Source of the DNA: Nemertoderma westbladi | Taxonomy: Eukaryota; Animalia; Xenacoelomorpha | Direction of reading: 5' to 3' | NCBI GenBank assembly: GCA_032718475.1 | Contig: JAUCBJ010001962.1 | Location: forward strand, 1 to 39,572 | Length of the DNA: 39,572 nt | Shown: one piece after another, positions 1 through 39,572 of the stretch | Position numbering within the stretch: position 1 is the first letter of the stretch | Layout of the letters: each line of letters begins with the position of its first letter | Notes under the pieces: model-generated | The model's database searches: none | Seen by the model: the letters and a program-made list of their open reading frames with translations, nothing else | Told to the model about the DNA's origin: nothing | Made by a program: the position numbers and the translations under genes

Positions 1-984
1 AATGCAGCATGCCGATCCTAGTAGTAGGGCCGTCCGTCGCCCTCGGCCTGTGGCTGGCCAGCAACATCGGTACGTCGACCGCCGCTGTGTGTCGACTCGT
101 CTCTCTCTCCTCCCAACTCGTCCTCTCGCTGTTGTAGACGGACCCCCTCCATTTGGATTGCCGGATCGTTCGTCGACGGATCCGGCGTCGTGGGTCGATG
201 CCGTCTCGCCGTGGCCTCGCGGATCGTTAGATCGCCGTCCGGGGTCCGCGGCGGTGTCGTCTTTTCTTCTCGACTCATCGCCTTTACTTTATCACTTGGT
301 GGCTGGCAGTCACAGCTTGGGTTTCGGAGTTCTATCACTGTTAGGGCAGGCTGCTAGGATTCTATCACTGTGACGGGATCCGTGGACCCCGATTTATCCG
401 TGTGGGTTTTCCTATCTACGCGTCCCCGCCGTGTGTGTGAAAAGGTTCTTTAAGGGTTCCAAAGTTCTTGATTGATATGAAGGTATATGGGTAATATGAT
501 ATAAGCACAATTAACCAGGGTTAAAGTCAGCAAAGATGTACTGGTAAATAGGTGTTACATATAGTGGCGGTAGTGGACGGTGATAGAAGTCACCATTCCA
601 CCCTAACTGAACTGACTGAGTAAACTGAGCAAGTAACACAGTTACCGGTAATATTATACTGCATGGTTGGCCGCATTATCCTACTCAGCCAATGTCTTCC
701 CCCCATTGGCTAGTAACCTACTTCACACCCTCTGTCCTGCGGGGGTGTTTCCCCCCCCCCCCCCCCCCCACCCCCCCCCCCCCCCCCGCTGCTGTTACTT
801 TCCTCTCTCTCAGGGGTGTAACCCCTGACCCCTGTTGTGTGTGTGTTCTCTGGGGACCTATTGTCCCCGTTTACTGGGGTGACACGAGGTTGATTGGTAA
901 TCAACCTCGTGCTCCCAATATTGCTTAGAGGCGCTCTTTCCCACTTTATGGGGGTTTGGTGAGGCGGAATTGAATCCGCTCACA
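1..984 (-). mobile_element. BEL/Pao family A copy A0: 5' LTR plus start of internal region (runs off the window)
   Basis: LTR homologous to those at 5517 and 24609. The internal part encodes TTPPRTPD...TDVAGQPQAEGDGRP (ORF 18..338), nearly identical to the 25262 ORF of copy A2. Confidence 0.85.
369..984 (-). repeat. LTR of family A (copy A0), TGTGA...TCACA
   Basis: Minus strand starts TGTGAGCGGATTCAATTCCGC at 984 and ends GATCCCGTCACA at 369; same termini, poly-G tract and internal blocks as the other two family A LTRs. Confidence 0.9.
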
Positions 985-1081
985 ATATCACCAATGGGAA
1001 AATCTGGGAGTACAGACTCAGACACTTTTACTTCTATAAAGTTATCAGGCAATACCCTGTCATTATTGAGGAGTTTGTAAA

Positions 1082-1334
1082 ATAACTCAAGAACTAATGA
1101 CTCTACTCTTATTTTGAAGGTGTCTTCACCCACTATATCGATCATTTCTGTGATGTGTCTTTTTTTTGATTCCTTGAGATAATTCAAAATATCATTTATT
1201 GTGTATTTGCCCATATCACATCAAGGCGGTAATGTAGACTTGTGCCGTACTTCACATTTTCTGCGATATCTCAAGAACTATTCGCTCTACGTTTGTTTTG
1301 AAGGTGTCTACCCCCACTAAATCGGCCATTGCGG
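1082..1334. repeat. Diverged direct repeat, ~185-bp spacing (non-autonomous repeat relic)
   Basis: ctcaagaacta..ctctac..ttttgaaggtgtct..cccacta occurs at ~1086-1137 and ~1270-1320. Confidence 0.55.
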
Positions 1335-1882
1335 TTCTAATGAGTATAATATGAATGCAGTAGGAGAACTCAAAGTTGGCCATCGCGAAAATTGAGAATA
1401 ATCATCACTTGCGCCAAATGATAGGTTCTGGCCATGTGCCTGTGGCACTCGTTCCCTTTACCCAAAAGTTAAAATTTTGGTGTCTAACTTAAGTTTGGAC
1501 CCATTTGATGACATTTGATGCATGCAGGAAGTTATTTTTTGAGTCATTGATCTTTCATCAATGTGTTATATTGTTATACATTTCATTATGGTGCATCGCG
1601 AGGGCACAAAATTTCAACCTTCTTGCGATCTGTGAAGATATAGATGAAATTTAAAGAAATTTTTTTGTGCCTTATTTTTTTACCATTTGGCAACTTTTGT
1701 GCACCGGTAGAACAATGAAATCGAAAAAAAGTAAAAAACGCACCGCCCTACTACACACCCCCATCGTGTTTTTGAACGGCTCAACTCTTGACAAAAACTA
1801 CCCTGGCCTATTAATAGGCAGGTTCGTTATAAATGAAACTAAATATATCAATTCATTTTCAGATTAACCCTTCTAATTACCG

Positions 1883-1902
1883 TGGGGTCGCTAGCGACCC
1901 CA
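1883..1902. repeat. 20-bp perfect palindrome TGGGGTCGCTAGCGACCCCA (piggyBac subterminal motif; also at 2072-2091 and 4716-4735)
   Basis: Three exact copies. The 2060-2091 and 4716-4747 segments form a 32-bp inverted repeat with one mismatch. Confidence 0.9.
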
Positions 1903-2220
1903 GAACACATTTATAATTTCTATAGATGCGTACTAAATTATTTCCGGAAACAAAATGATCCGTGGTAAAAATTCTACCAGTGTTTTCTATAGCTGGTAGT
2001 GAAAAAAATCTAAATTGCTGTCCCAACACACTATTTATTAGCAATTATAAAAAATGCAGCGTTATGTACCATGGGGTCGCTAGCGACCCCAACCGTATAC
2101 GTAGACGGCGAGACAGAACACAGGTGGAACGCTGGCAGGGGCGTGGTAGATTATAAGCCACATGCAGATTACATGTCTGTATATGCTTGTACGTGTGCTT
2201 CTTAGGTTACAATTACATGA

Positions 2221-2429
2221 ACAAGTGACTCCTCCCATCCGCATACAGTAAGCCATAATCTGAGGAAATCTTCTCATTGGATGATGTACAGTATATTATC
2301 TCCGGCACAAACACGAGACAAATTTTCAGATTGCCCTAGCAACTCACATTAGCTACGTTATATTTCTGTATATCTAACGAACAAGTGACTCCCCCCGTCC
2401 GCATACAGTAAGCCATAATCTGAGGAAAT
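2221..2429 (+). repeat. ~49-bp direct repeat in the piggyBac 5' region
   Basis: acaagtgactcc.ccc.tccgcatacagtaagccataatctgaggaaat at 2221-2269 and 2381-2429. Confidence 0.85.
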
Positions 2430-2950
2430 GTAGATTATAGGTCACCAAATTATTGGTCGGTAAATTGGTACCGGCCATGTGCCGGGGGTAAAGAAATTAG
2501 TTGTGTCAGTGGCGCCTCAGCCTACCCTCGTGTAGAAGCCAAGAGCTGAAGAGAGAGGTGGCTTTCATGGTTACCTCCGCTCCGGTTCAGTACCTACCTT
2601 GTTGTAGGCCTACTCACCGATCCATTTCTGACTTTTTTTATTGGCTTGGGCGCTTCGCGCCGTTCGCTTCGCTCACCAACCCAATTAGGATTACCTGATT
2701 ACTGTTAGATCTAGGTTAGGGTTGTAATGCAATCCTAACCAAGGGACTAACCCTACCCCCTTCGGGAAGTCCATTCAAACAGTAAAAAAACGGGCAATTT
2801 GAATCCGACGCTAAACTCCACGTATGCCCGGTACGTACCGGACCGGTGGTAGGTAGGCCTACAAAAGATATCAGGCAGGATATAGGCCCTAGTAGGATAC
2901 CGTACAGCCGTAACGGTACCGTTACCGACCATTATTATATATCTCAAAAC

Positions 2951-4639
2951 ATGTCTATCCGGTATACTGCACAGCAAGCCCTAGATATCATACTCAATTA
3001 TGAAAGCGAGAGTGATGATGAAAATGAGGAGGAAATCGGCGACGTGAGCGACCAAGAGGAGGAGGATGTCGTTCTGGAACAGGATGGTTCTTCCGAGAGT
3101 GACGAAGTTGATGAACCGGAGGAGGCCACTCCTGCTGCTACAGCTGCTGCTCCAGCTGCTCAACTTACTTCGAAGGACGGCAAGGTCTGGAGCATCACCT
3201 CTGGGCTGGATCTACGAGGTAGACCTGCGCGTGCCAACATCCTTTGAGAAGCTGCTAGGCCAACTCGTCGTGTTAGGGAGCAGGCAGATACCCCTGCAGG
3301 TGCATTTTCCTGCTTTTTCACGAATGAGATTTTAGACATTATCATACAGTGTACGAACGAGGAGGGGAGCCGGGTTTACCCGGAGACTTGGAGTCCTATT
3401 GACCGGGTTGAGTTGCAAGCCTACCTGGGACTCATACTATTGGCAGGAGTTTATCGAGCGAGATCGGAACCAGTGATACATCTCTGGAACCGGGAAAGTG
3501 GCCGCCCGGTCTTCGGCAATTGCATGGGAAGGAACCGCTTTCAAGTCTTGACTCGTGTCCTCCGATTCGACTCACGCGCGGACCGCGAAGAACGGAGACA
3601 GCGGGACAAGATGGCGCCGATTTGCGTACTCCATGACAAGTTAGCTGCCCTCTGCCGCAACAACTACAAAGTTGGCGCACAAGTTTGCGTGGACGAACAG
3701 CTGGTAGTGTACAGAGGCCGCTGCCCGTTCAAAGTTTATATTCCTTCAAAACCTGGGAAGTATGGCATGAAGGTTTGGGCGTGCTGCGATGTGGACACTG
3801 CGTACCTCACCAACTTCGAGCTGTATACGGGTATGACTGGACGCGGTCCTGAAGTTGGACAAGCATTCAGAGTGGTCTTGCAGATGACCGAGCATCTTTC
3901 AGGAGCTGGACGAGGATGCACAATGGACAACTTCTTCACCTCATACGATCTGGCGCAGTCAATGCTGTATCGTCAGCTTACTTTGTGTGGCACCGTGAGG
4001 AAGAATCGCCGATTTCTGCCTCCTGCTATGCTAGACGTCCGTTCTCGCGCTGTTCAGTCCAGCAAGTTCGCCTTCCACAACGGCATGACACTAGTTTCAT
4101 ACGTGCCCAAGAAGAAAAAGAACGTGGTTCTTTTATCTACGCAGCACCACGATGCCGAAGTTCACGAGGATCGCCAAGACAAGAAACCGGAGATAATTCT
4201 CTACTACAATCGCACCAAGGGCGCCGTGGACACGCTGGACAAGCTTCTGCGCACGTACTCGTGTCAACGCAAGTGCCGACGTTGGCCGCAGTTGTTCTTC
4301 GGGAATTTGGTCGACATTGCTGCTTACAACTCCTTCATTATCTTCTTGTTTTGTTTTCCCGAGTTCATGGAAGGAAAATCCCATCGAAGACGCCTCTACC
4401 TGGAGAAGCTGGCATTCGAGCTGATGGCCGGGAAGATGATGCGGGACCGCCAGGAGGCGCAACCTGGTGCGCAGGCTGTGCCGCCATTGGCTGCAGGAAA
4501 TGCCCAAAGACCGAGGAAGCGTGCCCGTTGCGAATCCTGCCCTCGAGATCAGGATCGGAAGACCACCGAGCGATGCAGCGCTTGCGGCAAGGCCATTTGT
4601 AAGGATCACCTCCGAGTGGTCTGTGTACACGGATGCTAA
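2951..4639 (+). pseudogene. piggyBac transposase (PGBD4-like), ~562 codons with one in-frame stop
   Basis: ATG at 2951 and acidic N-terminus; TGA at 3245-3247, after which the same frame stays open into the 3413..4639 ORF. Catalytic motifs VCVDEQL, TMDNFFTS and GAVDTLD, YIPSKPGKYG, and a C-terminal Cys-rich domain (CESC..CSAC..CKDH..C..C). Confidence 0.93.
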
Positions 4640-4842
4640 CTGTTTTGGACACTTTACCCCGGTGTTGCAGTAAAAACTATTTTATTTTGTTGACCCAAAA
4701 ATGGAATATAGCAGGTGGGGTCGCTAGCGACCCCATGGTACTTAACGTAACTTTTTTTCGCGGTAATTAGAAGGTTAAACTTTAATCAATTATATCAGTT
4801 ATATTTACAAACAAACATAAACAAAATATAACATTAGCTTGT

Positions 4843-5516
4843 ATTATATTATCTGAGTTCCTACAGTATATATCAGTTAAATTATATTAACTGAGTTCCT
4901 ACAGTATATATCAGTTACATTATATTAACTGAGTTCCTACAGTATATATCAGTTACATTATATTAACTGAGTTCCTACAGTATATATCAGTTACATTATA
5001 TTAACTGAGTTCCTACAGTATATATCAGTTTATATTAAATGAGTTGCAACAGTATATATCAGATACATTATATTAACTGAGTTCCTACAGTATATATCAG
5101 TTACATTATATTAACTGAGTTCCTACAGTATATATCAGTTACATTATATTAACTGAGTTCCTACAGTATATATCAGTTACATTATATTAATTGAGTTCCT
5201 ACAGTATATATCAGTTACATTATATTAACTGAGTTCCTACAGTATATAGCAGTTACATTATATTAACTGAGTTCCTACAGTATATATCAGTTACATTATA
5301 TTAACTGAGTTCCTACAGTATATATCAGTTACATTATATTAACTGAGTTCCTACAGTATATATCAGTTACATTATATTAACTGAGTTCCTACAGTATATA
5401 TCAGTTACATTATATTAACTGAGTTCCTACAGTATATATCAGTTACATTATATTAACTGAGTTCCTACAGTATATATCAGTTACAACATATTAACTGAGT
5501 TCCTACAGTATGTATC
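4843..5516 (+). repeat. 38-bp tandem repeat (~17-18 copies)
   Basis: Unit attatattaactgagttcctacagtatatatcagttac repeated head-to-tail with no spacers; about 1.5 more units at 22108-22164. Confidence 0.95.
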
Positions 5517-6114
5517 TGTGAGCGGATTCAATTCCGCTCACTACCCCCATAAAGTTGGGAAGTGGCGCCTTTTTCAGCAATATTGGAGATACAAGATTGA
5601 TAACAACCAATCTCGTATCACACCCAATAATGGGGATAACATACACCCCAAAAGCCACACAAAGGGAGGTTAGAGGTCAAACCACCTCGAGAGGGCAGAT
5701 AACCAACAGCGGGGGGGGGGGGGGGGGGGCACTCCCACAGAGGTGAGAGGCGTGAAGTAGGTCATCAACCAATGGGAACCGGGGAAAAGTATCCACTGGA
5801 CAAAGGCCAAAGTAATGTAGGAATGAATACATATATTATCCCATTACCGGTCAGTTACCCAGTTTACTCAGTCATTCAGATCAGTGCAGACCGGTGATGT
5901 TTTTCACCATCACCGTCACCATCACCGATATCCTACCTACCGGTATACAATACACATATATTATCCATCACAACTGTGCTATCATTGACTATTCATTTCA
6001 TTGATATTAATTACTAAAGGATCAAAGAGATAACAACAAACTTTTCCCATTATTCTCAATATCACGGTGACGCATAGTTCGACAAACCGGTTGGGATCCC
6101 TTGATCCCATCACA
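5517..6114 (+). repeat. 5' LTR of A1
   Basis: TGTGAGCGGATTCAATTCCGC...GATCCCATCACA; TATA-like ATATATTA at ~5831 followed by TCAGT initiator-like motifs. Confidence 0.9.
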
Positions 6115-6142
6115 GTGAAAAACTCCCAACAACCCACAAACT

Positions 6143-8319
6143 GTGACTGCCAGAGGGGAGAATGAGCACAGGACAACAACGAACAGGACGATACCAACGA
6201 AACGATCCGTGAGGCCGCGACGCGACGGTACTGACCTGCGATGCCGGATTCGCCGACGAGAGACAATCCGGCAGTCCAAGCGGAGGGCGGTCGTCTACAA
6301 CAAGGAAGGGACGAGTCGACGCACGACGGCAGTTGAAGTACCGAATATGGGAATTAAGTTAGTGGGTTGGGCAGATCCATACGAGGGCGAACCCGAGGTT
6401 AACCCCGAGGATTCGGTCTCGTCAGTTAGCGAGAACCCCAGAAAGCGGGGGAAAGTTAGTAGAACAGAGAGGCGACGGGAGTCCGTCGCGACCGGTAAGT
6501 CCGCTACATCCTCCGCAAAAGCAAGAAGGGTGTTAGAGATAGATCTGGCGTGTCAATTAGATATGGTGGCGCTAGACCAGAAAGAATTAGAGAGGCAGTT
6601 GGACGAGGGAACTGCGTTGTTAGAGAGAGAGAGAGAGTTGGCGAGGGAGTGTAGAGAGAGGGCCGAGAGGGTGGCGAGAAATTGTAGAGAGCAAGAAGAG
6701 AGAGAGATAGAGGAACGTAAAGAGCGAGAGACGAGAGTAGAGAACAAGCGTAGAGAGCGAGAGACGAAAGTAGAGAACGAGCGCAAAGAACGAGAAGTAA
6801 GAGAGGCAGCGAGGGTGGAGAGAGAAACGAATGAATATAAAGAGCGAGAGTCGAGGGAGGTAGCAACGGCAGAGAGAGAGATGAATGAGCATAGAGAGCG
6901 AGAAGCGAGGGTAGAGAGCGAGCGTAGAGAGCGGGTGGCGAGAGAAACAGAGTTGGCAAACCAGAGTTTGCGAGAGGATAGAGAAAGAGAGAGGGCGGGA
7001 AAGCAAATGTGGGATGATATGCATGCCCAGTTGAGGGGGCTTATGCAATATCAGGCAAAACAGAAGCGCCGACTAGAACTGGCGCAGTTGGGACTATCAG
7101 AGAGTGAGGCTGGCTCGGGTAGTATTTACGAGGAGCCAGAGGTTATGGAAACGTTTGTTAATATGATGATATATACAATGATTTAAATCCGAACGATCCT
7201 AATTTAAATAATCCAAATAATTCAAATAATAATCTAGATTCGAATATGCAAAGTAATTCAAATAATTTAAATTTAAATACGCAAAATAATCTAAATAATA
7301 ATTTTAATTCAAACAAACAAAATAATCCTCGATTCCAATCTAAATATACAGAATAATTTAAATAATAATCCGAATTCAGAACATAATTCAAATAATTTAG
7401 AAAACAATCTTGATAATGGTGCTATTAATATAAAAGCGGCAGATGTAGGTGGTCCGGCCAGCGAGAGCCTGCGAGGCCACATAATTAGTAAGCAGGGGGT
7501 AGCAGGAGTAAGAGACCCCGATGGGAGCCTGGAAGGCCACGTAGTTAATACGCAGGGAGTAGCGGGGGTGAGTCGACCCGACGGGAGCCTGCCTGGCCAT
7601 GCAGTGATAGAGGGAGAGGCGGGGGTGAATAGACCCACCCACAGTAGAGATAATGCGTCGACTAGAGAGGGGCATAGAGATGAAGCGAGAGATAGTGAAG
7701 TGATAGGTGGCGAATGGGGGTGGGGGGGGGGGGCTACAGGCGCCACACAACGAGAGATTAGCGGCGAGAGGGGGGGGGGGGGGCAGAGAGTGTCCCACAG
7801 GCGTCGGCGGCGGACAATGCGCGGGGCGAGTTAGGTGAACCGCAGCACCCGGCGACGGAGAGTAATAGGGGGATTACGAATATCCCCAGCGGCGTGCGAC
7901 CGGCTAGTGAGTGGGAGGTTGGCGTCGCGAGCGGGCGAGCGACGAGACGTCGAGCCCAGTCAGAGGAGGGAAGAAGAACAGTGGAGTTTAACCGGTAGGT
8001 CAACGAGAGATCTCACGAGCGGGGACACTATACTGAAGAGAGAAGAAAAGAAGAGAGTGGAAGAGGCGTTGCTGCGAGCGACCGGAGAGCGAGGACAGAC
8101 AGCGAGCCATCAGTAGTTGAGATGGAGTTGGAGAGTCAGTGGGGTCGAACTCCGGGAGATTGCCGTCACCCCAGAGAGACGCAACCTGGCGAGGTGTACT
8201 ACACGCCGAGAGAAGGGTACATGGCATACCAGTACGAGGACGAGAATAGAAGAGGGGATCGGAGAGAAACTCCCCGACGGGATATAGCTGCCGATCGAGG
8301 GTACAGTAGTCGCGGGGAG
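6143..8319 (+). pseudogene. gag: Degenerate gag N-terminal region of A1 (PEDSVS motif, E/R-rich coiled coil, Asn-rich tract)
   Basis: ORF 6143..7186 has VNPEDSVSSVS (typical of BEL/Pao Gag N-termini) and a long coiled coil; frameshifted continuation; closely similar to 25808-27330. Confidence 0.7.
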
Positions 8320-9509
8320 TGTTCGCGCTTTCAGACCTTTAGCAGTTTAACCTGCCAAATTGGGATGTCTTCTAGATAATAGATCGTCTTTAGCCTATGA
8401 CAAGTATTTGATACACTACATTAGCCGAAGCCAGTCTATGCGCGATCATTCACCCGCTGGATATACCCGGGAGACTGGATTCGGGAGCCTAACCGTATTG
8501 CGGGGTAGGCCTACTGTATTATTCGACTGATCGTAATATATAATCTCTGACAAATATTATTCACTTTCGGGAAATATTAACAGTTCCTTTAGGACGTGGC
8601 GCTCTAAATATATAAACAGAGTTATGACTAAAACCAGACACAACGGGATGGCTATAGATTCACATATATGGCGCATTCTTTAGGAGATGCTTCGTTATCA
8701 ATCACGATCATACACAATACTGCACAATGCTGCACACCAATCTGCCGACCTTCACTAATTTTAGTCACATATAAGGAGAACAACAGACAATACGTGTAGG
8801 GCCTATAAAATAGCATTAGATTCACTTCAAACCACTTAATGTAAGTCGCAATTGTTATATGTAACCGGTCTCTCTAACCTTTAGTATATCAAGAAGATTG
8901 GGGTGTCTGATTATTTATCAGTATTCCAAATATAATATTCCATCAACAAATATAATGAATAACCGACAGTAAAAGCAGCAAATTGTTAAGGTATAAATTG
9001 ATATGATCGCTTTGTTAAGTATGTCAGTATGGTATGATTTGTTAAGTTAAGTGAGTTATGTTAAGATAACGGATATACGTTCTATAATTAAGCCTACTAA
9101 TGTTGAGCTAAAGACTGAAACACGGAGGTTCCACGCCGGTGTTGTAGGCTGTGGACAAATCACATACTGACTCAACTCCACGAGTTTCTATATACAATCT
9201 CTAACACAGAGGCAAAAAACGCTCTGATTGGTCGACCGAACAAAGAAGGAACAGAGAACAAAGAAAAGGTCCACGTATACAGCATCAGCTGTTAGCCGTC
9301 GTCATGGTAGCTACACTGTTTACAGAGGATTTGGCGCATTGCGTCATAAAATTGCTAATCATGTCCGCTAAAGTACACATACAGAAGAAATAGCTTTTAT
9401 GTCCTCTAAAACAACAGTACAGTAAGGACACGGCCTTTTATGCCTGTTAAACCAACTACAGAGTACTTTACGGGGAAAATAACCGGCTAATTACTCAAAA
9501 GCCTTTACA
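8320..9509 (-). repeat. 3' LTR of element B (1190 bp)
   Basis: Direct repeat of 20162-21355; about 13 substitutions and one 4-bp indel by eye. Confidence 0.97.
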
Positions 9510-9518
9510 CCGCTCCCA
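9510..9518 (-). promoter_or_regulatory. Polypurine tract of element B (TGGGAGCGG)
   Basis: Purine-rich run immediately before the 3' LTR TGT on the minus strand. Confidence 0.7.
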
Positions 9519-9587
9519 GAAAATGGGATTTAAGTCTATAAAATATAACAAATCACAGTTTCTAAAATATAAAAATACTCTAAACAG

Positions 9588-12500
9588 TTAGTCTTTCTTA
9601 CGCGGACGGCGTTTACGCAGTTTTTTGAGGCTAGCAAGAGTCCTCTTCTCTTTGGGGCGAGCCACCTTACTAGGAGGGCTGTAACTCCTGGGTGAAGGGT
9701 GCAATACAATTGCATCAGAAGGTTTAGGATTACGATCGGTGTATCCTCCGGTCGAGGTACCTGGTTGATCGATATCAACTTCAGTGGAGCGAGGTCTAAC
9801 GGCCTTTAGGGCGCGTCTTAGGACAGCAGCTCCTACGGGTCCTTGACGGGTCGTCTGGACAATGGCGGTAGGCGGACCGTGAGTGGTGAGAAACTTCCTT
9901 GGTTTAATGGTTCTTTCCAGCTCGCGTTCTCGGGCTCGATATTCGTAGGGCCGTCGAGATACTTCCTGTAACTCAGGGTGCGAGTTGATAAATAAATCGC
10001 CATACTCAGGGTCTTGACGGATGTAATTGATCAAATGGTATGAAGTAATATCCTTAGGATTGACGTTCCTAAGATATTTTCGAACAAATTTGGTGGAAAT
10101 ACACTCACCAACACGCTTCATTAGTTCGTAACTCGGTGTGCGTGTTTTTTGTTCCACAGACGCGAATAAATAAGGATGGAACGCGTAAACTCCCTCGTAA
10201 GAGCGTCCAGGGTAGTAGTGATGGCGGGCCTCACAATGTAAATCCGCGTTCACTTCCCAAGCTCGGATGTAGCGCAGGGTAATCATCTCATCTACGCTTT
10301 CTAAATCGCAGTTAAAGGGGCAATTATAACTGGCATGTCCTTTAAGTTGACAGTGGTGACATTGGGTCATAAATTGGGGGCAGACTGCAAAAATATGCGA
10401 GTTATTAAGTCTGCAATACGCACAATAGATCTCCATCATCGGCTGTTCGTGGAAATAGGAGCAGGGTACATCTGAGTCCATAGGGGTGAAATGGTCTCTC
10501 AATGCGCATAATCGACAACGTTTTCGAGAAACATAGTTGGCGTGTCGATAATCGTATGCGGTGAGACATTGTGGACCTTGATACCACTCCAAGACGTAAT
10601 CGTTATCGCTGCTCCGGGGCGCTGTAGGCTGGATCGCTTCAGACTCTAAGCAGATTGGTTTGTCTTCCAATTGCATAGCTGAGGTAGGTGCGGCTGTCTC
10701 CGCAAGCGGACCCACTGTCTGAACTTCCACGACAGAATAACCCGTGGGTATTCGGGGTCTTTGTATAACAGATGAATGTAAGTTCTGTACACAAACGTCC
10801 TGAAAGAGAGCAAATCCCGCGCTGTTTAGCTTCTCCGCAGCTGAGTCTCTTAGGCTGAGTTTGGTCAGAGCGCGGTCCTTGAACTGACTATCAACGTTAC
10901 GGAACGGAGTCAGAAAGCGCCTGAAACATTCGAAGCGGATGAATTTATTGTGTTCATCTAACTTGGCGAGTTTGGTTCCAAGTATTAATGGATGGGCGCG
11001 TATGGTACGACTGCACACATCGGCTAGCCAACCGGCAAGTGCTGCGTTTTCAAAGATCGTGTATATAGCTAAGGAGGGACGAAGTGGAACACTCATAAAG
11101 CTATACACGGCGCCAGGTGCGGTCAATGGTCCATCAAAGTATAAACGAGAATAATGATCTCCATATACTTGTTGGTAATTTATAGGATTTCCAACCTTGA
11201 AATTCCATCCGTATTCTTGAAAGGCAAGATGTCCGATGGAGGTTCGTTGTACTTTAGTAATGCCGCTGGGTGTATTGGCATACATAGTGCGGAAGAAACC
11301 TCGGCCTTCTGCCCAGGGAGCAATCAGCTGAGTATCCACGAAAGGGTATGGAATGTTCTCCATATTCCGAAAGTCGTTTTGTAGATCTCCATAAACAGCT
11401 GAGCCGATTTTAAGGATTCTTTCGTTAAACAACATCTCGAGCACGGGCTGGGGTAACATCGATCCATCGATACCCATGGCCGGTTTGCGCTCGGTGTCGG
11501 CGATGTAACGCTGCGCGAGCTCGAATTGTCCATGTCGGAGTTTCTTTTGCGTCTCAGTAAGAATTTCAAAGGAATAATCAATCACATCAGAACACGCTCG
11601 AGTAAATATGTGGGTAGAACCAGCGAGTCCTCGTATGTGTGTCATCCGCGTAGTTCCCAGTTCTCTAACCGGAACGCTACCTTCGTTGTCGTAGGTGACA
11701 ACTCCATACATCTCGATAACGTTAAGAGTCTCATTCCACTCTTTAGTGGCGTTTTCAAGGGTCATTCCCACAGGATGCCACAAGGTAGCGCATTCGCTAG
11801 CATTAGGTAGGTCTCTATACTTTAAATATTGTGTGGTATATGTTTCCACATCTCCATATCGTTGTATTCTTTCCTCCTCGAATAACACGTCAAGATTCCA
11901 GTGTACTAAACGAGTTTTGATGAATCCATCAAGATTATACGGAGGTATTGTTTCTTTCTCTATTCTGGAAACATTGTATGGTTTTTGAAATGAGTTTATT
12001 TTAACTAACTGATCCAGATGTTTATGCAGTTGTTCGAGTTCGACAAGATTGAGAGGATTTATGAGTGGTAGAAACCTCAGACTATGTGTAGGATCTTCCG
12101 GTTTTATCATGTAATATTGTGTTAGGTTGACGTAATAAGGGTGATCTTTGATCCCATAAAACGAGTCCAGTAAAGGTCTAGCGCGTATGTTTACATCGTG
12201 TACCATGCGACGGACAAGATCCGCTCTATTTTCCGGAGGTTCAACGAGTATACCATCGACACGAGCGGCTTCGATGGGTGGACGTTGCAACATGGGAGCG
12301 TCAGCGATAAGATCTCTAGATCTTAGGTTGATATCAACCGGTTGGGGTTGTATCGTCGCAAAGAGTTTGTCTCCGAAATGGGGAACCATCGAGGGATGAA
12401 GGATGGTTTTAGAGTAGAGATCCGTCATAAGGATTTGAGCTTCGGGTTGAGCTAAAGCTGCTTCTTCTCTCTCATCTAGTTCTATATGTCTCTCCTCGAG

Positions 12501-13535
12501 CTGATTTTCCTCTGCTTGTTGTTGTAGACGCTCATCTAGGAACTCTTGTAAAGAGTAGGTTCGTCCACGTTCGATGTCCTCCTCGAGATTTTGTATTTCT
12601 CTATCGAACTGGGGTAAAGCTAATTCCTTCACCGCTTGGACTTGTTGTTGCAATTTACGTTTCTCCAAACAATCGTAAGTTCCTTTTCCGATTTTCTGCC
12701 GAATAGCGTCTAACGCGTTTCGTACGACGCTCTCTTCGACTTCCGTAACGGGTTGTATCGAGGTGAAGCCGGGACGGTTGTGTGGGTTAAACGGCGATAT
12801 TAGATGACCGCATCCCAATCCAGCTAGGTAGGGTTGGCGAATATCTAGCGAGCCTACTACCGGAGTACCACCAATCAACTGTTTGGGTAACACTAGATCT
12901 TTGAACAGTGAGTACAGTTCGGGAGGATCCGTGATACTATTAGGATCAAGAGTCTGAGGTCTAACTGAGGAATGAGGAGGTCTGACCGAGTATTCCGGAA
13001 CTCTGATTATTGGTTTGTTCAAGGATCGTTTGAGTCGAGCAACCGTAGGGGATACGTCGAACAGGTTTCGCTCGAAACTCCCATAAGTATATCGTGTAAA
13101 ACTGTGTTTAGCGCAACGTCTCCGCGGATGTTTATGTCTTTCCGTTTGCTGATTGGGTCTAGGGCACTCGTCGCAGTAATACCAAAGACGCACGTCCTGC
13201 AGGGGAAACGCGGGTGATCGTTCTCCAGTTTTACAATATTCCTCCATCTGTTCGAAGCTATCTGGGACGACAGGTAGCGGTCGATCGGCGGTGAGATACA
13301 TCATAGTGAAATAGAGTCGTTTGAGTTCTATCATAGGGTCATGATGTATACCTTGGGGATATCGAGTTTCGAGATTTTGTTGACTGGCAATATTGAGGTA
13401 TGTCTCTCTCAGGAATTCCAGATAATCATTGAAGTCGCTGCGTTTATCCGGCTCTTCAACGTCTTCCCTTTCGAGTTTGTTTCGAATAGAGTTCTCGTGT
13501 TCGCTATGAACGCACAAATTCAACACAACTGCCAT
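9588..13535 (-). CDS. Accessory ORF of element B, 1315 aa: DEDD(y)-type 3'-5' exonuclease plus three CCHC zinc knuckles
   Basis: Uninterrupted ORF. ExoI VVTYDNEG, ExoII region LPQPVLEMLFNERILKIGSAVYGD..FVDTQ, ExoIII-like PLRPSLAIYTIFE. Knuckles CRLC..H..C, CAYCRLNNSHIFAVC and CHHCQLKGHASYNC; basic C-terminus. Confidence 0.85.
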   Translation of the reverse strand: MAVVLNLCVHSEHENSIRNKLEREDVEEPDKRSDFNDYLEFLRETYLNIASQQNLETRYPQGIHHDPMIELKRLYFTMMYLTADRPLPVVPDSFEQMEEYCKTGERSPAFPLQDVRLWYYCDECPRPNQQTERHKHPRRRCAKHSFTRYTYGSFERNLFDVSPTVARLKRSLNKPIIRVPEYSVRPPHSSVRPQTLDPNSITDPPELYSLFKDLVLPKQLIGGTPVVGSLDIRQPYLAGLGCGHLISPFNPHNRPGFTSIQPVTEVEESVVRNALDAIRQKIGKGTYDCLEKRKLQQQVQAVKELALPQFDREIQNLEEDIERGRTYSLQEFLDERLQQQAEENQLEERHIELDEREEAALAQPEAQILMTDLYSKTILHPSMVPHFGDKLFATIQPQPVDINLRSRDLIADAPMLQRPPIEAARVDGILVEPPENRADLVRRMVHDVNIRARPLLDSFYGIKDHPYYVNLTQYYMIKPEDPTHSLRFLPLINPLNLVELEQLHKHLDQLVKINSFQKPYNVSRIEKETIPPYNLDGFIKTRLVHWNLDVLFEEERIQRYGDVETYTTQYLKYRDLPNASECATLWHPVGMTLENATKEWNETLNVIEMYGVVTYDNEGSVPVRELGTTRMTHIRGLAGSTHIFTRACSDVIDYSFEILTETQKKLRHGQFELAQRYIADTERKPAMGIDGSMLPQPVLEMLFNERILKIGSAVYGDLQNDFRNMENIPYPFVDTQLIAPWAEGRGFFRTMYANTPSGITKVQRTSIGHLAFQEYGWNFKVGNPINYQQVYGDHYSRLYFDGPLTAPGAVYSFMSVPLRPSLAIYTIFENAALAGWLADVCSRTIRAHPLILGTKLAKLDEHNKFIRFECFRRFLTPFRNVDSQFKDRALTKLSLRDSAAEKLNSAGFALFQDVCVQNLHSSVIQRPRIPTGYSVVEVQTVGPLAETAAPTSAMQLEDKPICLESEAIQPTAPRSSDNDYVLEWYQGPQCLTAYDYRHANYVSRKRCRLCALRDHFTPMDSDVPCSYFHEQPMMEIYCAYCRLNNSHIFAVCPQFMTQCHHCQLKGHASYNCPFNCDLESVDEMITLRYIRAWEVNADLHCEARHHYYPGRSYEGVYAFHPYLFASVEQKTRTPSYELMKRVGECISTKFVRKYLRNVNPKDITSYHLINYIRQDPEYGDLFINSHPELQEVSRRPYEYRARERELERTIKPRKFLTTHGPPTAIVQTTRQGPVGAAVLRRALKAVRPRSTEVDIDQPGTSTGGYTDRNPKPSDAIVLHPSPRSYSPPSKVARPKEKRTLASLKKLRKRRPRKKD

Positions 13536-14033
13536 AAACTGTACACATTCGGGCCATTTGTCCGTTAGTCAGTACCTTCCAGAATGTCACTTTATTTATT
13601 ATGTATCCTTGGATACTAGCAGTGCGCTATTTATTCCCTATGCTATTCAATGGGGTAAGCCTTCTATTGTTCTTTTAACTCACTTCTAATTCTAGCGTGG
13701 TTGTTGCCATGGTGACATTATGGAAAGCTAGCGGTAGAATTAGGGTAATTCTCATGCATACAGATCTGGGATGCTATTTAATAGTAATTCTTTAATTGTC
13801 AATATCCTCTCTATATATGATTTTATGAATTTTATCGGCTATTGACTATATATTGGAGATTCTCGCACACTAATACACTTAATAGAGTGAATCTCCGCTC
13901 CCATGATCTATTAATTAATGGAATTTTGGGAATGTTATAAATTGTATAAAATGACAATTTATTAAATTCATTGAAATATATGAATTTAAATTTATTCCCG
14001 TAAATTTTATTATTTAATGTTAAATAGACACAA

Positions 14034-14297
14034 TTTTATTCCAGAACGTGTCTGGGGACTGGGATCCTTGATTCTAGGAATTTGTCTTTTTAAGAGTATC
14101 GGTAAGTGCTACGATATCTTAATCGACTAGAATTTTAAAGGATCTAAAATTTGACAGATTTTGTAAATATTAATAATTAATATTTAGGATGGGCACCAGT
14201 TTATTCCAGAACTTGTCTGGGGACGTTAACCACTGATTCTAGAATTAGTCTTTCAAGTATATCGGTGGGTGCCGCGATATCTTAATCGACTAGAATT
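14034..14297. repeat. ~100-bp imperfect direct repeat in the pol-accessory ORF spacer of B
   Basis: tttattccagaac.tgtctggggac...gatatcttaatcgactagaatt at ~14035-14134 and ~14200-14297. Confidence 0.8.
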
Positions 14298-14845
14298 ACA
14301 GATGGTCAAAAGGTTTAACAGCTTTATTTTGCGTTATACGCTACTGTTAAAAGGACATCACGCTACTATATGTATTATTTAATATACGGTATGAGAGCAA
14401 TATCGCACGAAGCAATGTCAGTGAGAAGAGGCAAGTCGTTTCCAAGGTCTACCCAGAGCTTGGTTTAGCCGAGACACGAGGATCTGAACTTTGCATTCCT
14501 AATACTCTGCTTACCAATAATACTTGAATATAGTAGGAGCTTTATTGTACTTTAATAAGTACAGATATTTCATCTTACTGTAGTCACGTATTTATAATGT
14601 AATACGGACAGTAAGGAAAGAGAAAAAAAATTATTTCTCGCCGTCGCACTAAATATATAATATATAAGTAATTAAGTAATAAACGCGAATATATATTGCA
14701 CTAATCTACTAAATAATCGCTAAAATAACATTCTACTAAGTAAAATTAAAGAAAACGATTATAATAAAATACATAATAATATATACATAAATACAAAAGA
14801 ATAAAACAAATATAAAATCTAGTCATACACCCACTCCAGCCGTTG

Positions 14846-15195
14846 TTAAGTTGGGGAGTCCCTAGATGTTTGTTGGATTAGGGAGGTGGTCGTAGGAAGA
14901 GTATCTTGCCTCCCATAGTTTCCGGAGAGTTCTCTGTCTCTTTCCAGTAAACATAAGCGACCAACTGGGCGATTGAGCTGCTGTGTCTCGAAGACAATTC
15001 CCGGTTTCTTGAAGTTACGTCGCATGACGACGAGTTCTACCGATCGCACCAAACCATCATCCGAGATGTGAGTCTCGATGATACGACCTGTCTGCCACCG
15101 CTTACGTGGAAGATCTACATCCACAATAAGAACCATGTCTCCAGCGCTGACGTTTTCTTGCTGCGCAAACCACTTAGTTCGAAGTTGTAGCGTGA
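14846..15195 (-). pseudogene. pol: BEL/Pao pol C-terminal remnant (DUF5641-like integrase tail)
   Basis: TLQLRTKW..GDMVLIVD..PRKRWQTGRIIETHISDDGLVRSVEL..RPVGRLCLLE. Confidence 0.9.
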
Positions 15196-16889
15196 ACTCT
15201 GATATTCATGAGACTTACCTAACCAATCTAATTGTCTACAGATCTCTTGAATCTCATCGGAAAACTCTATTATCCCGCTGCTAATGAACTTTCGGGGCGC
15301 TACTAATTTCGCATACAAATATTTAGCTATATTATTCCTATTACCATACCTGATGTTTAGTGTATCCCAAACTTGTCTTAATCCGTCTGGATGTCCAATA
15401 AACTTTAACGCCATTAACTTGGGAGATCCTTCCAAGCACTCGATGAGGAATCTAAGTTTCTCTCCATTAGATAGTACAGAGTTCTGTATGTTATCTTTAT
15501 AATATTCATTAAAAGGTAACCATTTCATCTCATCTCCATTGAACTTGACTATCTCTCCCACCTTTACCGCTTGACGTGCTTCGGTTCTAGCCATTTGACG
15601 CGTAAAACTTTCTTGGGCCATCGTGTTATTCAATATCGAGTTATCGGTATATAAATTTCTCGGATTATGATCAGGTCTATAGGGAATATCATTATCAACA
15701 GGTCTATAATTACCCTTAATAGGGTTCACTATAGGAGTTTCTACTTCGCTAGCAGTATATATGCGTGTAGGCTCCACACATTGCGCATGAGATACTTCAG
15801 ACCTAACAGGTTGACACATTGTTACAGGGGGTGGTGGTATACCTCGTTGTGTATTTACTAATTTATATCGCTCTAAAGCGATACTTTGCTGCACTTCTTG
15901 CAACTCTAACCTACTTTCCCTTACTGTGCCCTTGAATTGCTGAACAGTCTCCTGCATCTGCCCGAGCAGGAGATCCATCCCCCGTCGTCTCTCATCCACC
16001 CACTCGACCGCCGAAGCGGGAGCCGCCAACGTTGTAGCGGGCCGACGAGGGACAACGGGCAACAAATCATTAATATTTCGCTCGGAGTCCAGGACATGAG
16101 CATTTTCAAGGGTGGTTCTGTGTGGCACAGATAGCTTAGTGCTGTGCAGAGGGAATTTAGAGGTAGGTTCAGGGAGTACAGGTGTCTCTATCACCGAAGG
16201 AGTGGCTTCGGGAACAGGCCTAATTATTTCAGGCTCATCTACTATAGTAGGGAGTCTTTCTATTTCAATTATTTGGTCTGTGGGTTCTGTACTACCTAAG
16301 TTTGTGTTATTTAGTTGCTTTCTAACAGCTGGGGGCAAATCCGGCAATTTCTGGCGGTGGGATATTCTTCTACGTCTGCTTAGGCGAGATCGATTTCCTC
16401 CGCCTTCAGGATCGGTGGTATCGCCTTCCTCAGATATGTATTATATCCCTGTCTTTTGGGAGTTGATCGACTCATCATCTGCATATTACTAGCTGTTAAC
16501 TGTTTATTAAAGTTGTCTTGCTTCTCTTGGAGATTTTCCAACTCTAGTTGGGCGATCTCTTCAGCCGCTCTCCGTTCTGCTTCTGCCACCGCTATCTTTC
16601 TTTCCGCTTCTGCCGCTGCTGCCGCTTTTGCCTCCGCTGCTGCCGCTTTTGCCTCTGCCGCTGCTTCTGCCGCTGCCGCTTTTGCCTCTGCCGCTGCTTC
16701 TGCCGCCTTTCTTTCTGCTTCTGCTTCTGCTGCTGCCGCTGCTGCTATCTTTCTGTCTTCTATACGTTTTTTCTTTACTTGTTCTTCTAAGTTGAGTTGT
16801 TCATCAAATTTAGCTTGGTTCGCAGCTCTCATATCCACATCAATGGCGTCCAACACGCTGGGTTCCTTCACTATTAGGGCTAAGTCCAT
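15196..16889 (-). pseudogene. gag: gag of element B (Ala/Glu coiled coil, DUF1759-like capsid), frameshifted and C-terminally deleted
   Basis: IVKFNGDEMKWLPF..LSNGEKLRFLIECLEGSPK..WDTLNIRYGN; frame change near 16445; zinc knuckles absent. Confidence 0.85.
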
Positions 16890-17910
16890 CTAGCCTTCTC
16901 CTCAACTCTTCATCACCTAAAAAACGTTGATAGTCTGACAGATAGATGTCAATGGCATCCCTCTTATGCGGTTTCTCTGCCGTCGCTTCACTTTCCACTT
17001 GTGAAAAAGTAGCATCTGTTGATTCTCCATGGGTTGAGCGCTCATCTAGCTGAGCTTTCCACTGAGCTGTTCCTTGAACCTGGAGACTCACCCGTTGAAA
17101 CCAAGTCTTTACGGCAACTTGCAACGACGTGTCTTGTCTTCTTTTAGAAGCCTCCTCAAAGGCCGATAAGATTAGCCTGATTCGTAGAATTCTTTCTCTA
17201 ACTTGATAAAGCAGCTGTCCCTGCTCTTGAGGTCCTTGGGGTTGTTGAAACAGTTGTTCTTTTAATCGCTCCATGGAGCTGAAGAATCCCTGTGCGTATC
17301 CTACTGCGGACCTCTTCCACACAGCTGGATCGATGGTTTCTTTGGTTACTCCCATCCTGTGTATGTCTTCCCACGCAGCTTCTGATAAATCAAACGGGAG
17401 TCCGGGTCCGGGGAAGTTCCATTGCGACTCGACAATAGACTTCAGTTCTTCCCTTGTGTATCCCGCATAACTATCTTTAGTCGATCGCTTATTTCTCGCC
17501 CAATTGATCTGGTGTTCTTCCACTGCAATCAATAACCTAGTGAGTACGGCTGCAGGAAGGATAAGAAGGGGATCCGAATAAACCGCATCCGTCCTCTTTG
17601 CTCCACGCTCGGGTGTCAGCTCTATAGTATCCTCACTACTGGAGCTGTCGGGCCGTTGAGAAATAAGTTCTTGGCTCGCGGGTTGTTGCTGTTCCGCTGC
17701 TTCTTGGTCCCGCTTGACCTGAGCTCGAGTGCCTATGATAGACCTACGATGTTGGACTAGCCTAGGGTCTGATATTACTATGGGAGGGATGATCTTTCTT
17801 ACAGTAGGAGGTGAGTTGAACTTCGGTCCTACTCGTTCCACACTCCTGTCTGGGTCACATATGGTTGTATCTAGAAGACTGTCTGACAGGTTTTGCTTTG
17901 TGTCAGACAT
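16840..17910 (-). CDS. 356-aa upstream ORF or Gag N-terminal extension of element B, function unknown
   Basis: Open frame from ATG 17910, first ORF after the leader, overlapping the next ORF by 50 nt; no motif recognised. Confidence 0.55.
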   Translation of the reverse strand: MSDTKQNLSDSLLDTTICDPDRSVERVGPKFNSPPTVRKIIPPIVISDPRLVQHRRSIIGTRAQVKRDQEAAEQQQPASQELISQRPDSSSSEDTIELTPERGAKRTDAVYSDPLLILPAAVLTRLLIAVEEHQINWARNKRSTKDSYAGYTREELKSIVESQWNFPGPGLPFDLSEAAWEDIHRMGVTKETIDPAVWKRSAVGYAQGFFSSMERLKEQLFQQPQGPQEQGQLLYQVRERILRIRLILSAFEEASKRRQDTSLQVAVKTWFQRVSLQVQGTAQWKAQLDERSTHGESTDATFSQVESEATAEKPHKRDAIDIYLSDYQRFLGDEELRRRLDGLSPNSEGTQRVGRH

Positions 17911-19243
17911 GTTGGTTTGTACAGTTGAATGCCTACTGCTATATTACAGTTTAAGCAAGCCTAGTAATTCAGTATCACTGTTAGCCTAGTAATTAATTAC
18001 CGATACTGCTACTCAGTGTAGCATGATATATATATAATATATTAGAATACCGGTATGCTTATAGTATATATATATAAGTATTGTCACAGACTAGATTTGT
18101 CACAGAATACCGGTATGTAATTCCAGCACAAGTATATATAAATATATAATAGGCCTATCGTGAATACCGGTATAGATCTTACCACTTATAGTATATATAA
18201 GTATAATTATTAACTAGAATTAATTACAGAATACCGGTATAATTTCAGCCTAAATTTATAGAAATAAATATAATAAGCCTATGGTAAATACCGGTATGTC
18301 AATTATTTTAAATAATTGAATTTCTGAATTAGGGGTTACTTGGTTACTTTAATTTACTTTATTACCGTTATTTGAGCAGTAGTCCAACTGATATTGAGAC
18401 CTAGTTGTTGTATGGCAGGCCTACTATTTATAAATCGGTTTGAGTTGATTTATAATATATATACCCGTTATAATGGGTTTTTGTCAATATTTGAAATAAA
18501 TGTTATTATTTCTGGGGGGAGTCACTACACAGAAGCTGTGCGCTCTCAGTGAAGTGTTACTTGTTGGACACTAAAACAAATAATTCTAATTTACCTAAGT
18601 TACTTAATACTACAAATTACGTACAATTCGGGTGAAATTACAATCTCTAAATAAACACAAAAATTACAAGTACGAATTTTTAGGGTAATTTTACAAGAAG
18701 TCTACTAACCAGCCTAACAAAGGGTTAGAATATCTGGTTATTACAACGGACAGGTTACTACGGTATTTGAAAATAATAAGTAGTAGTAAATATACTGCGT
18801 TGTCCAGATAGAAAAATACCACCGTCTGACGACTTATAGCCGTATCGCTATAAGTACTACGTTATGTATCACGGAGTGTTCCTACCTAGAAGTTAATTAC
18901 CGCGGTCTACCAGAACCAACGTGCCTATTAACCACTTTACAACACAAATATACTGCCTACACACTAATCACCTTCGGAAAGCACTGTACACTAAACCCTA
19001 AATTAGGTACAAGTACTTATACAACAAATAACTAGCAGTTAGAAATACTTGAACAGCTAAAAGAACCACGGTATCTGCCGGAGTGACCAAAGCATAAAAT
19101 CTCCAGTCTTTACCTACGCCAAGCAGCCCTGATGTAGTACCGGGGTTAGTTTAACTGTAACGGTATATATAACAAGCACAATTACTGTAGGAATAAACTT
19201 GGGGAATGAATGTTGCAAATAATCGCATAAACTCTGAATAATA

Positions 19244-19810
19244 AATATTACGCTGCGCGTACAGACTACTCAAACAAAATGCAGACCAAATGATGACAGA
19301 CTACTATCAAGCACAAACAAACTACGGTATATGCAGACTCCGAAATGGTTAGTTAGTATGCGTTCTAACCGAGTAGTATGACTTATTCTTTCGAGGGGGT
19401 TTACCTCACAGCTCTGGAAGCCCCTACGTTCCCAACTGGCACTTTATCGGACATACACTCTACACACACCGAAATCTCTCAAGACCCAACAACAGCCAGA
19501 CAAAATCCAGCCTACAAATTATCTAAGTAAGAAATATTACGCTACCCGTACAGACTACACAAACAAGGTACAGACCAAACGCTGGCAGACTACTATCAAG
19601 CCTAAATACACTACAGTATATGCAGACTCCGAAATGGTTAATTAGTATGCGTTCTAACCGAGTAGTACGACTTATTCTTTCGAGGGGGTTCACCTCACAG
19701 CACTGGCAGCCCCTACTTTCCTAACTAGTACTTTTTCGGACATATGCTCTACACACACTACAGTCTCTTCAGACCTAACAACAGTCAGACAACAGTCCAG
19801 GCTACAAATT
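19244..19810. repeat. ~289-bp tandem duplication in the long 5' leader of B
   Basis: aatattacgct..gtacagactac..gcagactccgaaatggtta..ttattctttcgagggggtt.. occurs twice (from ~19244 and ~19533). Confidence 0.85.
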
Positions 19811-20149
19811 GTCTGTACAATCTGAGCAGGCTTACACGCCTTCTGCTCAATGCTGGCCTACAAATAAATAAAACTGACAGAAATAAGTAAGCTCCAAAAG
19901 AAACAAGGGGTGTACAGTCCCTAATCTCTTAAACAGCCTACCGGTATACAATTTCACAATCGAATAATACTGCTGTACCTGTACTGCTGTAGGTACCGGT
20001 CCGGGTGGTTAGGTAGTCAGGCCTACTAGGTACCGGTTAACCGGTACTTCAGCTTTATTGCCTACTGCAATACAGAAGCGTATATCCGTTATTGTTCTTA
20101 CCAGAACAATATTAAACTGTATTTATTGCCTACACCGCAATCCGAACTT

Positions 20150-20161
20150 TATATCCGTTAT
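20150..20161 (-). promoter_or_regulatory. PBS position of B (ATAACGGATATA), non-tRNA, complementary to its own LTR
   Basis: Abuts the 5' LTR end; reverse complement of LTR segment 20912-20923; no TGG start. Confidence 0.75.
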
Positions 20162-21355
20162 TGTTCGCGCTTTCAGACCTTTAGCAGTTTAACCTGCCAA
20201 ATTGGGATGTCTTCTAGATAATAGATCGTCTTTAGCCTATGACAAGTATTTGATACACTACATTAGCCGAAGCCAGTCTATGCGCGATCATTCACCCACT
20301 GGATATACCTGGGAGACTGGATTCGGGAGCCTAACTGTATTGCGGGGTAGGCCTACTGTATTATTCGACTGATCGTAATATATAATCTCTGACAAATATT
20401 ATTCACTTTCGGGAAATATTAACAGTTCCTTTAGGACGTGGCGCTCTAAATATATAAACAGAGTTATGACTTAAACCAGACACAACGGGATGGCTATAGA
20501 TTCACTCACGTATATGGCGCATTCTTTAGGAGATGCTTCGTTATCAATCACGATCATACACAATACTGCACAATGCTGCACACCAATCTGCCGACCTTCA
20601 CTAATTTTAGTCACATATAAGGAGAACAACAGACAATACATGTAGGGCCTATAAAATAGCATTAGATTCACTTCAAACCACTTAATGTAAGTCGCAATTG
20701 TTATATGTAACCGGTCTCTCTAACCTTTAGTATATCAAGAAGATTGGGGTGTCTGATTATTTATCAGTATTCCAAATATAATATTCCATCAACAAATATA
20801 ATGAATAACCGACAGTAAAAGCAGCAAATTGTTAAGGTATAAATTGATATGATCGCTTTGTTAAGTATGTCAGTATGGTATGATTAGTTAAGTTCAGTGA
20901 GTTATGTTAAGATAACGGATATACGTTCTATAATTAAGCCTACTAATGTTGAGCTAAAGACTGAAACACGGAGGTTCCATGCTGGTGTTGTAGGCTGCGG
21001 ACAAATCACATACTGACTCAACTCCACGAGTTTCTATATACAATCTCTAACACAGAGGCAAAAAACGCTCTGATTGGTTGACCGAACAAAGAAGGAACAG
21101 AGAACAAAGAAAAGGTCCACGTATACAGCATCAGCTGTTAGCCGTCGTCATGGTAGCTACACTGTTTACAGAGGATTTGGCGCATTGCGTCATAAAATTG
21201 CTAATCATGTCCGCTAAAGTACACATACAGAAGAAATAGCTTTTATGTCCTCTAAAACAACAGTACAGTAAGGACACGGCCTTTTATGCCTGTTAAACCA
21301 ACTACAGAGTACTTTACGGGGAAAATAACCGGCTAATTACGCAAAAGCCTTTACA
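20162..21355 (-). repeat. 5' LTR of element B (1194 bp)
   Basis: Direct repeat of 8320-9509. Minus-strand TATATAGA (~21040) lies ~26 nt upstream of a TCAGTA initiator-like motif (~21014). Confidence 0.97.
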
Positions 21356-21360
21356 GGGAG

Positions 21361-22107
21361 GACTTCTTGGATTATTCGAGAAGGTTAAACTTCGGTCTGG
21401 AGGGACACATACAGACTGCAGGACATACTGTAGGCCTTACTGCACATACTATAGGCCATGCTGGGAGAGATAGTGTAGGCGATAGGGTAGCGCGGACAAC
21501 GGGATTAAACCCGGAAGTCGCGGAGTATATACCGGTAGGTAGGCCAGAAGAGGATAGGCATATACCGGTACCAGCACAGCAGTATGACTATAACATGCAG
21601 GGACATAACATATATCCAGGGGAAGGGAGAGTTATTGCGGATAGGTGTATGGGCCCCAATATATTAACATCAACCCCAGTACCAAACATACCACTGGTGG
21701 GGGGGGGGGGGGGACAGGGTGACATTCCCCCATTACAATATCAACAATATACTCAAACAGAAATAAGAACATCGAACCCCATGGATGACAACAGATCTTG
21801 CGACCGGAAATATGGAGGGGGCCGTTACCCCCAATGTTATATCCGACGCAAAGGAAGGCAACAGGCCGGACGGGCGGACCGCACCCAATGGGAGAATCTG
21901 TACAGCATCCTTCGAACCCATTGGAAGCACAGGCGATGGGAATGGCTACATTAATCGATGCACTCAAGACCAGAATCGAGCTACCACCCGTAGAACCATT
22001 TAAATTCGACGGAAGTAGGCCGGAAGAATACCTGCAATTTCGGCGCATGTACAGCAACGAGATATTAACCAAGAACCTGACGCTGGCAGAGTGCCTAAAA
22101 TATCTAC
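21361..22107 (+). pseudogene. gag: Continuation of A1 gag into the start of the capsid domain
   Basis: IELPPVEPFKFDGSRPEEYLQFRRMY..LTLAECLKYL matches the BEL/Pao capsid start (DUF1759-like); frameshifts upstream. Confidence 0.75.
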
Positions 22108-22339
22108 TATTAACTGAGTTCCTACAGTATATATCAGTTACATTATATTAACTGAGTTGCAACACCGTTGAACCTAAACCGAATTGTTATTTCTATTTAC
22201 CACAATATTATTTATATATTATTATTAATTTTTATTCCGACTGAAAATTTGTCCTCCAGGTAAATCGACGTTACTCAATAACTGGCAATTATAAAAAAAC
22301 AATGGAGGTAAAAATAAAGTATTGGAGACTTCTATCTCT

Positions 22340-22556
22340 TGGCAGTTACCTGTCAGTTGGAGAGGTCGCCACATTCACTCCAAATGTTGAATACTCTCAC
22401 CATCCAACCCCATTCTTCAGTCCCCAAGGATCCCAGGTTCCCTTATCGCTGATTCAACATTCTAGTTACGAAATTGTAACTAACCTGACCCCGAATCGAA
22501 CAGGGGACCCCCTAGCTGGAGATCAAATGTGTGACTCATTCACTAGTCAATGGTAA
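22340..22556 (-). mobile_element. SINE-like repeat copy 1
   Basis: Reverse complement aligns with 22880-23010 (cagcgata.gggaacctgg.atc..gagtattcaacatt.ggagt); B-box-like GTTCGATTC on the minus strand. Confidence 0.6.
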
Positions 22557-22814
22557 AGGGGTTACTAGATAAATATTGGTATTACCATATTTATCAATCT
22601 TATACCTCCGTATATAATCCTATATTACCCCGACTACATACTCTATATATAATGTTACAATAATTGGACTTACCGTGGAGTATGTTGCCGTCAGGTATTA
22701 AATAACCCCAACCGTAATGTATTCATTCAATACTTGCCGTAGGCAGCACATCGCCGCCAGACAATCAAAAACACAACACTATTGCTCCATTTAACTCCAC
22801 ATCCGCAATCTGTC

Positions 22815-23012
22815 TATCTTGTGGAGGAGTTACTCTATTCGCCTTCTACATCAGAGATCCCGAGTTCGAACCCGGGCTGAATCAGTTTAAATTTCGCAAC
22901 TGGTACGTCAGGACAGCGATATGGGAACCTGGAATCTGGGGGGAGTAAAGAAAGAGGTTGGCTAGTGATGAGTATTCAACATTGGGAGTAAGTGTGGTGC
23001 CCTATCTGCCTT
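22815..23012 (+). mobile_element. tRNA-derived SINE-like repeat copy 2
   Basis: B box GAGTTCGAACCC at ~22862 and a body shared with copy 1 in inverted orientation. Confidence 0.6.
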
Positions 23013-23763
23013 TTAGAAACCTTTATATATTTTATCCACCGAACTCAAATTTTGATTTCTTACCAATAATTGTATCTCATTGATTCATAACTTCAGATAT
23101 GCGCAGTTGTGTAAAAAATGTATGCCTAAAATACAAAATTTAGGACAACTACAGTAATTCTGGATTCAAATATTGTTCATTGATTTGTCGCAAATGACGT
23201 TCAATGTAAAATTAATTATCTAATAACGTCGACCTTTATGTTTAGGCTACAATTAATTAATTTATAAAAACGAAAAACACAATAAATACATTGCTGCAAA
23301 TTTAACAATTAATATTAAATTATCAACAACAGCACTATAAATTAAATAATTAATATTAGGACACTAAAATAATGATTAATAACAAATCACAATCACAAAT
23401 CATCGTGCGATGTGTGAAATGTTATCCCGATCCGCAACCTGGGAAACGGCCCAAAGAGCAGTTTACTCTGCTAGGGGAATATATAAATGTTCATTACATA
23501 ATATAAACCGCTCCCAGTTGGCAAATAAAATAAGTTAATTATCTTCAGCTTAAATGAGTAAATAAAATCCACAGAAAATAATTATCCTAATTATTTTACA
23601 GGATTCTTAAGAAACTTTGCCTAACCTGTTGATATACCGATTTAAAGTCCAGTTATTGGTATTGAAAAGTTAAATTATTATAACAAATTAATATATTTAT
23701 ATGCAATTCATTGTATTTAATATATAATAATTAAACCACCTGTTTGTATTGACTAAATTATTA

Positions 23764-24608
23764 TTAGTTAAAAAAATTAATGGATGGCGAGTTTAAAGTT
23801 TTATTATTTATAGGAAACTGAATTCCGTCTTTAGTATAAACTAATACAACTGAACCCTTTCCTACGGCTATATAGGAGCTGTTGGGAGAGAAAGTGAATG
23901 CTGATAAACTGAAACTTTCTAACTCAGTAACTGGGAATCCGTCTTTAGTTACTTTTACTAACCCACTGTATAACTTATCGTTACTAAACCCATAAACAAG
24001 AATAATTCTAGAATCAGGTAAAAATTTCAACCTACAACCCACTGGGAATTCGCCCCCAACCGAATGATTCCCGGTTAATATATCGGTAAGAACTAATTCA
24101 CCACTCTCATCTAGAGTTGCTACTGTATTGTTAGAGTTTAATGCTACTAACTCACTAATCTTAGACCCCGGATTTGGAACTAAACTACGGAGTAATTTAC
24201 CCGGTTTCTCAAAAAACCATTTGTAAAAATTTCCAAATAAACCGGAATCATCCGAATCTTTATAACTCCACACACTGAGTTTATCAGCCGCTATACTAAC
24301 TAAATAGCTCAATGGAGCAACAAATACTAATCCCTCTACACATTCAGTAGACGTTGTTGGTAAAGTAATAAATTTATTATTATAATAAACCCGTATAATT
24401 CCATTGCGACACCCGTAAGCGAAAACCGGTTGGTTTTCTATTCCAGTTAATGAAGATATCGGACTCTCTTCGTCTTTATTTAGTTTAATATTCCCTTCCA
24501 TATCCATTATATGGAGGGAGTCCCACATATCCGCTGCTATGGTAACCGGTTCCGTATCTAGAACAGCTCGAACCCCGAGGTATCCAGTTAGTTTACCACC
24601 GCTGGTTG
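23764..24608 (-). pseudogene. WD40/beta-propeller-like ORF interrupted by the A2 LTR
   Basis: About 280 stop-free codons in AT-rich DNA with WD40-like blades (ISSL..FAYGCRNGIIRVY; VEGLVF..LVSIAADKLSVW; LSAFTFSPNSSYIAVG). The first ~29 codons of the called ORF are antisense LTR. Confidence 0.6.
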
Positions 24609-25155
24609 TGTGAGCGGATTCAATTCCGCCCACCACCCCATAAAGTTGGGAAGTGGCACCTTTCAGTAATATTGGGGATACGAGGTTAATCCCCAATTAA
24701 CCTCGTATCACACACCCAATAAACGGGGACAACAAACCCCGAAGGGCCACACAAAAGGGAGGTCAGAGGTTAAACCTCCGGGCGGGGAAAGTAACAGCAG
24801 TGGGGGGGGGGGGGGGGGGGGGGGGGGCAGGGAACGCATCCGCTAGGTTCAATGGCCATAAGTAATGTAGCTAACCAATATATATTACCGGTCAGTGCCC
24901 ATCACAATTTCAGTTATCTCAGTTATTCAGGGCAGTACGGTGACACTTTATACCATCACCGCCGTCACCAATTATTATCTATATTACCGGTCAGACACTG
25001 TGCTATCTGTTATCTGCTATCTTTGTATACTATAACCACTACTGTCAGAGTTTATCAATAATATCGGAACAACAAACTCTTTCTTTTCCATCACACGGTG
25101 CAGCCTGACGCGTAAATAAACCAAAACCCAGTCTGGATCCTCTGATCCCGTCACA
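24609..25155 (+). repeat. 5' LTR of A2
   Basis: TGTGAGCGGATTCAATTCCGC...GATCCCGTCACA; TATATATT at ~24879, TCAGTT at ~24910, AATAAA at ~25116. Confidence 0.9.
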
Positions 25156-25261
25156 GTATAAAGTCACCGACTGGCCTAGTTACTCAGTTACTCAGTACGG
25201 TCACAGTACGGCTACTGACCCTAAAGAACTGTGACTGCCAGCCACCAGAAGGATAGACAGG

Positions 25262-27330
25262 ATGAGCGAACCCCGAGACTTAGAGGGAGAGACGACACCA
25301 CCGCGGACCCCGGATGATACGAACGAAATGATCCACGTGGCCGCGACAAGACAGTATCGACCCCAACACTGTCTACCAGAGCGGGAGGAAGAGTCAACGC
25401 GCGACAGCGCACGAGGTACCGATGTCGCCGGACAGCCACAGGCCGAGGGCGACGGACGGCCCACCGGAACGGCGACGGTGCGGCCGCCGGTACGATGCCG
25501 AACCAGGAGGGGAGAAGGAAAGATCGGCGATGAGGACGTCGGAACCAGCGACCGGCTCCGACGAGCCTACAACGCAACCAAGAAACAACTCAAGGAGGCT
25601 AGGGAAGGTGTAAAGATAGATCCAGGAAAGTTAAACCAGCGGCTAGGTGAGTCGAACAAACACTTTAAATACCTAGTTCGCTTCGGGCAGGGAGAACTAG
25701 CCAGTGAGAGAGCGAGGGGGGTCGCCACCGAACTATTTGAACTGTGGCGATCCAGGATTATGGAGCCCCAAGTTGTGTACATAGGGCCGTATTTAGTGGA
25801 TGCGAGGGGTATTAAGTTAGTGGGTTGGGCAGACCCGCACGAGGGCGAATCCGAGATTAACCCCGAGGATTCGGTCTCGTCGGTTAGCGAAAATCCCAGA
25901 AAGCGGGGGAAAGTTAGCAGGACGGAGAGGCGATGGGAGTCCGTCGCGACCGACAAGTCCGCTACATCCTCCGCAAAAGTAAGAAGGGTGTTAGAATTAG
26001 ATCTGGCGTGCCAGTTGGATATGGTGGTGCTAGACCAAAAGGAGTTAGAGAGACAGTTGGAAGAGGGGAGTGCATTGTTAGAGAAAGAGAGAGAGTTGGC
26101 GAGGGAGTGTAAATAGAGGGCCGAAAGGGTGGCGAATGAGCGTGAGGCGAGAGAAACGAGAATAGAGAAAGAGCGCGAGGAACGAGAGATGAGAGCAGAG
26201 AAAGAGCGCAAAGAACGAGAAGCGAGAGAGGCAGAATTTGCGGACCAAAGTTTACGGGAGGATAGAGAGAGAGAGAGAGCGGGGAAGCATATGCGGGATG
26301 ATATGCATGCCCGGTTAAGGGGGCTTATGCAATATCAGGCCAAACAGAAGCGCCGATTGGAACTGGCGTAGTTGGGGCTATCAGAGAGCGAGGCTGGCTC
26401 GGATAGTGTTTATGAGGAGCCAGAAGTTATGGAAACGTTTGTTAATACCCCACTTACAGGGACCGGACGACAGACCCAAGACTGGTGTAACCGTATGGGC
26501 GGGGGTTGTGGGGGGGGGGGGGGGTATTAATAATACGTTAGAGAATGTTGATATTAATAGTGCCGTAGTGGATAACCCTAATCAAACTTTCATTGCAGGA
26601 AATAATATTTTGCCTGATTATTGCAATTTAAATCCGAACGATCCTAGTTTAAATGTAGAAAATAACTCAAATAATAATATAGATTCGAATTTACAAAATA
26701 ATTCAAATAATTTAAATACGCAAAATAATCTAAATAACAATCTTAATTCAAACGAACACTCTAACCAAAATATAGAAAATATTTTAAATAATAATCCGAA
26801 TTCAGAAAATAATTCTAATAATATTTAAATAATTTGGAAAATAATATTAATAATGGTGCTATTAATGTAAACGCAGCTAATGTAGGTGGTCCGACCAGCG
26901 GGGGCCTGGTGTGCAGGGGCGTGCTAGTGTGCAGGGAGTAACGGGGGTGAGAGACCCCGAGGTGGGCCTGGTAGGCCACGTAGTTAGTACGCAGGGAGTA
27001 GCGGGGTTATCATTCCGACGGGAGCCTGCCAGGCAACGCAGTGATAGAGGGAGAGGCGGGGGTGAATAGACCCAGCTGCAGTAGAGTTAGTGCATCGACT
27101 AGAGAGGGGTGTAGAAGCGAAGTAAGAGATAGTGAAGTGATAGGTGGCGAGTGGGGGGGGGGGGGGGCTACAGGAGCCCCACAACGAGAGATTAGCGGCG
27201 AGAGGGGGGGGGGGGCAGAGAGTGTCCCACAGGCGTCGGCGGATAATGCGCAGGGCAAATTAGGTGAACCGCAGCACCCGGCGATGGAGAATAGTAGGGG
27301 GATTACGAGTATCACCAGCGGCGTGCGACC
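25262..27330 (+). pseudogene. gag: Degenerate gag N-terminal region of A2
   Basis: Homologous to A1 6350-7900 (INPEDSVSSVS, coiled coil, Asn-rich tract); stops at 26114 and 26369; capsid and knuckles deleted at ~27330. Confidence 0.75.
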
Positions 27331-30300
27331 AGCTGATGCTGGTCGACAGTGGAGCAGCCTCCACATTGGTCGAGAATTGGGTGGCCGAAGAGATAGGATT
27401 GAAGACGAGGCCAAGTAGAATGGCGGTAACAACCATCTCCAGCAAAGATGAGGTCCTGGAGATGAGGACTGGACGGTGCGGGATAGCAGCGATAGCACCG
27501 GGATGCGATTATGGGGCGACAATCAACCCCATCCAGGTGATAGAGTCGATAAATATCAATGCCAGGCGACCAACCAACATCGAGGTCGAACAATATAGAT
27601 TCCTGGACAGCATCGACTTCTCAATACCAGAAGTGGACGTTAGGAAGGTATCCATTATAGTAGGAATGGACTGCCCGACGGCCCACGAGAGAATGCAGAC
27701 GGTCTTCGGTGAAGACAGACAGTGTGACCCGGTGGCGATTTTAACACCATTCGGGTGGATGCTGAGCGGCCCAATCAGAACCAAGATACCGTTTAGGATG
27801 TCGGAGACATCAGGATGCATGTTCGCGGGAACTATGCGGGAGATGGAAGATCAGGGAGCGGAGGAGCAGCTCAGGAGACTGCTTAGGCAGGATTTTGAGG
27901 GTTTTAAAGAGACTGGGGTCGGAACCTGGGCAGAAGATAAACAGGCTATGCAAAGCATAAAGGAGTCGATGAGATGCGATGAGGGGCGGTACACCATAGG
28001 GATGGTATGGAAACAACCAAAATTACCGTTGCCCGACAACAAAGGAATGGTACTCACGAGGCTTCGTAAGTTGAAGCAAATGCTAAAACGAAGCCCCGGA
28101 AAGAATGAGTACATTCATAGAACTATAAGAAAGTATGTCTAGAAAGGATGGGCCGTGGAGTTACCGGTCGACGAACCGAAAACGGACAGGACCTATTACC
28201 TACCACTTCACGTGGCTTTAGACCCGAAGAAAGGTAAACTGCGGATGGTAGTTGACGCATCGGCCAAGACTAATGGCAAATGCCTAAACAATTATCTGCT
28301 AGAGGGTCCCAACATCTACAACTCAGGGATCGAGGTCCTACTCAGATTCAGAAACGGGAGGCATGCCTTCACTTGTGACATGGAAGGCATGTTCAACCAA
28401 GTCCGTGTGACGGAGGAGGATAGCGACAGCCAGCGCTTCCTATGGTACAACGTCGACGAGGAACAGTCGACAATACTGATGTACAAGATGGTGGTGCAGA
28501 ATATGGGGCCCAAGTCGTCCTCATTTACGATGACTGTGGCTGTAAGGGACACAGTAGAGGGGAAAGAGGAGAGTTACAGTGCCAAAGCCGTCGATATGAT
28601 TCGACGCGGCTTCTATGTAGATGACGGGATGGAGTCTGGAAACACGGTTAAAGAACTACTGAATACAGGGCGCGAGGTTCGCGACATCCTGAAAGGATCC
28701 GGGTTTAACCTGACCAAGTTCCAATCCAGCTCGGAAGAGTTTATGAGAGCCATAGAGGACAGGAGGCCAGAGTCGACCATGGATAATCCCACGACAGCCA
28801 AGGGACAGGACATGGCAAACAATAGGGTAGAGTCCCAGCAGAAGGCATTAGGGATCGTGTGGAACTGAGAGACAGACGAGTTCAAGTACCAGCTGAGCCA
28901 GGAGGGCGCGGACATCCACACAAAGGGGGGCTATGTATCGTATGTAGCAAGGATATACGATCCCCTAGGCCTAGCATCCCCACTATTAGTCATGGGAAAG
29001 CAGATACTTAAGAAAGTATACAAGCTAAAGGACGAATGGGATACAGAGGTCCCGGAAGAGATCAGCAAGCAGTGGAGCAAGTGGACAGAGAGTTTAGAAC
29101 AGATGGGGACATACAGCATGCCACGCGTGTATTTCCCGGATGGGGACATAACGAATCTGGATCTGCATATGTTCTCCGATGCGTCATTGGAAGCATATGG
29201 AGCGGCACTCTACCTAGTACAACGAGAGGGGGCCCATAAGCCCAGACTTGCATTCAGCAAAGCAAAGTCGACGCCCCCAGATTCAGCATTGGTCCCAAAA
29301 CTCAAGTTGACAGCTGCGAGATTAGGAGTAAGAGCCACAGCATACTTGATGGACACTATTCCCAACATAGTGGAAACATACTACTGGACGGACTCCATGG
29401 TAGTGCTTGGTTGGCTACACAATGAGAAGATGAGATACCCTATATTCGTCGCAACACTTTGTGGTACGCCACACTTTCTTGAAGAAGGAAGTATTGTGGC
29501 AGCACGGGCCGCAATTCCTGAACGATAGGACAGCCTGGCCACCGATGAAGAAGGTGGACCCGGGCTCAGAGGAAGTGGTATTAGAGGAAGAGGGAGGAGA
29601 CTCAGAAGGTGAAGAAATAGTCAAATGGTGAGGGAGATCAGGGACGTGCAACCAAAAATGGAAGAACTATGCGATAACCCGATGGACAAACTCCTCAGCT
29701 ATAGCTCAAGTTGGTACAAGACCAAGAAGTTAGTGGCGTAGTAGAGAGCCTTCGGGAATTTCCTCAAGGGAGTCGGTAAAGACACCAAAAATAAACCAAA
29801 CATCGATCTGGAGGGAGCGGCCAAGGCTGTCATTCGTTACGAACAGGGAAAGAACTATGGCGAGGAAGTGGAGCACGTCGGTAAACAACAGCATCTCCGT
29901 CGGGACAGCGAGCTTATCACGCTGTCGCCACAACTTAATGAAGATGGGATCTTAGTAATGAACTCTAGAGTGCTAAATAACAACAGCCTCATTTTTCCTC
30001 CAAAACCCATCATCATCCAGAATAGATCGCCGATAGTCCACCAGATCATCTGGGACTCCCACAAGTCAATATTGCACGGGGGCACCAACCGGACTCTCAC
30101 GGAGATAAGGAGGACCTTCTGGATCACACAGCTAAGGAAGAAGGTGAAGGCGGTAGTGGGGCAGTGCCAGACCTGCCAACGGACGAGGAAGGAGCGGGCC
30201 ATACAGGAGATGGCGCCATTACCGGCCTTAGAAAGGTTCAGAGACCGCAAAGGTGGGACGATCGCAGTAATATACTCCGATAATGGAACCAACTTTGTGG

Positions 30301-30986
30301 GGGCGGAGAACGAGTTGGCAGAGGCCTTGGACATCCTGGAAGGGGAGGAAGTCAGGGCAGCCATGAGGAGACGACAGGTGAAGTGGGAGAGGAGGACGCT
30401 GTATGCTCCGCATACTCTAGGATGCATCGAGAGACTCGTGGGTAGTTCCAAGCGTCTGATGACGAAGCTGATGAACACCCACATTGTGACAGAAGATGTA
30501 CTAAGGACGGTACTAGCTAAGTGCGAGGGTATCATTAATAGCAGACCGCTATACCCAGAAAATGATGACCCAGAGTCATTAGATGTGCTGACACCCAGTC
30601 ACTTTCTAATGGAGAGGTCGGCGACCATTGACATGCGGGGTGTAGACCCAGACGATATATACTCCCGACAGAGTTGGAAAGTCGCTAAGGCGATAAGCGC
30701 GGAGTACTGGAGGAGGTGGGTCGAGGAATATCTACCCACACTTCATAGGAGGAGCAAGTGGAGAAATACCACTAGGGAGTTGAAGAAGGATGATCTGTTG
30801 ATCGTCATGGACGATACCATCATCAACAACCAATGGAGATTGGCAAGAGTAGTGGACACTTACTCCGATGAGGACGGAAGAGTCCGATCGGTAGAAGTGC
30901 AGATAGGTGGAAAGATAGGAGCGAAAGATAGGAAGACCTACAGGAGGGCTGTAGGAAAATGCTGCCTGCTAAAGGGCGCACCGTAG
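27331..30986 (+). pseudogene. pol: BEL/Pao pol (aspartic protease, RT, Pao RNase H, integrase, DUF5641-like tail)
   Basis: LVDSGA; YYLPLH..KLRMVVDASAK..LNNYLLEGP; CDMEGMFNQV; FYVDDG; LHMFSDASLEAYGA; H..HGG..CQTC; YSDNGTNFVGA; WRRWVEEYLPTL..DGRVRSVEV. Several stops and frameshifts, and an in-frame deletion in the integrase core at ~30224. Confidence 0.95.
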
Positions 30987-31164
30987 AGTTTAGTCGTCCA
31001 AGTGTTGGACTGAGGGGGGTGGGATTGAGGGCGAGACGCCCTTTCCACACAAATATAAAACATAAAAAAAAATAATAAAATAATAGAGAAAGAGAGAAAG
31101 AGAAAGGAAAGTAATAGTACATAGTAGGTACGTAGTAAGTAAGTAGGCAGATAGAAGTTAGTCA

Positions 31165-31665
31165 GAGTCAGTTAGTAGTAAGAGGGTACGTAGTACCGTT
31201 AGTTAGTTGGAGAGTTAGTTAGTAGTAAGAGGGTACGTAGTACCTTTAGTTGGAGAGTTAGTTAGTAGTAAGAGGGTACGTAGTACTGTTAGTTGGAGAG
31301 TTAGTTAGTAGTAAGAGGGTACGTAGTACCAGCAGTAAGAGTTAGTGGAGTTAGTTAGTAGTAAGGGGGTACATAGTACCGGTAGTAAGAGTTAGTGGAG
31401 TTAGAGAAGTTAGTAAGAGGGTACATAGTACCGGTAGTAAGAGTTAGTAGAGAAGTTCATAAGAGGGTACATAGTACCGGCAATAAGAGTTAGTGGAGTA
31501 GAGAAGTTAGTAAGAGTGTACATAATACCGATAGTAAGAGTTAGTAGAGAAGTTAATAAGAGGGTACGTATAGTACCATTAGTAGTAAGAGTTAGTGGTA
31601 AGAGGGTATATATTATACAGTAAGAGTTAGTAAGAGTTAATAGAAATTAGTTAGAAAGTTAGTAG
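31165..31665 (+). repeat. Degenerate ~35-42-bp tandem repeat between pol and the accessory ORF of A2
   Basis: Recurring gttagtagtaagagggtac(g/a)tagtacc units, about 12 copies. Confidence 0.85.
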
Positions 31666-32092
31666 TGAGTAGCGAGAGGGGGGCACGTGGGTACAGCTAG
31701 GCAGATCGTGTAGGCCACACGAGATATACTGCTGAACTGCACAAGCCCATAGAGTAGACCAGAATATGGATTAGAATAGAAATAATCTATTAGTAAATAC
31801 TGATAGCACAGTTGTAGAATTAAAAATTAAATATTAGAAATTAGAAATTAAACAAATTATGGTAACAGTAAGAAAAATATTCCAGAACATAATTAAAGTA
31901 ACGGACAAAATTACGAAATTTAGTAAAAATTAGCACTTTTAGGGAATAAGATGGGAAAATTAGGCAATAACCTGACATTCAGCGAGAGATAGGCCATTAT
32001 CGGACCGCAGAGACTATCCAAACTTCATCACTCATCTATATTGTGCCTTGGCAAGGCCCCACCTTATAGGTGAGCGATCGAGAGAGTTCGAA

Positions 32093-34080
32093 ATGGCGGA
32101 GAAACTTGTCCAAAAGAGAAAGGTGGAGTTGGGAGGAAAGGAGATACTGGTGGATTTCACCGAGAGGCATCCGGAAGAGAAGACAAGGGGATACTACGAG
32201 CAGTTAGAGAGGGGTCACAAAGCGCGAGCGCTGTAGGACCATTTCAGGGAGGTGCACGAACAGCGGCTGGTCGGGACCTACGGGACACCGTTGCTAGATA
32301 ACGCAATCTTCAAGCATTTCCACTACGTGGTGAAGGGAGACGAGGCAAAGTTTGGGATACCGAAGTATCCAAAGGAACCACCGAGAAAGGACTGGAAGAG
32401 GTTCGTAGAGTCCGTCAGCAGGGGAGGATACATGGTCCTAGATGATGAGGGGACCGTGGAGGATGAGGAAGGTTTGAGGAGAGGGTCGGCGGGGTCGGCC
32501 AGAACCATACTCCTACATTTCGCCACGCCAAATGGGGACATTTTTCTGTTCGACCTGGGAACGTATGGGAAGAAGAACGGGCCGAAGTTGAACCGGTTGC
32601 CAAAGGCGGTGCAAGCCCTAGTAAGAGAGAAGACGACGATAAAGGTGGGATCGGCGATCCGCGATGATGCGGAGAGGATCATCAGTCCGGAGACCCACAA
32701 CCTCCTGGACATGTAGACGGTCTACATGGCTATAACAGCACCAGGCGGGTTGGGGCTAGTAGAGAACGCAGGCCATTGTGGAGCGGTGGTGATGGGCCAG
32801 CTAATGGGGCTCGTGTGTCAATTCAGAGAGGAGTATGGTTGGCGAACTCGCTGAAGTGGGGAGCGAGACCAGGGAAGCAAGAGGTCTATCAATTCCGGAG
32901 AGGAGCGATAAAGGTATATCAGAAGCGATATATCCTACAGGAGGACTGGATAATGATAGGTTTGCTAAACCTATTCATGACCGTGGTTATCGAGAGAGAA
33001 CCAATGGCATTCCTGCTATCGGGATCACCCCTGAACTACAGAAGAGCCTTCAAAGTGGCTTTCGAGGGTCTGGTAGACCACCCGGGGCTGAAGGGCGAGT
33101 CGGTATACTATATCTGCCGATATCTAGTAGATGGGGAGGTGGATACGCTATATCAGAGGTGGGAACAGCTAGAGGCGGATAGACATGAGGCGAAGCGATT
33201 GGAAGAAATCGCTAGGAGAGAAAGGAGGGAGGCAGAAGAAAGGGAGGAGGAAGCTAGCGCAGAGAGCTATGGATTCGAGGAACAGGCGGCCTTAGACGAG
33301 CTACACTGGACATCAGGGAGTTCGGGCGAGTCTCTAGGGCGAGAATTGGGGTGGACGGTGGGATCACCGAAACAGTCGACATCGGGATTGCAGACGACGC
33401 CCATACCAGCGGGCGCCAAGGGCGATTTCGCACAGAGGAGGCCAGGGGAACTGGAAGGATGGAGTCACGGGCGAGAGCCAAGGTGGGAAGGGTCACAGTG
33501 GATCCACCGGGATACCGGGATTGGAGCCACTCGCAGAGGAGGACGAGGATGACGACAAGTTCGGAGAGATGCCGCCCATCGGGAGAATCGGCCACTCGGA
33601 CACGGACTGGGTTAGCGGGAGGGTGGTGACGGCCAGCGGGGCGAGGGCCTTTTGGGATAGACCCGGCAAGTGGGCCTGGGTGCATGAGGAGATAGACGTG
33701 GACAGGGACGCTAACATCCAGAAGTTCGCTTACCAGCGACTCCATAGACCGAGGAGATCGCTTGGGATGAAAGACGACGTGGGGCGGGAGGCATTGGTAC
33801 TCGGCTGTGATTACTGCGGGAGGCAGACTCACCAGGAAAGGAGCTGCTTGTACCGATTCCAGAAAGGGACTAGCTGTCTCTACTGCCACGAGTCGAGTCA
33901 CATGATGGGGGCATGTCCACGGTTGCACATCCGGTGTTCTAAGTGCAACTTCCGGGGGCACTACGGACGCCAGTGTGACTGGATGGACGACGAGGAGAAG
34001 TTTAGGATTTTCGAGGAGTGGGCTGATGTCAGCGCCATGACCCGACAGCGGATGAAGGCCCAGGAATTCCGGAATTCCGG
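32093..34080 (+). pseudogene. Accessory ORF of A2: DEDD(y)-type 3'-5' exonuclease plus three CCHC knuckles
   Basis: MVLDDEG; LLHFATPNGDIFLFDL; LPKAVQALVREKTTIKVGSAIRDD..LLDM; RYILQE; CDYCGRQTHQERSC, CLYCHESSHMMGAC, CSKCNFRGHYGRQC. Stops at 32234 and 32714 plus frameshifts. Confidence 0.85.
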
Positions 34081-34720
34081 AATTCAGGAAATGTGCGCAC
34101 GTTTGCGACAAATAGTTCATCGCTAGTGAAAACCAAATCTAGATTACTCGAGCCACGGGTAGGCTCGTGTTGTAACTGGGTTAAACTTGATTCTAACAGC
34201 AGCGCTGCGACGCGTTCATAAAGTTCGGTATTTGGGTAGATACTTTCCTTCCAGTTGAACAAAGGAAGATTGAAATCGCCAGTGATAACGCACGGGTAGT
34301 TAACATCCGATAGTAAAGACAGTGCATCGCATAGTAAGCTGCTGTTATCTGGAATCAGTAAACGCGATGGGGGTCGGTAGGCGCACACGAATCTGGACGG
34401 CGCTTTTCCAAGTAGATCGATGGCGACCACTTCGGCATCATTATAGGTGTTGGGTAGGTTTACCCGTACACAACGAAATTGATCGCGAACTAAAATTATG
34501 ACTCCACCACCATCCCTAGTTTTCCGGTCATTGCGAAACATATTAAAGTTTGTGCTAGATGTGATCATTGTATCGGGTATAGTCTCGTTCATCCATGTTT
34601 CTGTAATCGCGATGATGTCGTAACTAGTCTCCTTGAGAAATACTCCTAGATCTGACAGTTTATTTTTCAGCGAACGGGCGTTTAAGCAGCAGCAGTTTAG
34701 GATTGGTGTTTTTTTATGAT
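34081..34720 (-). pseudogene. LINE ORF2 apurinic-like endonuclease domain (truncated)
   Basis: LNARSLKNK, DIIAITETW, FRNDR..GGGV, YRPP, ITGDFNLP, PTRGSSNLDLVFT; breaks before the SDH motif. Confidence 0.92.
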
Positions 34721-34835
34721 TCTCTCCCCCTATTGGTTTTCCAAGGGCGGTGAGGCCTCCGATGAATTGTTGGTAGGATCCGAGACTGGTACATGGGTCC
34801 ACGTTTTATTGCGTTTCCATTTACCATCAGAGTGT

Positions 34836-35909
34836 TTAACGAATTTCCACACTGAACCGTCGGACCTTAGGCTGTAGCTTTCGAGAATGATCATCTTCAG
34901 ATTTTGCAGCTTTATTAAGGTCATAAACCTCTTTATTTCTATCTTTGATACGCGAGCGCTGTTCCGCTGATAGACTCGGGCGAACGCGGATCTTTTTACA
35001 TAAGTCTGATGATGATACATTTGCAGTCACATTCTTATGAAAGGTGCGGGCCCCCTGTTCGCTGTTGAACGAGACTTTTACGAGACGGTCATGGTTCCCA
35101 AGACGTCCCAGTCGGGACACTTCGACCACCGAAGACTTGTCAACCCCGGCCAACTCGCAGAGCTGAAGCACCGAATCTTTAACAGACACCTCGTTATCTT
35201 CCTTCAGTCGTGAAATAATGATCTCTTTCTTTAGCTGTTCTTTTTGGAAAACATCTTTTATGGACTTATCCACAGCTCTGGAAATTGGTGTACTGGGATC
35301 GGAAGAATGCCTGGGCTTTCCTTTTCCGCGTTGCACATTCCATCGCGAGGATACGTGTACATCTTCGTCCCCATCTAGCTCAGTTCTGAGTTCCAAAATT
35401 TCCGTTGATAGAGTAGACAGCCTAAGCGTTAAACTGTCACTCAACATTTCAATTTTGTCAGAAAGCGATGTGGCCGGGGTTCCCGGGGAATTGTAGGACT
35501 GGACTACCAATCTACCTCTTCCCTCACACTTATTGCACAGGATTTTACAGTTTACGCATTTGGCTAAGGTGGATACCTCAGTATTCGATAGTTTCAGGCA
35601 CGATCCATGGATCCAATGTCCACAGATTTCGCATCCAAGGCAGTTCTTACCTGCGACTTTCTTGTCACAGTGTGGACAAATGTCCATGGAGTTGACATTT
35701 ACCGAGTCGTTGTGGCAAGATGATGAGTGGAGGTCGTAGTCGCTCTTATTCGCGAACAGAGCACTGCAGATATCGCAGTTGTGTAGTTTCGACATATCTA
35801 TTTTGCCGCCGAGGCTAGGTCTTGGTGCTGAGGTGGTTGTCCCTCCAGGTACCGCCCCCGCCCCAGCCATGCTTAGTCGCGTCTGTGGTTGCTTGTTCTT
35901 TGGTGGCAT
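34836..35909 (-). CDS. LINE ORF1 protein (C2H2-like finger, PHD finger, coiled coil, RRM-like region)
   Basis: CPHC..CEICGHWIHGSC..CNKC (C4HC3); IIISRLKE..VSRLG..RLVKVSF..IRVRPSLS; probable frameshift near the C-terminus (~34890). Confidence 0.85.
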   Translation of the reverse strand: MPPKNKQPQTRLSMAGAGAVPGGTTTSAPRPSLGGKIDMSKLHNCDICSALFANKSDYDLHSSSCHNDSVNVNSMDICPHCDKKVAGKNCLGCEICGHWIHGSCLKLSNTEVSTLAKCVNCKILCNKCEGRGRLVVQSYNSPGTPATSLSDKIEMLSDSLTLRLSTLSTEILELRTELDGDEDVHVSSRWNVQRGKGKPRHSSDPSTPISRAVDKSIKDVFQKEQLKKEIIISRLKEDNEVSVKDSVLQLCELAGVDKSSVVEVSRLGRLGNHDRLVKVSFNSEQGARTFHKNVTANVSSSDLCKKIRVRPSLSAEQRSRIKDRNKEVYDLNKAAKSEDDHSRKLQPKVRRFSVEIR

Positions 35910-36179
35910 TGCAGCAGTACCGGTACGGTAGGTATTGTTGTATAATGCAGTAATGTATAACCATCCAGTTCACAGTTGCACCGTAGGCTGTAGGCTGTAG
36001 GGCTGTAGCCTTCAAAACCAGAATACAGTTTTTATATGCAACAGTCAGATATCTGTAGCAAAAAATATTGATAGAAATCATTTACCTTCTATTTTATTAT
36101 CATTTTATTTCCTTATTTTTTGACTGAACATATAAAATATAATATGCACCACTGAACCAACCACCCTCCTGGAATGCAG

Positions 36180-36450
36180 GTTCAATGCCCGATTCGGAAG
36201 TTATAGAAAATTCCCCTAGCATGTTTCTCTATCTTCAAACCGATGAAGATTTTAACAAGTTTGAAACGAAACTGAATGAGTCGGAGTTTTTTAATAAATT
36301 AGCTCTTGAAATATCTTTATTGGGTGGACCAGACGCCATGGCAACAGTTCGGGGAGCAATGAGGATGTGCCTATCCAATAACCTTGGGATGCTGTTCAAT
36401 TGGATTGGGACCAATAAAAAACGCGCATTTAAAGACACTAAGAAAGTGAT
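36180..36450 (+). CDS. DUF4806-like domain exon or fragment
   Basis: LLGGPD..TVRGAMRMCLSNNLG..FNWIGTNKKRAFKDT fits the DUF4806 pattern; candidate acceptor tgcag at 36175-36179. Confidence 0.55.
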
Positions 36451-36552
36451 TATTATATTTAAAAATATGTATTATTTTATTATATAATATGATACAATCT
36501 CAAAGTTATTTGCTTAAATTATTGTGAAATGTAGTATGTGAACTGTTATAAT

Positions 36553-36650
36553 ACGCCAATGGCGTAGTGGTTAAATACGTTACCTTGAATTCACATCTCT
36601 GCAGATGGTGCGGGTTGGATCCCCGCATGGGGGCCAGGGTACAGTAGTTT
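36553..36650 (+). mobile_element. tRNA-derived SINE head
   Basis: A box TGGCGTAGTGG (~36560) and B-box-like GGTTGGATCCCC (~36613); no complete cloverleaf. Confidence 0.5.
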
Positions 36651-36729
36651 GCATTTCGGCACAAATGCTTTAAAGGAACAAAGTTGCACTCCGCCCCCCC
36701 CCCCCCCACACCCCCATGACTTTCGCGAG

Positions 36730-36872
36730 ATTTTCCGCATGCCGTCACCATGCTTATTTTCTCCATGGGGCTGCCAAAGCACTAGATTGTGCACAGGCTG
36801 GTCCTCACGACGAAAGCAATGTCCTGCAAAGAGGAAGCGGCTTTGTTCTCGTGTCAAGCTTGAGGGATGCAA
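36730..36872 (-). pseudogene. 3' fragment of an RTE-like LINE reverse transcriptase ORF
   Basis: FAGHCFRREDQPVHNLVLWQPHG resembles the C-terminal motif of RTE-type ORF2. Confidence 0.55.
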
Positions 36873-36959
36873 TGGCCCGTATCAATAGAAAGCAGTATAT
36901 ATTTATTTTTGATATTTTATTTTGATATTTTGATATTTATGACGATGCCACAAGAACCA

Positions 36960-37650
36960 TAGCAGCTATATGGATAGCATTGACTAATACTCGGGACTTA
37001 GATCCTGAAAACGTTCTAGAACCACCTACAACAGACCCCGTTATTGAGGAAATCCGGAAGGTAGCCTTAAACGATAAGGCCTATCAGCAATTAGTTACTG
37101 AAATCCTAAGCAGCTTCACAACAGAAAATCACACCTCCGGATTCGTCCAACAATTTAAATCTATACATAACGAACTCTCTGTAGATAACGGCCTGGTATT
37201 ATATGGTCCACGCCTGGATATACCCGATGCGAAACGAGCCGAAATTCTAGAATGCCTATATGCCGCCCACCAGGGTATGAAGCGGACGAAACAAAGAGCA
37301 CGGTCCGCAGTCTACTGGCCGGGAATAAACAATGACATAATCCAAATGGTTCAGCAACGATCAGTGCCAAGAACGACTACCGAGCCTGCCGAAAGAGATG
37401 TTGGTTGCTGACCCACAGCCAACCAGACCCTTCGAACCCGCATTGACAGACCTATTCTCTCTTGTCGGCCGACACTACATTGTTTACACAGATTTATTAT
37501 CTGGTTATCCACTCGTTGGTCAATGGCGTAATGACCCAACATCACAACAAGTCATCAACGTGTTACGGAAATGTTTCATCGACTTAGGGGTTCCAACCAA
37601 ACTTCAAAGCGATGGAGGACCTCAATTCGCTGCATCCAACTTTAGGAAAA
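36960..37650 (+). pseudogene. Ty3/gypsy integrase fragment (H2C2 zinc finger and start of the rve core)
   Basis: ELSVDNGLVLYGPRL.IP..AHQGMKRTKQRARSAVYWPGINNDI; RPFE..TDLF..YTDLLSGYP..GVPTKLQSDGGPQF; frameshifted. Confidence 0.88.
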
Positions 37651-38621
37651 CCCAAACAGATCAGTTGACAGCAAGGCCTATAGCGCTAACTGGTACTGCA
37701 CCACTAGTACGGTAAAGTTACCAAATTATAGAGCGTGCTATTTGCACCTAGTGTACTCGCGCGCGTACTAGCAAACAGCACCAGCTCGCACCTGTAAGCG
37801 ATGCAGATCAATCGTGGGGTTTCTGTCTGGATCCGAGATATTTAACTCATAAATTTTACGGCGTCCTAGGACATTGTCACACTTCACCCTGATCTATGAT
37901 CTTACTGCGGGCAAAGGCATTGAACAAAGTCTTACTTCGGGCATGGGCACTCTCAGGCTGAAGCATCATGTTCCAGGTGGGCACAGGCAAATAGTGCGTG
38001 TTCATAAAGATGTATAAATATATATATTTACCGACTGAGATTTGAAGATTTGATTTTTTACGTGGTACTAATGTACAAATAGCTATCTAGAGTGAAATAT
38101 TTCCACATACTGTGTAATTATAATTATATACATTACTTAAATATTGTGCTAAGTGTTGTGGTTCTCTATATATAATCTATGCTATCTATGGCGTATTAAA
38201 ATGTAATAATAATAATAAAAATAATAATAATAATACTAATTATATAATTAACTCTAATGGTTAATAGTTAACAATAGTAGATTCGTTAACACTATTACCA
38301 CTGGGCGGGGGGGGGGGGGGGGGGGGGGGGGATCGGCCCCTTCCTAGTTTTTAGTTGCTGTAACTATGCAACCACATTACGTACCGGTCCAATTTTTATT
38401 GAGAATTAGCCAAATTTAATGCCGCATCTTTTCCAAAAACGACGTTGCAAGTGGATTTCTACTTTTCGATGTGGGTGCCACCTCAATATTTGATCTCCAG
38501 CACCAAATTTTTTGAAATTTTCGAATTTTACAAAGTCATTCGTGATTTAGTAATTATTTATGTTTGGGCTATCTTTATTTATTTTTATTGGTTTGGATCA
38601 CTCTAATGCTCTATATAACTA

Positions 38622-39290
38622 TATAAGTGTAGGGGTACGTCATTTTTGGAGCATACAAGTATGTAAGTGTAGTGGTACGTCATTTTTGGAGCATACAAGT
38701 ATGTAAGTGTAGTGGTACGTCATTTTTGGAGCACCAAAATTAGGGCGTGGCACTTCAAATTTTGAAAAATACGAGATTCGGAAAATACACTAAAGTTTTG
38801 ATTTCAAATCATTTTTATAGGTTTTCTGGATCGCTGAATCGATTGAAAGTAATATAGAAGCCTCAAATCCTGGTGTACGTAATTTTCGGTGCACCAAAAT
38901 TAGGGCGTGGCACTTCACATTTTCAAAATTACTTTATTCGGAAAAAAAACTAAAGTTTTGATTTAAAAAATGGCTAACCTTTAAGTCTTCAGGCTTCTAT
39001 ATTACTTTCAATCGATTCAGCGGTCTAGAAAACCTATATAAATGCGTTAAAATTTCAATTTTAGTTTATTTAATGAATCTCGTATTTTTCAAAATTTGAA
39101 GTGCCACGCCCTAATTTTGGTACACCAAAAATGGCAAACCACTCAGTCTTCAGGCTTCTATATTACTTTCAATCGATTCAGCGGCCCAGAAAACCCATAA
39201 AGATGCGTTGAAATAAAAAAATTAGGGGCATTTTCTGAATATCTAATTTTTTTCAAAATTTGAAGTGCCACGCCGACTTCTTAGGTGCAC
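38622..39290. repeat. 40-bp tandem repeat followed by a foldback array of ~160-bp units
   Basis: taagtgtag.ggtacgtcatttttggagcatacaagtatg x~3; gcaccaaaattagggcgtggcacttca at 38730 and 38891 with reverse complements at ~39096-39122 and ~39260. Confidence 0.8.
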
Positions 39291-39572
39291 GAAAAATAGC
39301 ATCCACTTCATTTTTTGGAAATGGAATATAATCACATTCGATTCAGCGTCTTGAAAAACCTACTAAATCTAGCCAACACTGCCACACTATTAGTTTTTAG
39401 AAAACGAAAAATTTTGTCCTGGGACTACTTTTATTTTTCATCAAAATTATGAGTCCCTGCTTATGAAATTTTAACTTTTTAAGGTTTGGTAGTGTTCATC
39501 TATAGTTGTTTCACCAACAGCCCAAATTTTGTAGGATTTCATTGGACGATTATAAAAATATAGTGGGTGGGC

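Follow-up and report, generated by a model that had tools for sequence, protein, structure and literature searches.

In the ICTV account of BEL/Pao retrotransposons, replication is host-tRNA primed and poorly understood, the PBS consisting of 18 nt complementary to the 3' end of tRNA-Arg or tRNA-Gly (PMC8742986). A term search finds neither PBS nor tRNA in the main text of two BEL/Pao surveys (PMC3118150, PMC554778). Self-priming has been shown for Tf1 and predicted for Tf1/sushi, Tcn1 and the copia TAR lineage (accessible portions of PMC6317226, PMC4600332, bioRxiv 10.1101/2022.12.06.519325, PMC5006619 and PMC3601003). The complementarity of the Tf1 self-primer is 11 nt in the available text of PMC7175516, and the primer is released by cleavage by the RNase H domain (available text of PMC7175516 and PMC5341516); about half of the Tf1 cDNA keeps the PBS copied from the primer (PMC11042837, accessible part). 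For Tcn1 (Ty3/gypsy) and the plant elements TAR/Houba/Osr-1 (Ty1/copia), the accessible text of PMC6317226 derives self-priming from complementarity alone, the level of evidence reached for the elements described here. Those elements belong to other superfamilies and hosts; they show that the mechanism arose more than once, and none of them is BEL/Pao. Nothing on a self-priming BEL/Pao element occurs in the available text of PMC6088434 and PMC13524379, and no report of one was found in the accessible parts of the searchable literature, a scope that leaves most subscription journals, supplements, Repbase and GyDB outside.

The DNA analyzed here (the window) is a stretch of 39,572 nucleotides from Nemertoderma westbladi, contig JAUCBJ010001962.1. 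It contains three copies of one LTR element family (A0, A1 and A2) and one element of a second family (B); their features are collected in Table 1. All four elements are defective: A0 leaves the window, B divides A1, which breaks off near 22110, and a LINE interrupts A2. Every family A LTR has TGTGA at its start and TCACA at its end, and the last 12 LTR bases are 34/36 identical among the three copies. No copy of family A has a 3' LTR or TSD within the window, so that the LTR end is supported by the 5-bp inverted termini and by contig boundaries. Contigs from public DNA runs start at 24609 or stop at 25155, the edges of the A2 LTR, and in run X1 the summed depth drops from 3381 at 25134 to 311 at 25158. 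In that run 1953 contigs align to the 1 kb around the A2 LTR, a figure that is not a copy number and that points to many related copies. The LTR-start pattern had no match in viral_contigs and one chance bacterial match in metagenome_contigs. A 38-nt tandem repeat (4730-5516) ends at the first base of A1 and restarts at 22108-22164, where A1 is cut. A 310-aa frame with no Pfam match (23764-24696, minus strand) ends inside the A2 LTR.

Table 1. Features of the four BEL/Pao elements in the window (slot, the bases directly after the 5' LTR).
Feature	Positions	Strand	Remarks
A0 5' LTR	369..984	-	616 nt; element exits window at its start
A0 primer slot	360..368	-	9 nt, flush with LTR end
A0 LTR segment complementary to slot	580..588	-	
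A0 second slot copy	330..338	-	preceded by ACA, as at LTR end
A0 TATA-like (658) to Inr-like A (626)	626..658	-	32 nt apart; predicted start, pattern match
A1 5' LTR	5517..6114	+	598 nt
A1 primer slot	6115..6123	+	9 nt directly after LTR
A1 LTR segment complementary to slot	5899..5907	+	within loop of local hairpin
A1 TATA-like (5832) to Inr-like A (5861)	5832..5861	+	29 nt apart; predicted start
A1 7-bp hairpin, U5-IR-like	6092..6109	+	ends 5 nt before LTR end
U5-IR-like hairpin homologues	374-391 in A0; 25133-25150 in A2		
Conserved leader motif CTGTGACTG	6141..6149 in A1; 307-315 in A0; 25229-25237 in A2	+ (A1)	
A1 gag-like region	6119..8319	+	split by element B; continues at 21356, cut off near 22110
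A2 5' LTR	24609..25155	+	547 nt
A2 primer slot	25156..25164	+	9 nt directly after LTR
A2 LTR segment complementary to slot	24945..24953	+	
A2 TATA-like (24879/24881) to Inr-like A (24912)	24879..24912	+	31-33 nt apart; predicted start
A2 pol	27264..30986	+	PR-RT-RH-IN, BEL/Pao type; several stops break frame
A2 post-pol frame, in pieces	32237..34030	+	likely 3'-5' exonuclease-like domain and zinc knuckles; LINE-interrupted
B 5' LTR	20162..21355	-	1194 nt; TSD CTCCC at 21356-21360
B 3' LTR	8320..9509	-	98.6% identical to 5' LTR; TSD at 8315-8319
B primer slot	20150..20161	-	12 nt, flush with LTR end
B LTR segment complementary to slot	20912..20923	-	again at 9066-9077 in 3' LTR
B second slot copy	20079..20092	-	14-nt exact complement, within duplication of about 70 nt
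B gag (DUF1759), then integrase C-terminal DUF5641	14930..16440	-	pol deleted
B 1326-aa frame	9588..13568	-	likely 3'-5' exonuclease-like domain and zinc knuckles

The assignment of family A to BEL/Pao, made in an earlier note on this DNA, holds for the pol of A2, which has the order PR-RT-RH-IN; Pfam reads it as PR, RT, Peptidase_A17 (E 5e-40), integrase and DUF5641 (E 7e-23). Database matches of the A2 RT mostly bear PF05380 or PF03564, with a top identity of 45%. A1 has no pol and no 3' LTR in the window. DUF1759 was undetected in A2 and in the 51-aa gag remnant of A1, and is present in the B gag at E 2e-10. With the Belpaoviridae profile the window elements share LTRs of 0.5-1.2 kb with TG...CA ends, PR-RT-RH-IN, Peptidase_A17 and DUF5641, and B also shares the DUF1759 gag and 5-bp TSD. 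In contrast, the 18-nt tRNA PBS of that profile (PMC8742986) is absent, and the extra frame after pol is exonuclease-like, not env-like. The window elements are a BEL/Pao variant that departs from the ICTV family profile. Nor are they members of Tf1/sushi, where pol is of the Ty3/gypsy chromovirus type, a different superfamily; no chromodomain was matched in their proteins. A quick RT tree of 84 rows, built with no reference elements of the named groups (BEL, Pao, Tas, Suzu, Sinbad, Dan, Flow), shows A2 as a long unplaced branch.

The central observation concerns the bases directly after the terminal CA of each family A LTR. The earlier note described them as the exact reverse complement of a 9-mer in the same copy's LTR, and all coordinates and letters are correct for A0, A1 and A2. 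Nine nucleotides is also the longest exact complement of the leader start in its own LTR in all three copies; against the LTRs of the other two copies the longest is 4-7 nt. The complementary segments, said to occupy a homologous position, begin at LTR positions 397, 383 and 337 (A0, A1, A2) and do align, in columns 432-440. The chance expectation of about 0.002 per 600 bp was recomputed as 0.0012-0.0024, and 3, 9 and 13 of 3000 dinucleotide-shuffled LTRs (A0, A1, A2) contained the complement. Among 191 leader 9-mers per copy, an exact own-LTR complement occurs at offset 1 alone, besides the A0 duplicate at offset 31.

The sequences have changed between copies while the pairing has been kept, as the claim of compensatory change required. 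All 27 cells (nine pairs in three copies) are Watson-Crick, with six of the nine pairs altered on both sides, three invariant, and no G-U cell; the count covers the three A copies and carries no probability corrected for relatedness. Identity of the LTR segment between copies is only 14/27. Controls in which the pairing was slid gave 29-46% paired, and the five wrong assignments of PBS to LTR left 14-21 of the 27 cells paired. At the LTR boundary the pairing stops, again as proposed, since in each of the four elements the LTR base that follows is a C and faces an A. None of the A slots starts with TGG, nor does that of B (0/4); further in, there is no TGG within the first 100 nt past the LTR in A0 and A1, and the first TGG of A2 is at +17. 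As in Tf1/sushi elements (Tf1/Tf2 and Tj1, Ty3/gypsy chromoviruses), the PBS directly after the 5' LTR complements the element's own LTR. The 9-12 nt of A and B is similar in length to the 11 nt of Tf1 (available text of PMC7175516). By sequence criteria the feature resembles Tf1 self-priming.

A second family carries the same signature. The LTRs of B give no blastn match to those of family A, and the first 12 leader bases of B are the exact complement of LTR bases 20923-20912, a match found in 0/3000 shuffles. Both LTRs have TG...CA ends and are flanked by a 5-bp TSD, which fixes the geometry of the slot, flush with the LTR end. What the earlier note said of the signature in family A stands, but it had missed family B, with an equal signature, and also a likely difference from Tf1, namely that the segment is not at the first base of the RNA. 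The B slot starts with ATAAC (20157-20161, minus strand), the letters that the accessible part of PMC11042837 gives for the start of the Tf1 PBS, possibly by chance. The second slot copies of A0 and B each follow a copy of the last LTR bases, an arrangement to be expected of faulty second strand transfer. Inside B, ahead of gag, lies a 367-aa frame with no Pfam match (16840-17943, minus strand).

Minus-strand synthesis in A0, A1, A2 and B is thus probably primed by an element-derived RNA from the LTR segment and not by a host tRNA. Self-priming in a BEL/Pao lineage, as first put forward in the earlier note, gains support from the sequences, and none of its testable consequences failed; the priming event itself is what we infer. 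Each A LTR contains a single TATA-Inr-like pair, with 29-33 nt spacing, on the plus strand only and with CCAAT upstream; the consensus patterns used were picked after the sequence was seen. This pair precedes the segment in all three A LTRs, so the segment is predicted to be transcribed and not to lie upstream of the TSS. With the predicted +1 at 626, 5861 and 24912, the segment falls at +39..+47 in A0 and A1 and at +34..+42 in A2. In B there is an Inr-like motif at -41 and no TATA-Inr pair. The start would then lie 33-39 nt upstream of the segment, which would be internal to the transcript, whereas Tf1 is primed by the 11 nt with which its mRNA begins.

A possible series of steps is as follows. 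Transcription would begin 33-39 nt upstream of the LTR segment, and the segment would anneal to the slot; in some copies the 25-30 nt upstream, which pair more loosely, and the hairpin close to the LTR end would assist. Cleavage or trimming past the last base of the segment would generate a 3'-OH at the LTR boundary; this 3'-OH could be made by the RNase H domain, cutting as it does in Tf1, or belong to a short LTR transcript produced separately or to the copy of R at the 3' end of the RNA. Plus-strand strong-stop synthesis would copy the primer back into the slot, and a mutation in the LTR segment would in this way be written into the slot. Such copying back would explain fast drift without G-U pairs.

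Equilibrium folding of the predicted 5' RNA gives a mixed picture. In A2 the probability of the slot/segment helix is 0.21-0.99 per pair (at least 0.98 for six of the nine pairs), and it is about 0.32 in A0, 0.0 in A1 and about 0.1 in B. The low value in A0 reflects competition from the duplicate slot. Forcing the helix costs 0.3 kcal/mol in A2, 0.7 in A0, 4.2 in A1 and 3.6 in B; at -7.4 to -10.0 kcal/mol the 9-bp duplexes have little stability. Imperfect pairing in A2 is predicted to extend upstream to about 24912, with leader bases 25165-25190, and is matched by 0/500 shuffles; the corresponding counts are 69/500 in A0, 262/500 in A1 and 348/500 in B, so that the extended pairing exceeds shuffles in A2 alone. 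A three-duplex 'pretzel' like that of Tf1 was not shared across the free or forced folds predicted. The flanking duplexes of the Tf1 'pretzel' involve the LTR downstream of the primer (bioRxiv 10.1101/2022.12.06.519325, accessible part), whereas the extra pairing in A and B, where present, is upstream. Against a simple fold-back these predictions weigh most; the objection would not apply to a chaperoned fold or to a primer supplied as a separate RNA.

Two other predicted pairings involve the same region. The U5-IR-like hairpin is paired in 20/21 cells of the A copies, with one pair changed on both sides, one G-U and one mismatch. It resembles the hairpin near the U5 end of Tf1, where a U5-IR-like stem is reportedly required. 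The leader motif CTGTGACTG complements both the LTR/slot junction and the second Inr-like repeat, and its predicted pairing across the junction may represent a closed state.

The slot/segment helix could instead be structural, with a part in packaging, dimerisation or a translation switch, while some other primer acts at this site or close to it. The competing folds, the position of the A1 segment in a hairpin loop and the leader motif that can pair over the junction would all suit such a role. In two families, however, the helix ends precisely at the LTR boundary, which a structural role does not call for; a structural helix should also tolerate G-U pairs, of which there are 0/27, as against one G-U and one mismatch in the 21 cells of the neighboring hairpin. 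An alternative primer site is not evident either, and we consider this explanation unlikely.

Public DNA runs extend the sample of slots. Seven more distinct slot sequences, seen apart from their LTRs, occur in 11 of the 12 rows listed (42 in total), and in all seven variants the match to the reference resumes near 25225-25230, at the conserved leader motif. Together with A0, A1 and A2 there are ten slots; all start with GT, position 6 is always A, six other positions vary, and none starts with TGG. A tRNA site would be conserved, so this variability (six of nine positions among ten sequences) argues that the slot is not a tRNA site and rules against a match to one host tRNA. The strong variation of the slot between copies of a single family also sets family A apart from Tf1/sushi. 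In three of four runs an A is inserted behind 24949; the insertion is consistent with pairing to the deepest X1 slot variant, to which it is unlinked, and is only a hint of a matched change in the segment.

Priming by another host RNA, either a small RNA or a fragment from inside a tRNA, such as some Ty1/copia groups use, is accordingly quite improbable. It would agree with the ICTV description of the family as primed by tRNA-Arg or tRNA-Gly (PMC8742986), and half-molecule tRNA primers are known in copia (accessible text of PMC6317226). The ten slots with their variable positions, on the other hand, cannot all pair with one tRNA, and the match to the element's own LTR would be left unexplained. 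The window yields no tRNA gene with ARAGORN and no family with Rfam, and hence no sign of a tRNA primer encoded by the elements. For the C. elegans element Cer7 a different mechanism has reportedly been proposed, a tRNA-like primer that the element itself encodes.

Distant relatives show a variation on the same theme. An RT search of genome_contigs gave four loci (L002-L005) from 25 candidates, with RT 34-41% identical; none of 60 candidates in viral_contigs was a relative. The four are BEL/Pao elements within bacterial MAG records, likely as animal contamination. Pfam confirms L002-L004 as BEL/Pao, but not the single L005 frame scanned. TGG is absent at the apparent LTR end in all four. Their leaders complement a predicted GT-AG junction in the LTR over 11, 11, 11 and 12 nt (L002-L005), a match recovered in 0, 1, 0 and 0 of 100 shuffled leaders. 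Its distance from the apparent LTR end is 1, 1, 5 and 11 nt; in L004 and L005 that end is uncertain. L002 and L003 have a homologous donor; the last three exon bases differ at two positions, and the slot changes match. The LTRs of L002-L005 keep the intron, and a spliced primer would therefore come from an RNA other than the 5' end of the template. A single origin of A2 with these loci is not claimed, because the RT tree fails to place A2. In L002 (1381-1718) and L003 (1356-1806) the junction match stands directly ahead of AATAAA, and in both loci the repeat begins exactly 1000 nt from the contig start. For the window elements a splice-junction model was rejected, the unspliced match being 9, 9, 9 and 12 nt as against a spliced best of 6-8 nt.

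The complement might also have arisen incidentally in reverse transcription, through template switching or the copying of a hairpin, and play no part in priming. Duplication of the slots together with part of the LTR end in A0 and B is a sign of aberrant strand transfer. Such an accident would nevertheless have to recur at a homologous segment, with the same end base, and track sequence change, in two families and in distant relatives, and it would leave the elements without any primer site; it is very improbable. Chance matches or mis-called LTR ends can be dismissed as having a negligible probability, for although no 3' LTR or TSD of family A lies in the window, shuffles give 0.1-0.4% per copy at any position as against three copies at one homologous position, contigs end at 24609 and 25155, and the ends of B are fixed by its TSD.

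A2 and B each have an extra frame after pol. These frames are related and carry three zinc knuckles and a likely 3'-5' exonuclease-like domain, the latter a weak call. P0085 is their sole homologue among 1.84 billion representatives; the A2 frame matches it at E 3e-7 and 2e-12. The exonuclease-like reading comes from an Atlas feature score of 0.93 with 25/30 matches in the PF01612 set, from PF01612 in P0085 at E 0.2, and from a D-x-E motif identified by eye. No exonuclease domain was matched by Pfam in the window proteins and no PDB sequence matched; a single-sequence structure model had a pLDDT of 31 and was unusable. Juno/Vesta elements of bdelloid rotifers also carry a 3'-5' exonuclease-like frame after pol, a DEDDy exonuclease ORF3 (PMC5408684, accessible part). 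Unlike A2 and B, for which the domain call is weak, they are not BEL/Pao, and the terms PBS and self-priming have 0 occurrences in the available text of PMC5408684. A role for the extra frame in primer formation is speculation, and a required role is doubtful because L002-L004 show only one long frame. The 5' part of a LINE, with its endonuclease domain (34029-35969, minus strand), is inserted into the extra frame of A2.

A broader scheme, which we offer tentatively and regard as improbable in its full form, is that a broad branch of BEL/Pao swapped tRNA priming for a primer RNA that the LTR encodes and that is produced separately from the genome's template end, as a short LTR transcript or a 3' copy of R. 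The primer would be trimmed to the edge of the duplex, in A and B possibly by the element's own exonuclease-like protein, and elsewhere would be assembled by splicing. With the slot rewritten from the primer, each sub-lineage would acquire a private, fast-drifting lock and key.

If priming from the LTR segment is true, a mechanism shown only in Tf1 extends to a third LTR superfamily, in a new layout with an internal primer that varies between copies and is splice-built in relatives. The elements would be freed from the supply of tRNA and from defences that target tRNA sites, and the failure of PBS finders on many BEL/Pao elements would be accounted for. Complementarity between slot and LTR is a simple sequence test applicable to every animal genome.

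Further features lie elsewhere in the window. A DDE_Tnp_1_7 transposase (3248-4639, E 7.5e-79), which we take to be of piggyBac type, is flanked by 43-nt inverted arms at 2049-2091 and 4716-4758. A tRNA-like stretch, recognized by eye at 36556-36640 and perhaps a SINE head, gave nothing with ARAGORN or Rfam. At 36926-37640 and 38711-39301 there is an integrase fragment of another LTR element together with a repeat of about 160 nt in direct and inverted copies.

Follow-up and report, generated by a model that had tools for sequence, protein, structure and literature searches.

Self-complementary primer-binding sites and a predicted RNase D-like ORF3 in defective copies of two BEL/Pao-lineage families of Nemertoderma westbladi

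Priming and third ORFs in described LTR retrotransposons

Replication of BEL/Pao elements is assumed to be primed by a tRNA, the Belpaoviridae being described with an 18-nt primer-binding site (PBS) for host tRNA-Arg or tRNA-Gly as well as an env-like third gene (PMC8742986). Tf1 primes with the initial 11 nt of its own transcript, which are released by an RNase H cut (PMC7175516; this paper, PMC4600332, PMC5408684 and PMC7797062 are cited from excerpts). In bdelloid rotifers, the LTR retrotransposons Juno and Vesta as well as the Terminons harbour a DEDDy-type ORF3 (Rodriguez et al., 2017, PMC5408684). Since Penelope-like Terminons have DEDDy ORFs as well and some Vesta or Juno families carry a GDSL or other ORF3 instead, such ORFs are not generally tied to a PBS; they are depicted as exchangeable accessories of rotifer retroelements, and PBS and priming are nowhere mentioned in the excerpted text (0 matches).

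The window analysed here, i.e. the whole 39,572-nt stretch of N. westbladi DNA (assembly GCA_032718475.1, contig JAUCBJ010001962.1), contains an element B and copies of a family A. An earlier note on this DNA had proposed that B and one A copy, A2, couple a self-complementary PBS to an element-encoded exonuclease, which would make the primer by trimming RNA back to the PBS duplex.

Element structure and the self-complementary PBS

Element B (Table 1) is flanked by a 5-bp target-site duplication, GGGAG, at 8315-8319 and 21356-21360, and its LTRs are 98.6% identical, with 13 substitutions and one 4-nt indel between the 5' and 3' LTR. Almost all of pol is gone, DUF1759 and DUF5641 being the only domain matches, and ORF3 is nonetheless open. 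Family A is represented by three copies (A0, A1 and A2), each with a 5' LTR only. The pol of A2 encodes Asp_protease_2, RVT_1 (a weak match), Peptidase_A17 (E 5e-40), Integrase_H2C2 and DUF5641, and the 3' side of this copy terminates at a LINE fragment, without a polypurine tract or a 3' LTR. The integrase tails of A and B share 29% identity. Judged by their sequences, B and the A copies are defective members of two distantly related BEL/Pao families, and they are filed as a BEL/Pao-lineage variant, not as canonical members.

Table 1. Positions of the LTRs, PBS and anti-PBS segments and coding regions of element B and the family A copies in the window
Feature	Positions	Strand	Remarks
B 5' LTR	20162..21355	-	1194 bp, TG...CA ends
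B anti-PBS	20912..20923	-	LTR positions 433-444; equivalent 3' LTR site 9066-9077
B PBS	20150..20161	-	12 nt adjoining 5' LTR; perfect complement of anti-PBS
B second PBS copy	20079..20092	-	tandem LTR-end/PBS unit, 69-nt period
B gag, with DUF1759	15115..17943	-	spread over three frames; from domain search
B integrase C-terminal remnant, DUF5641	14846..15205	-	remaining pol deleted
B ORF3	9588..13568	-	1326 codons, open; predicted RNase D-like (DEDDy) domain and three Cys/His boxes
B 3' LTR	8320..9509	-	TG...CA ends
A2 5' LTR	24609..25155	+	547 bp, TG...CA ends
A2 anti-PBS	24945..24953	+	predicted short-hairpin loop if PBS absent
A2 PBS	25156..25173	+	first 9 nt (25156-25164) perfect match; 18 nt with two bulges
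A2 pol	27264..30986	+	BEL/Pao type, PR-RT-RH-IN order; several stops and a frameshifted stretch
A2 ORF3	about 32093..34065	+	same exonuclease-like domain and Cys/His boxes; cut off by LINE fragment
A1 5' LTR and PBS	5517..6123	+	LTR 5517-6114; gag next, interrupted by B; pol and ORF3 missing
A1 anti-PBS; PBS	5899-5907; 6115-6123	+	9-nt match, homologous LTR site
A0 5' LTR and PBS	360..984	-	LTR 984-369; remainder outside window
A0 anti-PBS; PBS	588-580; 368-360	-	9-nt match, homologous LTR site

Searched against viral_contigs, the A2 integrase gave no match, and the exonuclease alignment offers no stretch of sufficient conservation for scanning further loci. A pattern for the LTR start had 0 matches in viral_contigs and 5 in metagenome_contigs; the latter are attributed to chance, since the contigs are GC-rich and have no further similarity to the window.

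None of the four copies has a tRNA-type PBS or a PBS starting with TGG. In all four, the bases following the 5' LTR are instead complementary to a segment of that LTR, the anti-PBS; pairing begins at the first base past the LTR, with no spacer, and the duplex end coincides exactly with the LTR boundary, in support of the earlier note. The self-complementarity that it had described for B and A2 is borne out, over 12 nt and 9 nt respectively. For B, none of the 22,764 random starts tried yielded an anchored match as long as the 12 nt; for each A copy taken singly, the 9-nt anchored match is reached by chance in 87-91 of 22,764. Regarding duplex stability, the extended 18-nt duplex of A2 reaches -20.9 kcal/mol, against -11.9 for the next best site, and for A1, the duplex formed by an 18-nt probe is marginally more stable at another LTR site than at the anti-PBS (-14.9 vs. 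-14.4). The second PBS copy of B is a perfect complement of the anti-PBS over 14 nt, and over 18 of 19 nt with one bulge. Degenerate tandem LTR-end/PBS units also occur in A0 and A2.

In family A, PBS and anti-PBS covary. Across the three sequences, all 27 cells are paired, and six of the nine pairs are altered on both sides with none broken; none of 500 shuffles equals this, and slid controls are 30-48% paired, with zero double changes. This covariation makes self-priming likely, and the B and A families very probably prime reverse transcription with their own LTR RNA, independently of tRNA. Within the window, ARAGORN found no element-encoded tRNA and a comparison with Rfam gave no match. A primer assembled across a splice junction was also considered and is not needed, as the anti-PBS is uninterrupted in the four LTRs and no GT follows it.

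Alternatively, the pairing could be merely structural, as a fold between U5 and the leader, or could have arisen in the course of strand transfer, and priming would fall to a host RNA, e.g. an internal fragment of a tRNA. The tandem units of B and the degenerate ones of A0 and A2 mark a region prone to rearrangement and speak for such an origin. Against it, pairing starts at the first post-LTR base in every copy, and the first nine PBS bases differ at six positions among three related A copies, so that no single host primer fits; this explanation is thus considered very improbable.

Primer formation and the possible role of ORF3

Regarding the transcript, TATA/initiator-like motifs lie upstream of the anti-PBS and predict that transcription begins some 25-45 nt before it in A and some 90 nt before it in B, the start site and the R boundaries being sequence predictions. 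This agrees with the earlier placement of the anti-PBS downstream of the start site, and the segment does not coincide with the predicted 5' end of the RNA. The PBS duplex is present in both the MFE and centroid folds of A2, A0 and B; it is absent from both in A1, for which a local hairpin is preferred. For the leaders as a whole, the folding z-scores do not stand out (-0.75 to -1.71). In the three A copies, a small hairpin is predicted immediately before the LTR end, and the 3' flank is covered by a hairpin.

By analogy with Tf1, transcription would start at these predicted sites, the 5' leader would fold back across U5 onto the PBS, and cleavage at the 3' duplex edge would free a capped 5' fragment serving as primer, with the rest of R kept for strand transfer. 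The element RNase H would most likely be the cutter. Plus-strand copying of the primer would then rewrite the PBS, which would explain the joint change of PBS and anti-PBS, and ORF3 would help by acting on the ends of element RNA or small RNA, as an accessory RNA 3'-trimming nuclease. Taken as a whole, this combination of self-priming, a Tf1-like RNase H cut and an accessory ORF3 is judged to have an even chance of being right. An RNase H cut would be a simpler source of the 3'-OH than exonuclease trimming, and the RNase H region of A2, at the Peptidase_A17 match, counts in its favour, as does the small hairpin predicted before the LTR end; the exchangeable DEDDy ORFs of rotifers speak for an accessory ORF3. 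The scheme is weakened by the position of the anti-PBS, which, unlike the Tf1 primer, is not at the predicted RNA start; besides, the retention of ORF3 in two families with integrase tails only 29% identical fits a core role and argues against an accessory one.

The claim that both B and A2 possess an exonuclease-type ORF holds at the level of prediction: the remote homology is weak but concordant, and ORF3 is predicted to be an RNase D-like exonuclease with knuckle-type boxes. The putative catalytic residues in B are D627, E629, D728, Y836 and E840, with the Cys/His boxes at about residues 1017-1084. Exo I (DxE) and Exo II (D) align in an RNase D-like context with an hhalign probability of 82% (E 1.1e-5, 89 columns), a score reached by none of 100 column shuffles, with one outlier above it under other settings. 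Exo III aligns in register and reads YxxxE rather than YxxxD in three of three homologs; the match has E 0.09, a score reached by 5 of 100 shuffles. An acidic residue is retained at all four catalytic positions, the last being E, not D, which fits catalysis. In the PDB, the ORF3 profile matches the trypanosome RNase D TbRND best (7C42, E 1.6e-5), a score owed in part to the fingers, as a profile of the exonuclease alone did not list 7C42. A family search with the exonuclease gave no match above the cut-off, and two AlphaFold2 models have pLDDT values of 31 and 28, too low for reading a fold. A full phmmer scan for homologs added one new protein, P0002, and word-index protein searches none; no rotifer sequence was among the matches of either search. 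The B ORF3 is under purifying selection, 17 of 22 listed differences from its relatives falling at third codon positions. In A2, ORF3 is broken by at least two in-frame stops (32234 and 32714) and two frameshifts. This state adds to the earlier note, as do the truncation of A2, the near-complete loss of pol in B and the silence of A1 and A0, which lack 3' halves and are uninformative on the co-occurrence of PBS and ORF3.

The central proposal of the earlier note was primer-making by ORF3. In the version considered here, which includes a mere finishing of the primer, an anti-PBS RNA, be it the 3' copy of R, a short LTR transcript or a 5' fragment imprecisely cut in the loop, would anneal to the PBS, and the knuckle-bearing exonuclease would trim its 3' overhang back to the duplex. 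In favour of it are the presence of both traits in both families, the flush end of the duplex at the LTR edge and an anti-PBS within the predicted transcript. In A2, the hairpin arm downstream of the anti-PBS could give way to the extended PBS. Besides, TbRND, the nearest solved architecture, is a guide-RNA 3' trimmer with CCHC fingers (PMC7797062), and processing of element-RNA 3' ends was suggested for such ORFs by Rodriguez et al. (PMC5408684). The same TbRND, however, requires a substrate of at least 7 single-stranded nt (PMC7797062), so that flush trimming is not assured. About 170 nt or more plus the poly(A) would also have to be removed (the A2 AATAAA is at LTR position 507), the remaining R would be partly occupied in the PBS duplex, and the 3' flank lies under the predicted hairpin in the three A copies. 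Further objections are the Glu at the last acidic position and the fact that ORF3 is not joined to gag-pol and has no obvious way into the particle. Primer-making by the exonuclease is unsupported so far, the co-occurrence amounting to two families in one genome, which may go back to a single ancestral event, and is regarded as doubtful.

Self-priming could also be real and the job of ORF3 unrelated to it, such as silencing evasion by degradation of piRNA/siRNA or element RNA ends, polishing of cDNA ends or non-catalytic RNA binding. This overlaps with the Tf1-like scheme, and the 3'-OH could come from, e.g., a host nuclease. An ORF3 still open in an element without pol, with differences mostly at third codon positions, is consistent with such a job, as are the Glu in Exo III of all three homologs and the discussion of a silencing role and of inactive DEDD derivatives in PMC5408684. 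Retention of the four acidic positions, being consistent with catalysis, stands against this reading, and an unrelated job is deemed decidedly unlikely. The preferred reading remains self-priming with a Tf1-like cut and an accessory ORF3.

Comparison with known systems

Each half of the arrangement has a precedent, namely self-priming in Tf1 and the DEDDy ORF3 in rotifers. The literature search found no self-priming BEL/Pao element, no exonuclease-made LTR primer and no combination of self-priming with such an ORF3; prior art may lie in the papers on Cer, on Juno/Vesta (2007) and by Levin (1996), or in Repbase. Some C. elegans Cer elements of BEL/Pao type (Cer7 group) reportedly carry an additional ORF resembling an exonuclease and encode a tRNA-like primer of their own. 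If so, their primer would be a tRNA mimic and not a piece of LTR, a third ORF of this kind would be less novel in BEL/Pao elements, and a coupling of PBS and ORF3 would be more plausible. The Juno/Vesta LTR clade of rotifers is Ty3/gypsy-like.

With the Belpaoviridae, A and B share LTRs, the PR-RT-RH-IN order of gag-pol, evident in A2, and an optional third gene; the tRNA-Arg/Gly PBS and env-like third gene of that family are seen in neither (PMC8742986). The rotifer ORF3s are likewise RNase D-like, downstream of pol and altered in the acidic motif, which reads DEED in the excerpted account, vs. D-E-D-E with three Cys/His boxes here (PMC5408684). TbRND also has a DEDDy domain followed by CCHC fingers (PDB 7C42), but is described as a cellular enzyme with four fingers and a preference for U, in contrast to the three boxes, long linkers and final catalytic Glu of ORF3 (PMC7797062).

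An old BEL/Pao lineage may have swapped the tRNA primer for RNA from its own LTR and gained an enzyme, RNase D plus knuckles, that trims this RNA back to the PBS duplex, a scenario advanced tentatively and considered rather unlikely. If true, a trimming enzyme would join tRNA capture and the RNase H cut of Tf1 as a third route to an LTR primer, and would be a new priming chemistry. Whatever its role, an open ORF3 together with a short, defined RNA duplex offers a concrete substrate, and the function of nuclease ORF3s in LTR elements, unassigned since 2017, becomes directly testable thereby.

The closest parallel in priming is the Tf1/sushi group, including Tf1 and Tf2 of S. pombe and Tj1, whose PBS is likewise complementary to LTR-derived RNA of the element (PMC7175516, PMC4600332). 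Going by the excerpts of these papers, the duplex is of similar length (11 nt vs. 9-12 here), whereas the anti-PBS occupies bases 1-11 in Tf1 and is predicted 25-90 nt inside the transcript here, and the nuclease-like ORF3 of B and A2 is an extra relative to Tf1/sushi elements. These belong to the chromovirus lineage of Ty3/gypsy, in contrast to the BEL/Pao-type gag and pol domains of A and B. Set against the tRNA priming assumed for BEL/Pao replication, the covarying self-complementary PBS would extend tRNA-independent priming to this superfamily.

Nested elements and their remains

The window consists of animal transposons nested in one another (see table). Element B, a BEL/Pao element flanked by a 5-bp target duplication, is inserted within A1, one of three copies (A0, A1 and A2) of a second BEL/Pao family, and has retained a gag spread over three frames with DUF1759, the integrase tail (DUF5641) alone of pol, and ORF3, a downstream gene open over 1326 codons. 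In A2, which is without 3' LTR, both the BEL/Pao pol (order PR-RT-RH-IN) and ORF3 are broken, the latter stopping at a LINE fragment. The integrase tails of A and B exhibit 29% identity over the 84 residues compared and, as judged from sequence, A and B are distant families. In the predicted U3, all three A LTRs carry a long poly-G run.

Coordinates of the elements and of neighbouring features
Feature	Coordinates	Strand	Description
B 5' LTR	20162-21355	minus	98.6% identical to 3' LTR (13 substitutions, one 4-nt indel)
B 3' LTR	8320-9509	minus	
B tandem LTR-end/PBS unit	20055-20161	minus	69-nt period; AATAAA just downstream of each PBS unit
B tandem duplication	19233-19792		289 bp, in long 5' leader
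A2 5' LTR	24609-25155		
A1 5' LTR	5517-6114		
A0 5' LTR	984-369		
A LTR starts	24609-24830, 5517-5730, 984-750		Identical 21-nt imperfect palindrome, 3/3
Tandem array	31155-31658		43-52-bp units, between A2 pol and ORF3
AT-rich open frame	23764-24696	minus	310 codons; begins within A2 LTR, extends upstream of it; on visual inspection resembles a beta-rich or WD40 protein; no match in Pfam, none of significance in PDB
LINE fragment	34029-35969	minus	Adjoins truncated A2 end; Cys-rich ORF1 and endonuclease domain, without RT
38-bp satellite	4730-5520, 22108-22164		Both sides of A1/B nest; A1 stops abruptly there
piggyBac-like element	2049-4758		DDE_Tnp_1_7 transposase 3248-4639; 43-nt inverted repeats either side
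Integrase pieces (H2C2, rve)	36926-37715		From another LTR element
DUF4806 frame	36143-36487		
Inverted-repeat elements	22360-23006, 38711-39274		Possibly MITE-like

Primer site and its pairing with the LTR

The primer site (PBS) right after the 5' LTR starts with TGG in none of the four copies, and a tRNA and Rfam family search of the window found none. In B, the 12 nt that directly follow the LTR pair perfectly with LTR positions 433-444 (the anti-PBS), an anchored match equalled by 0 of 22,764 random starts, and the second, tandem PBS unit pairs over 14 nt (18/19 with one bulge). In all three A copies, the first 9 nt after the LTR pair with a site in the LTR that is homologous between the copies and lies 210-219 nt from its end; for each copy alone, such a match occurs at 87-91 of 22,764 random starts. 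These 9-mers differ between copies, yet 27 of 27 cells are paired, with double-sided changes in six of the nine pairs (equalled by 0 of 500 shuffles, slid controls giving no double change), a covariation drawn from three sequences only, the same three used to derive the structure. Conservation of the site is below that of its flanks (3-6/9 vs. 14-17/20). The duplex reaches 18 nt in A2. MFE and centroid predictions both contain it for A2, A0 and B and both lack it for A1, with unremarkable z-scores; pairing ends at the LTR edge in all four copies. Degenerate second PBS units are also present in A0 and A2, and a contig from X1, a sequencing run with B relatives, displays an additional joint at the tandem region of B.

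A PBS tracking the element's own LTR is expected under self-priming, since the primer sequence is carried over into the PBS when the plus strand is made (Figure 4 text of PMC7175516, complemented by our own reasoning), and A and B very likely prime reverse transcription with their own RNA. The earlier note had reported a self-complementary PBS together with ORF3 in both B and A2; sequence pairing and ORF3 domain matches bear this out, and covariation across the three A copies strengthens it. That note also placed the anti-PBS downstream of the predicted transcription start, probably in R. The former agrees with TATA-like motifs and TCAGT motifs, the latter presumed initiator-like from the initiator consensus, which put the start ~25-45 nt upstream of the anti-PBS in A and ~90 nt in B. 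As AATAAA is not conserved among the LTRs (two in A2, at positions 110 and 507; zero in B, A1 and A0) and the start is predicted from motifs only, location in R is just plausible.

Identity of ORF3 and selection

Among 1.84 billion representatives, a single ORF3 homolog emerged (P0002, 648 aa, E 2e-6), which shares with B and A2 the motifs D-x-E, LP..(I/V)..L....K(I/V)GS...D and YxxxE as well as three Cys/His boxes. Against Pfam, B ORF3 matched no family above cut-off and P0002 matched DNA_pol_A_exo1 at E 0.2. The best PDB match of the ORF3 profile was Trypanosoma brucei RNase D (TbRND, 7C42, E 1.6e-5), from nuclease through fingers; a nuclease-only profile against 177,635 sequences listed RNase D and EXD2 alone (E 0.2), NCBIfam rnd was matched at E 0.009 (1/5 members), and B ORF3 alone matched an rnd gene at E 10, an unrelated ABC protein scoring E 4. 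With hhalign, the Exo I-II span aligned to 10 bacterial references, picked out of 88 fetched loci, with 82% probability (E 1.1e-5), a score reached by 0 of 100 column shuffles, one outlier exceeding the observed score under other settings. Exo III aligned in register but weakly (E 0.09; 5/100 shuffles as high), with Glu in place of the last Asp. Weak and concordant, these matches point to RNase D/DEDDy, and ORF3 is very probably a DEDDy-fold protein.

B relatives in X1 are ~87% identical across ORF3 pieces. Among the 40 differences listed, of 1,036 in all, 22 fall in ORF3, 17 of these at third codon positions and 16 synonymous (p 3e-5); by this pattern, ORF3 is a real gene under selection, which reinforces the earlier observation of such an ORF in B.

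Release of the primer and known systems

An RNase H cut, of which passages of PMC7175516 provide the Tf1 precedent, would free the primer end with about even chances, and is ranked first because it calls for no additional component and keeps R long. Ranked second and rather unlikely is the earlier proposal that the predicted ORF3 exonuclease would make the primer by trimming RNA to the PBS duplex. In its favour, the self-complementary PBS and ORF3 are common to two distant families, pairing runs right up to the border of the LTR, and an anti-PBS internal to the predicted transcript requires removal of the RNA downstream of it; but the co-occurrence may stem from one ancestral event, and viral and metagenome contig searches gained no additional loci. 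According to PMC7797062, TbRND trims 3' ends and bears CCHC fingers, but requires at least 7 nt of substrate. In all three A copies folded without PBS, a short hairpin is predicted to pair, and so cover, the bases 3' of the anti-PBS. Trimming of the 3' R copy would moreover lose ~170 nt or more, leaving a short R partly PBS-bound, and ORF3 is encoded outside gag-pol. In the sections of PMC5408684 concerned, Rodriguez et al. proposed element-RNA 3'-end processing for rotifer ORF3s, but rotifer DEDDy ORFs are absent from basal branches, are replaced by GDSL esterases in some elements and are found in Penelope-like Terminons as well.

In the ICTV profile, BEL/Pao elements have an 18-nt PBS for tRNA, and their third gene is env-like (PMC8742986). 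By term search, De la Chaux and Wagner (2011; PMC3118150) mention neither primer, PBS nor exonuclease, and the Sinbad paper (PMC554778) neither PBS nor tRNA; in the portions concerned, PMC3601003, PMC4600332, PMC5443660, PMC5718144 and PMC11662393 treat self-priming in Tf1-type elements or DEDDy ORF3 in rotifers, or are silent. Among the papers returned by full-text literature searches, none described self-priming BEL/Pao. Certain Cer elements of C. elegans are reported to encode an exonuclease-like ORF together with a tRNA-like primer of their own, which, if so, could lower the novelty. Priming of A and B would work like that of Tf1, and their ORF3 resembles that of rotifer elements, but they belong to neither group: a self-complementary PBS with a nuclease-like ORF3 in BEL/Pao is a real observation.

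What the first reader, a model, noticed from the sequence alone, without database searches (positions are those of the whole stretch)
9588..13535. BEL/Pao element with an intact 1315-aa DEDD 3'-5' exonuclease / triple zinc-knuckle ORF in the env position
Seen: a 3.9-kb ORF with no stops lies between the pol tail and the PPT. It has DnaQ-fold motifs of the RNase D/WRN/EXD2/Mut-7 type (YDNEG ~11690; LP..LF..ILKIGSAVYGD ~11400; FVDTQ; Y-x3-E ~11055) and three CCHC knuckles (~10310-10520). I see no signal peptide or TM segment, so it is not an envelope protein. The ~600-aa N-terminus is unrecognised (CDEC..C..H cluster, coiled coil). Known: extra BEL/Pao ORFs are usually env-like; as I recall, DEDDy ORFs are reported in some bdelloid rotifer retroelements, not as a BEL/Pao feature. 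Inference: an element-encoded RNA-binding exonuclease for primer maturation, cDNA processing or anti-silencing.
Basis: partly seen in the sequence, partly recalled or inferred. Interest (0 to 1): 0.88.

Follow-up and report, generated by a model that had tools for sequence, protein, structure and literature searches.

The report
BEL retrotransposon carrying its own exonuclease
A multi-copy jumping gene of the BEL/Pao type carries, where its relatives keep an envelope gene, a long gene kept by selection that is predicted to encode an RNA-binding exonuclease, which likely trims the element's own RNA, perhaps to make the primer that starts copying, since the element lacks the usual tRNA landing site.

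Summary
The 1315-aa ORF is real (13535-9588, minus strand). It lies in the env slot of a 13,036-bp BEL/Pao element with 1.19-kb LTRs (98.6% alike) and a 5-bp target duplication. Residues 600-845 are a DEDDy (RNase D/WRN/EXD-type) domain: D616-E618, D717, Y825, and Glu829 in place of the fourth Asp. The one distant homologue found shares that domain, the Glu and the zinc knuckles. The gene is not a one-off capture: 38 of 42 listed differences shared among copies are synonymous (crude N/S about 0.05), and copies 15-20% apart keep the frame. Two corrections: this copy is not intact (almost all of pol is gone, gag lies in three frames, its private changes look neutral), and the first knuckle is non-canonical. 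New here: there is no tRNA-type primer site; the 12 bases after the 5' LTR pair perfectly with a site inside the LTR, which suggests self-priming. Most likely role: a 3'-to-5' exoribonuclease acting on the element's RNA ends, with primer trimming slightly ahead of anti-piRNA defence. Activity, expression and linkage to a pol-bearing copy are untested. DEDDy third genes are in print for rotifer elements; my searches found none for BEL/Pao.

The parts
20162..21355 (-). 5' LTR, 1194 bp, TG...CA
   Evidence: 13 mismatches and 4 gap columns against the 3' LTR
8320..9509 (-). 3' LTR, 1190 bp
21356..21360 (-). 5-bp target site duplication CTCCC, left copy
8315..8319 (-). 5-bp target site duplication CTCCC, right copy
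21012..21040 (-). TATA-like box (LTR nt 316) and TCAGT initiator-like motif (LTR nt 340): predicted transcription start near LTR nt 342
   Evidence: motif match only; not mapped
20912..20923 (-). LTR nt 433-444, perfect complement of the 12 bases that follow the 5' LTR (candidate self-primer); the same site lies at 9066-9077 in the 3' LTR
20150..20161 (-). Candidate non-tRNA primer-binding site at +1 after the 5' LTR; no TGG start
   Evidence: 5 of 10,612 internal start points reach 12 or more bases of complement to the LTR, and 4 of the 5 are this site and its duplicate; 0 of 5000 LTR shuffles
20079..20092 (-). Duplicate of the primer-site motif at +70, 14-base complement to the same LTR site
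20097..20102 (-). Splice-donor-like GGTAAG in the leader (one of two in the first 4 kb)
   Evidence: motif match only
15115..17910 (-). gag region, broken into three open frames in this copy (17910-16840, 16889-16380, 16440-15115); coiled Ala/Glu/Lys repeat; DUF1759 in the last piece
14846..15195 (-). Integrase C-terminal tail (DUF5641), all that is left of pol; deletion junction near 15195
   Evidence: loose contig ends at 15194 and 15197 in runs X3 and X1
13539..13572 (-). Branch-point-like CTGACTAAC and CAG acceptor-like site 3 nt before the ATG; weak pyrimidine tract
   Evidence: motif match only
9588..13535 (-). ORF3, 1315 aa
13104..13175 (-). Cys/His cluster C121-x2-C124...H134, H136, C141, H144: possible zinc site in the unassigned N-terminal 590 aa
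   Evidence: sequence; the three listed differences at codons 120, 123 and 128 are synonymous; no family hit
12441..12716 (-). Charged, predicted coiled coil, aa 274-365
   Evidence: heptad score and composition
11001..11738 (-). DEDDy-type 3'-5' exonuclease domain, aa 600-845: D616 (11690), E618 (11684), D717 (11387), Y825 (11063), E829 (11051); about 45-aa insertion after the third strand
10320..10517 (-). Three zinc-knuckle-like motifs, aa 1007-1072 (first one stretched)
   Evidence: zf-CCHC_3 E 0.038; homologue matches retroviral nucleocapsid knuckles, E 1e-4
9591..9668 (-). Basic C-terminal tail (KKLRKRRPRKK), nuclear-localisation-like
   Evidence: sequence; function inferred
9510..9517 (-). 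Short polypurine tract GGGAGCGG abutting the 3' LTR

Best explanation
This is a multi-copy BEL/Pao LTR retrotransposon family whose third gene, kept by purifying selection, encodes a DEDDy-type nuclease domain joined to zinc knuckles, predicted to be an RNA-binding 3'-to-5' exoribonuclease that likely trims the element's own RNA ends, most likely to finish a self-made primer. Shown: the element anatomy, the open frame, the motifs, the selection, the lack of a tRNA-type primer site and the pairing of that site with the LTR. Inferred, in order: (1) ORF3 is made from a spliced or separately started subgenomic RNA, as env genes are; (2) the knuckles load it on element RNA; (3) LTR nt 433-444 of an element RNA pair with the primer site; because this stretch lies about 90 nt inside the predicted transcript, the RNA strand that carries it (a cut leader, a short LTR transcript or the 3' end of a genome) would run on past the duplex; (4) the nuclease chews that overhang back to the duplex and leaves the 3'-OH on which reverse transcriptase, supplied by pol-bearing copies, starts. 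The window's copy is a pol-less derivative that has been decaying since insertion. My odds: real selected DEDDy-fold gene of the element 0.9; active nuclease 0.7; primer or RNA-end trimming as its main job 0.35.
For: Fold: NCBIfam scan of 18,950 models gives only RNase D (E 0.005 and 0.03) on aa 696-741; a profile of 13 bacterial RNase D-like domains scores the region 9.7 bits against at most 2.4 for 500 shuffles; the single homologue among 1.84 billion representatives (P0002, E 4.3e-6; pairwise E 7e-13) has exonuclease plus knuckles, and its best Atlas hits are PF01612 clusters (0.86 with PF00098; EXD1-like 0.77). All four acids and the tyrosine fall in register with 27 family members plus P0002 in alignment A7. 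Selection: 38 of 42 shared differences are synonymous against 30% expected (p 6e-16), including third-position changes in V613, T614, Y615 and D616; no indel was listed in 11010-11730 in four runs; 16 gap letters in 9,409 nt of ORF pieces against 40 in 1,393 nt of non-coding pieces. Primer site. DEDDy enzymes process 3' ends of structured RNAs, and Rodriguez et al. proposed 3'-end processing of element RNA for the rotifer genes (PMC5408684, passages).
Against: No assay, no expression data. Direct sequence hits are weak (no Pfam hit on the ORF's nuclease region; no PDB sequence hit). The fold model was conditioned on a DEDDy alignment that I picked for correct register (3 of 304 trial alignments had all five residues in register), so searches show compatibility, not independent proof; the single-sequence model failed (pLDDT 30). 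The fourth acid is Glu, which may lower or change activity. Tf1-type self-priming needs only the RNase H of RT (titles in the reference list of PMC4600332), and unchecked notes of this scan describe self-priming-type sites in many BEL/Pao elements of other genomes and nuclease cargo in Gypsy elements, so the two traits need not be linked. In the folded leader the LTR site pairs with the duplicate at +70, not with the site at +1. Joints that skip about 2.7 kb of ORF3 are listed in runs X1 and X3 (short sides, 22-33 letters), so the gene may be dispensable in cis. I could not see a single copy that holds both full pol and ORF3.
Confidence: 0.35

Rival explanations
1. Counter-defence nuclease: the protein binds element RNA or small-RNA complexes and over-trims or destroys piRNAs, siRNAs or antisense RNA aimed at the element.
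For: Close structural neighbours include small-RNA pathway proteins Nibbler (Z 10.5) and Exd1 (Z 11.1) (alignment-conditioned); separate gene in the accessory slot, basic nuclear-type tail and coiled coil; nuclease cargo recurs in unrelated LTR lineages in unchecked notes, which fits a general benefit; ORF3-deleted derivatives could be helped in trans.
Against: No small-RNA data; strong purifying selection on the catalytic domain shows no sign of an arms race there; it does not explain the primer site.
Confidence: 0.3
2. Catalytically idle RNA adaptor: the DEDDy fold and knuckles only bind element RNA, and the coiled coil links it to transport or localisation machinery, as Egalitarian does for mRNAs.
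For: Fourth Asp replaced by Glu in both this protein and P0002; Egalitarian-BicD-RNA structure among the fold matches (Z 9.6); Maelstrom and EXD1 are cited as inactive DEDD derivatives that keep RNA binding (PMC5408684).
Against: All four acidic positions and the tyrosine are kept in two proteins only about 30% alike, and D616 shows only a synonymous change among listed differences; idle domains usually lose these residues (established knowledge).
Confidence: 0.17
3. DNA-side helper: proofreading or end-trimming exonuclease for the cDNA of an unusually long element.
For: WRN and polymerase proofreading domains are equally good fold matches (Z 11.2-12.3); the element is 13.0 kb without most of pol, above the 4.2-10 kb given for Belpaoviridae (PMC8742986); DEDDy genes also occur in 40-kb Terminons and in Dada transposases.
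Against: Not fused to pol; knuckles and the RNase D-type best sequence hit point to RNA; no measure of error rate here.
Confidence: 0.12
4. Passenger: a recently captured host gene, open only because the copy is young.
For: For this copy alone an open frame is unremarkable: 0.9-1.8 stops expected at the LTR divergence, chance of none 16-40%; its private changes are neutral-like (3 of 12 synonymous).
Against: Shared differences are 38 of 42 synonymous; contigs 80-87% alike with depth in the thousands keep the frame; intronless; no close cellular homologue in three word-index searches and one full HMMER search.
Confidence: 0.04

Closest known systems
DEDDy ORF3 of bdelloid rotifer LTR retrotransposons Juno and Vesta, also in Athena/Terminon elements (PMC5408684; passages and section 3.3 read)
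   Same: RNase D-like DEDDy exonuclease as a separate third ORF in the env slot of an LTR element, no TM segment, acidic residues kept, function untested.
   Different: Carrier here is BEL/Pao (the paper has no whole-word 'BEL'). Motif is D-E-D-E, the rotifer motif is DEED. Rotifer DEDDy ORFs lack coiled coils; this one has a coiled coil, knuckles and 590 unassigned N-terminal residues ('CCHC' has 0 occurrences in that paper). The paper found no significant departure from neutrality within genomes; here selection is strong. Rotifer sequences were not compared directly.
Belpaoviridae / BEL-Pao elements with env-like third ORF (PMC8742986, whole text; PMC3118150, passages)
   Same: LTRs up to 1.2 kb, short PPT, BEL-type gag and integrase-tail domains, third gene between pol and PPT.
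   Different: Third gene is a soluble nuclease-fold protein; no tRNA-Arg/Gly primer site; longer than 10 kb even without most of pol.
Cellular DEDDy exonucleases RNase D, WRN-exo, EXD2, EXD1, Nibbler/Mut-7, Egalitarian (PF01612)
   Same: ExoI D-x-E, ExoII D, DTQ motif, P-L-x6-Y-x3-acid register; fold matches Z 9.6-11.2.
   Different: At most about 20% identity to the bacterial members aligned; Glu at the fourth acid; insertions after strand 3 and before ExoIII; no HRDC domain seen; which subfamily was the donor is unresolved.
Self-primed LTR elements Tf1/Tf2/Tj1, sushi, Tcn1, TAR (PMC4600332 and PMC6317226, passages)
   Same: Primer site right after the 5' LTR is complementary to the element's own LTR and not to a tRNA end.
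   Different: There the partner is the very 5' end of the mRNA; here it lies about 90 nt inside the predicted transcript. Those are Gypsy or Copia lineages; a search for 'self-priming' with 'Bel Pao' found 0 papers.
Dada DNA transposons with a DEDDy domain (PMC3706591, passages)
   Same: Mobile element carrying a DEDDy exonuclease with conserved catalytic residues.
   Different: Inserted inside a DDE transposase, proposed to act on DNA ends; DNA transposon.

Membership tests
BEL/Pao (Belpaoviridae) | LTRs with TG...CA ends, target duplication, PPT | tested here: met
BEL/Pao (Belpaoviridae) | BEL-type Gag and integrase-associated domains | tested here: met
   DUF1759 E 2.1e-10 and DUF5641 E 1.3e-15; the tail matches the tail of the second element in the window, which has the Pao peptidase family PF05380. 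That these two DUFs mark BEL/Pao is recalled.
BEL/Pao (Belpaoviridae) | RT phylogeny and PR-RT-RH-IN order | not testable with these tools
   pol is deleted in this copy and no genome is held
BEL/Pao (Belpaoviridae) | 18-nt PBS complementary to tRNA-Arg or tRNA-Gly 3' end | tested here: not met
   no TGG until +59 after the LTR; the +1 site pairs with the LTR itself. Host tRNAs were not available, so priming from inside a tRNA is not excluded.
DEDDy 3'-5' exonuclease (PF01612 clan) | ExoI D-x-E and ExoII D in a DnaQ-type core | tested here: met
   D616, E618, D717 in register; the ExoI register depends on alignment options because of the insertion
DEDDy 3'-5' exonuclease (PF01612 clan) | ExoIII Y-x3-D | tested here: inconclusive
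   Y825 in exact register, but the acid is Glu829, also Glu in P0002 and Asp in all 27 bacterial rows
DEDDy 3'-5' exonuclease (PF01612 clan) | Score above the curated Pfam or NCBIfam cut-off | tested here: not met
   RNase D 16.1 bits against a whole-protein cut-off of 299; PF01612 E 0.2 for P0002 and no hit for the window's region
DEDDy 3'-5' exonuclease (PF01612 clan) | DnaQ fold | tested here: inconclusive
   all 50 listed VIA-align rows are DnaQ/DEDD-type nucleases or polymerases bearing such a domain, best Z 12.3, rmsd 3.3, 171 aligned, but the model was built on a DEDDy alignment; unconditioned model failed
DEDDy 3'-5' exonuclease (PF01612 clan) | Two-metal 3'-to-5' exonuclease activity | not testable with these tools
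   needs an assay
Envelope (env) protein | Signal peptide and transmembrane anchor | tested here: not met
   highest 19-residue hydropathy 1.19; signal peptide judged by inspection only
Tf1-type self-primed elements | PBS complementary to the element's own LTR | tested here: met
   12 of 12 at +1
Tf1-type self-primed elements | Partner is the first bases of the capped transcript | tested here: inconclusive
   promoter-like motifs put the start near LTR nt 342, the partner is at 433-444; no RNA data
Rotifer Juno/Vesta DEDDy ORF3 group | Sequence clusters with the rotifer ORF3 proteins; DEED motif | tested here: inconclusive
   motif differs (D-E-D-E here, DEED in PMC5408684); the rotifer sequences did not come up and were not compared

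The most novel reading that the evidence does not exclude
A BEL/Pao lineage has given up tRNA priming and brings its own enzyme to make the primer: an element-encoded D-E-D-E exoribonuclease with nucleocapsid-type knuckles trims an element RNA back to a 12-14 bp duplex at the primer site. This would be a third way to start LTR reverse transcription, beside tRNA priming and RNase H-cut self-priming.
Probability: 0.25. Interest if true: 0.87.

Novelty: new variant of a known kind. Interest (0 to 1): 0.66.

Why it matters
Third genes of BEL/Pao elements are described as env-like and of unknown function. This one is a nuclease-fold RNA-binding protein under clear purifying selection, so the element needs it, which the rotifer study could not show for its DEDDy genes. 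It extends nuclease cargo to a second LTR superfamily and gives a small, soluble domain for a direct test of what such cargo does: make a primer, blunt piRNA defence, or carry RNA. The non-tRNA primer site in the same element makes the primer idea testable by RNA end mapping alone.

Tried and rejected
No genome is held for the window, so copies could not be counted or read whole. Word-index protein searches found nothing new: exonuclease region among proteins of 723-2302 aa, P0002 region among 356-1134 aa, itself only, two-row profile among 138-501 aa. DNA scans for relatives gave no locus: metagenome contigs twice, viral contigs once; phages by tblastn none. PDB sequence searches of the ORF, the two-row profile and the knuckle region gave no significant hit. 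PHROGs and Rfam gave nothing meaningful; no tRNA gene in the window. The Atlas could not read the window's protein, so the N-terminal 590 aa stay unassigned. Single-sequence AlphaFold failed. Foldseek gave no match at E 0.001 or better; best RNase D, E 3.8e-3. Alignments A2-A6 put ExoI or ExoIII out of register and were not used for the model; A2 was, however, the query, which weakens those negatives. An alternative ExoI (D653...E661, or IADTE at 678-682) was rejected: wrong spacing or no room for strands 2-3, whereas VVTYDNE matches P0002's ILSIDVE with the following strands. No RNA holder listed; run X5 is only guessed to be RNA and was not used for expression. No joint from the leader donor to the ORF3 acceptor is among the 15 of 151 joints shown. 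The 12 gag-side differences listed were too few to compare selection on gag. Env reading rejected on hydropathy. No relic of the present LTR was found between pol and ORF3.


Full report
OBSERVATION. The ORF is as described: 1315 codons on the minus strand from 13535 to 9588 with no stop, against a longest chance run of 208 aa in 200 shuffles. The motifs sit at the stated places. There is no transmembrane segment (best 19-residue hydropathy 1.19).

THE ELEMENT. Two LTRs of 1194 and 1190 bp (20162-21355, 8320-9509) are 98.6% alike, begin TG, end CA and are flanked by CTCCC on both sides; the element is 13,036 bp. On the sense strand: a 2.25-kb leader, a gag region in three frames with DUF1759 in the last, then at once the integrase tail DUF5641. 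Protease, RT, RNase H and the integrase core are missing. Contigs of runs X1 and X3 have loose ends at 15197 and 15194, so other copies go on with other sequence at this junction; a deletion in this copy is the simplest reading. ORF3 starts 1310 nt after the tail's stop and ends 78 nt before the 3' LTR, whose short purine tract GGGAGCGG touches it. BEL/Pao membership rests on these two domains (their link to BEL/Pao is recalled) and on the match of the tail to the second element in the window, which carries the Pao peptidase family; an RT tree is not possible.

THE PROTEIN. Pfam names nothing in the ORF above its cut-offs. NCBIfam gives only RNase D, weakly (E 0.005, aa 696-740). A full HMMER search of 1.84 billion representatives with aa 440-1140 found one protein, P0002 (648 aa, E 4.3e-6; a singleton from one 9.4-kb ENA contig). 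It aligns over ExoII-ExoIII (30%, E 7e-13) and over the knuckles. Its knuckles match retroviral nucleocapsid proteins (E 1e-4), and its Atlas neighbours are PF01612 clusters, best 0.86 with 163 of 256 features shared, which the tool counts as a lead only. I built a profile from bacterial PF01612 domains (28 loci from 28 genomes searched). The 13 RNase D-like members score the window's domain 9.7 bits, against at most 2.4 for 500 shuffles; hhalign of the window/P0002 pair against these profiles gave probability 87-88%, E about 4e-6, over 50 columns around ExoII only. In alignment A7, D616, E618, D717, Y825 and E829 stand in the columns of the family's D, E, D, Y and D; P0002 also has Glu in the last. 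This alignment was chosen: 3 of 304 trial alignments had all five in register, because two insertions mislead the aligner. The AlphaFold model built on A7 (mean pLDDT 60, 117 of 295 residues at 70 or more, the insertion unresolved) matches only DnaQ/DEDD-type domains in the 50 rows shown, with WRN Z 11.2, Exd1 11.1, RNase D 11.0, Nibbler 10.5, Egalitarian 9.6. That result is conditioned on the alignment; the single-sequence model failed. Taken together the DEDDy assignment is firm for ExoII-ExoIII and good for ExoI. Other parts: a Cys/His cluster at aa 121-144, a coiled coil at 274-365, knuckles at 1007-1072, a basic tail.

IS IT SELECTED? Public runs of one coded organism hold the stretch (5 of 7 listed rows). 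Laid at 80% likeness, contigs cover all 30 bins in all four runs, and pieces 80-87% alike with depth of 3,000-7,000 stand beside pieces at 16-30; this points to many copies in several subfamilies, though the tool warns that depth is no copy number. I classed every listed difference inside the ORF: 16 of the 40 rows shown (of 2,808) and all 40 rows shown (of 160), 54 distinct sites. Of 42 that vary among copies, 38 are synonymous against 30% expected (p 6e-16, crude N/S 0.05); of 12 that are private to the window's copy (97% or more of run X1 differs), 3 are synonymous (N/S 1.3). Only the best-supported rows are shown by the tool, which does not know the frame. Of the 32 long pieces listed, the 23 on ORF3 have 16 gap letters in 9,409 nt and the 4 non-coding ones 40 in 1,393 nt; 5 gag pieces were left out. 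No indel is listed in the nuclease domain. None of the private changes listed hits one of the five catalytic positions; D616 shows one synonymous change. So the family keeps the protein, while this copy has drifted since insertion; its open frame alone would mean little (chance of no stop 16-40%). Against a strict need in cis, joints that skip 2.5-2.7 kb of ORF3 are listed in X1 and X3, with short sides.

THE PRIMER SITE. The ICTV profile gives BEL/Pao an 18-nt site for tRNA-Arg or tRNA-Gly (PMC8742986, whole text). Here the LTR is followed by no TGG until +59. The first 12 bases are instead the perfect complement of LTR nt 433-444; a duplicate 69 nt further on pairs over 14 bases and more. 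Of 10,612 internal start points only 5 reach 12 bases, four of them these two sites; 0 of 5000 LTR shuffles hold the match. This is the signature used to call self-priming in Tf1, Tj1, Tcn1 and TAR elements (PMC4600332, PMC6317226, passages). Unlike Tf1, the partner seems to lie about 90 nt inside the transcript, if the TATA-like and initiator-like motifs at LTR nt 316 and 340 mark the start (unmapped). In computed folds the partner prefers the duplicate at +70 to the site at +1. Conservation of the pairing across copies was not tested.

HOW IT MOST LIKELY WORKS. ORF3 is probably read from a subgenomic RNA; a donor-like site at 20102 and a branch-plus-acceptor-like site ending 3 nt before the ATG fit an env-type splice (motifs only). 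Knuckles plus a DEDDy domain make an RNA-end-trimming module. I commit to trimming of the element's own RNA, most likely of the strand paired at the primer site (0.35). Counter-defence against small RNAs is close behind (0.3); a non-cutting RNA adaptor (0.17) and a cDNA proofreader (0.12) follow.

WHAT IS KNOWN. DEDDy third ORFs are described for rotifer Juno and Vesta elements and Terminons, with a DEED motif, no coiled coil, and no clear departure from neutrality (PMC5408684, passages and section 3.3; PMC6431247, passages; cited as a known accessory domain in PMC6338049, first quarter read). Dada transposases carry one too (PMC3706591, passages). I found no paper on a BEL/Pao exonuclease ORF or on BEL/Pao self-priming in nine searches of the held library (listings only, except the papers named; PMC12440569 and PMC3118150 were read in passages, and added nothing on this). 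Subscription papers and Repbase are not covered.

VERDICT. Observation confirmed, interpretation supported with corrections. A new variant of a known kind: nuclease cargo in the env slot, here in BEL/Pao, with a D-E-D-E site, knuckles, shown selection and a non-tRNA primer site. Interest 0.66.

Noticed in passing
window 14829-14837 (minus strand): A purine run followed by TG lies just after the stop of the integrase tail and resembles the element's own PPT-LTR junction; it may be the relic of an older 3' end, behind which the ORF3 cassette was added. No similarity of the following DNA to the present LTR.
   Followed up: partly
window 2049-4758: piggyBac-type DNA transposon: 43-nt inverted ends, DDE_Tnp_1_7 (E 7.5e-79), one in-frame stop at 3245.
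   Followed up: no
window 24609-31655: A second, decayed BEL/Pao element on the plus strand (protease, RT, Pao peptidase, integrase pieces with in-frame stops); its pol tail is followed by a purine run and tandem repeats, with no third ORF seen.
   Followed up: partly
window 5517-8319 and 21356-22100: The element sits inside an older element whose left part is 81-85% like the second BEL element; the whole nest appears to interrupt a 38-bp satellite (4730-5599, one more unit at 22108-22164).
   Followed up: partly
window 19233-19814, 18058-18297, 14000-14325: Internal tandem duplications of about 290, 120 and 163 bp in the leader and in the pol-ORF3 spacer.
   Followed up: no
window 34029-35969 (minus strand): Non-LTR retrotransposon front end: PHD-like ORF1 and apurinic-type endonuclease.
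   Followed up: no
window 33338-34126 (plus strand): ORF with CCHC knuckles; the only place in the window with any likeness to ORF3 (knuckles only, E 3e-4).
   Followed up: partly
window 23764-24696 (minus strand): 310-codon open frame in AT-rich DNA with faint WD40/beta-propeller hits (E 0.06-0.18).
   Followed up: no
window 38711-39301: Palindromic repeat array, MITE-like.
   Followed up: no
P0002 (ENA contig, 9,449 bp): Exonuclease-knuckle protein without the long N-terminus; its genomic context could not be read, so whether it too lies in a retroelement is open.
   Followed up: partly

Follow-up and report, generated by a model that had tools for sequence, protein, structure and literature searches.

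Organization of element B

The window analyzed here is a stretch of 39,572 nucleotides from Nemertoderma westbladi, contig JAUCBJ010001962.1. Element B, a BEL/Pao derivative, runs from 21355 to 8320 on the reverse strand. Its 5' LTR (20162-21355, 1194 bp) has TG...CA ends, begins with TGTAAAGG and terminates in GCGAACA. The 3' LTR (8320-9509, 1190 bp) and the 5' LTR are 98.6% alike, with 16 differing columns. A 5-bp TSD, CTCCC, is present on both flanks, so that the LTR pair and the TSD set the LTR ends independently, as the first-pass annotation of this DNA had stated. A purine-rich tract at 9510-9521, directly before the 3' LTR, is the likely PPT.

The gag region was found in three frames at 15115-17943 and contains a DUF1759 domain at about 15543-15202 (E 2e-10). 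It adjoins a C-terminal integrase piece (DUF5641, 14936-15205, E 5e-16). Membership of BEL/Pao is indicated by the presence of both domains and of both TG..CA LTR ends and a 5-bp TSD. A tblastn search with five pol proteins revealed no PR, RT, RNase H or integrase core inside the element. Element B is thus a recently moved, internally deleted and non-autonomous BEL/Pao derivative. No relatives of the window elements were found among the viral contigs searched.

ORF3 of element B (9588-13568, reverse strand, 1326 aa) is intact though pol is deleted. It encodes a putative exonuclease with a DEDDy-like 3'-5' exonuclease region at about 11456-11016 and CCHC-type knuckles. A related ORF3 with the same two features follows the pol of family A copy 3 (A3) at about 32072-34065 on the forward strand. 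A search with the middle part of ORF3 gave one homologue (P0021, E 2e-6) among 1.84 billion proteins, and a whole-length search gave no match. The sole PDB matches of a three-sequence ORF3 profile were EXD2 and RNase D, both weak (E 0.2-0.3). The Exo I D-x-E and Exo II D residues were aligned in all three sequences. A Pfam exonuclease match was weak for P0021 (E 0.2) and absent for ORF3 of element B, and the fold prediction for ORF3 (pLDDT 35) was too low to use.

Surrounding sequences

Element B sits within another gag-like stretch (7905-8319 and 21356-22107, forward strand), which comes after family A copy 2 (A2), beyond the end of the A2-A3 match. A 38-bp tandem array (4843-5519 and 22108-22164) is split by the nested A2/B block. 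Upstream of it lies a piggyBac-like element with inverted ends near 2049-2091 and 4716-4758, and its transposase (2786-4639, forward strand; DDE_Tnp_1_7, E 7.5e-79) has one in-frame stop near 3247. An intron-free frame of 310 aa at 23764-24696 (reverse strand) had no Pfam match, but beta-propeller-like repeats were seen by eye. A 3'-truncated LINE (34029-35969, reverse strand), with an endonuclease and an ORF1 that has a Cys-rich finger, cuts off the ORF3 of A3. Units of about 160 bp at 38613-39301 alternate in orientation and form long inverted repeats.

The primer-binding site of element B

Most LTR retrotransposons carry a primer-binding site (PBS) for a host tRNA. The 12 nt abutting the 5' LTR end of element B (PBS 1, ATAACGGATATA, 20161-20150) are instead the exact reverse complement of TATATCCGTTAT, a segment of the 5' LTR at 20923-20912 on the reverse strand. 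The same segment is found in the 3' LTR at 9077-9066, and the 12-nt complement reported in the first-pass annotation was thereby seen at both places. The complement halts exactly at the LTR end. TATATCCGTTAT is the predicted 3' segment of a self-primer, and the predicted cut is between 20912 and 20911 (AT^C). None of the four PBSs of the window, those of element B and of family A copies 1 to 3 (A1-A3), is a TGG-type tRNA site. Judged by TGG, the 18-nt PBS for a host tRNA 3' end that characterizes BEL/Pao is therefore absent from all four. The window contains no tRNA gene, and no Rfam match was found over 19800-21500.

From the LTR composition, 2.4e-4 matches of 12 nt are expected by chance. 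None of 3000 LTRs simulated with a Markov model contained one, and none of 200 shuffles did so under a null that also permitted a spacer of 0-5 nt and spliced matches. The rarity first claimed for the match was upheld, but the figure then given, 7e-5, presumes equal bases. Complements of at least 11 nt in the last 150 nt of the LTR and the following 300 nt were limited to PBS 1, a second copy of it and one site at +192.

The second copy is a diverged repeat of the LTR end (GAACA) and PBS at 20079-20097, 69 nt downstream. It offers a 14-nt complement at 20092-20079, with GAACA just before. A second "ACA + PBS" is present in element B (+69 nt) and also in A1 (330-341, +30 nt). When the whole leader of element B is folded in silico, the primer pairs with the second copy of the PBS (P 0.95), although it is site 1 at which the 3' LTR stops. 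Pairing beyond the core on its 5' side did not exceed shuffles at site 1 (66-230/500).

Other copies of element B were surveyed as contigs from four runs aligned on the LTR, a type of data that cannot show RNA starts or ends. B-family sequence was very abundant. Substitutions in the primer region (20910-20952) all stayed below 8% in the four runs, compared with 21 rows at or above that level in 20953-21058, on the basis of summed contig depth, which can mask variants. The block shared by the copies stops 2 nt past the primer, and summed depth drops about hundredfold just 3' of it. Position 20917 was changed in five contigs, where a G-U pair would remain. Conservation of the PBS was checked in part, on 40 of 302 rows of variants. 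Four contigs lacked the second PBS, with the LTR end still joined to the first, and contigs one base shorter at the second copy (20079-20097) also occur.

Family A

Three copies of a second family are present in the window. A1 lies on the reverse strand, with the LTR at 984-369, the primer segment at 588-580, the PBS (GTGATAGAA) at 368-360 and a second copy of the latter at 338-330. A2 and A3 lie on the forward strand. Their LTRs are at 5517-6114 and 24609-25155, their primer segments at 5899-5907 and 24945-24953, and their PBSs at 6115-6123 (GTGAAAAAC) and 25156-25164 (GTATAAAGT), respectively. The LTR ends (TCACA) were set by homology, the window containing no family A 3' LTR. The three LTRs are mutually 61-68% alike. 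Their first 21 nt are identical, and a long poly-G tract is found at the same place in each (750-790, 5711-5729 and 24802-24827).

The pol of A3 (27264-30986, forward strand) has the order PR, RT, Pao RNase H, IN and is interrupted by stops and frameshifts. The PR-RT-RH-IN order is thus present but broken in A3 and deleted in element B. The Pao peptidase A17 was matched at E 5e-40, and 19 of 19 homologues were of BEL/Pao type. The A3 pol is not a Ty3/gypsy chromovirus pol, by which Tf1/sushi elements are recognized.

In each family A copy, the 9 nt after the LTR can pair exactly with a segment that lies 202-211 nt upstream and is aligned among the copies. Six of the nine primer/PBS positions vary among the copies, and all changes are compensated. 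The PBSs of B, A1, A2 and A3 match their own LTRs over 12, 9, 9 and 9 nt, and the cross matches are 4-7 nt. A single 9-nt match by itself has a p of about 0.001-0.004. Imperfect pairing extends about 30 nt further 5' in A3 (0/500 shuffles), and in A2 extended pairing was not above shuffles. In the predicted fold of A2, the primer is in a local hairpin rather than on the PBS.

The LTR of element B gave no blastn match to the family A LTR (E<1e-4), in agreement with the first-pass annotation. Its claim that the "same" PBS occurs in both families holds for the arrangement and not for the letters, which differ. It was also correct that the arrangement rather than the sequence is conserved, since each PBS fits its own LTR with letters that differ per family. 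Both families are BEL/Pao and both have an exonuclease-like ORF3. They are therefore related by descent, and inheritance is the best reading of the arrangement they share, with element B not an independent origin.

BEL/Pao relatives

A survey of BEL/Pao relatives for PBS-LTR complementarity had been proposed, and 80 BEL/Pao loci were obtained from one metagenome scan. LTR ends were set by LTR pairs in 12 rows (11 families). The test permitted a spacer of 0-5 nt and GT..AG splicing in data and shuffles alike. A self-complement of 10-13 nt was found in 10 of the 12 pair-defined rows (0-2/200 shuffles). It is contiguous in L002, L004, L011, L040 and L070, and present solely across a predicted LTR intron of 77-164 nt in L019, L022, L034, L045 and L066. 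For L019 and L040, a first pass with the LTR end placed at a CA gave no match, and the end used here is the point where the LTR pair diverges. L044 and L075 have TGGTC...TCGAGCCGG sites, which we take to be of tRNA type, and no self-match.

Eight further rows had ends taken from homology or from the match itself, and six of these passed. L053 had a 17-nt complement across a 107-nt GTAAGT..TAG gap. For five rows with scan-set ends the null is too lenient, and the self-complement was not significant in L057 and L060. Among 18 scanned loci without defined LTR ends, three (L012, L046 and L076) beat all 30 shuffles. The remaining loci were too short or were repeats of the same families. Self-complements in both the window elements and their relatives support the earlier proposal that the arrangement points to tRNA-independent priming.

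The 3' end of the primer is A(C/T) before C in 15 of 20 significant rows, element B included; the 20 rows are mutually related, and the 15 are not independent events. The A(C/T)^C context suggests a shared cut site. In 15 of 16 relatives the primer is followed by AATAAA or ATTAAA, a count without a null; B, A1 and A2 have neither signal at that place. A signal 3' of the primer is the order that strand transfer after the cut requires. In a tree made by a quick method from 80 rows, with 17 loci left out as short or interrupted, the self-complementary metagenome rows all fell in one 62-row branch (support 94). Both tRNA-type rows were outside this branch, as was A3, on a long branch (2.29) whose placement is unsure.

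Promoter, leader length and splicing

A candidate promoter is present in the 5' LTR of element B at 21012-21077 on the reverse strand, with the start predicted by motif. The TATA/Inr-like pair of the first-pass annotation was confirmed as TATATAG (21040) and TCAGT (A at 21014), and is accompanied by CCAAT at 21077. The fifth base of the TATA is variable among the contigs, at 17-50% of depth in three runs. From the TATA-like motif to the primer end the distance is 129 nt in B, 73-79 nt in A1-A3 and L070, 43 nt after splicing in L034 and about 180 nt in L066 and L019; it is undefined in ten rows. The predicted position of the paired segment is 35-90 nt into the transcript. With a start at the candidate promoter and no splicing of the leader, the primer of element B would be about 100 nt, the last 12 of them paired. 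A length of 45-50 nt is predicted in family A. Splicing, or a start lower down, would make these primers shorter.

The first-pass annotation took such an internal position to imply a different way of making the primer. This does not follow, as a Tf1-type cut should free a 3'-OH whatever lies 5' of it. An internal primer would need no new chemistry, and a longer 5' part would leave the cut unchanged.

The primer of element B might nevertheless lie near the 5' end, after removal of a leader intron or from a lower start, a variant of the preferred explanation that we regard as rather unlikely. A weak candidate intron of 86 nt runs from GTATGT at 21013 to TAG at 20928. Without it the distance from TATA to primer end in B would be 43 nt, equal to that of L034, and half of the ten self-complementary pair-defined relatives, as well as L053, match only across a GT..AG gap. 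A distant copy of B retains both flanks of the candidate intron, with 93 different letters replacing 95. Against this, the match in B is contiguous and no junction improves it. The candidate donor is only 27 nt past the TATA, which puts it no further downstream than the predicted start; in L034, the TATA is 36 nt before the donor, which would give a first exon of under 10 nt. The candidate acceptor has 52% pyrimidines and two upstream AGs, compared with 60-84% and 0-1 in six relatives, and pairing with the second PBS extends into the would-be intron. The 73-79 nt of A1-A3 and L070 leave too little space for an intron, and no splice-junction pairing was found in A or B.

Comparison with known systems

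The PBS of the yeast element Tf1 is paired with transcript nucleotides 1-11, which RNase H severs from nt 12 (PMC7175516). For Tf1/sushi elements self-priming has been described, and for TAR and Tcn1 of plants it has been predicted (PMC6317226, PMC4600332, PMC5341516, 10.1101/2022.12.06.519325, PMC3601003, PMC6934838, PMC5443660). The window elements resemble Tf1/Tf2/Tj1 and Tf1/sushi (Ty3/gypsy) in having a PBS right after the 5' LTR, a complement of about 11 nt to their own LTR and no tRNA site (PMC7175516, PMC4600332, PMC5341516, 10.1101/2022.12.06.519325). They differ in being BEL/Pao and not gypsy, and in the predicted internal position of the paired segment, which is nt 1-11 in Tf1. Furthermore, the cut is predicted here, relatives build the segment across a predicted intron, and a limited search over the 76 nt after the primer revealed none of the duplexes that flank the PBS in the Tf1 "pretzel" (8 tests, best 20/300 shuffles). 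Self-priming of TAR (Houba, Osr-1; copia) and Tcn1 (gypsy) of plants was predicted by the same test, at least 10 nt at 0-5 nt from the LTR, a threshold that B reaches with 12 nt and family A, with 9, does not (PMC6317226). These belong to other superfamilies and hosts and are likewise prediction only.

The window elements share with Belpaoviridae the DUF1759 gag, the Pao RNase H, the DUF5641 integrase end, the PR-RT-RH-IN order in the broken pol of A3 and TG..CA LTRs of 0.5-1.2 kb (PMC8742986). The ICTV profile of that family gives host-tRNA priming from an 18-nt PBS for tRNA-Arg or tRNA-Gly, whereas the window elements are without such a site (PMC8742986). Likened by description, the bdelloid LTR elements Juno and Vesta also carry an additional ORF downstream of pol that includes an RNase D-like region (PMC5408684). 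They belong to other LTR lineages, and the ORF3 of element B has 1326 aa and CCHC knuckles. The word "BEL" occurs 0 times in PMC5408684. Among the LTR groups of animals, BEL/Pao ranks second in abundance (PMC3118150). Look-up by term in the accessible text of four BEL/Pao surveys gave no discussion of the PBS (PMC3118150, PMC554778, PMC6238403, PMC8220671).

Literature searches, outside subscription papers, supplements, Repbase and GyDB, gave no report of a self-priming BEL/Pao element. What would be new here, as judged from sequence, is the extension of a known self-priming mechanism to BEL/Pao. Priming of Cer7 and of the Oikopleura Tor elements may provide further leads.

Probable self-priming and alternative explanations

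On the sequence evidence, the arrangement is genuine, exceeds chance by far and belongs to a feature of the whole lineage. Element B likely primes reverse transcription with a fragment of its own RNA and not with a tRNA. A transcript would begin in the 5' LTR, and the LTR segment at 20923-20912 would fold back on the PBS. The RT/RNase H of an autonomous partner would then cut just past the duplex, as in Tf1, so that the primer is freed by one cut. The freed 3'-OH would be extended across the 750 nt to the cut, and plus-strand synthesis would copy the primer into a new PBS. By this copying, primer and PBS would stay exactly matched as the LTR drifts. Self-priming is supported by the 12-nt match, the covariation in family A, the recurrence in distant relatives and the A(C/T)-then-C context. 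A simple form of the model has against it that B is without RT/RNase H and the sole family A pol in the window is broken, that no pretzel duplexes turned up in the limited search, that folds prefer the second PBS (B) or a hairpin (A2), and that AATAAA/ATTAAA past the primer is missing in B, A1 and A2.

The primer could instead be an RNA 3' end, either the element's own or that of short LTR transcripts, annealed to the PBS and trimmed to the duplex; the ORF3 exonuclease might do the trimming. A DEDDy-like ORF3 in both families, the high abundance of B-family sequence with a shared block ending at the primer, and the lack of a canonical poly(A) signal in the B LTR would fit such an origin. We consider it improbable, as poly(A)-type signals follow the primer in all but one of 16 relatives, and the exonuclease is putative, its predicted fold being of very low confidence. 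In addition, pol and the 3' LTR are at most 250 nt apart in six self-complementary relatives, which leaves no ORF3 in them, and trimming by ORF3 would thus not be needed. In A and B, such trimming is possible.

It is very unlikely that the pairing is a structural element, acting in packaging, dimerisation or a translation switch, while the primer is a small host RNA acting at this site or close to it. The extended imperfect pairing of A3, the local hairpins that family A is predicted to form around the segment and the second PBS copy in B and A1 could be so explained. However, the exact match ends at the LTR end or with a spacer of 0-4 nt, and the tRNA-type relatives have no self-match. Because the letters differ in every family, no single host RNA could fit all sites. 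A functionless chance match or local duplication is hardly credible. The LTRs are repeat-rich and one 9-nt match alone would not be very rare, but all four window elements and 10 of 12 relatives match, each with its own letters, and the covariation already contradicts chance.

Implications

Taking self-priming as the preferred reading, a wider proposal, to which we give an even chance, is that a large branch of animal BEL/Pao elements has swapped tRNA priming for self-priming, in which the cut is sequence-specific (A-C/U then C). Primers of this branch would range from about 15 nt, host-spliced, to capped leaders of about 100 nt, as in element B. Neither tRNAs nor tRNA fragments would be needed for priming, and in some families the spliceosome would act as its gate. 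If true, self-priming would have arisen independently once more in this branch, by a mechanism worked out only in Tf1, and the spliced families would link splicing to replication. The self-priming reading predicts an RT/RNase H that cuts RNA-RNA with a sequence preference. A self-priming branch would account for "missing" PBSs where LTR finders fail, and primer-PBS covariation together with the A(C/T)^C end would provide a simple annotation test for such elements.

Follow-up and report, generated by a model that had tools for sequence, protein, structure and literature searches.

Two distant families of BEL/Pao-type retrotransposons in Nemertoderma westbladi share a third gene, placed behind the integrase in both. 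The copy in element A2 represents a real, old and selected accessory gene, and its product is predicted to be a DEDDy-type exonuclease with zinc knuckles; we give this gene-level reading a probability of about 0.9. The evidence comes from contig JAUCBJ010001962.1, positions 1-39,572 of the forward strand (the window), which is a nest of mobile elements. Its main residents are:

360..984, minus strand: A0 5' LTR including the primer-site position (LTR 984-369)
2049-4758: piggyBac-like transposon (PF13843, 43-nt inverted ends), beside a 38-nt tandem array at 4730-5545
5517..6123, plus strand: A1 5' LTR including the primer-site position (inferred LTR end 6114)
8320..21355, minus strand: element B, internally deleted BEL/Pao-type, 13.0 kb, no RT
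21355-20162 and 9509-8320, minus strand: B LTRs, TG..CA, 1177/1190 aligned bases identical, 5-bp target duplication
13535..9588, minus strand: B third ORF, intact, 1315 aa
24609..25155, plus strand: A2 5' LTR, its end inferred from a conserved block and a terminal inverted repeat common to A1 and A0
27264..30986, plus strand: A2 pol by Pfam, with protease, RT, RNase H (PF05380) and integrase (PF17921, PF18701), broken by stops
31155..31570, plus strand: spacer of tandem repeats that separates A2 pol from the third ORF
34070..35969, minus strand: LINE fragment (PHD-like ORF1, endonuclease N-terminus), which abuts and truncates A2 at ~34069

A2 has the protease, RT, RNase H, integrase order of BEL/Pao elements, together with a Pao-type RNase H and DUF5641 (Pfam E-values 5e-40 for PF05380 and 7e-23 for PF18701). 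B has the TG..CA LTRs and the target duplication expected of the same group, and in it gag pieces (PF03564, 2e-10) are joined to an integrase C-terminal fragment (PF18701, 1e-15), the RT having been deleted. At this joint (window 15194-15199) five X3 contigs diverge, by eye, into integrase-like sequence, so B copies with more of pol probably exist. A1 and A0 are 5' remnants of A2's family. Each A copy has one LTR in the window, and because the window holds no A2 3' LTR the end of the A2 LTR had to be inferred.

The window has other tenants. One more unit of the 38-nt array lies at 22108-22164, the point where the A1 gag breaks off. An AT-rich, intron-free frame of 310 codons with weak beta-propeller/WD40 hints sits between retroelements at 23764-24696, a Gypsy-like integrase fragment (PF17921) at 36926-37750, and interleaved direct and inverted repeats of ~160 nt, a possible DNA-transposon end or satellite, at 38711-39225.

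The third ORF of A2 can be read through its breaks as follows, all on the plus strand:

32028..32069: sequence resembling a branch point and a splice acceptor, its end 23 nt short of the ATG (by eye)
32093..34069: A2 third ORF, decayed, made up of exonuclease, low-complexity linker, triple knuckle and aromatic motif
32441..32449: ExoI D-x-E within LDDEG (D 32441-3, E 32447-9)
32666..32668: ExoII Asp, in KVGSAIRDD (K-V-G-S +8)
32929..32946: probable ExoIII Tyr-x3-Glu, then Asp; VYQF-x11-YILQE (Y 32929-31, E 32941-3)
33806..34021: three CCHC knuckles and the Trp motif after them, by sequence alignment

The knuckles are three C-x2-C-x4-H-x4-C units at 33806-33976, followed by FEEWAD (W 34019-21), and an LLDM motif is also present. 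The B protein has the corresponding exonuclease residues at D616, E618, D717, Y825 and E829, the last two in VYSF-x11-YTIFE. Its knuckles (aa 1007-1072; the first two with longer spacing than in A2) are followed by a Trp motif, WEVNAD, and a basic C-terminal tail. All of the motifs that a sequence-only reading of this DNA had named are where it placed them in A2 and B, and its view that the two divergent ORFs are collinear and occupy the same post-integrase position is borne out. That reading had the A2 ORF run from 32093 to 34080: the start stands, but the gene is cut at ~34069 by the LINE fragment.

The remaining 560 N-terminal residues of the B protein (window 11856-13535) have no match in Pfam or among PDB sequences. 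Within them are a single Cys/His cluster, near aa 121-143, and a stretch that resembles a coiled coil. On the minus strand ahead of the B ORF lies a second acceptor-like site:

13539..13572, minus strand: sequence resembling a branch point and an acceptor, its end 3 nt short of the B ATG (by eye)

Most of the damage to the A2 gene is private to this copy. The ORF has stops at 32234-6 and 32714-6, and its frame changes near 32820-32840 and near 33461-33466. At the first stop 52 contigs with 99.8% of the depth read otherwise (run X1), both frame changes vary in length among contigs, and loose ends in all four runs extend beyond 34069. Since the contigs differ at the first stop, at the frame changes and at the 34069 end, we attribute most breaks to decay of the A2 copy alone. 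The second stop is absent from the best-supported 40 of 297 variant rows. By eye, A2 sister copies continue beyond the cut with a motif like that of a third protein, P0001, described below.

The A-family gene is multi-copy (contigs matched: 3,248 in X1, which may be the run that the window itself comes from, 3,082 in X3, 24 in X4 and 5 in X5), and its copies have diverged under constraint. Differences between A2 and sister contigs, taken from the same 40 best-supported rows, number 39 in the ORF, and 20 of these fall at third codon positions (p 0.015). Within 32280-33170 the bias is stronger, with 15/20 at third positions (p 1.7e-4); for differences with a share under 0.9 the count is 14/23. 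The five catalytic codons are untouched by the listed differences. Among these best-supported rows, the third-position bias between sister copies agrees with the proposal that the module is selected. The intactness of the B ORF is on its own a weak hint, because neutral decay predicts only ~2.6 breaks. Domestication of the B ORF by the host was considered and rejected; the ORF is flanked by the two LTRs of a highly repeated family. Single X1 and X3 contigs omit 2.5-2.7 kb of the B third ORF (window 9749-12491), including nuclease and knuckles, with short sides that make the observation weak.

The A2 and B proteins are homologous. We aligned A2, with X at its breaks, to B by local alignment under three scoring schemes with 500 shuffles. 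The real score of the whole protein, and likewise that of the knuckle region, beat 500/500 shuffles in all three schemes (z 8.4-9.6). For the exonuclease region alone z was 3.1-4.6, with 0-7/500 shuffles reaching the score, and tblastn gave E 4.5. The direct pairwise signal derives mainly from the triple zinc knuckle. An alignment reaching beyond generic DEDD motifs is clear for the knuckle region (z ~9) but weak for the nuclease by itself (z 3-4.6).

P0001 bridges the two. It is a 648-aa protein, encoded on one 9.4-kb contig, with the same layout as B and A2. When all 1.84 billion representatives were scanned by HMMER, with B aa 560-1110 as the query, it was the sole match (E 1.9e-6). P0001 matches the B nuclease at E 6e-13, the N-terminal nuclease part of A2 at 8e-7 and the A2 knuckles at 1e-12; against the A2 segment with YILQE there was no significant match (best E 0.39). 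The best pairwise partner of each family nuclease domain is another family member. A2, B and P0001 are only ~25-30% alike. The predicted relationship of the 32093-34080 ORF to the 1315-aa protein is upheld by the alignment above shuffles and by this bridge.

The sharing is also old. At their integrase C-termini A and B share only 28.6% identity over 84 aa, and the B gag pieces find no match in family A, as expected of the old module that the sequence-only reading had proposed. Homology, collinearity, position, age, selection and the existence of a third, independent protein with Y-x3-E together argue against a one-off capture, as it had also held. Its further claim, a distinct nuclease subfamily, is plausible: the three domains group together at 99/97 in a tree with 30 bacterial domains only, and no eukaryotic ones, as references, but on very long branches, and on a P0001+B profile the A2 nuclease domain scores 18.1 bits against 19.1 bits for the best bacterial reference. 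Whether the gene marks one BEL/Pao subclade or has been exchanged between distant lineages is a choice between two readings that fit equally well. B has lost its RT, P0001 comes as a protein alone, and the searches described next brought up no further locus.

Relatives of the gene are scarce in the collections searched, which are thin on animal repeats, so that null results there do not establish absence. Word-indexed protein searches gave 0/2824 candidates for B 560-1130 and 0/1955 when longer proteins were searched with the N-terminal part of A2, and a further one returned P0001 itself as the sole match among 1459. Viral contigs yielded no relative, and plasmids only one knuckle match (E=6). 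The one locus singled out from 111 metagenome candidates (L001) was rejected as a single-knuckle protein without a nuclease. Weak matches occur in 74/151 bacterial genomes (best 3.8e-5); nearly all are to the generic ExoII stretch and therefore indicate no specific bacterial donor, and we rejected a bacterial source.

The N-terminal half of the nuclease domain is, on a structure model, EXD2/RNase D-like in fold. The model of P0001 was built from a four-row alignment and has pLDDT 50-79 only over residues 31-147; its C-terminal half is of low confidence. Its best match is EXD2 (Foldseek E 1.6e-6; VIA Z 10.9, rmsd 4.6, 126 residues), followed by Egalitarian, RNase D, Exd1, Nibbler, NrnC and Rrp6, and the DnaQ-like fold covers residues about 31-168. 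Profile evidence points the same way. An Atlas search led to PF01612, and HHalign of the family profile against 30 bacterial PF01612 domains gave a probability of 95% and E 3.8e-8 over ExoI and ExoII. Among PDB sequences EXD2 and RNase D came up at E 0.15-0.17 with a three-row profile; the other PDB sequence searches were blank or hit the knuckle only. Pfam detects a nuclease in P0001 alone, at E 0.2, and none in B or A2; it likewise finds no HNH domain, and no HRDC domain in any of the three up to E 1, a search in which the nuclease too is barely detected. A single-sequence model of B was unusable (pLDDT 30.7), and the Atlas search with the knuckle part returned generic knuckles only, under 0.9.

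The predicted active site departs from the class at one position. EXD2 has the catalytic residues D108, E110, D171, Y242 and D246, as listed in PMC6648332. A2, B and P0001 all have the ExoI D-x-E and the ExoII Asp. At ExoIII, in place of Y-x3-D, the Tyr is kept and Glu stands for Asp in B, in P0001 and probably in A2; this Tyr and Asp are invariant in 30/30 bacterial references. In the global HHalign alignment, P-L-x3-Q-x2-Y-x3-E of the family lies over P-L-x3-Q-x2-Y-A-A-x-D of the references; the Tyr residues share a column, and so do the Glu and the Asp. When the Asp column is left out of the reference profile, the site ranks 1/348 in P0001, 3/261 in B, where the two positions ranked above it lack a Tyr, and 3/346 in A2. 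P0001 and B recover each other's site at rank 1 in 11/12 scans. The A2 site ranks 1-10 with P0001 as query and 4-15 with B (~350 positions), and the P0001+B profile does not pick it up. The YxxxE variant that had been read in both families is, on these alignments, solid for B and P0001; for A2, whose Glu is followed directly by Asp, it is probable. The predicted domain is best described as a variant of the DEDDy class and not a canonical member. Four acidic residues and the Tyr are kept in all three proteins, with the same acidic replacement each time. Klenow is reported to tolerate Glu at the fourth site; here the change from Asp to Glu may weaken or abolish activity.

Beyond anything claimed from the sequence earlier, both families lack a tRNA primer site. 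TGG is absent after the 5' LTR in 4/4 elements (B, A2, A1 and A0), and instead of the 18-nt tRNA-Arg/Gly site of BEL/Pao elements each has a short complement of its own LTR:

20150..20161, minus strand: B primer-site position, 12 nt, no TGG; complementary to LTR 20923-20912, also in the 3' LTR
25156..25164, plus strand: A2 primer-site position, no TGG; complement is the LTR-internal 9-mer 24945..24953
6115-6123, plus strand: A1 primer-site position; complement 5899-5907
368-360, minus strand: A0 primer-site position; complement 588-580
25150-25230, 6108-6150 and 310-375: LTR-end-complementary block in the three A copies, possible U5-leader stem

The LTR end of B is certain, and the 12 bases next to it are the exact reverse complement of an LTR segment, which happened in 2/2000 shuffled LTRs. 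A complement of 12 nt is also reached from 3/200 control start points in B, which by eye owe it to a repeat of the primer-site sequence ~65 nt downstream. In A2, A1 and A0, whose LTR ends are inferred, the 9-nt complement recurred in 9, 9 and 5 of 2000 shuffled LTRs, respectively. The complements of the A copies occupy the same alignment columns although the LTRs are only 61-67% alike. All 27/27 cells pair and 6/9 pairs have changed on both sides, with none in slid registers, a comparison of three rows only in which the pairing structure, derived from the same sequences, is favoured over slid versions. Half-tRNA priming in family A was rejected: its three primer-site sequences differ yet track their own LTRs. 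The complement of B, at 12, is longer than the 10 bp asked for by the rule in PMC6317226, and the A copies, with 9 bp, are one short. With primer-site positions complementary to their own LTRs and covarying, B and the A copies appear, from sequence, to be self-primed. Sequences resembling TATA and initiator sites precede the complement by 20-117 nt, and a start there would make the complement internal to the transcript, so that the primer would need a cut or trim. AATAAA/ATTAAA is absent from the B, A1 and A0 LTRs, an observation too weak to count. A conserved block 25-60 nt past the LTR of the A copies is, by eye, the reverse complement of the LTR end.

What might the nuclease do? We considered a role at the self-primer because both families lack a tRNA site and carry the LTR complement. 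The third gene would be read from a spliced subgenomic RNA, given the acceptor-like sites before both ATGs; its knuckles would bind element RNA, and the nuclease would be catalytic and act in trans. The R-region copy of the LTR complement would pair with the primer site, and the nuclease would trim the 3' overhang to the edge of the duplex, leaving a flush 3'-OH for RT; this duplex would be the simplest substrate. That the enzyme acts on the 3' ends of the element's own RNA or cDNA is the functional reading we favour, and it strikes us as nearly an even bet. That it finishes the self-primer specifically is rather unlikely, and the full proposal, a BEL/Pao lineage that primes with its own RNA 3' end and uses a DEDE-y exonuclease to trim through R to the primer-site duplex, free of both tRNA and RNase H, is more doubtful again. 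Self-priming may do without a nuclease gene. Against the primer role stand Tf1, which, as described in PMC7175516, makes its self-primer with RNase H alone, and the DEDDy ORF3s reported from bdelloid rotifers, which also sit on Penelope-like elements that have no primer site. B and P0001 have basic tails, which could point to work in the nucleus and not in the particle.

An active nuclease might instead serve counter-defence, degrading or mis-trimming small RNAs or element dsRNA and so blunting piRNA/siRNA silencing, with knuckles that bind RNA and self-priming as an unrelated trait. Its fold neighbours include Nibbler, Exd1 and RICE1, which have small-RNA roles. Both families are highly repeated in host contigs (X1: B 59,039, A 3,248), although these are contig counts and not copy numbers, and a role in trans fits the single contigs that skip the B nuclease core. 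Arenavirus ExoN is reported to suppress innate signalling (PMC7968707), but the bdelloid DEDDy ORF3s are described without a clear link to copy number (PMC5408684), and we judge this role rather improbable. Somewhat less probable still is a pseudo-nuclease that binds without cutting, like Egalitarian or EXD1, its fold and knuckles holding, chaperoning or localizing element RNA and its Glu marking a relaxed active site. Egalitarian and Exd1 are among the fold matches, the exonuclease domain of Egalitarian is reported to bind RNA signals (bioRxiv 10.1101/2025.08.03.668247), and the fourth Asp, invariant in 30/30 references, is changed here. Such relaxation sits poorly with four acidic positions and a Tyr kept across three proteins so divergent, the replacement always being Glu. 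Least credible, and very improbable in our estimate, is the view that generic DEDDy nucleases and knuckles were captured twice, independently, and share a motif by coincidence. The weak direct alignment of the B and A2 nucleases, and an A2 domain that does not rise above a bacterial RNase D-type reference on the P0001+B profile, lend this some colour. The same domain order, position and knuckle spacing, with its Tyr-Cys and following Trp, speak against it, as do the links of P0001 to both proteins, best partners that lie within the family, and A2 sister copies that run past the cut with, by eye, a P0001-like motif.

The shared third gene has its closest parallel in bdelloid rotifers, where the LTR elements Juno1/2 and Vesta2/5 and Athena/Terminon carry a DEDDy-exonuclease ORF3 with a DEED motif (as described in PMC5408684, PMC6431247 and PMC6338049). 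That ORF3 is reported to be exchanged between element classes, its function untested (PMC5408684). In A2 and B, as in the bdelloid elements, a separate ORF with a predicted RNase D-like DEDDy fold and a D-to-E change lies behind pol, in the env slot. The bdelloid hosts are Gypsy-like and Penelope-like whereas ours are BEL/Pao-type, and the bdelloid motif is, in the text of that paper, written DEED whereas here the fourth residue is changed. A triple knuckle is present here and is not described for the bdelloid ORF3 in the portions of those papers covered.

Among cellular enzymes, EXD2, WRN, RNase D, Nibbler and Egalitarian share with our predicted nuclease the N-terminal half of the fold, the ExoI D-x-E, the K-V-G with ExoII Asp and the P-L-x3-Q-x2-Y spacing. 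By contrast, it has Glu for the last Asp, longer inserts, and a linker and three CCHC knuckles fused to it. The Belpaoviridae profile describes elements of 4.2-10 kb that have gag and pol, optionally env, and a primer site of 18 nt for tRNA-Arg/Gly (PMC8742986). Our elements resemble it in their LTRs, protease, RT, RNase H, integrase order, PF05380, PF18701 and PF03564; they differ in having an enzyme-like third gene, in lacking a tRNA site and, for B, in a length of 13 kb despite the loss of RT. They are BEL/Pao-type by protein domains and fall outside the ICTV description. Like Tf1/sushi self-primed Gypsy elements, they have no tRNA site and a primer-site position complementary to their own LTR over 9-12 nt. 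In Tf1, which belongs to another superfamily, RNase H frees the opening 11 bases as the primer, according to PMC7175516, whereas the complement here appears to lie tens of bases inside the predicted transcript.

The term 'exonuclease' has no occurrence in the portion covered of a BEL/Pao survey (PMC3118150), and a literature search judged mostly by title and abstract start, with Repbase, GyDB and subscription papers outside its scope, found neither a BEL/Pao exonuclease gene nor BEL/Pao self-priming. Within the reach of our searches, published third genes of the exonuclease kind are confined to Gypsy-like and Penelope-like elements of bdelloid rotifers. A predicted exonuclease third gene in two far-apart BEL/Pao lineages extends the pattern to another superfamily. 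What the ORF3 exonuclease does has been an open question since 2017, and the tRNA-free primer sites give it a concrete candidate substrate. The intact, natural B protein can be assayed, and its Glu variant offers a test of the strictness of the fourth DEDD ligand. If the primer link fails, the finding is a modest extension of a known theme; if the full trimming proposal is true, LTR reverse transcription would have a third mode of initiation, and a retrotransposon-borne DEDDy gene would have its first function.
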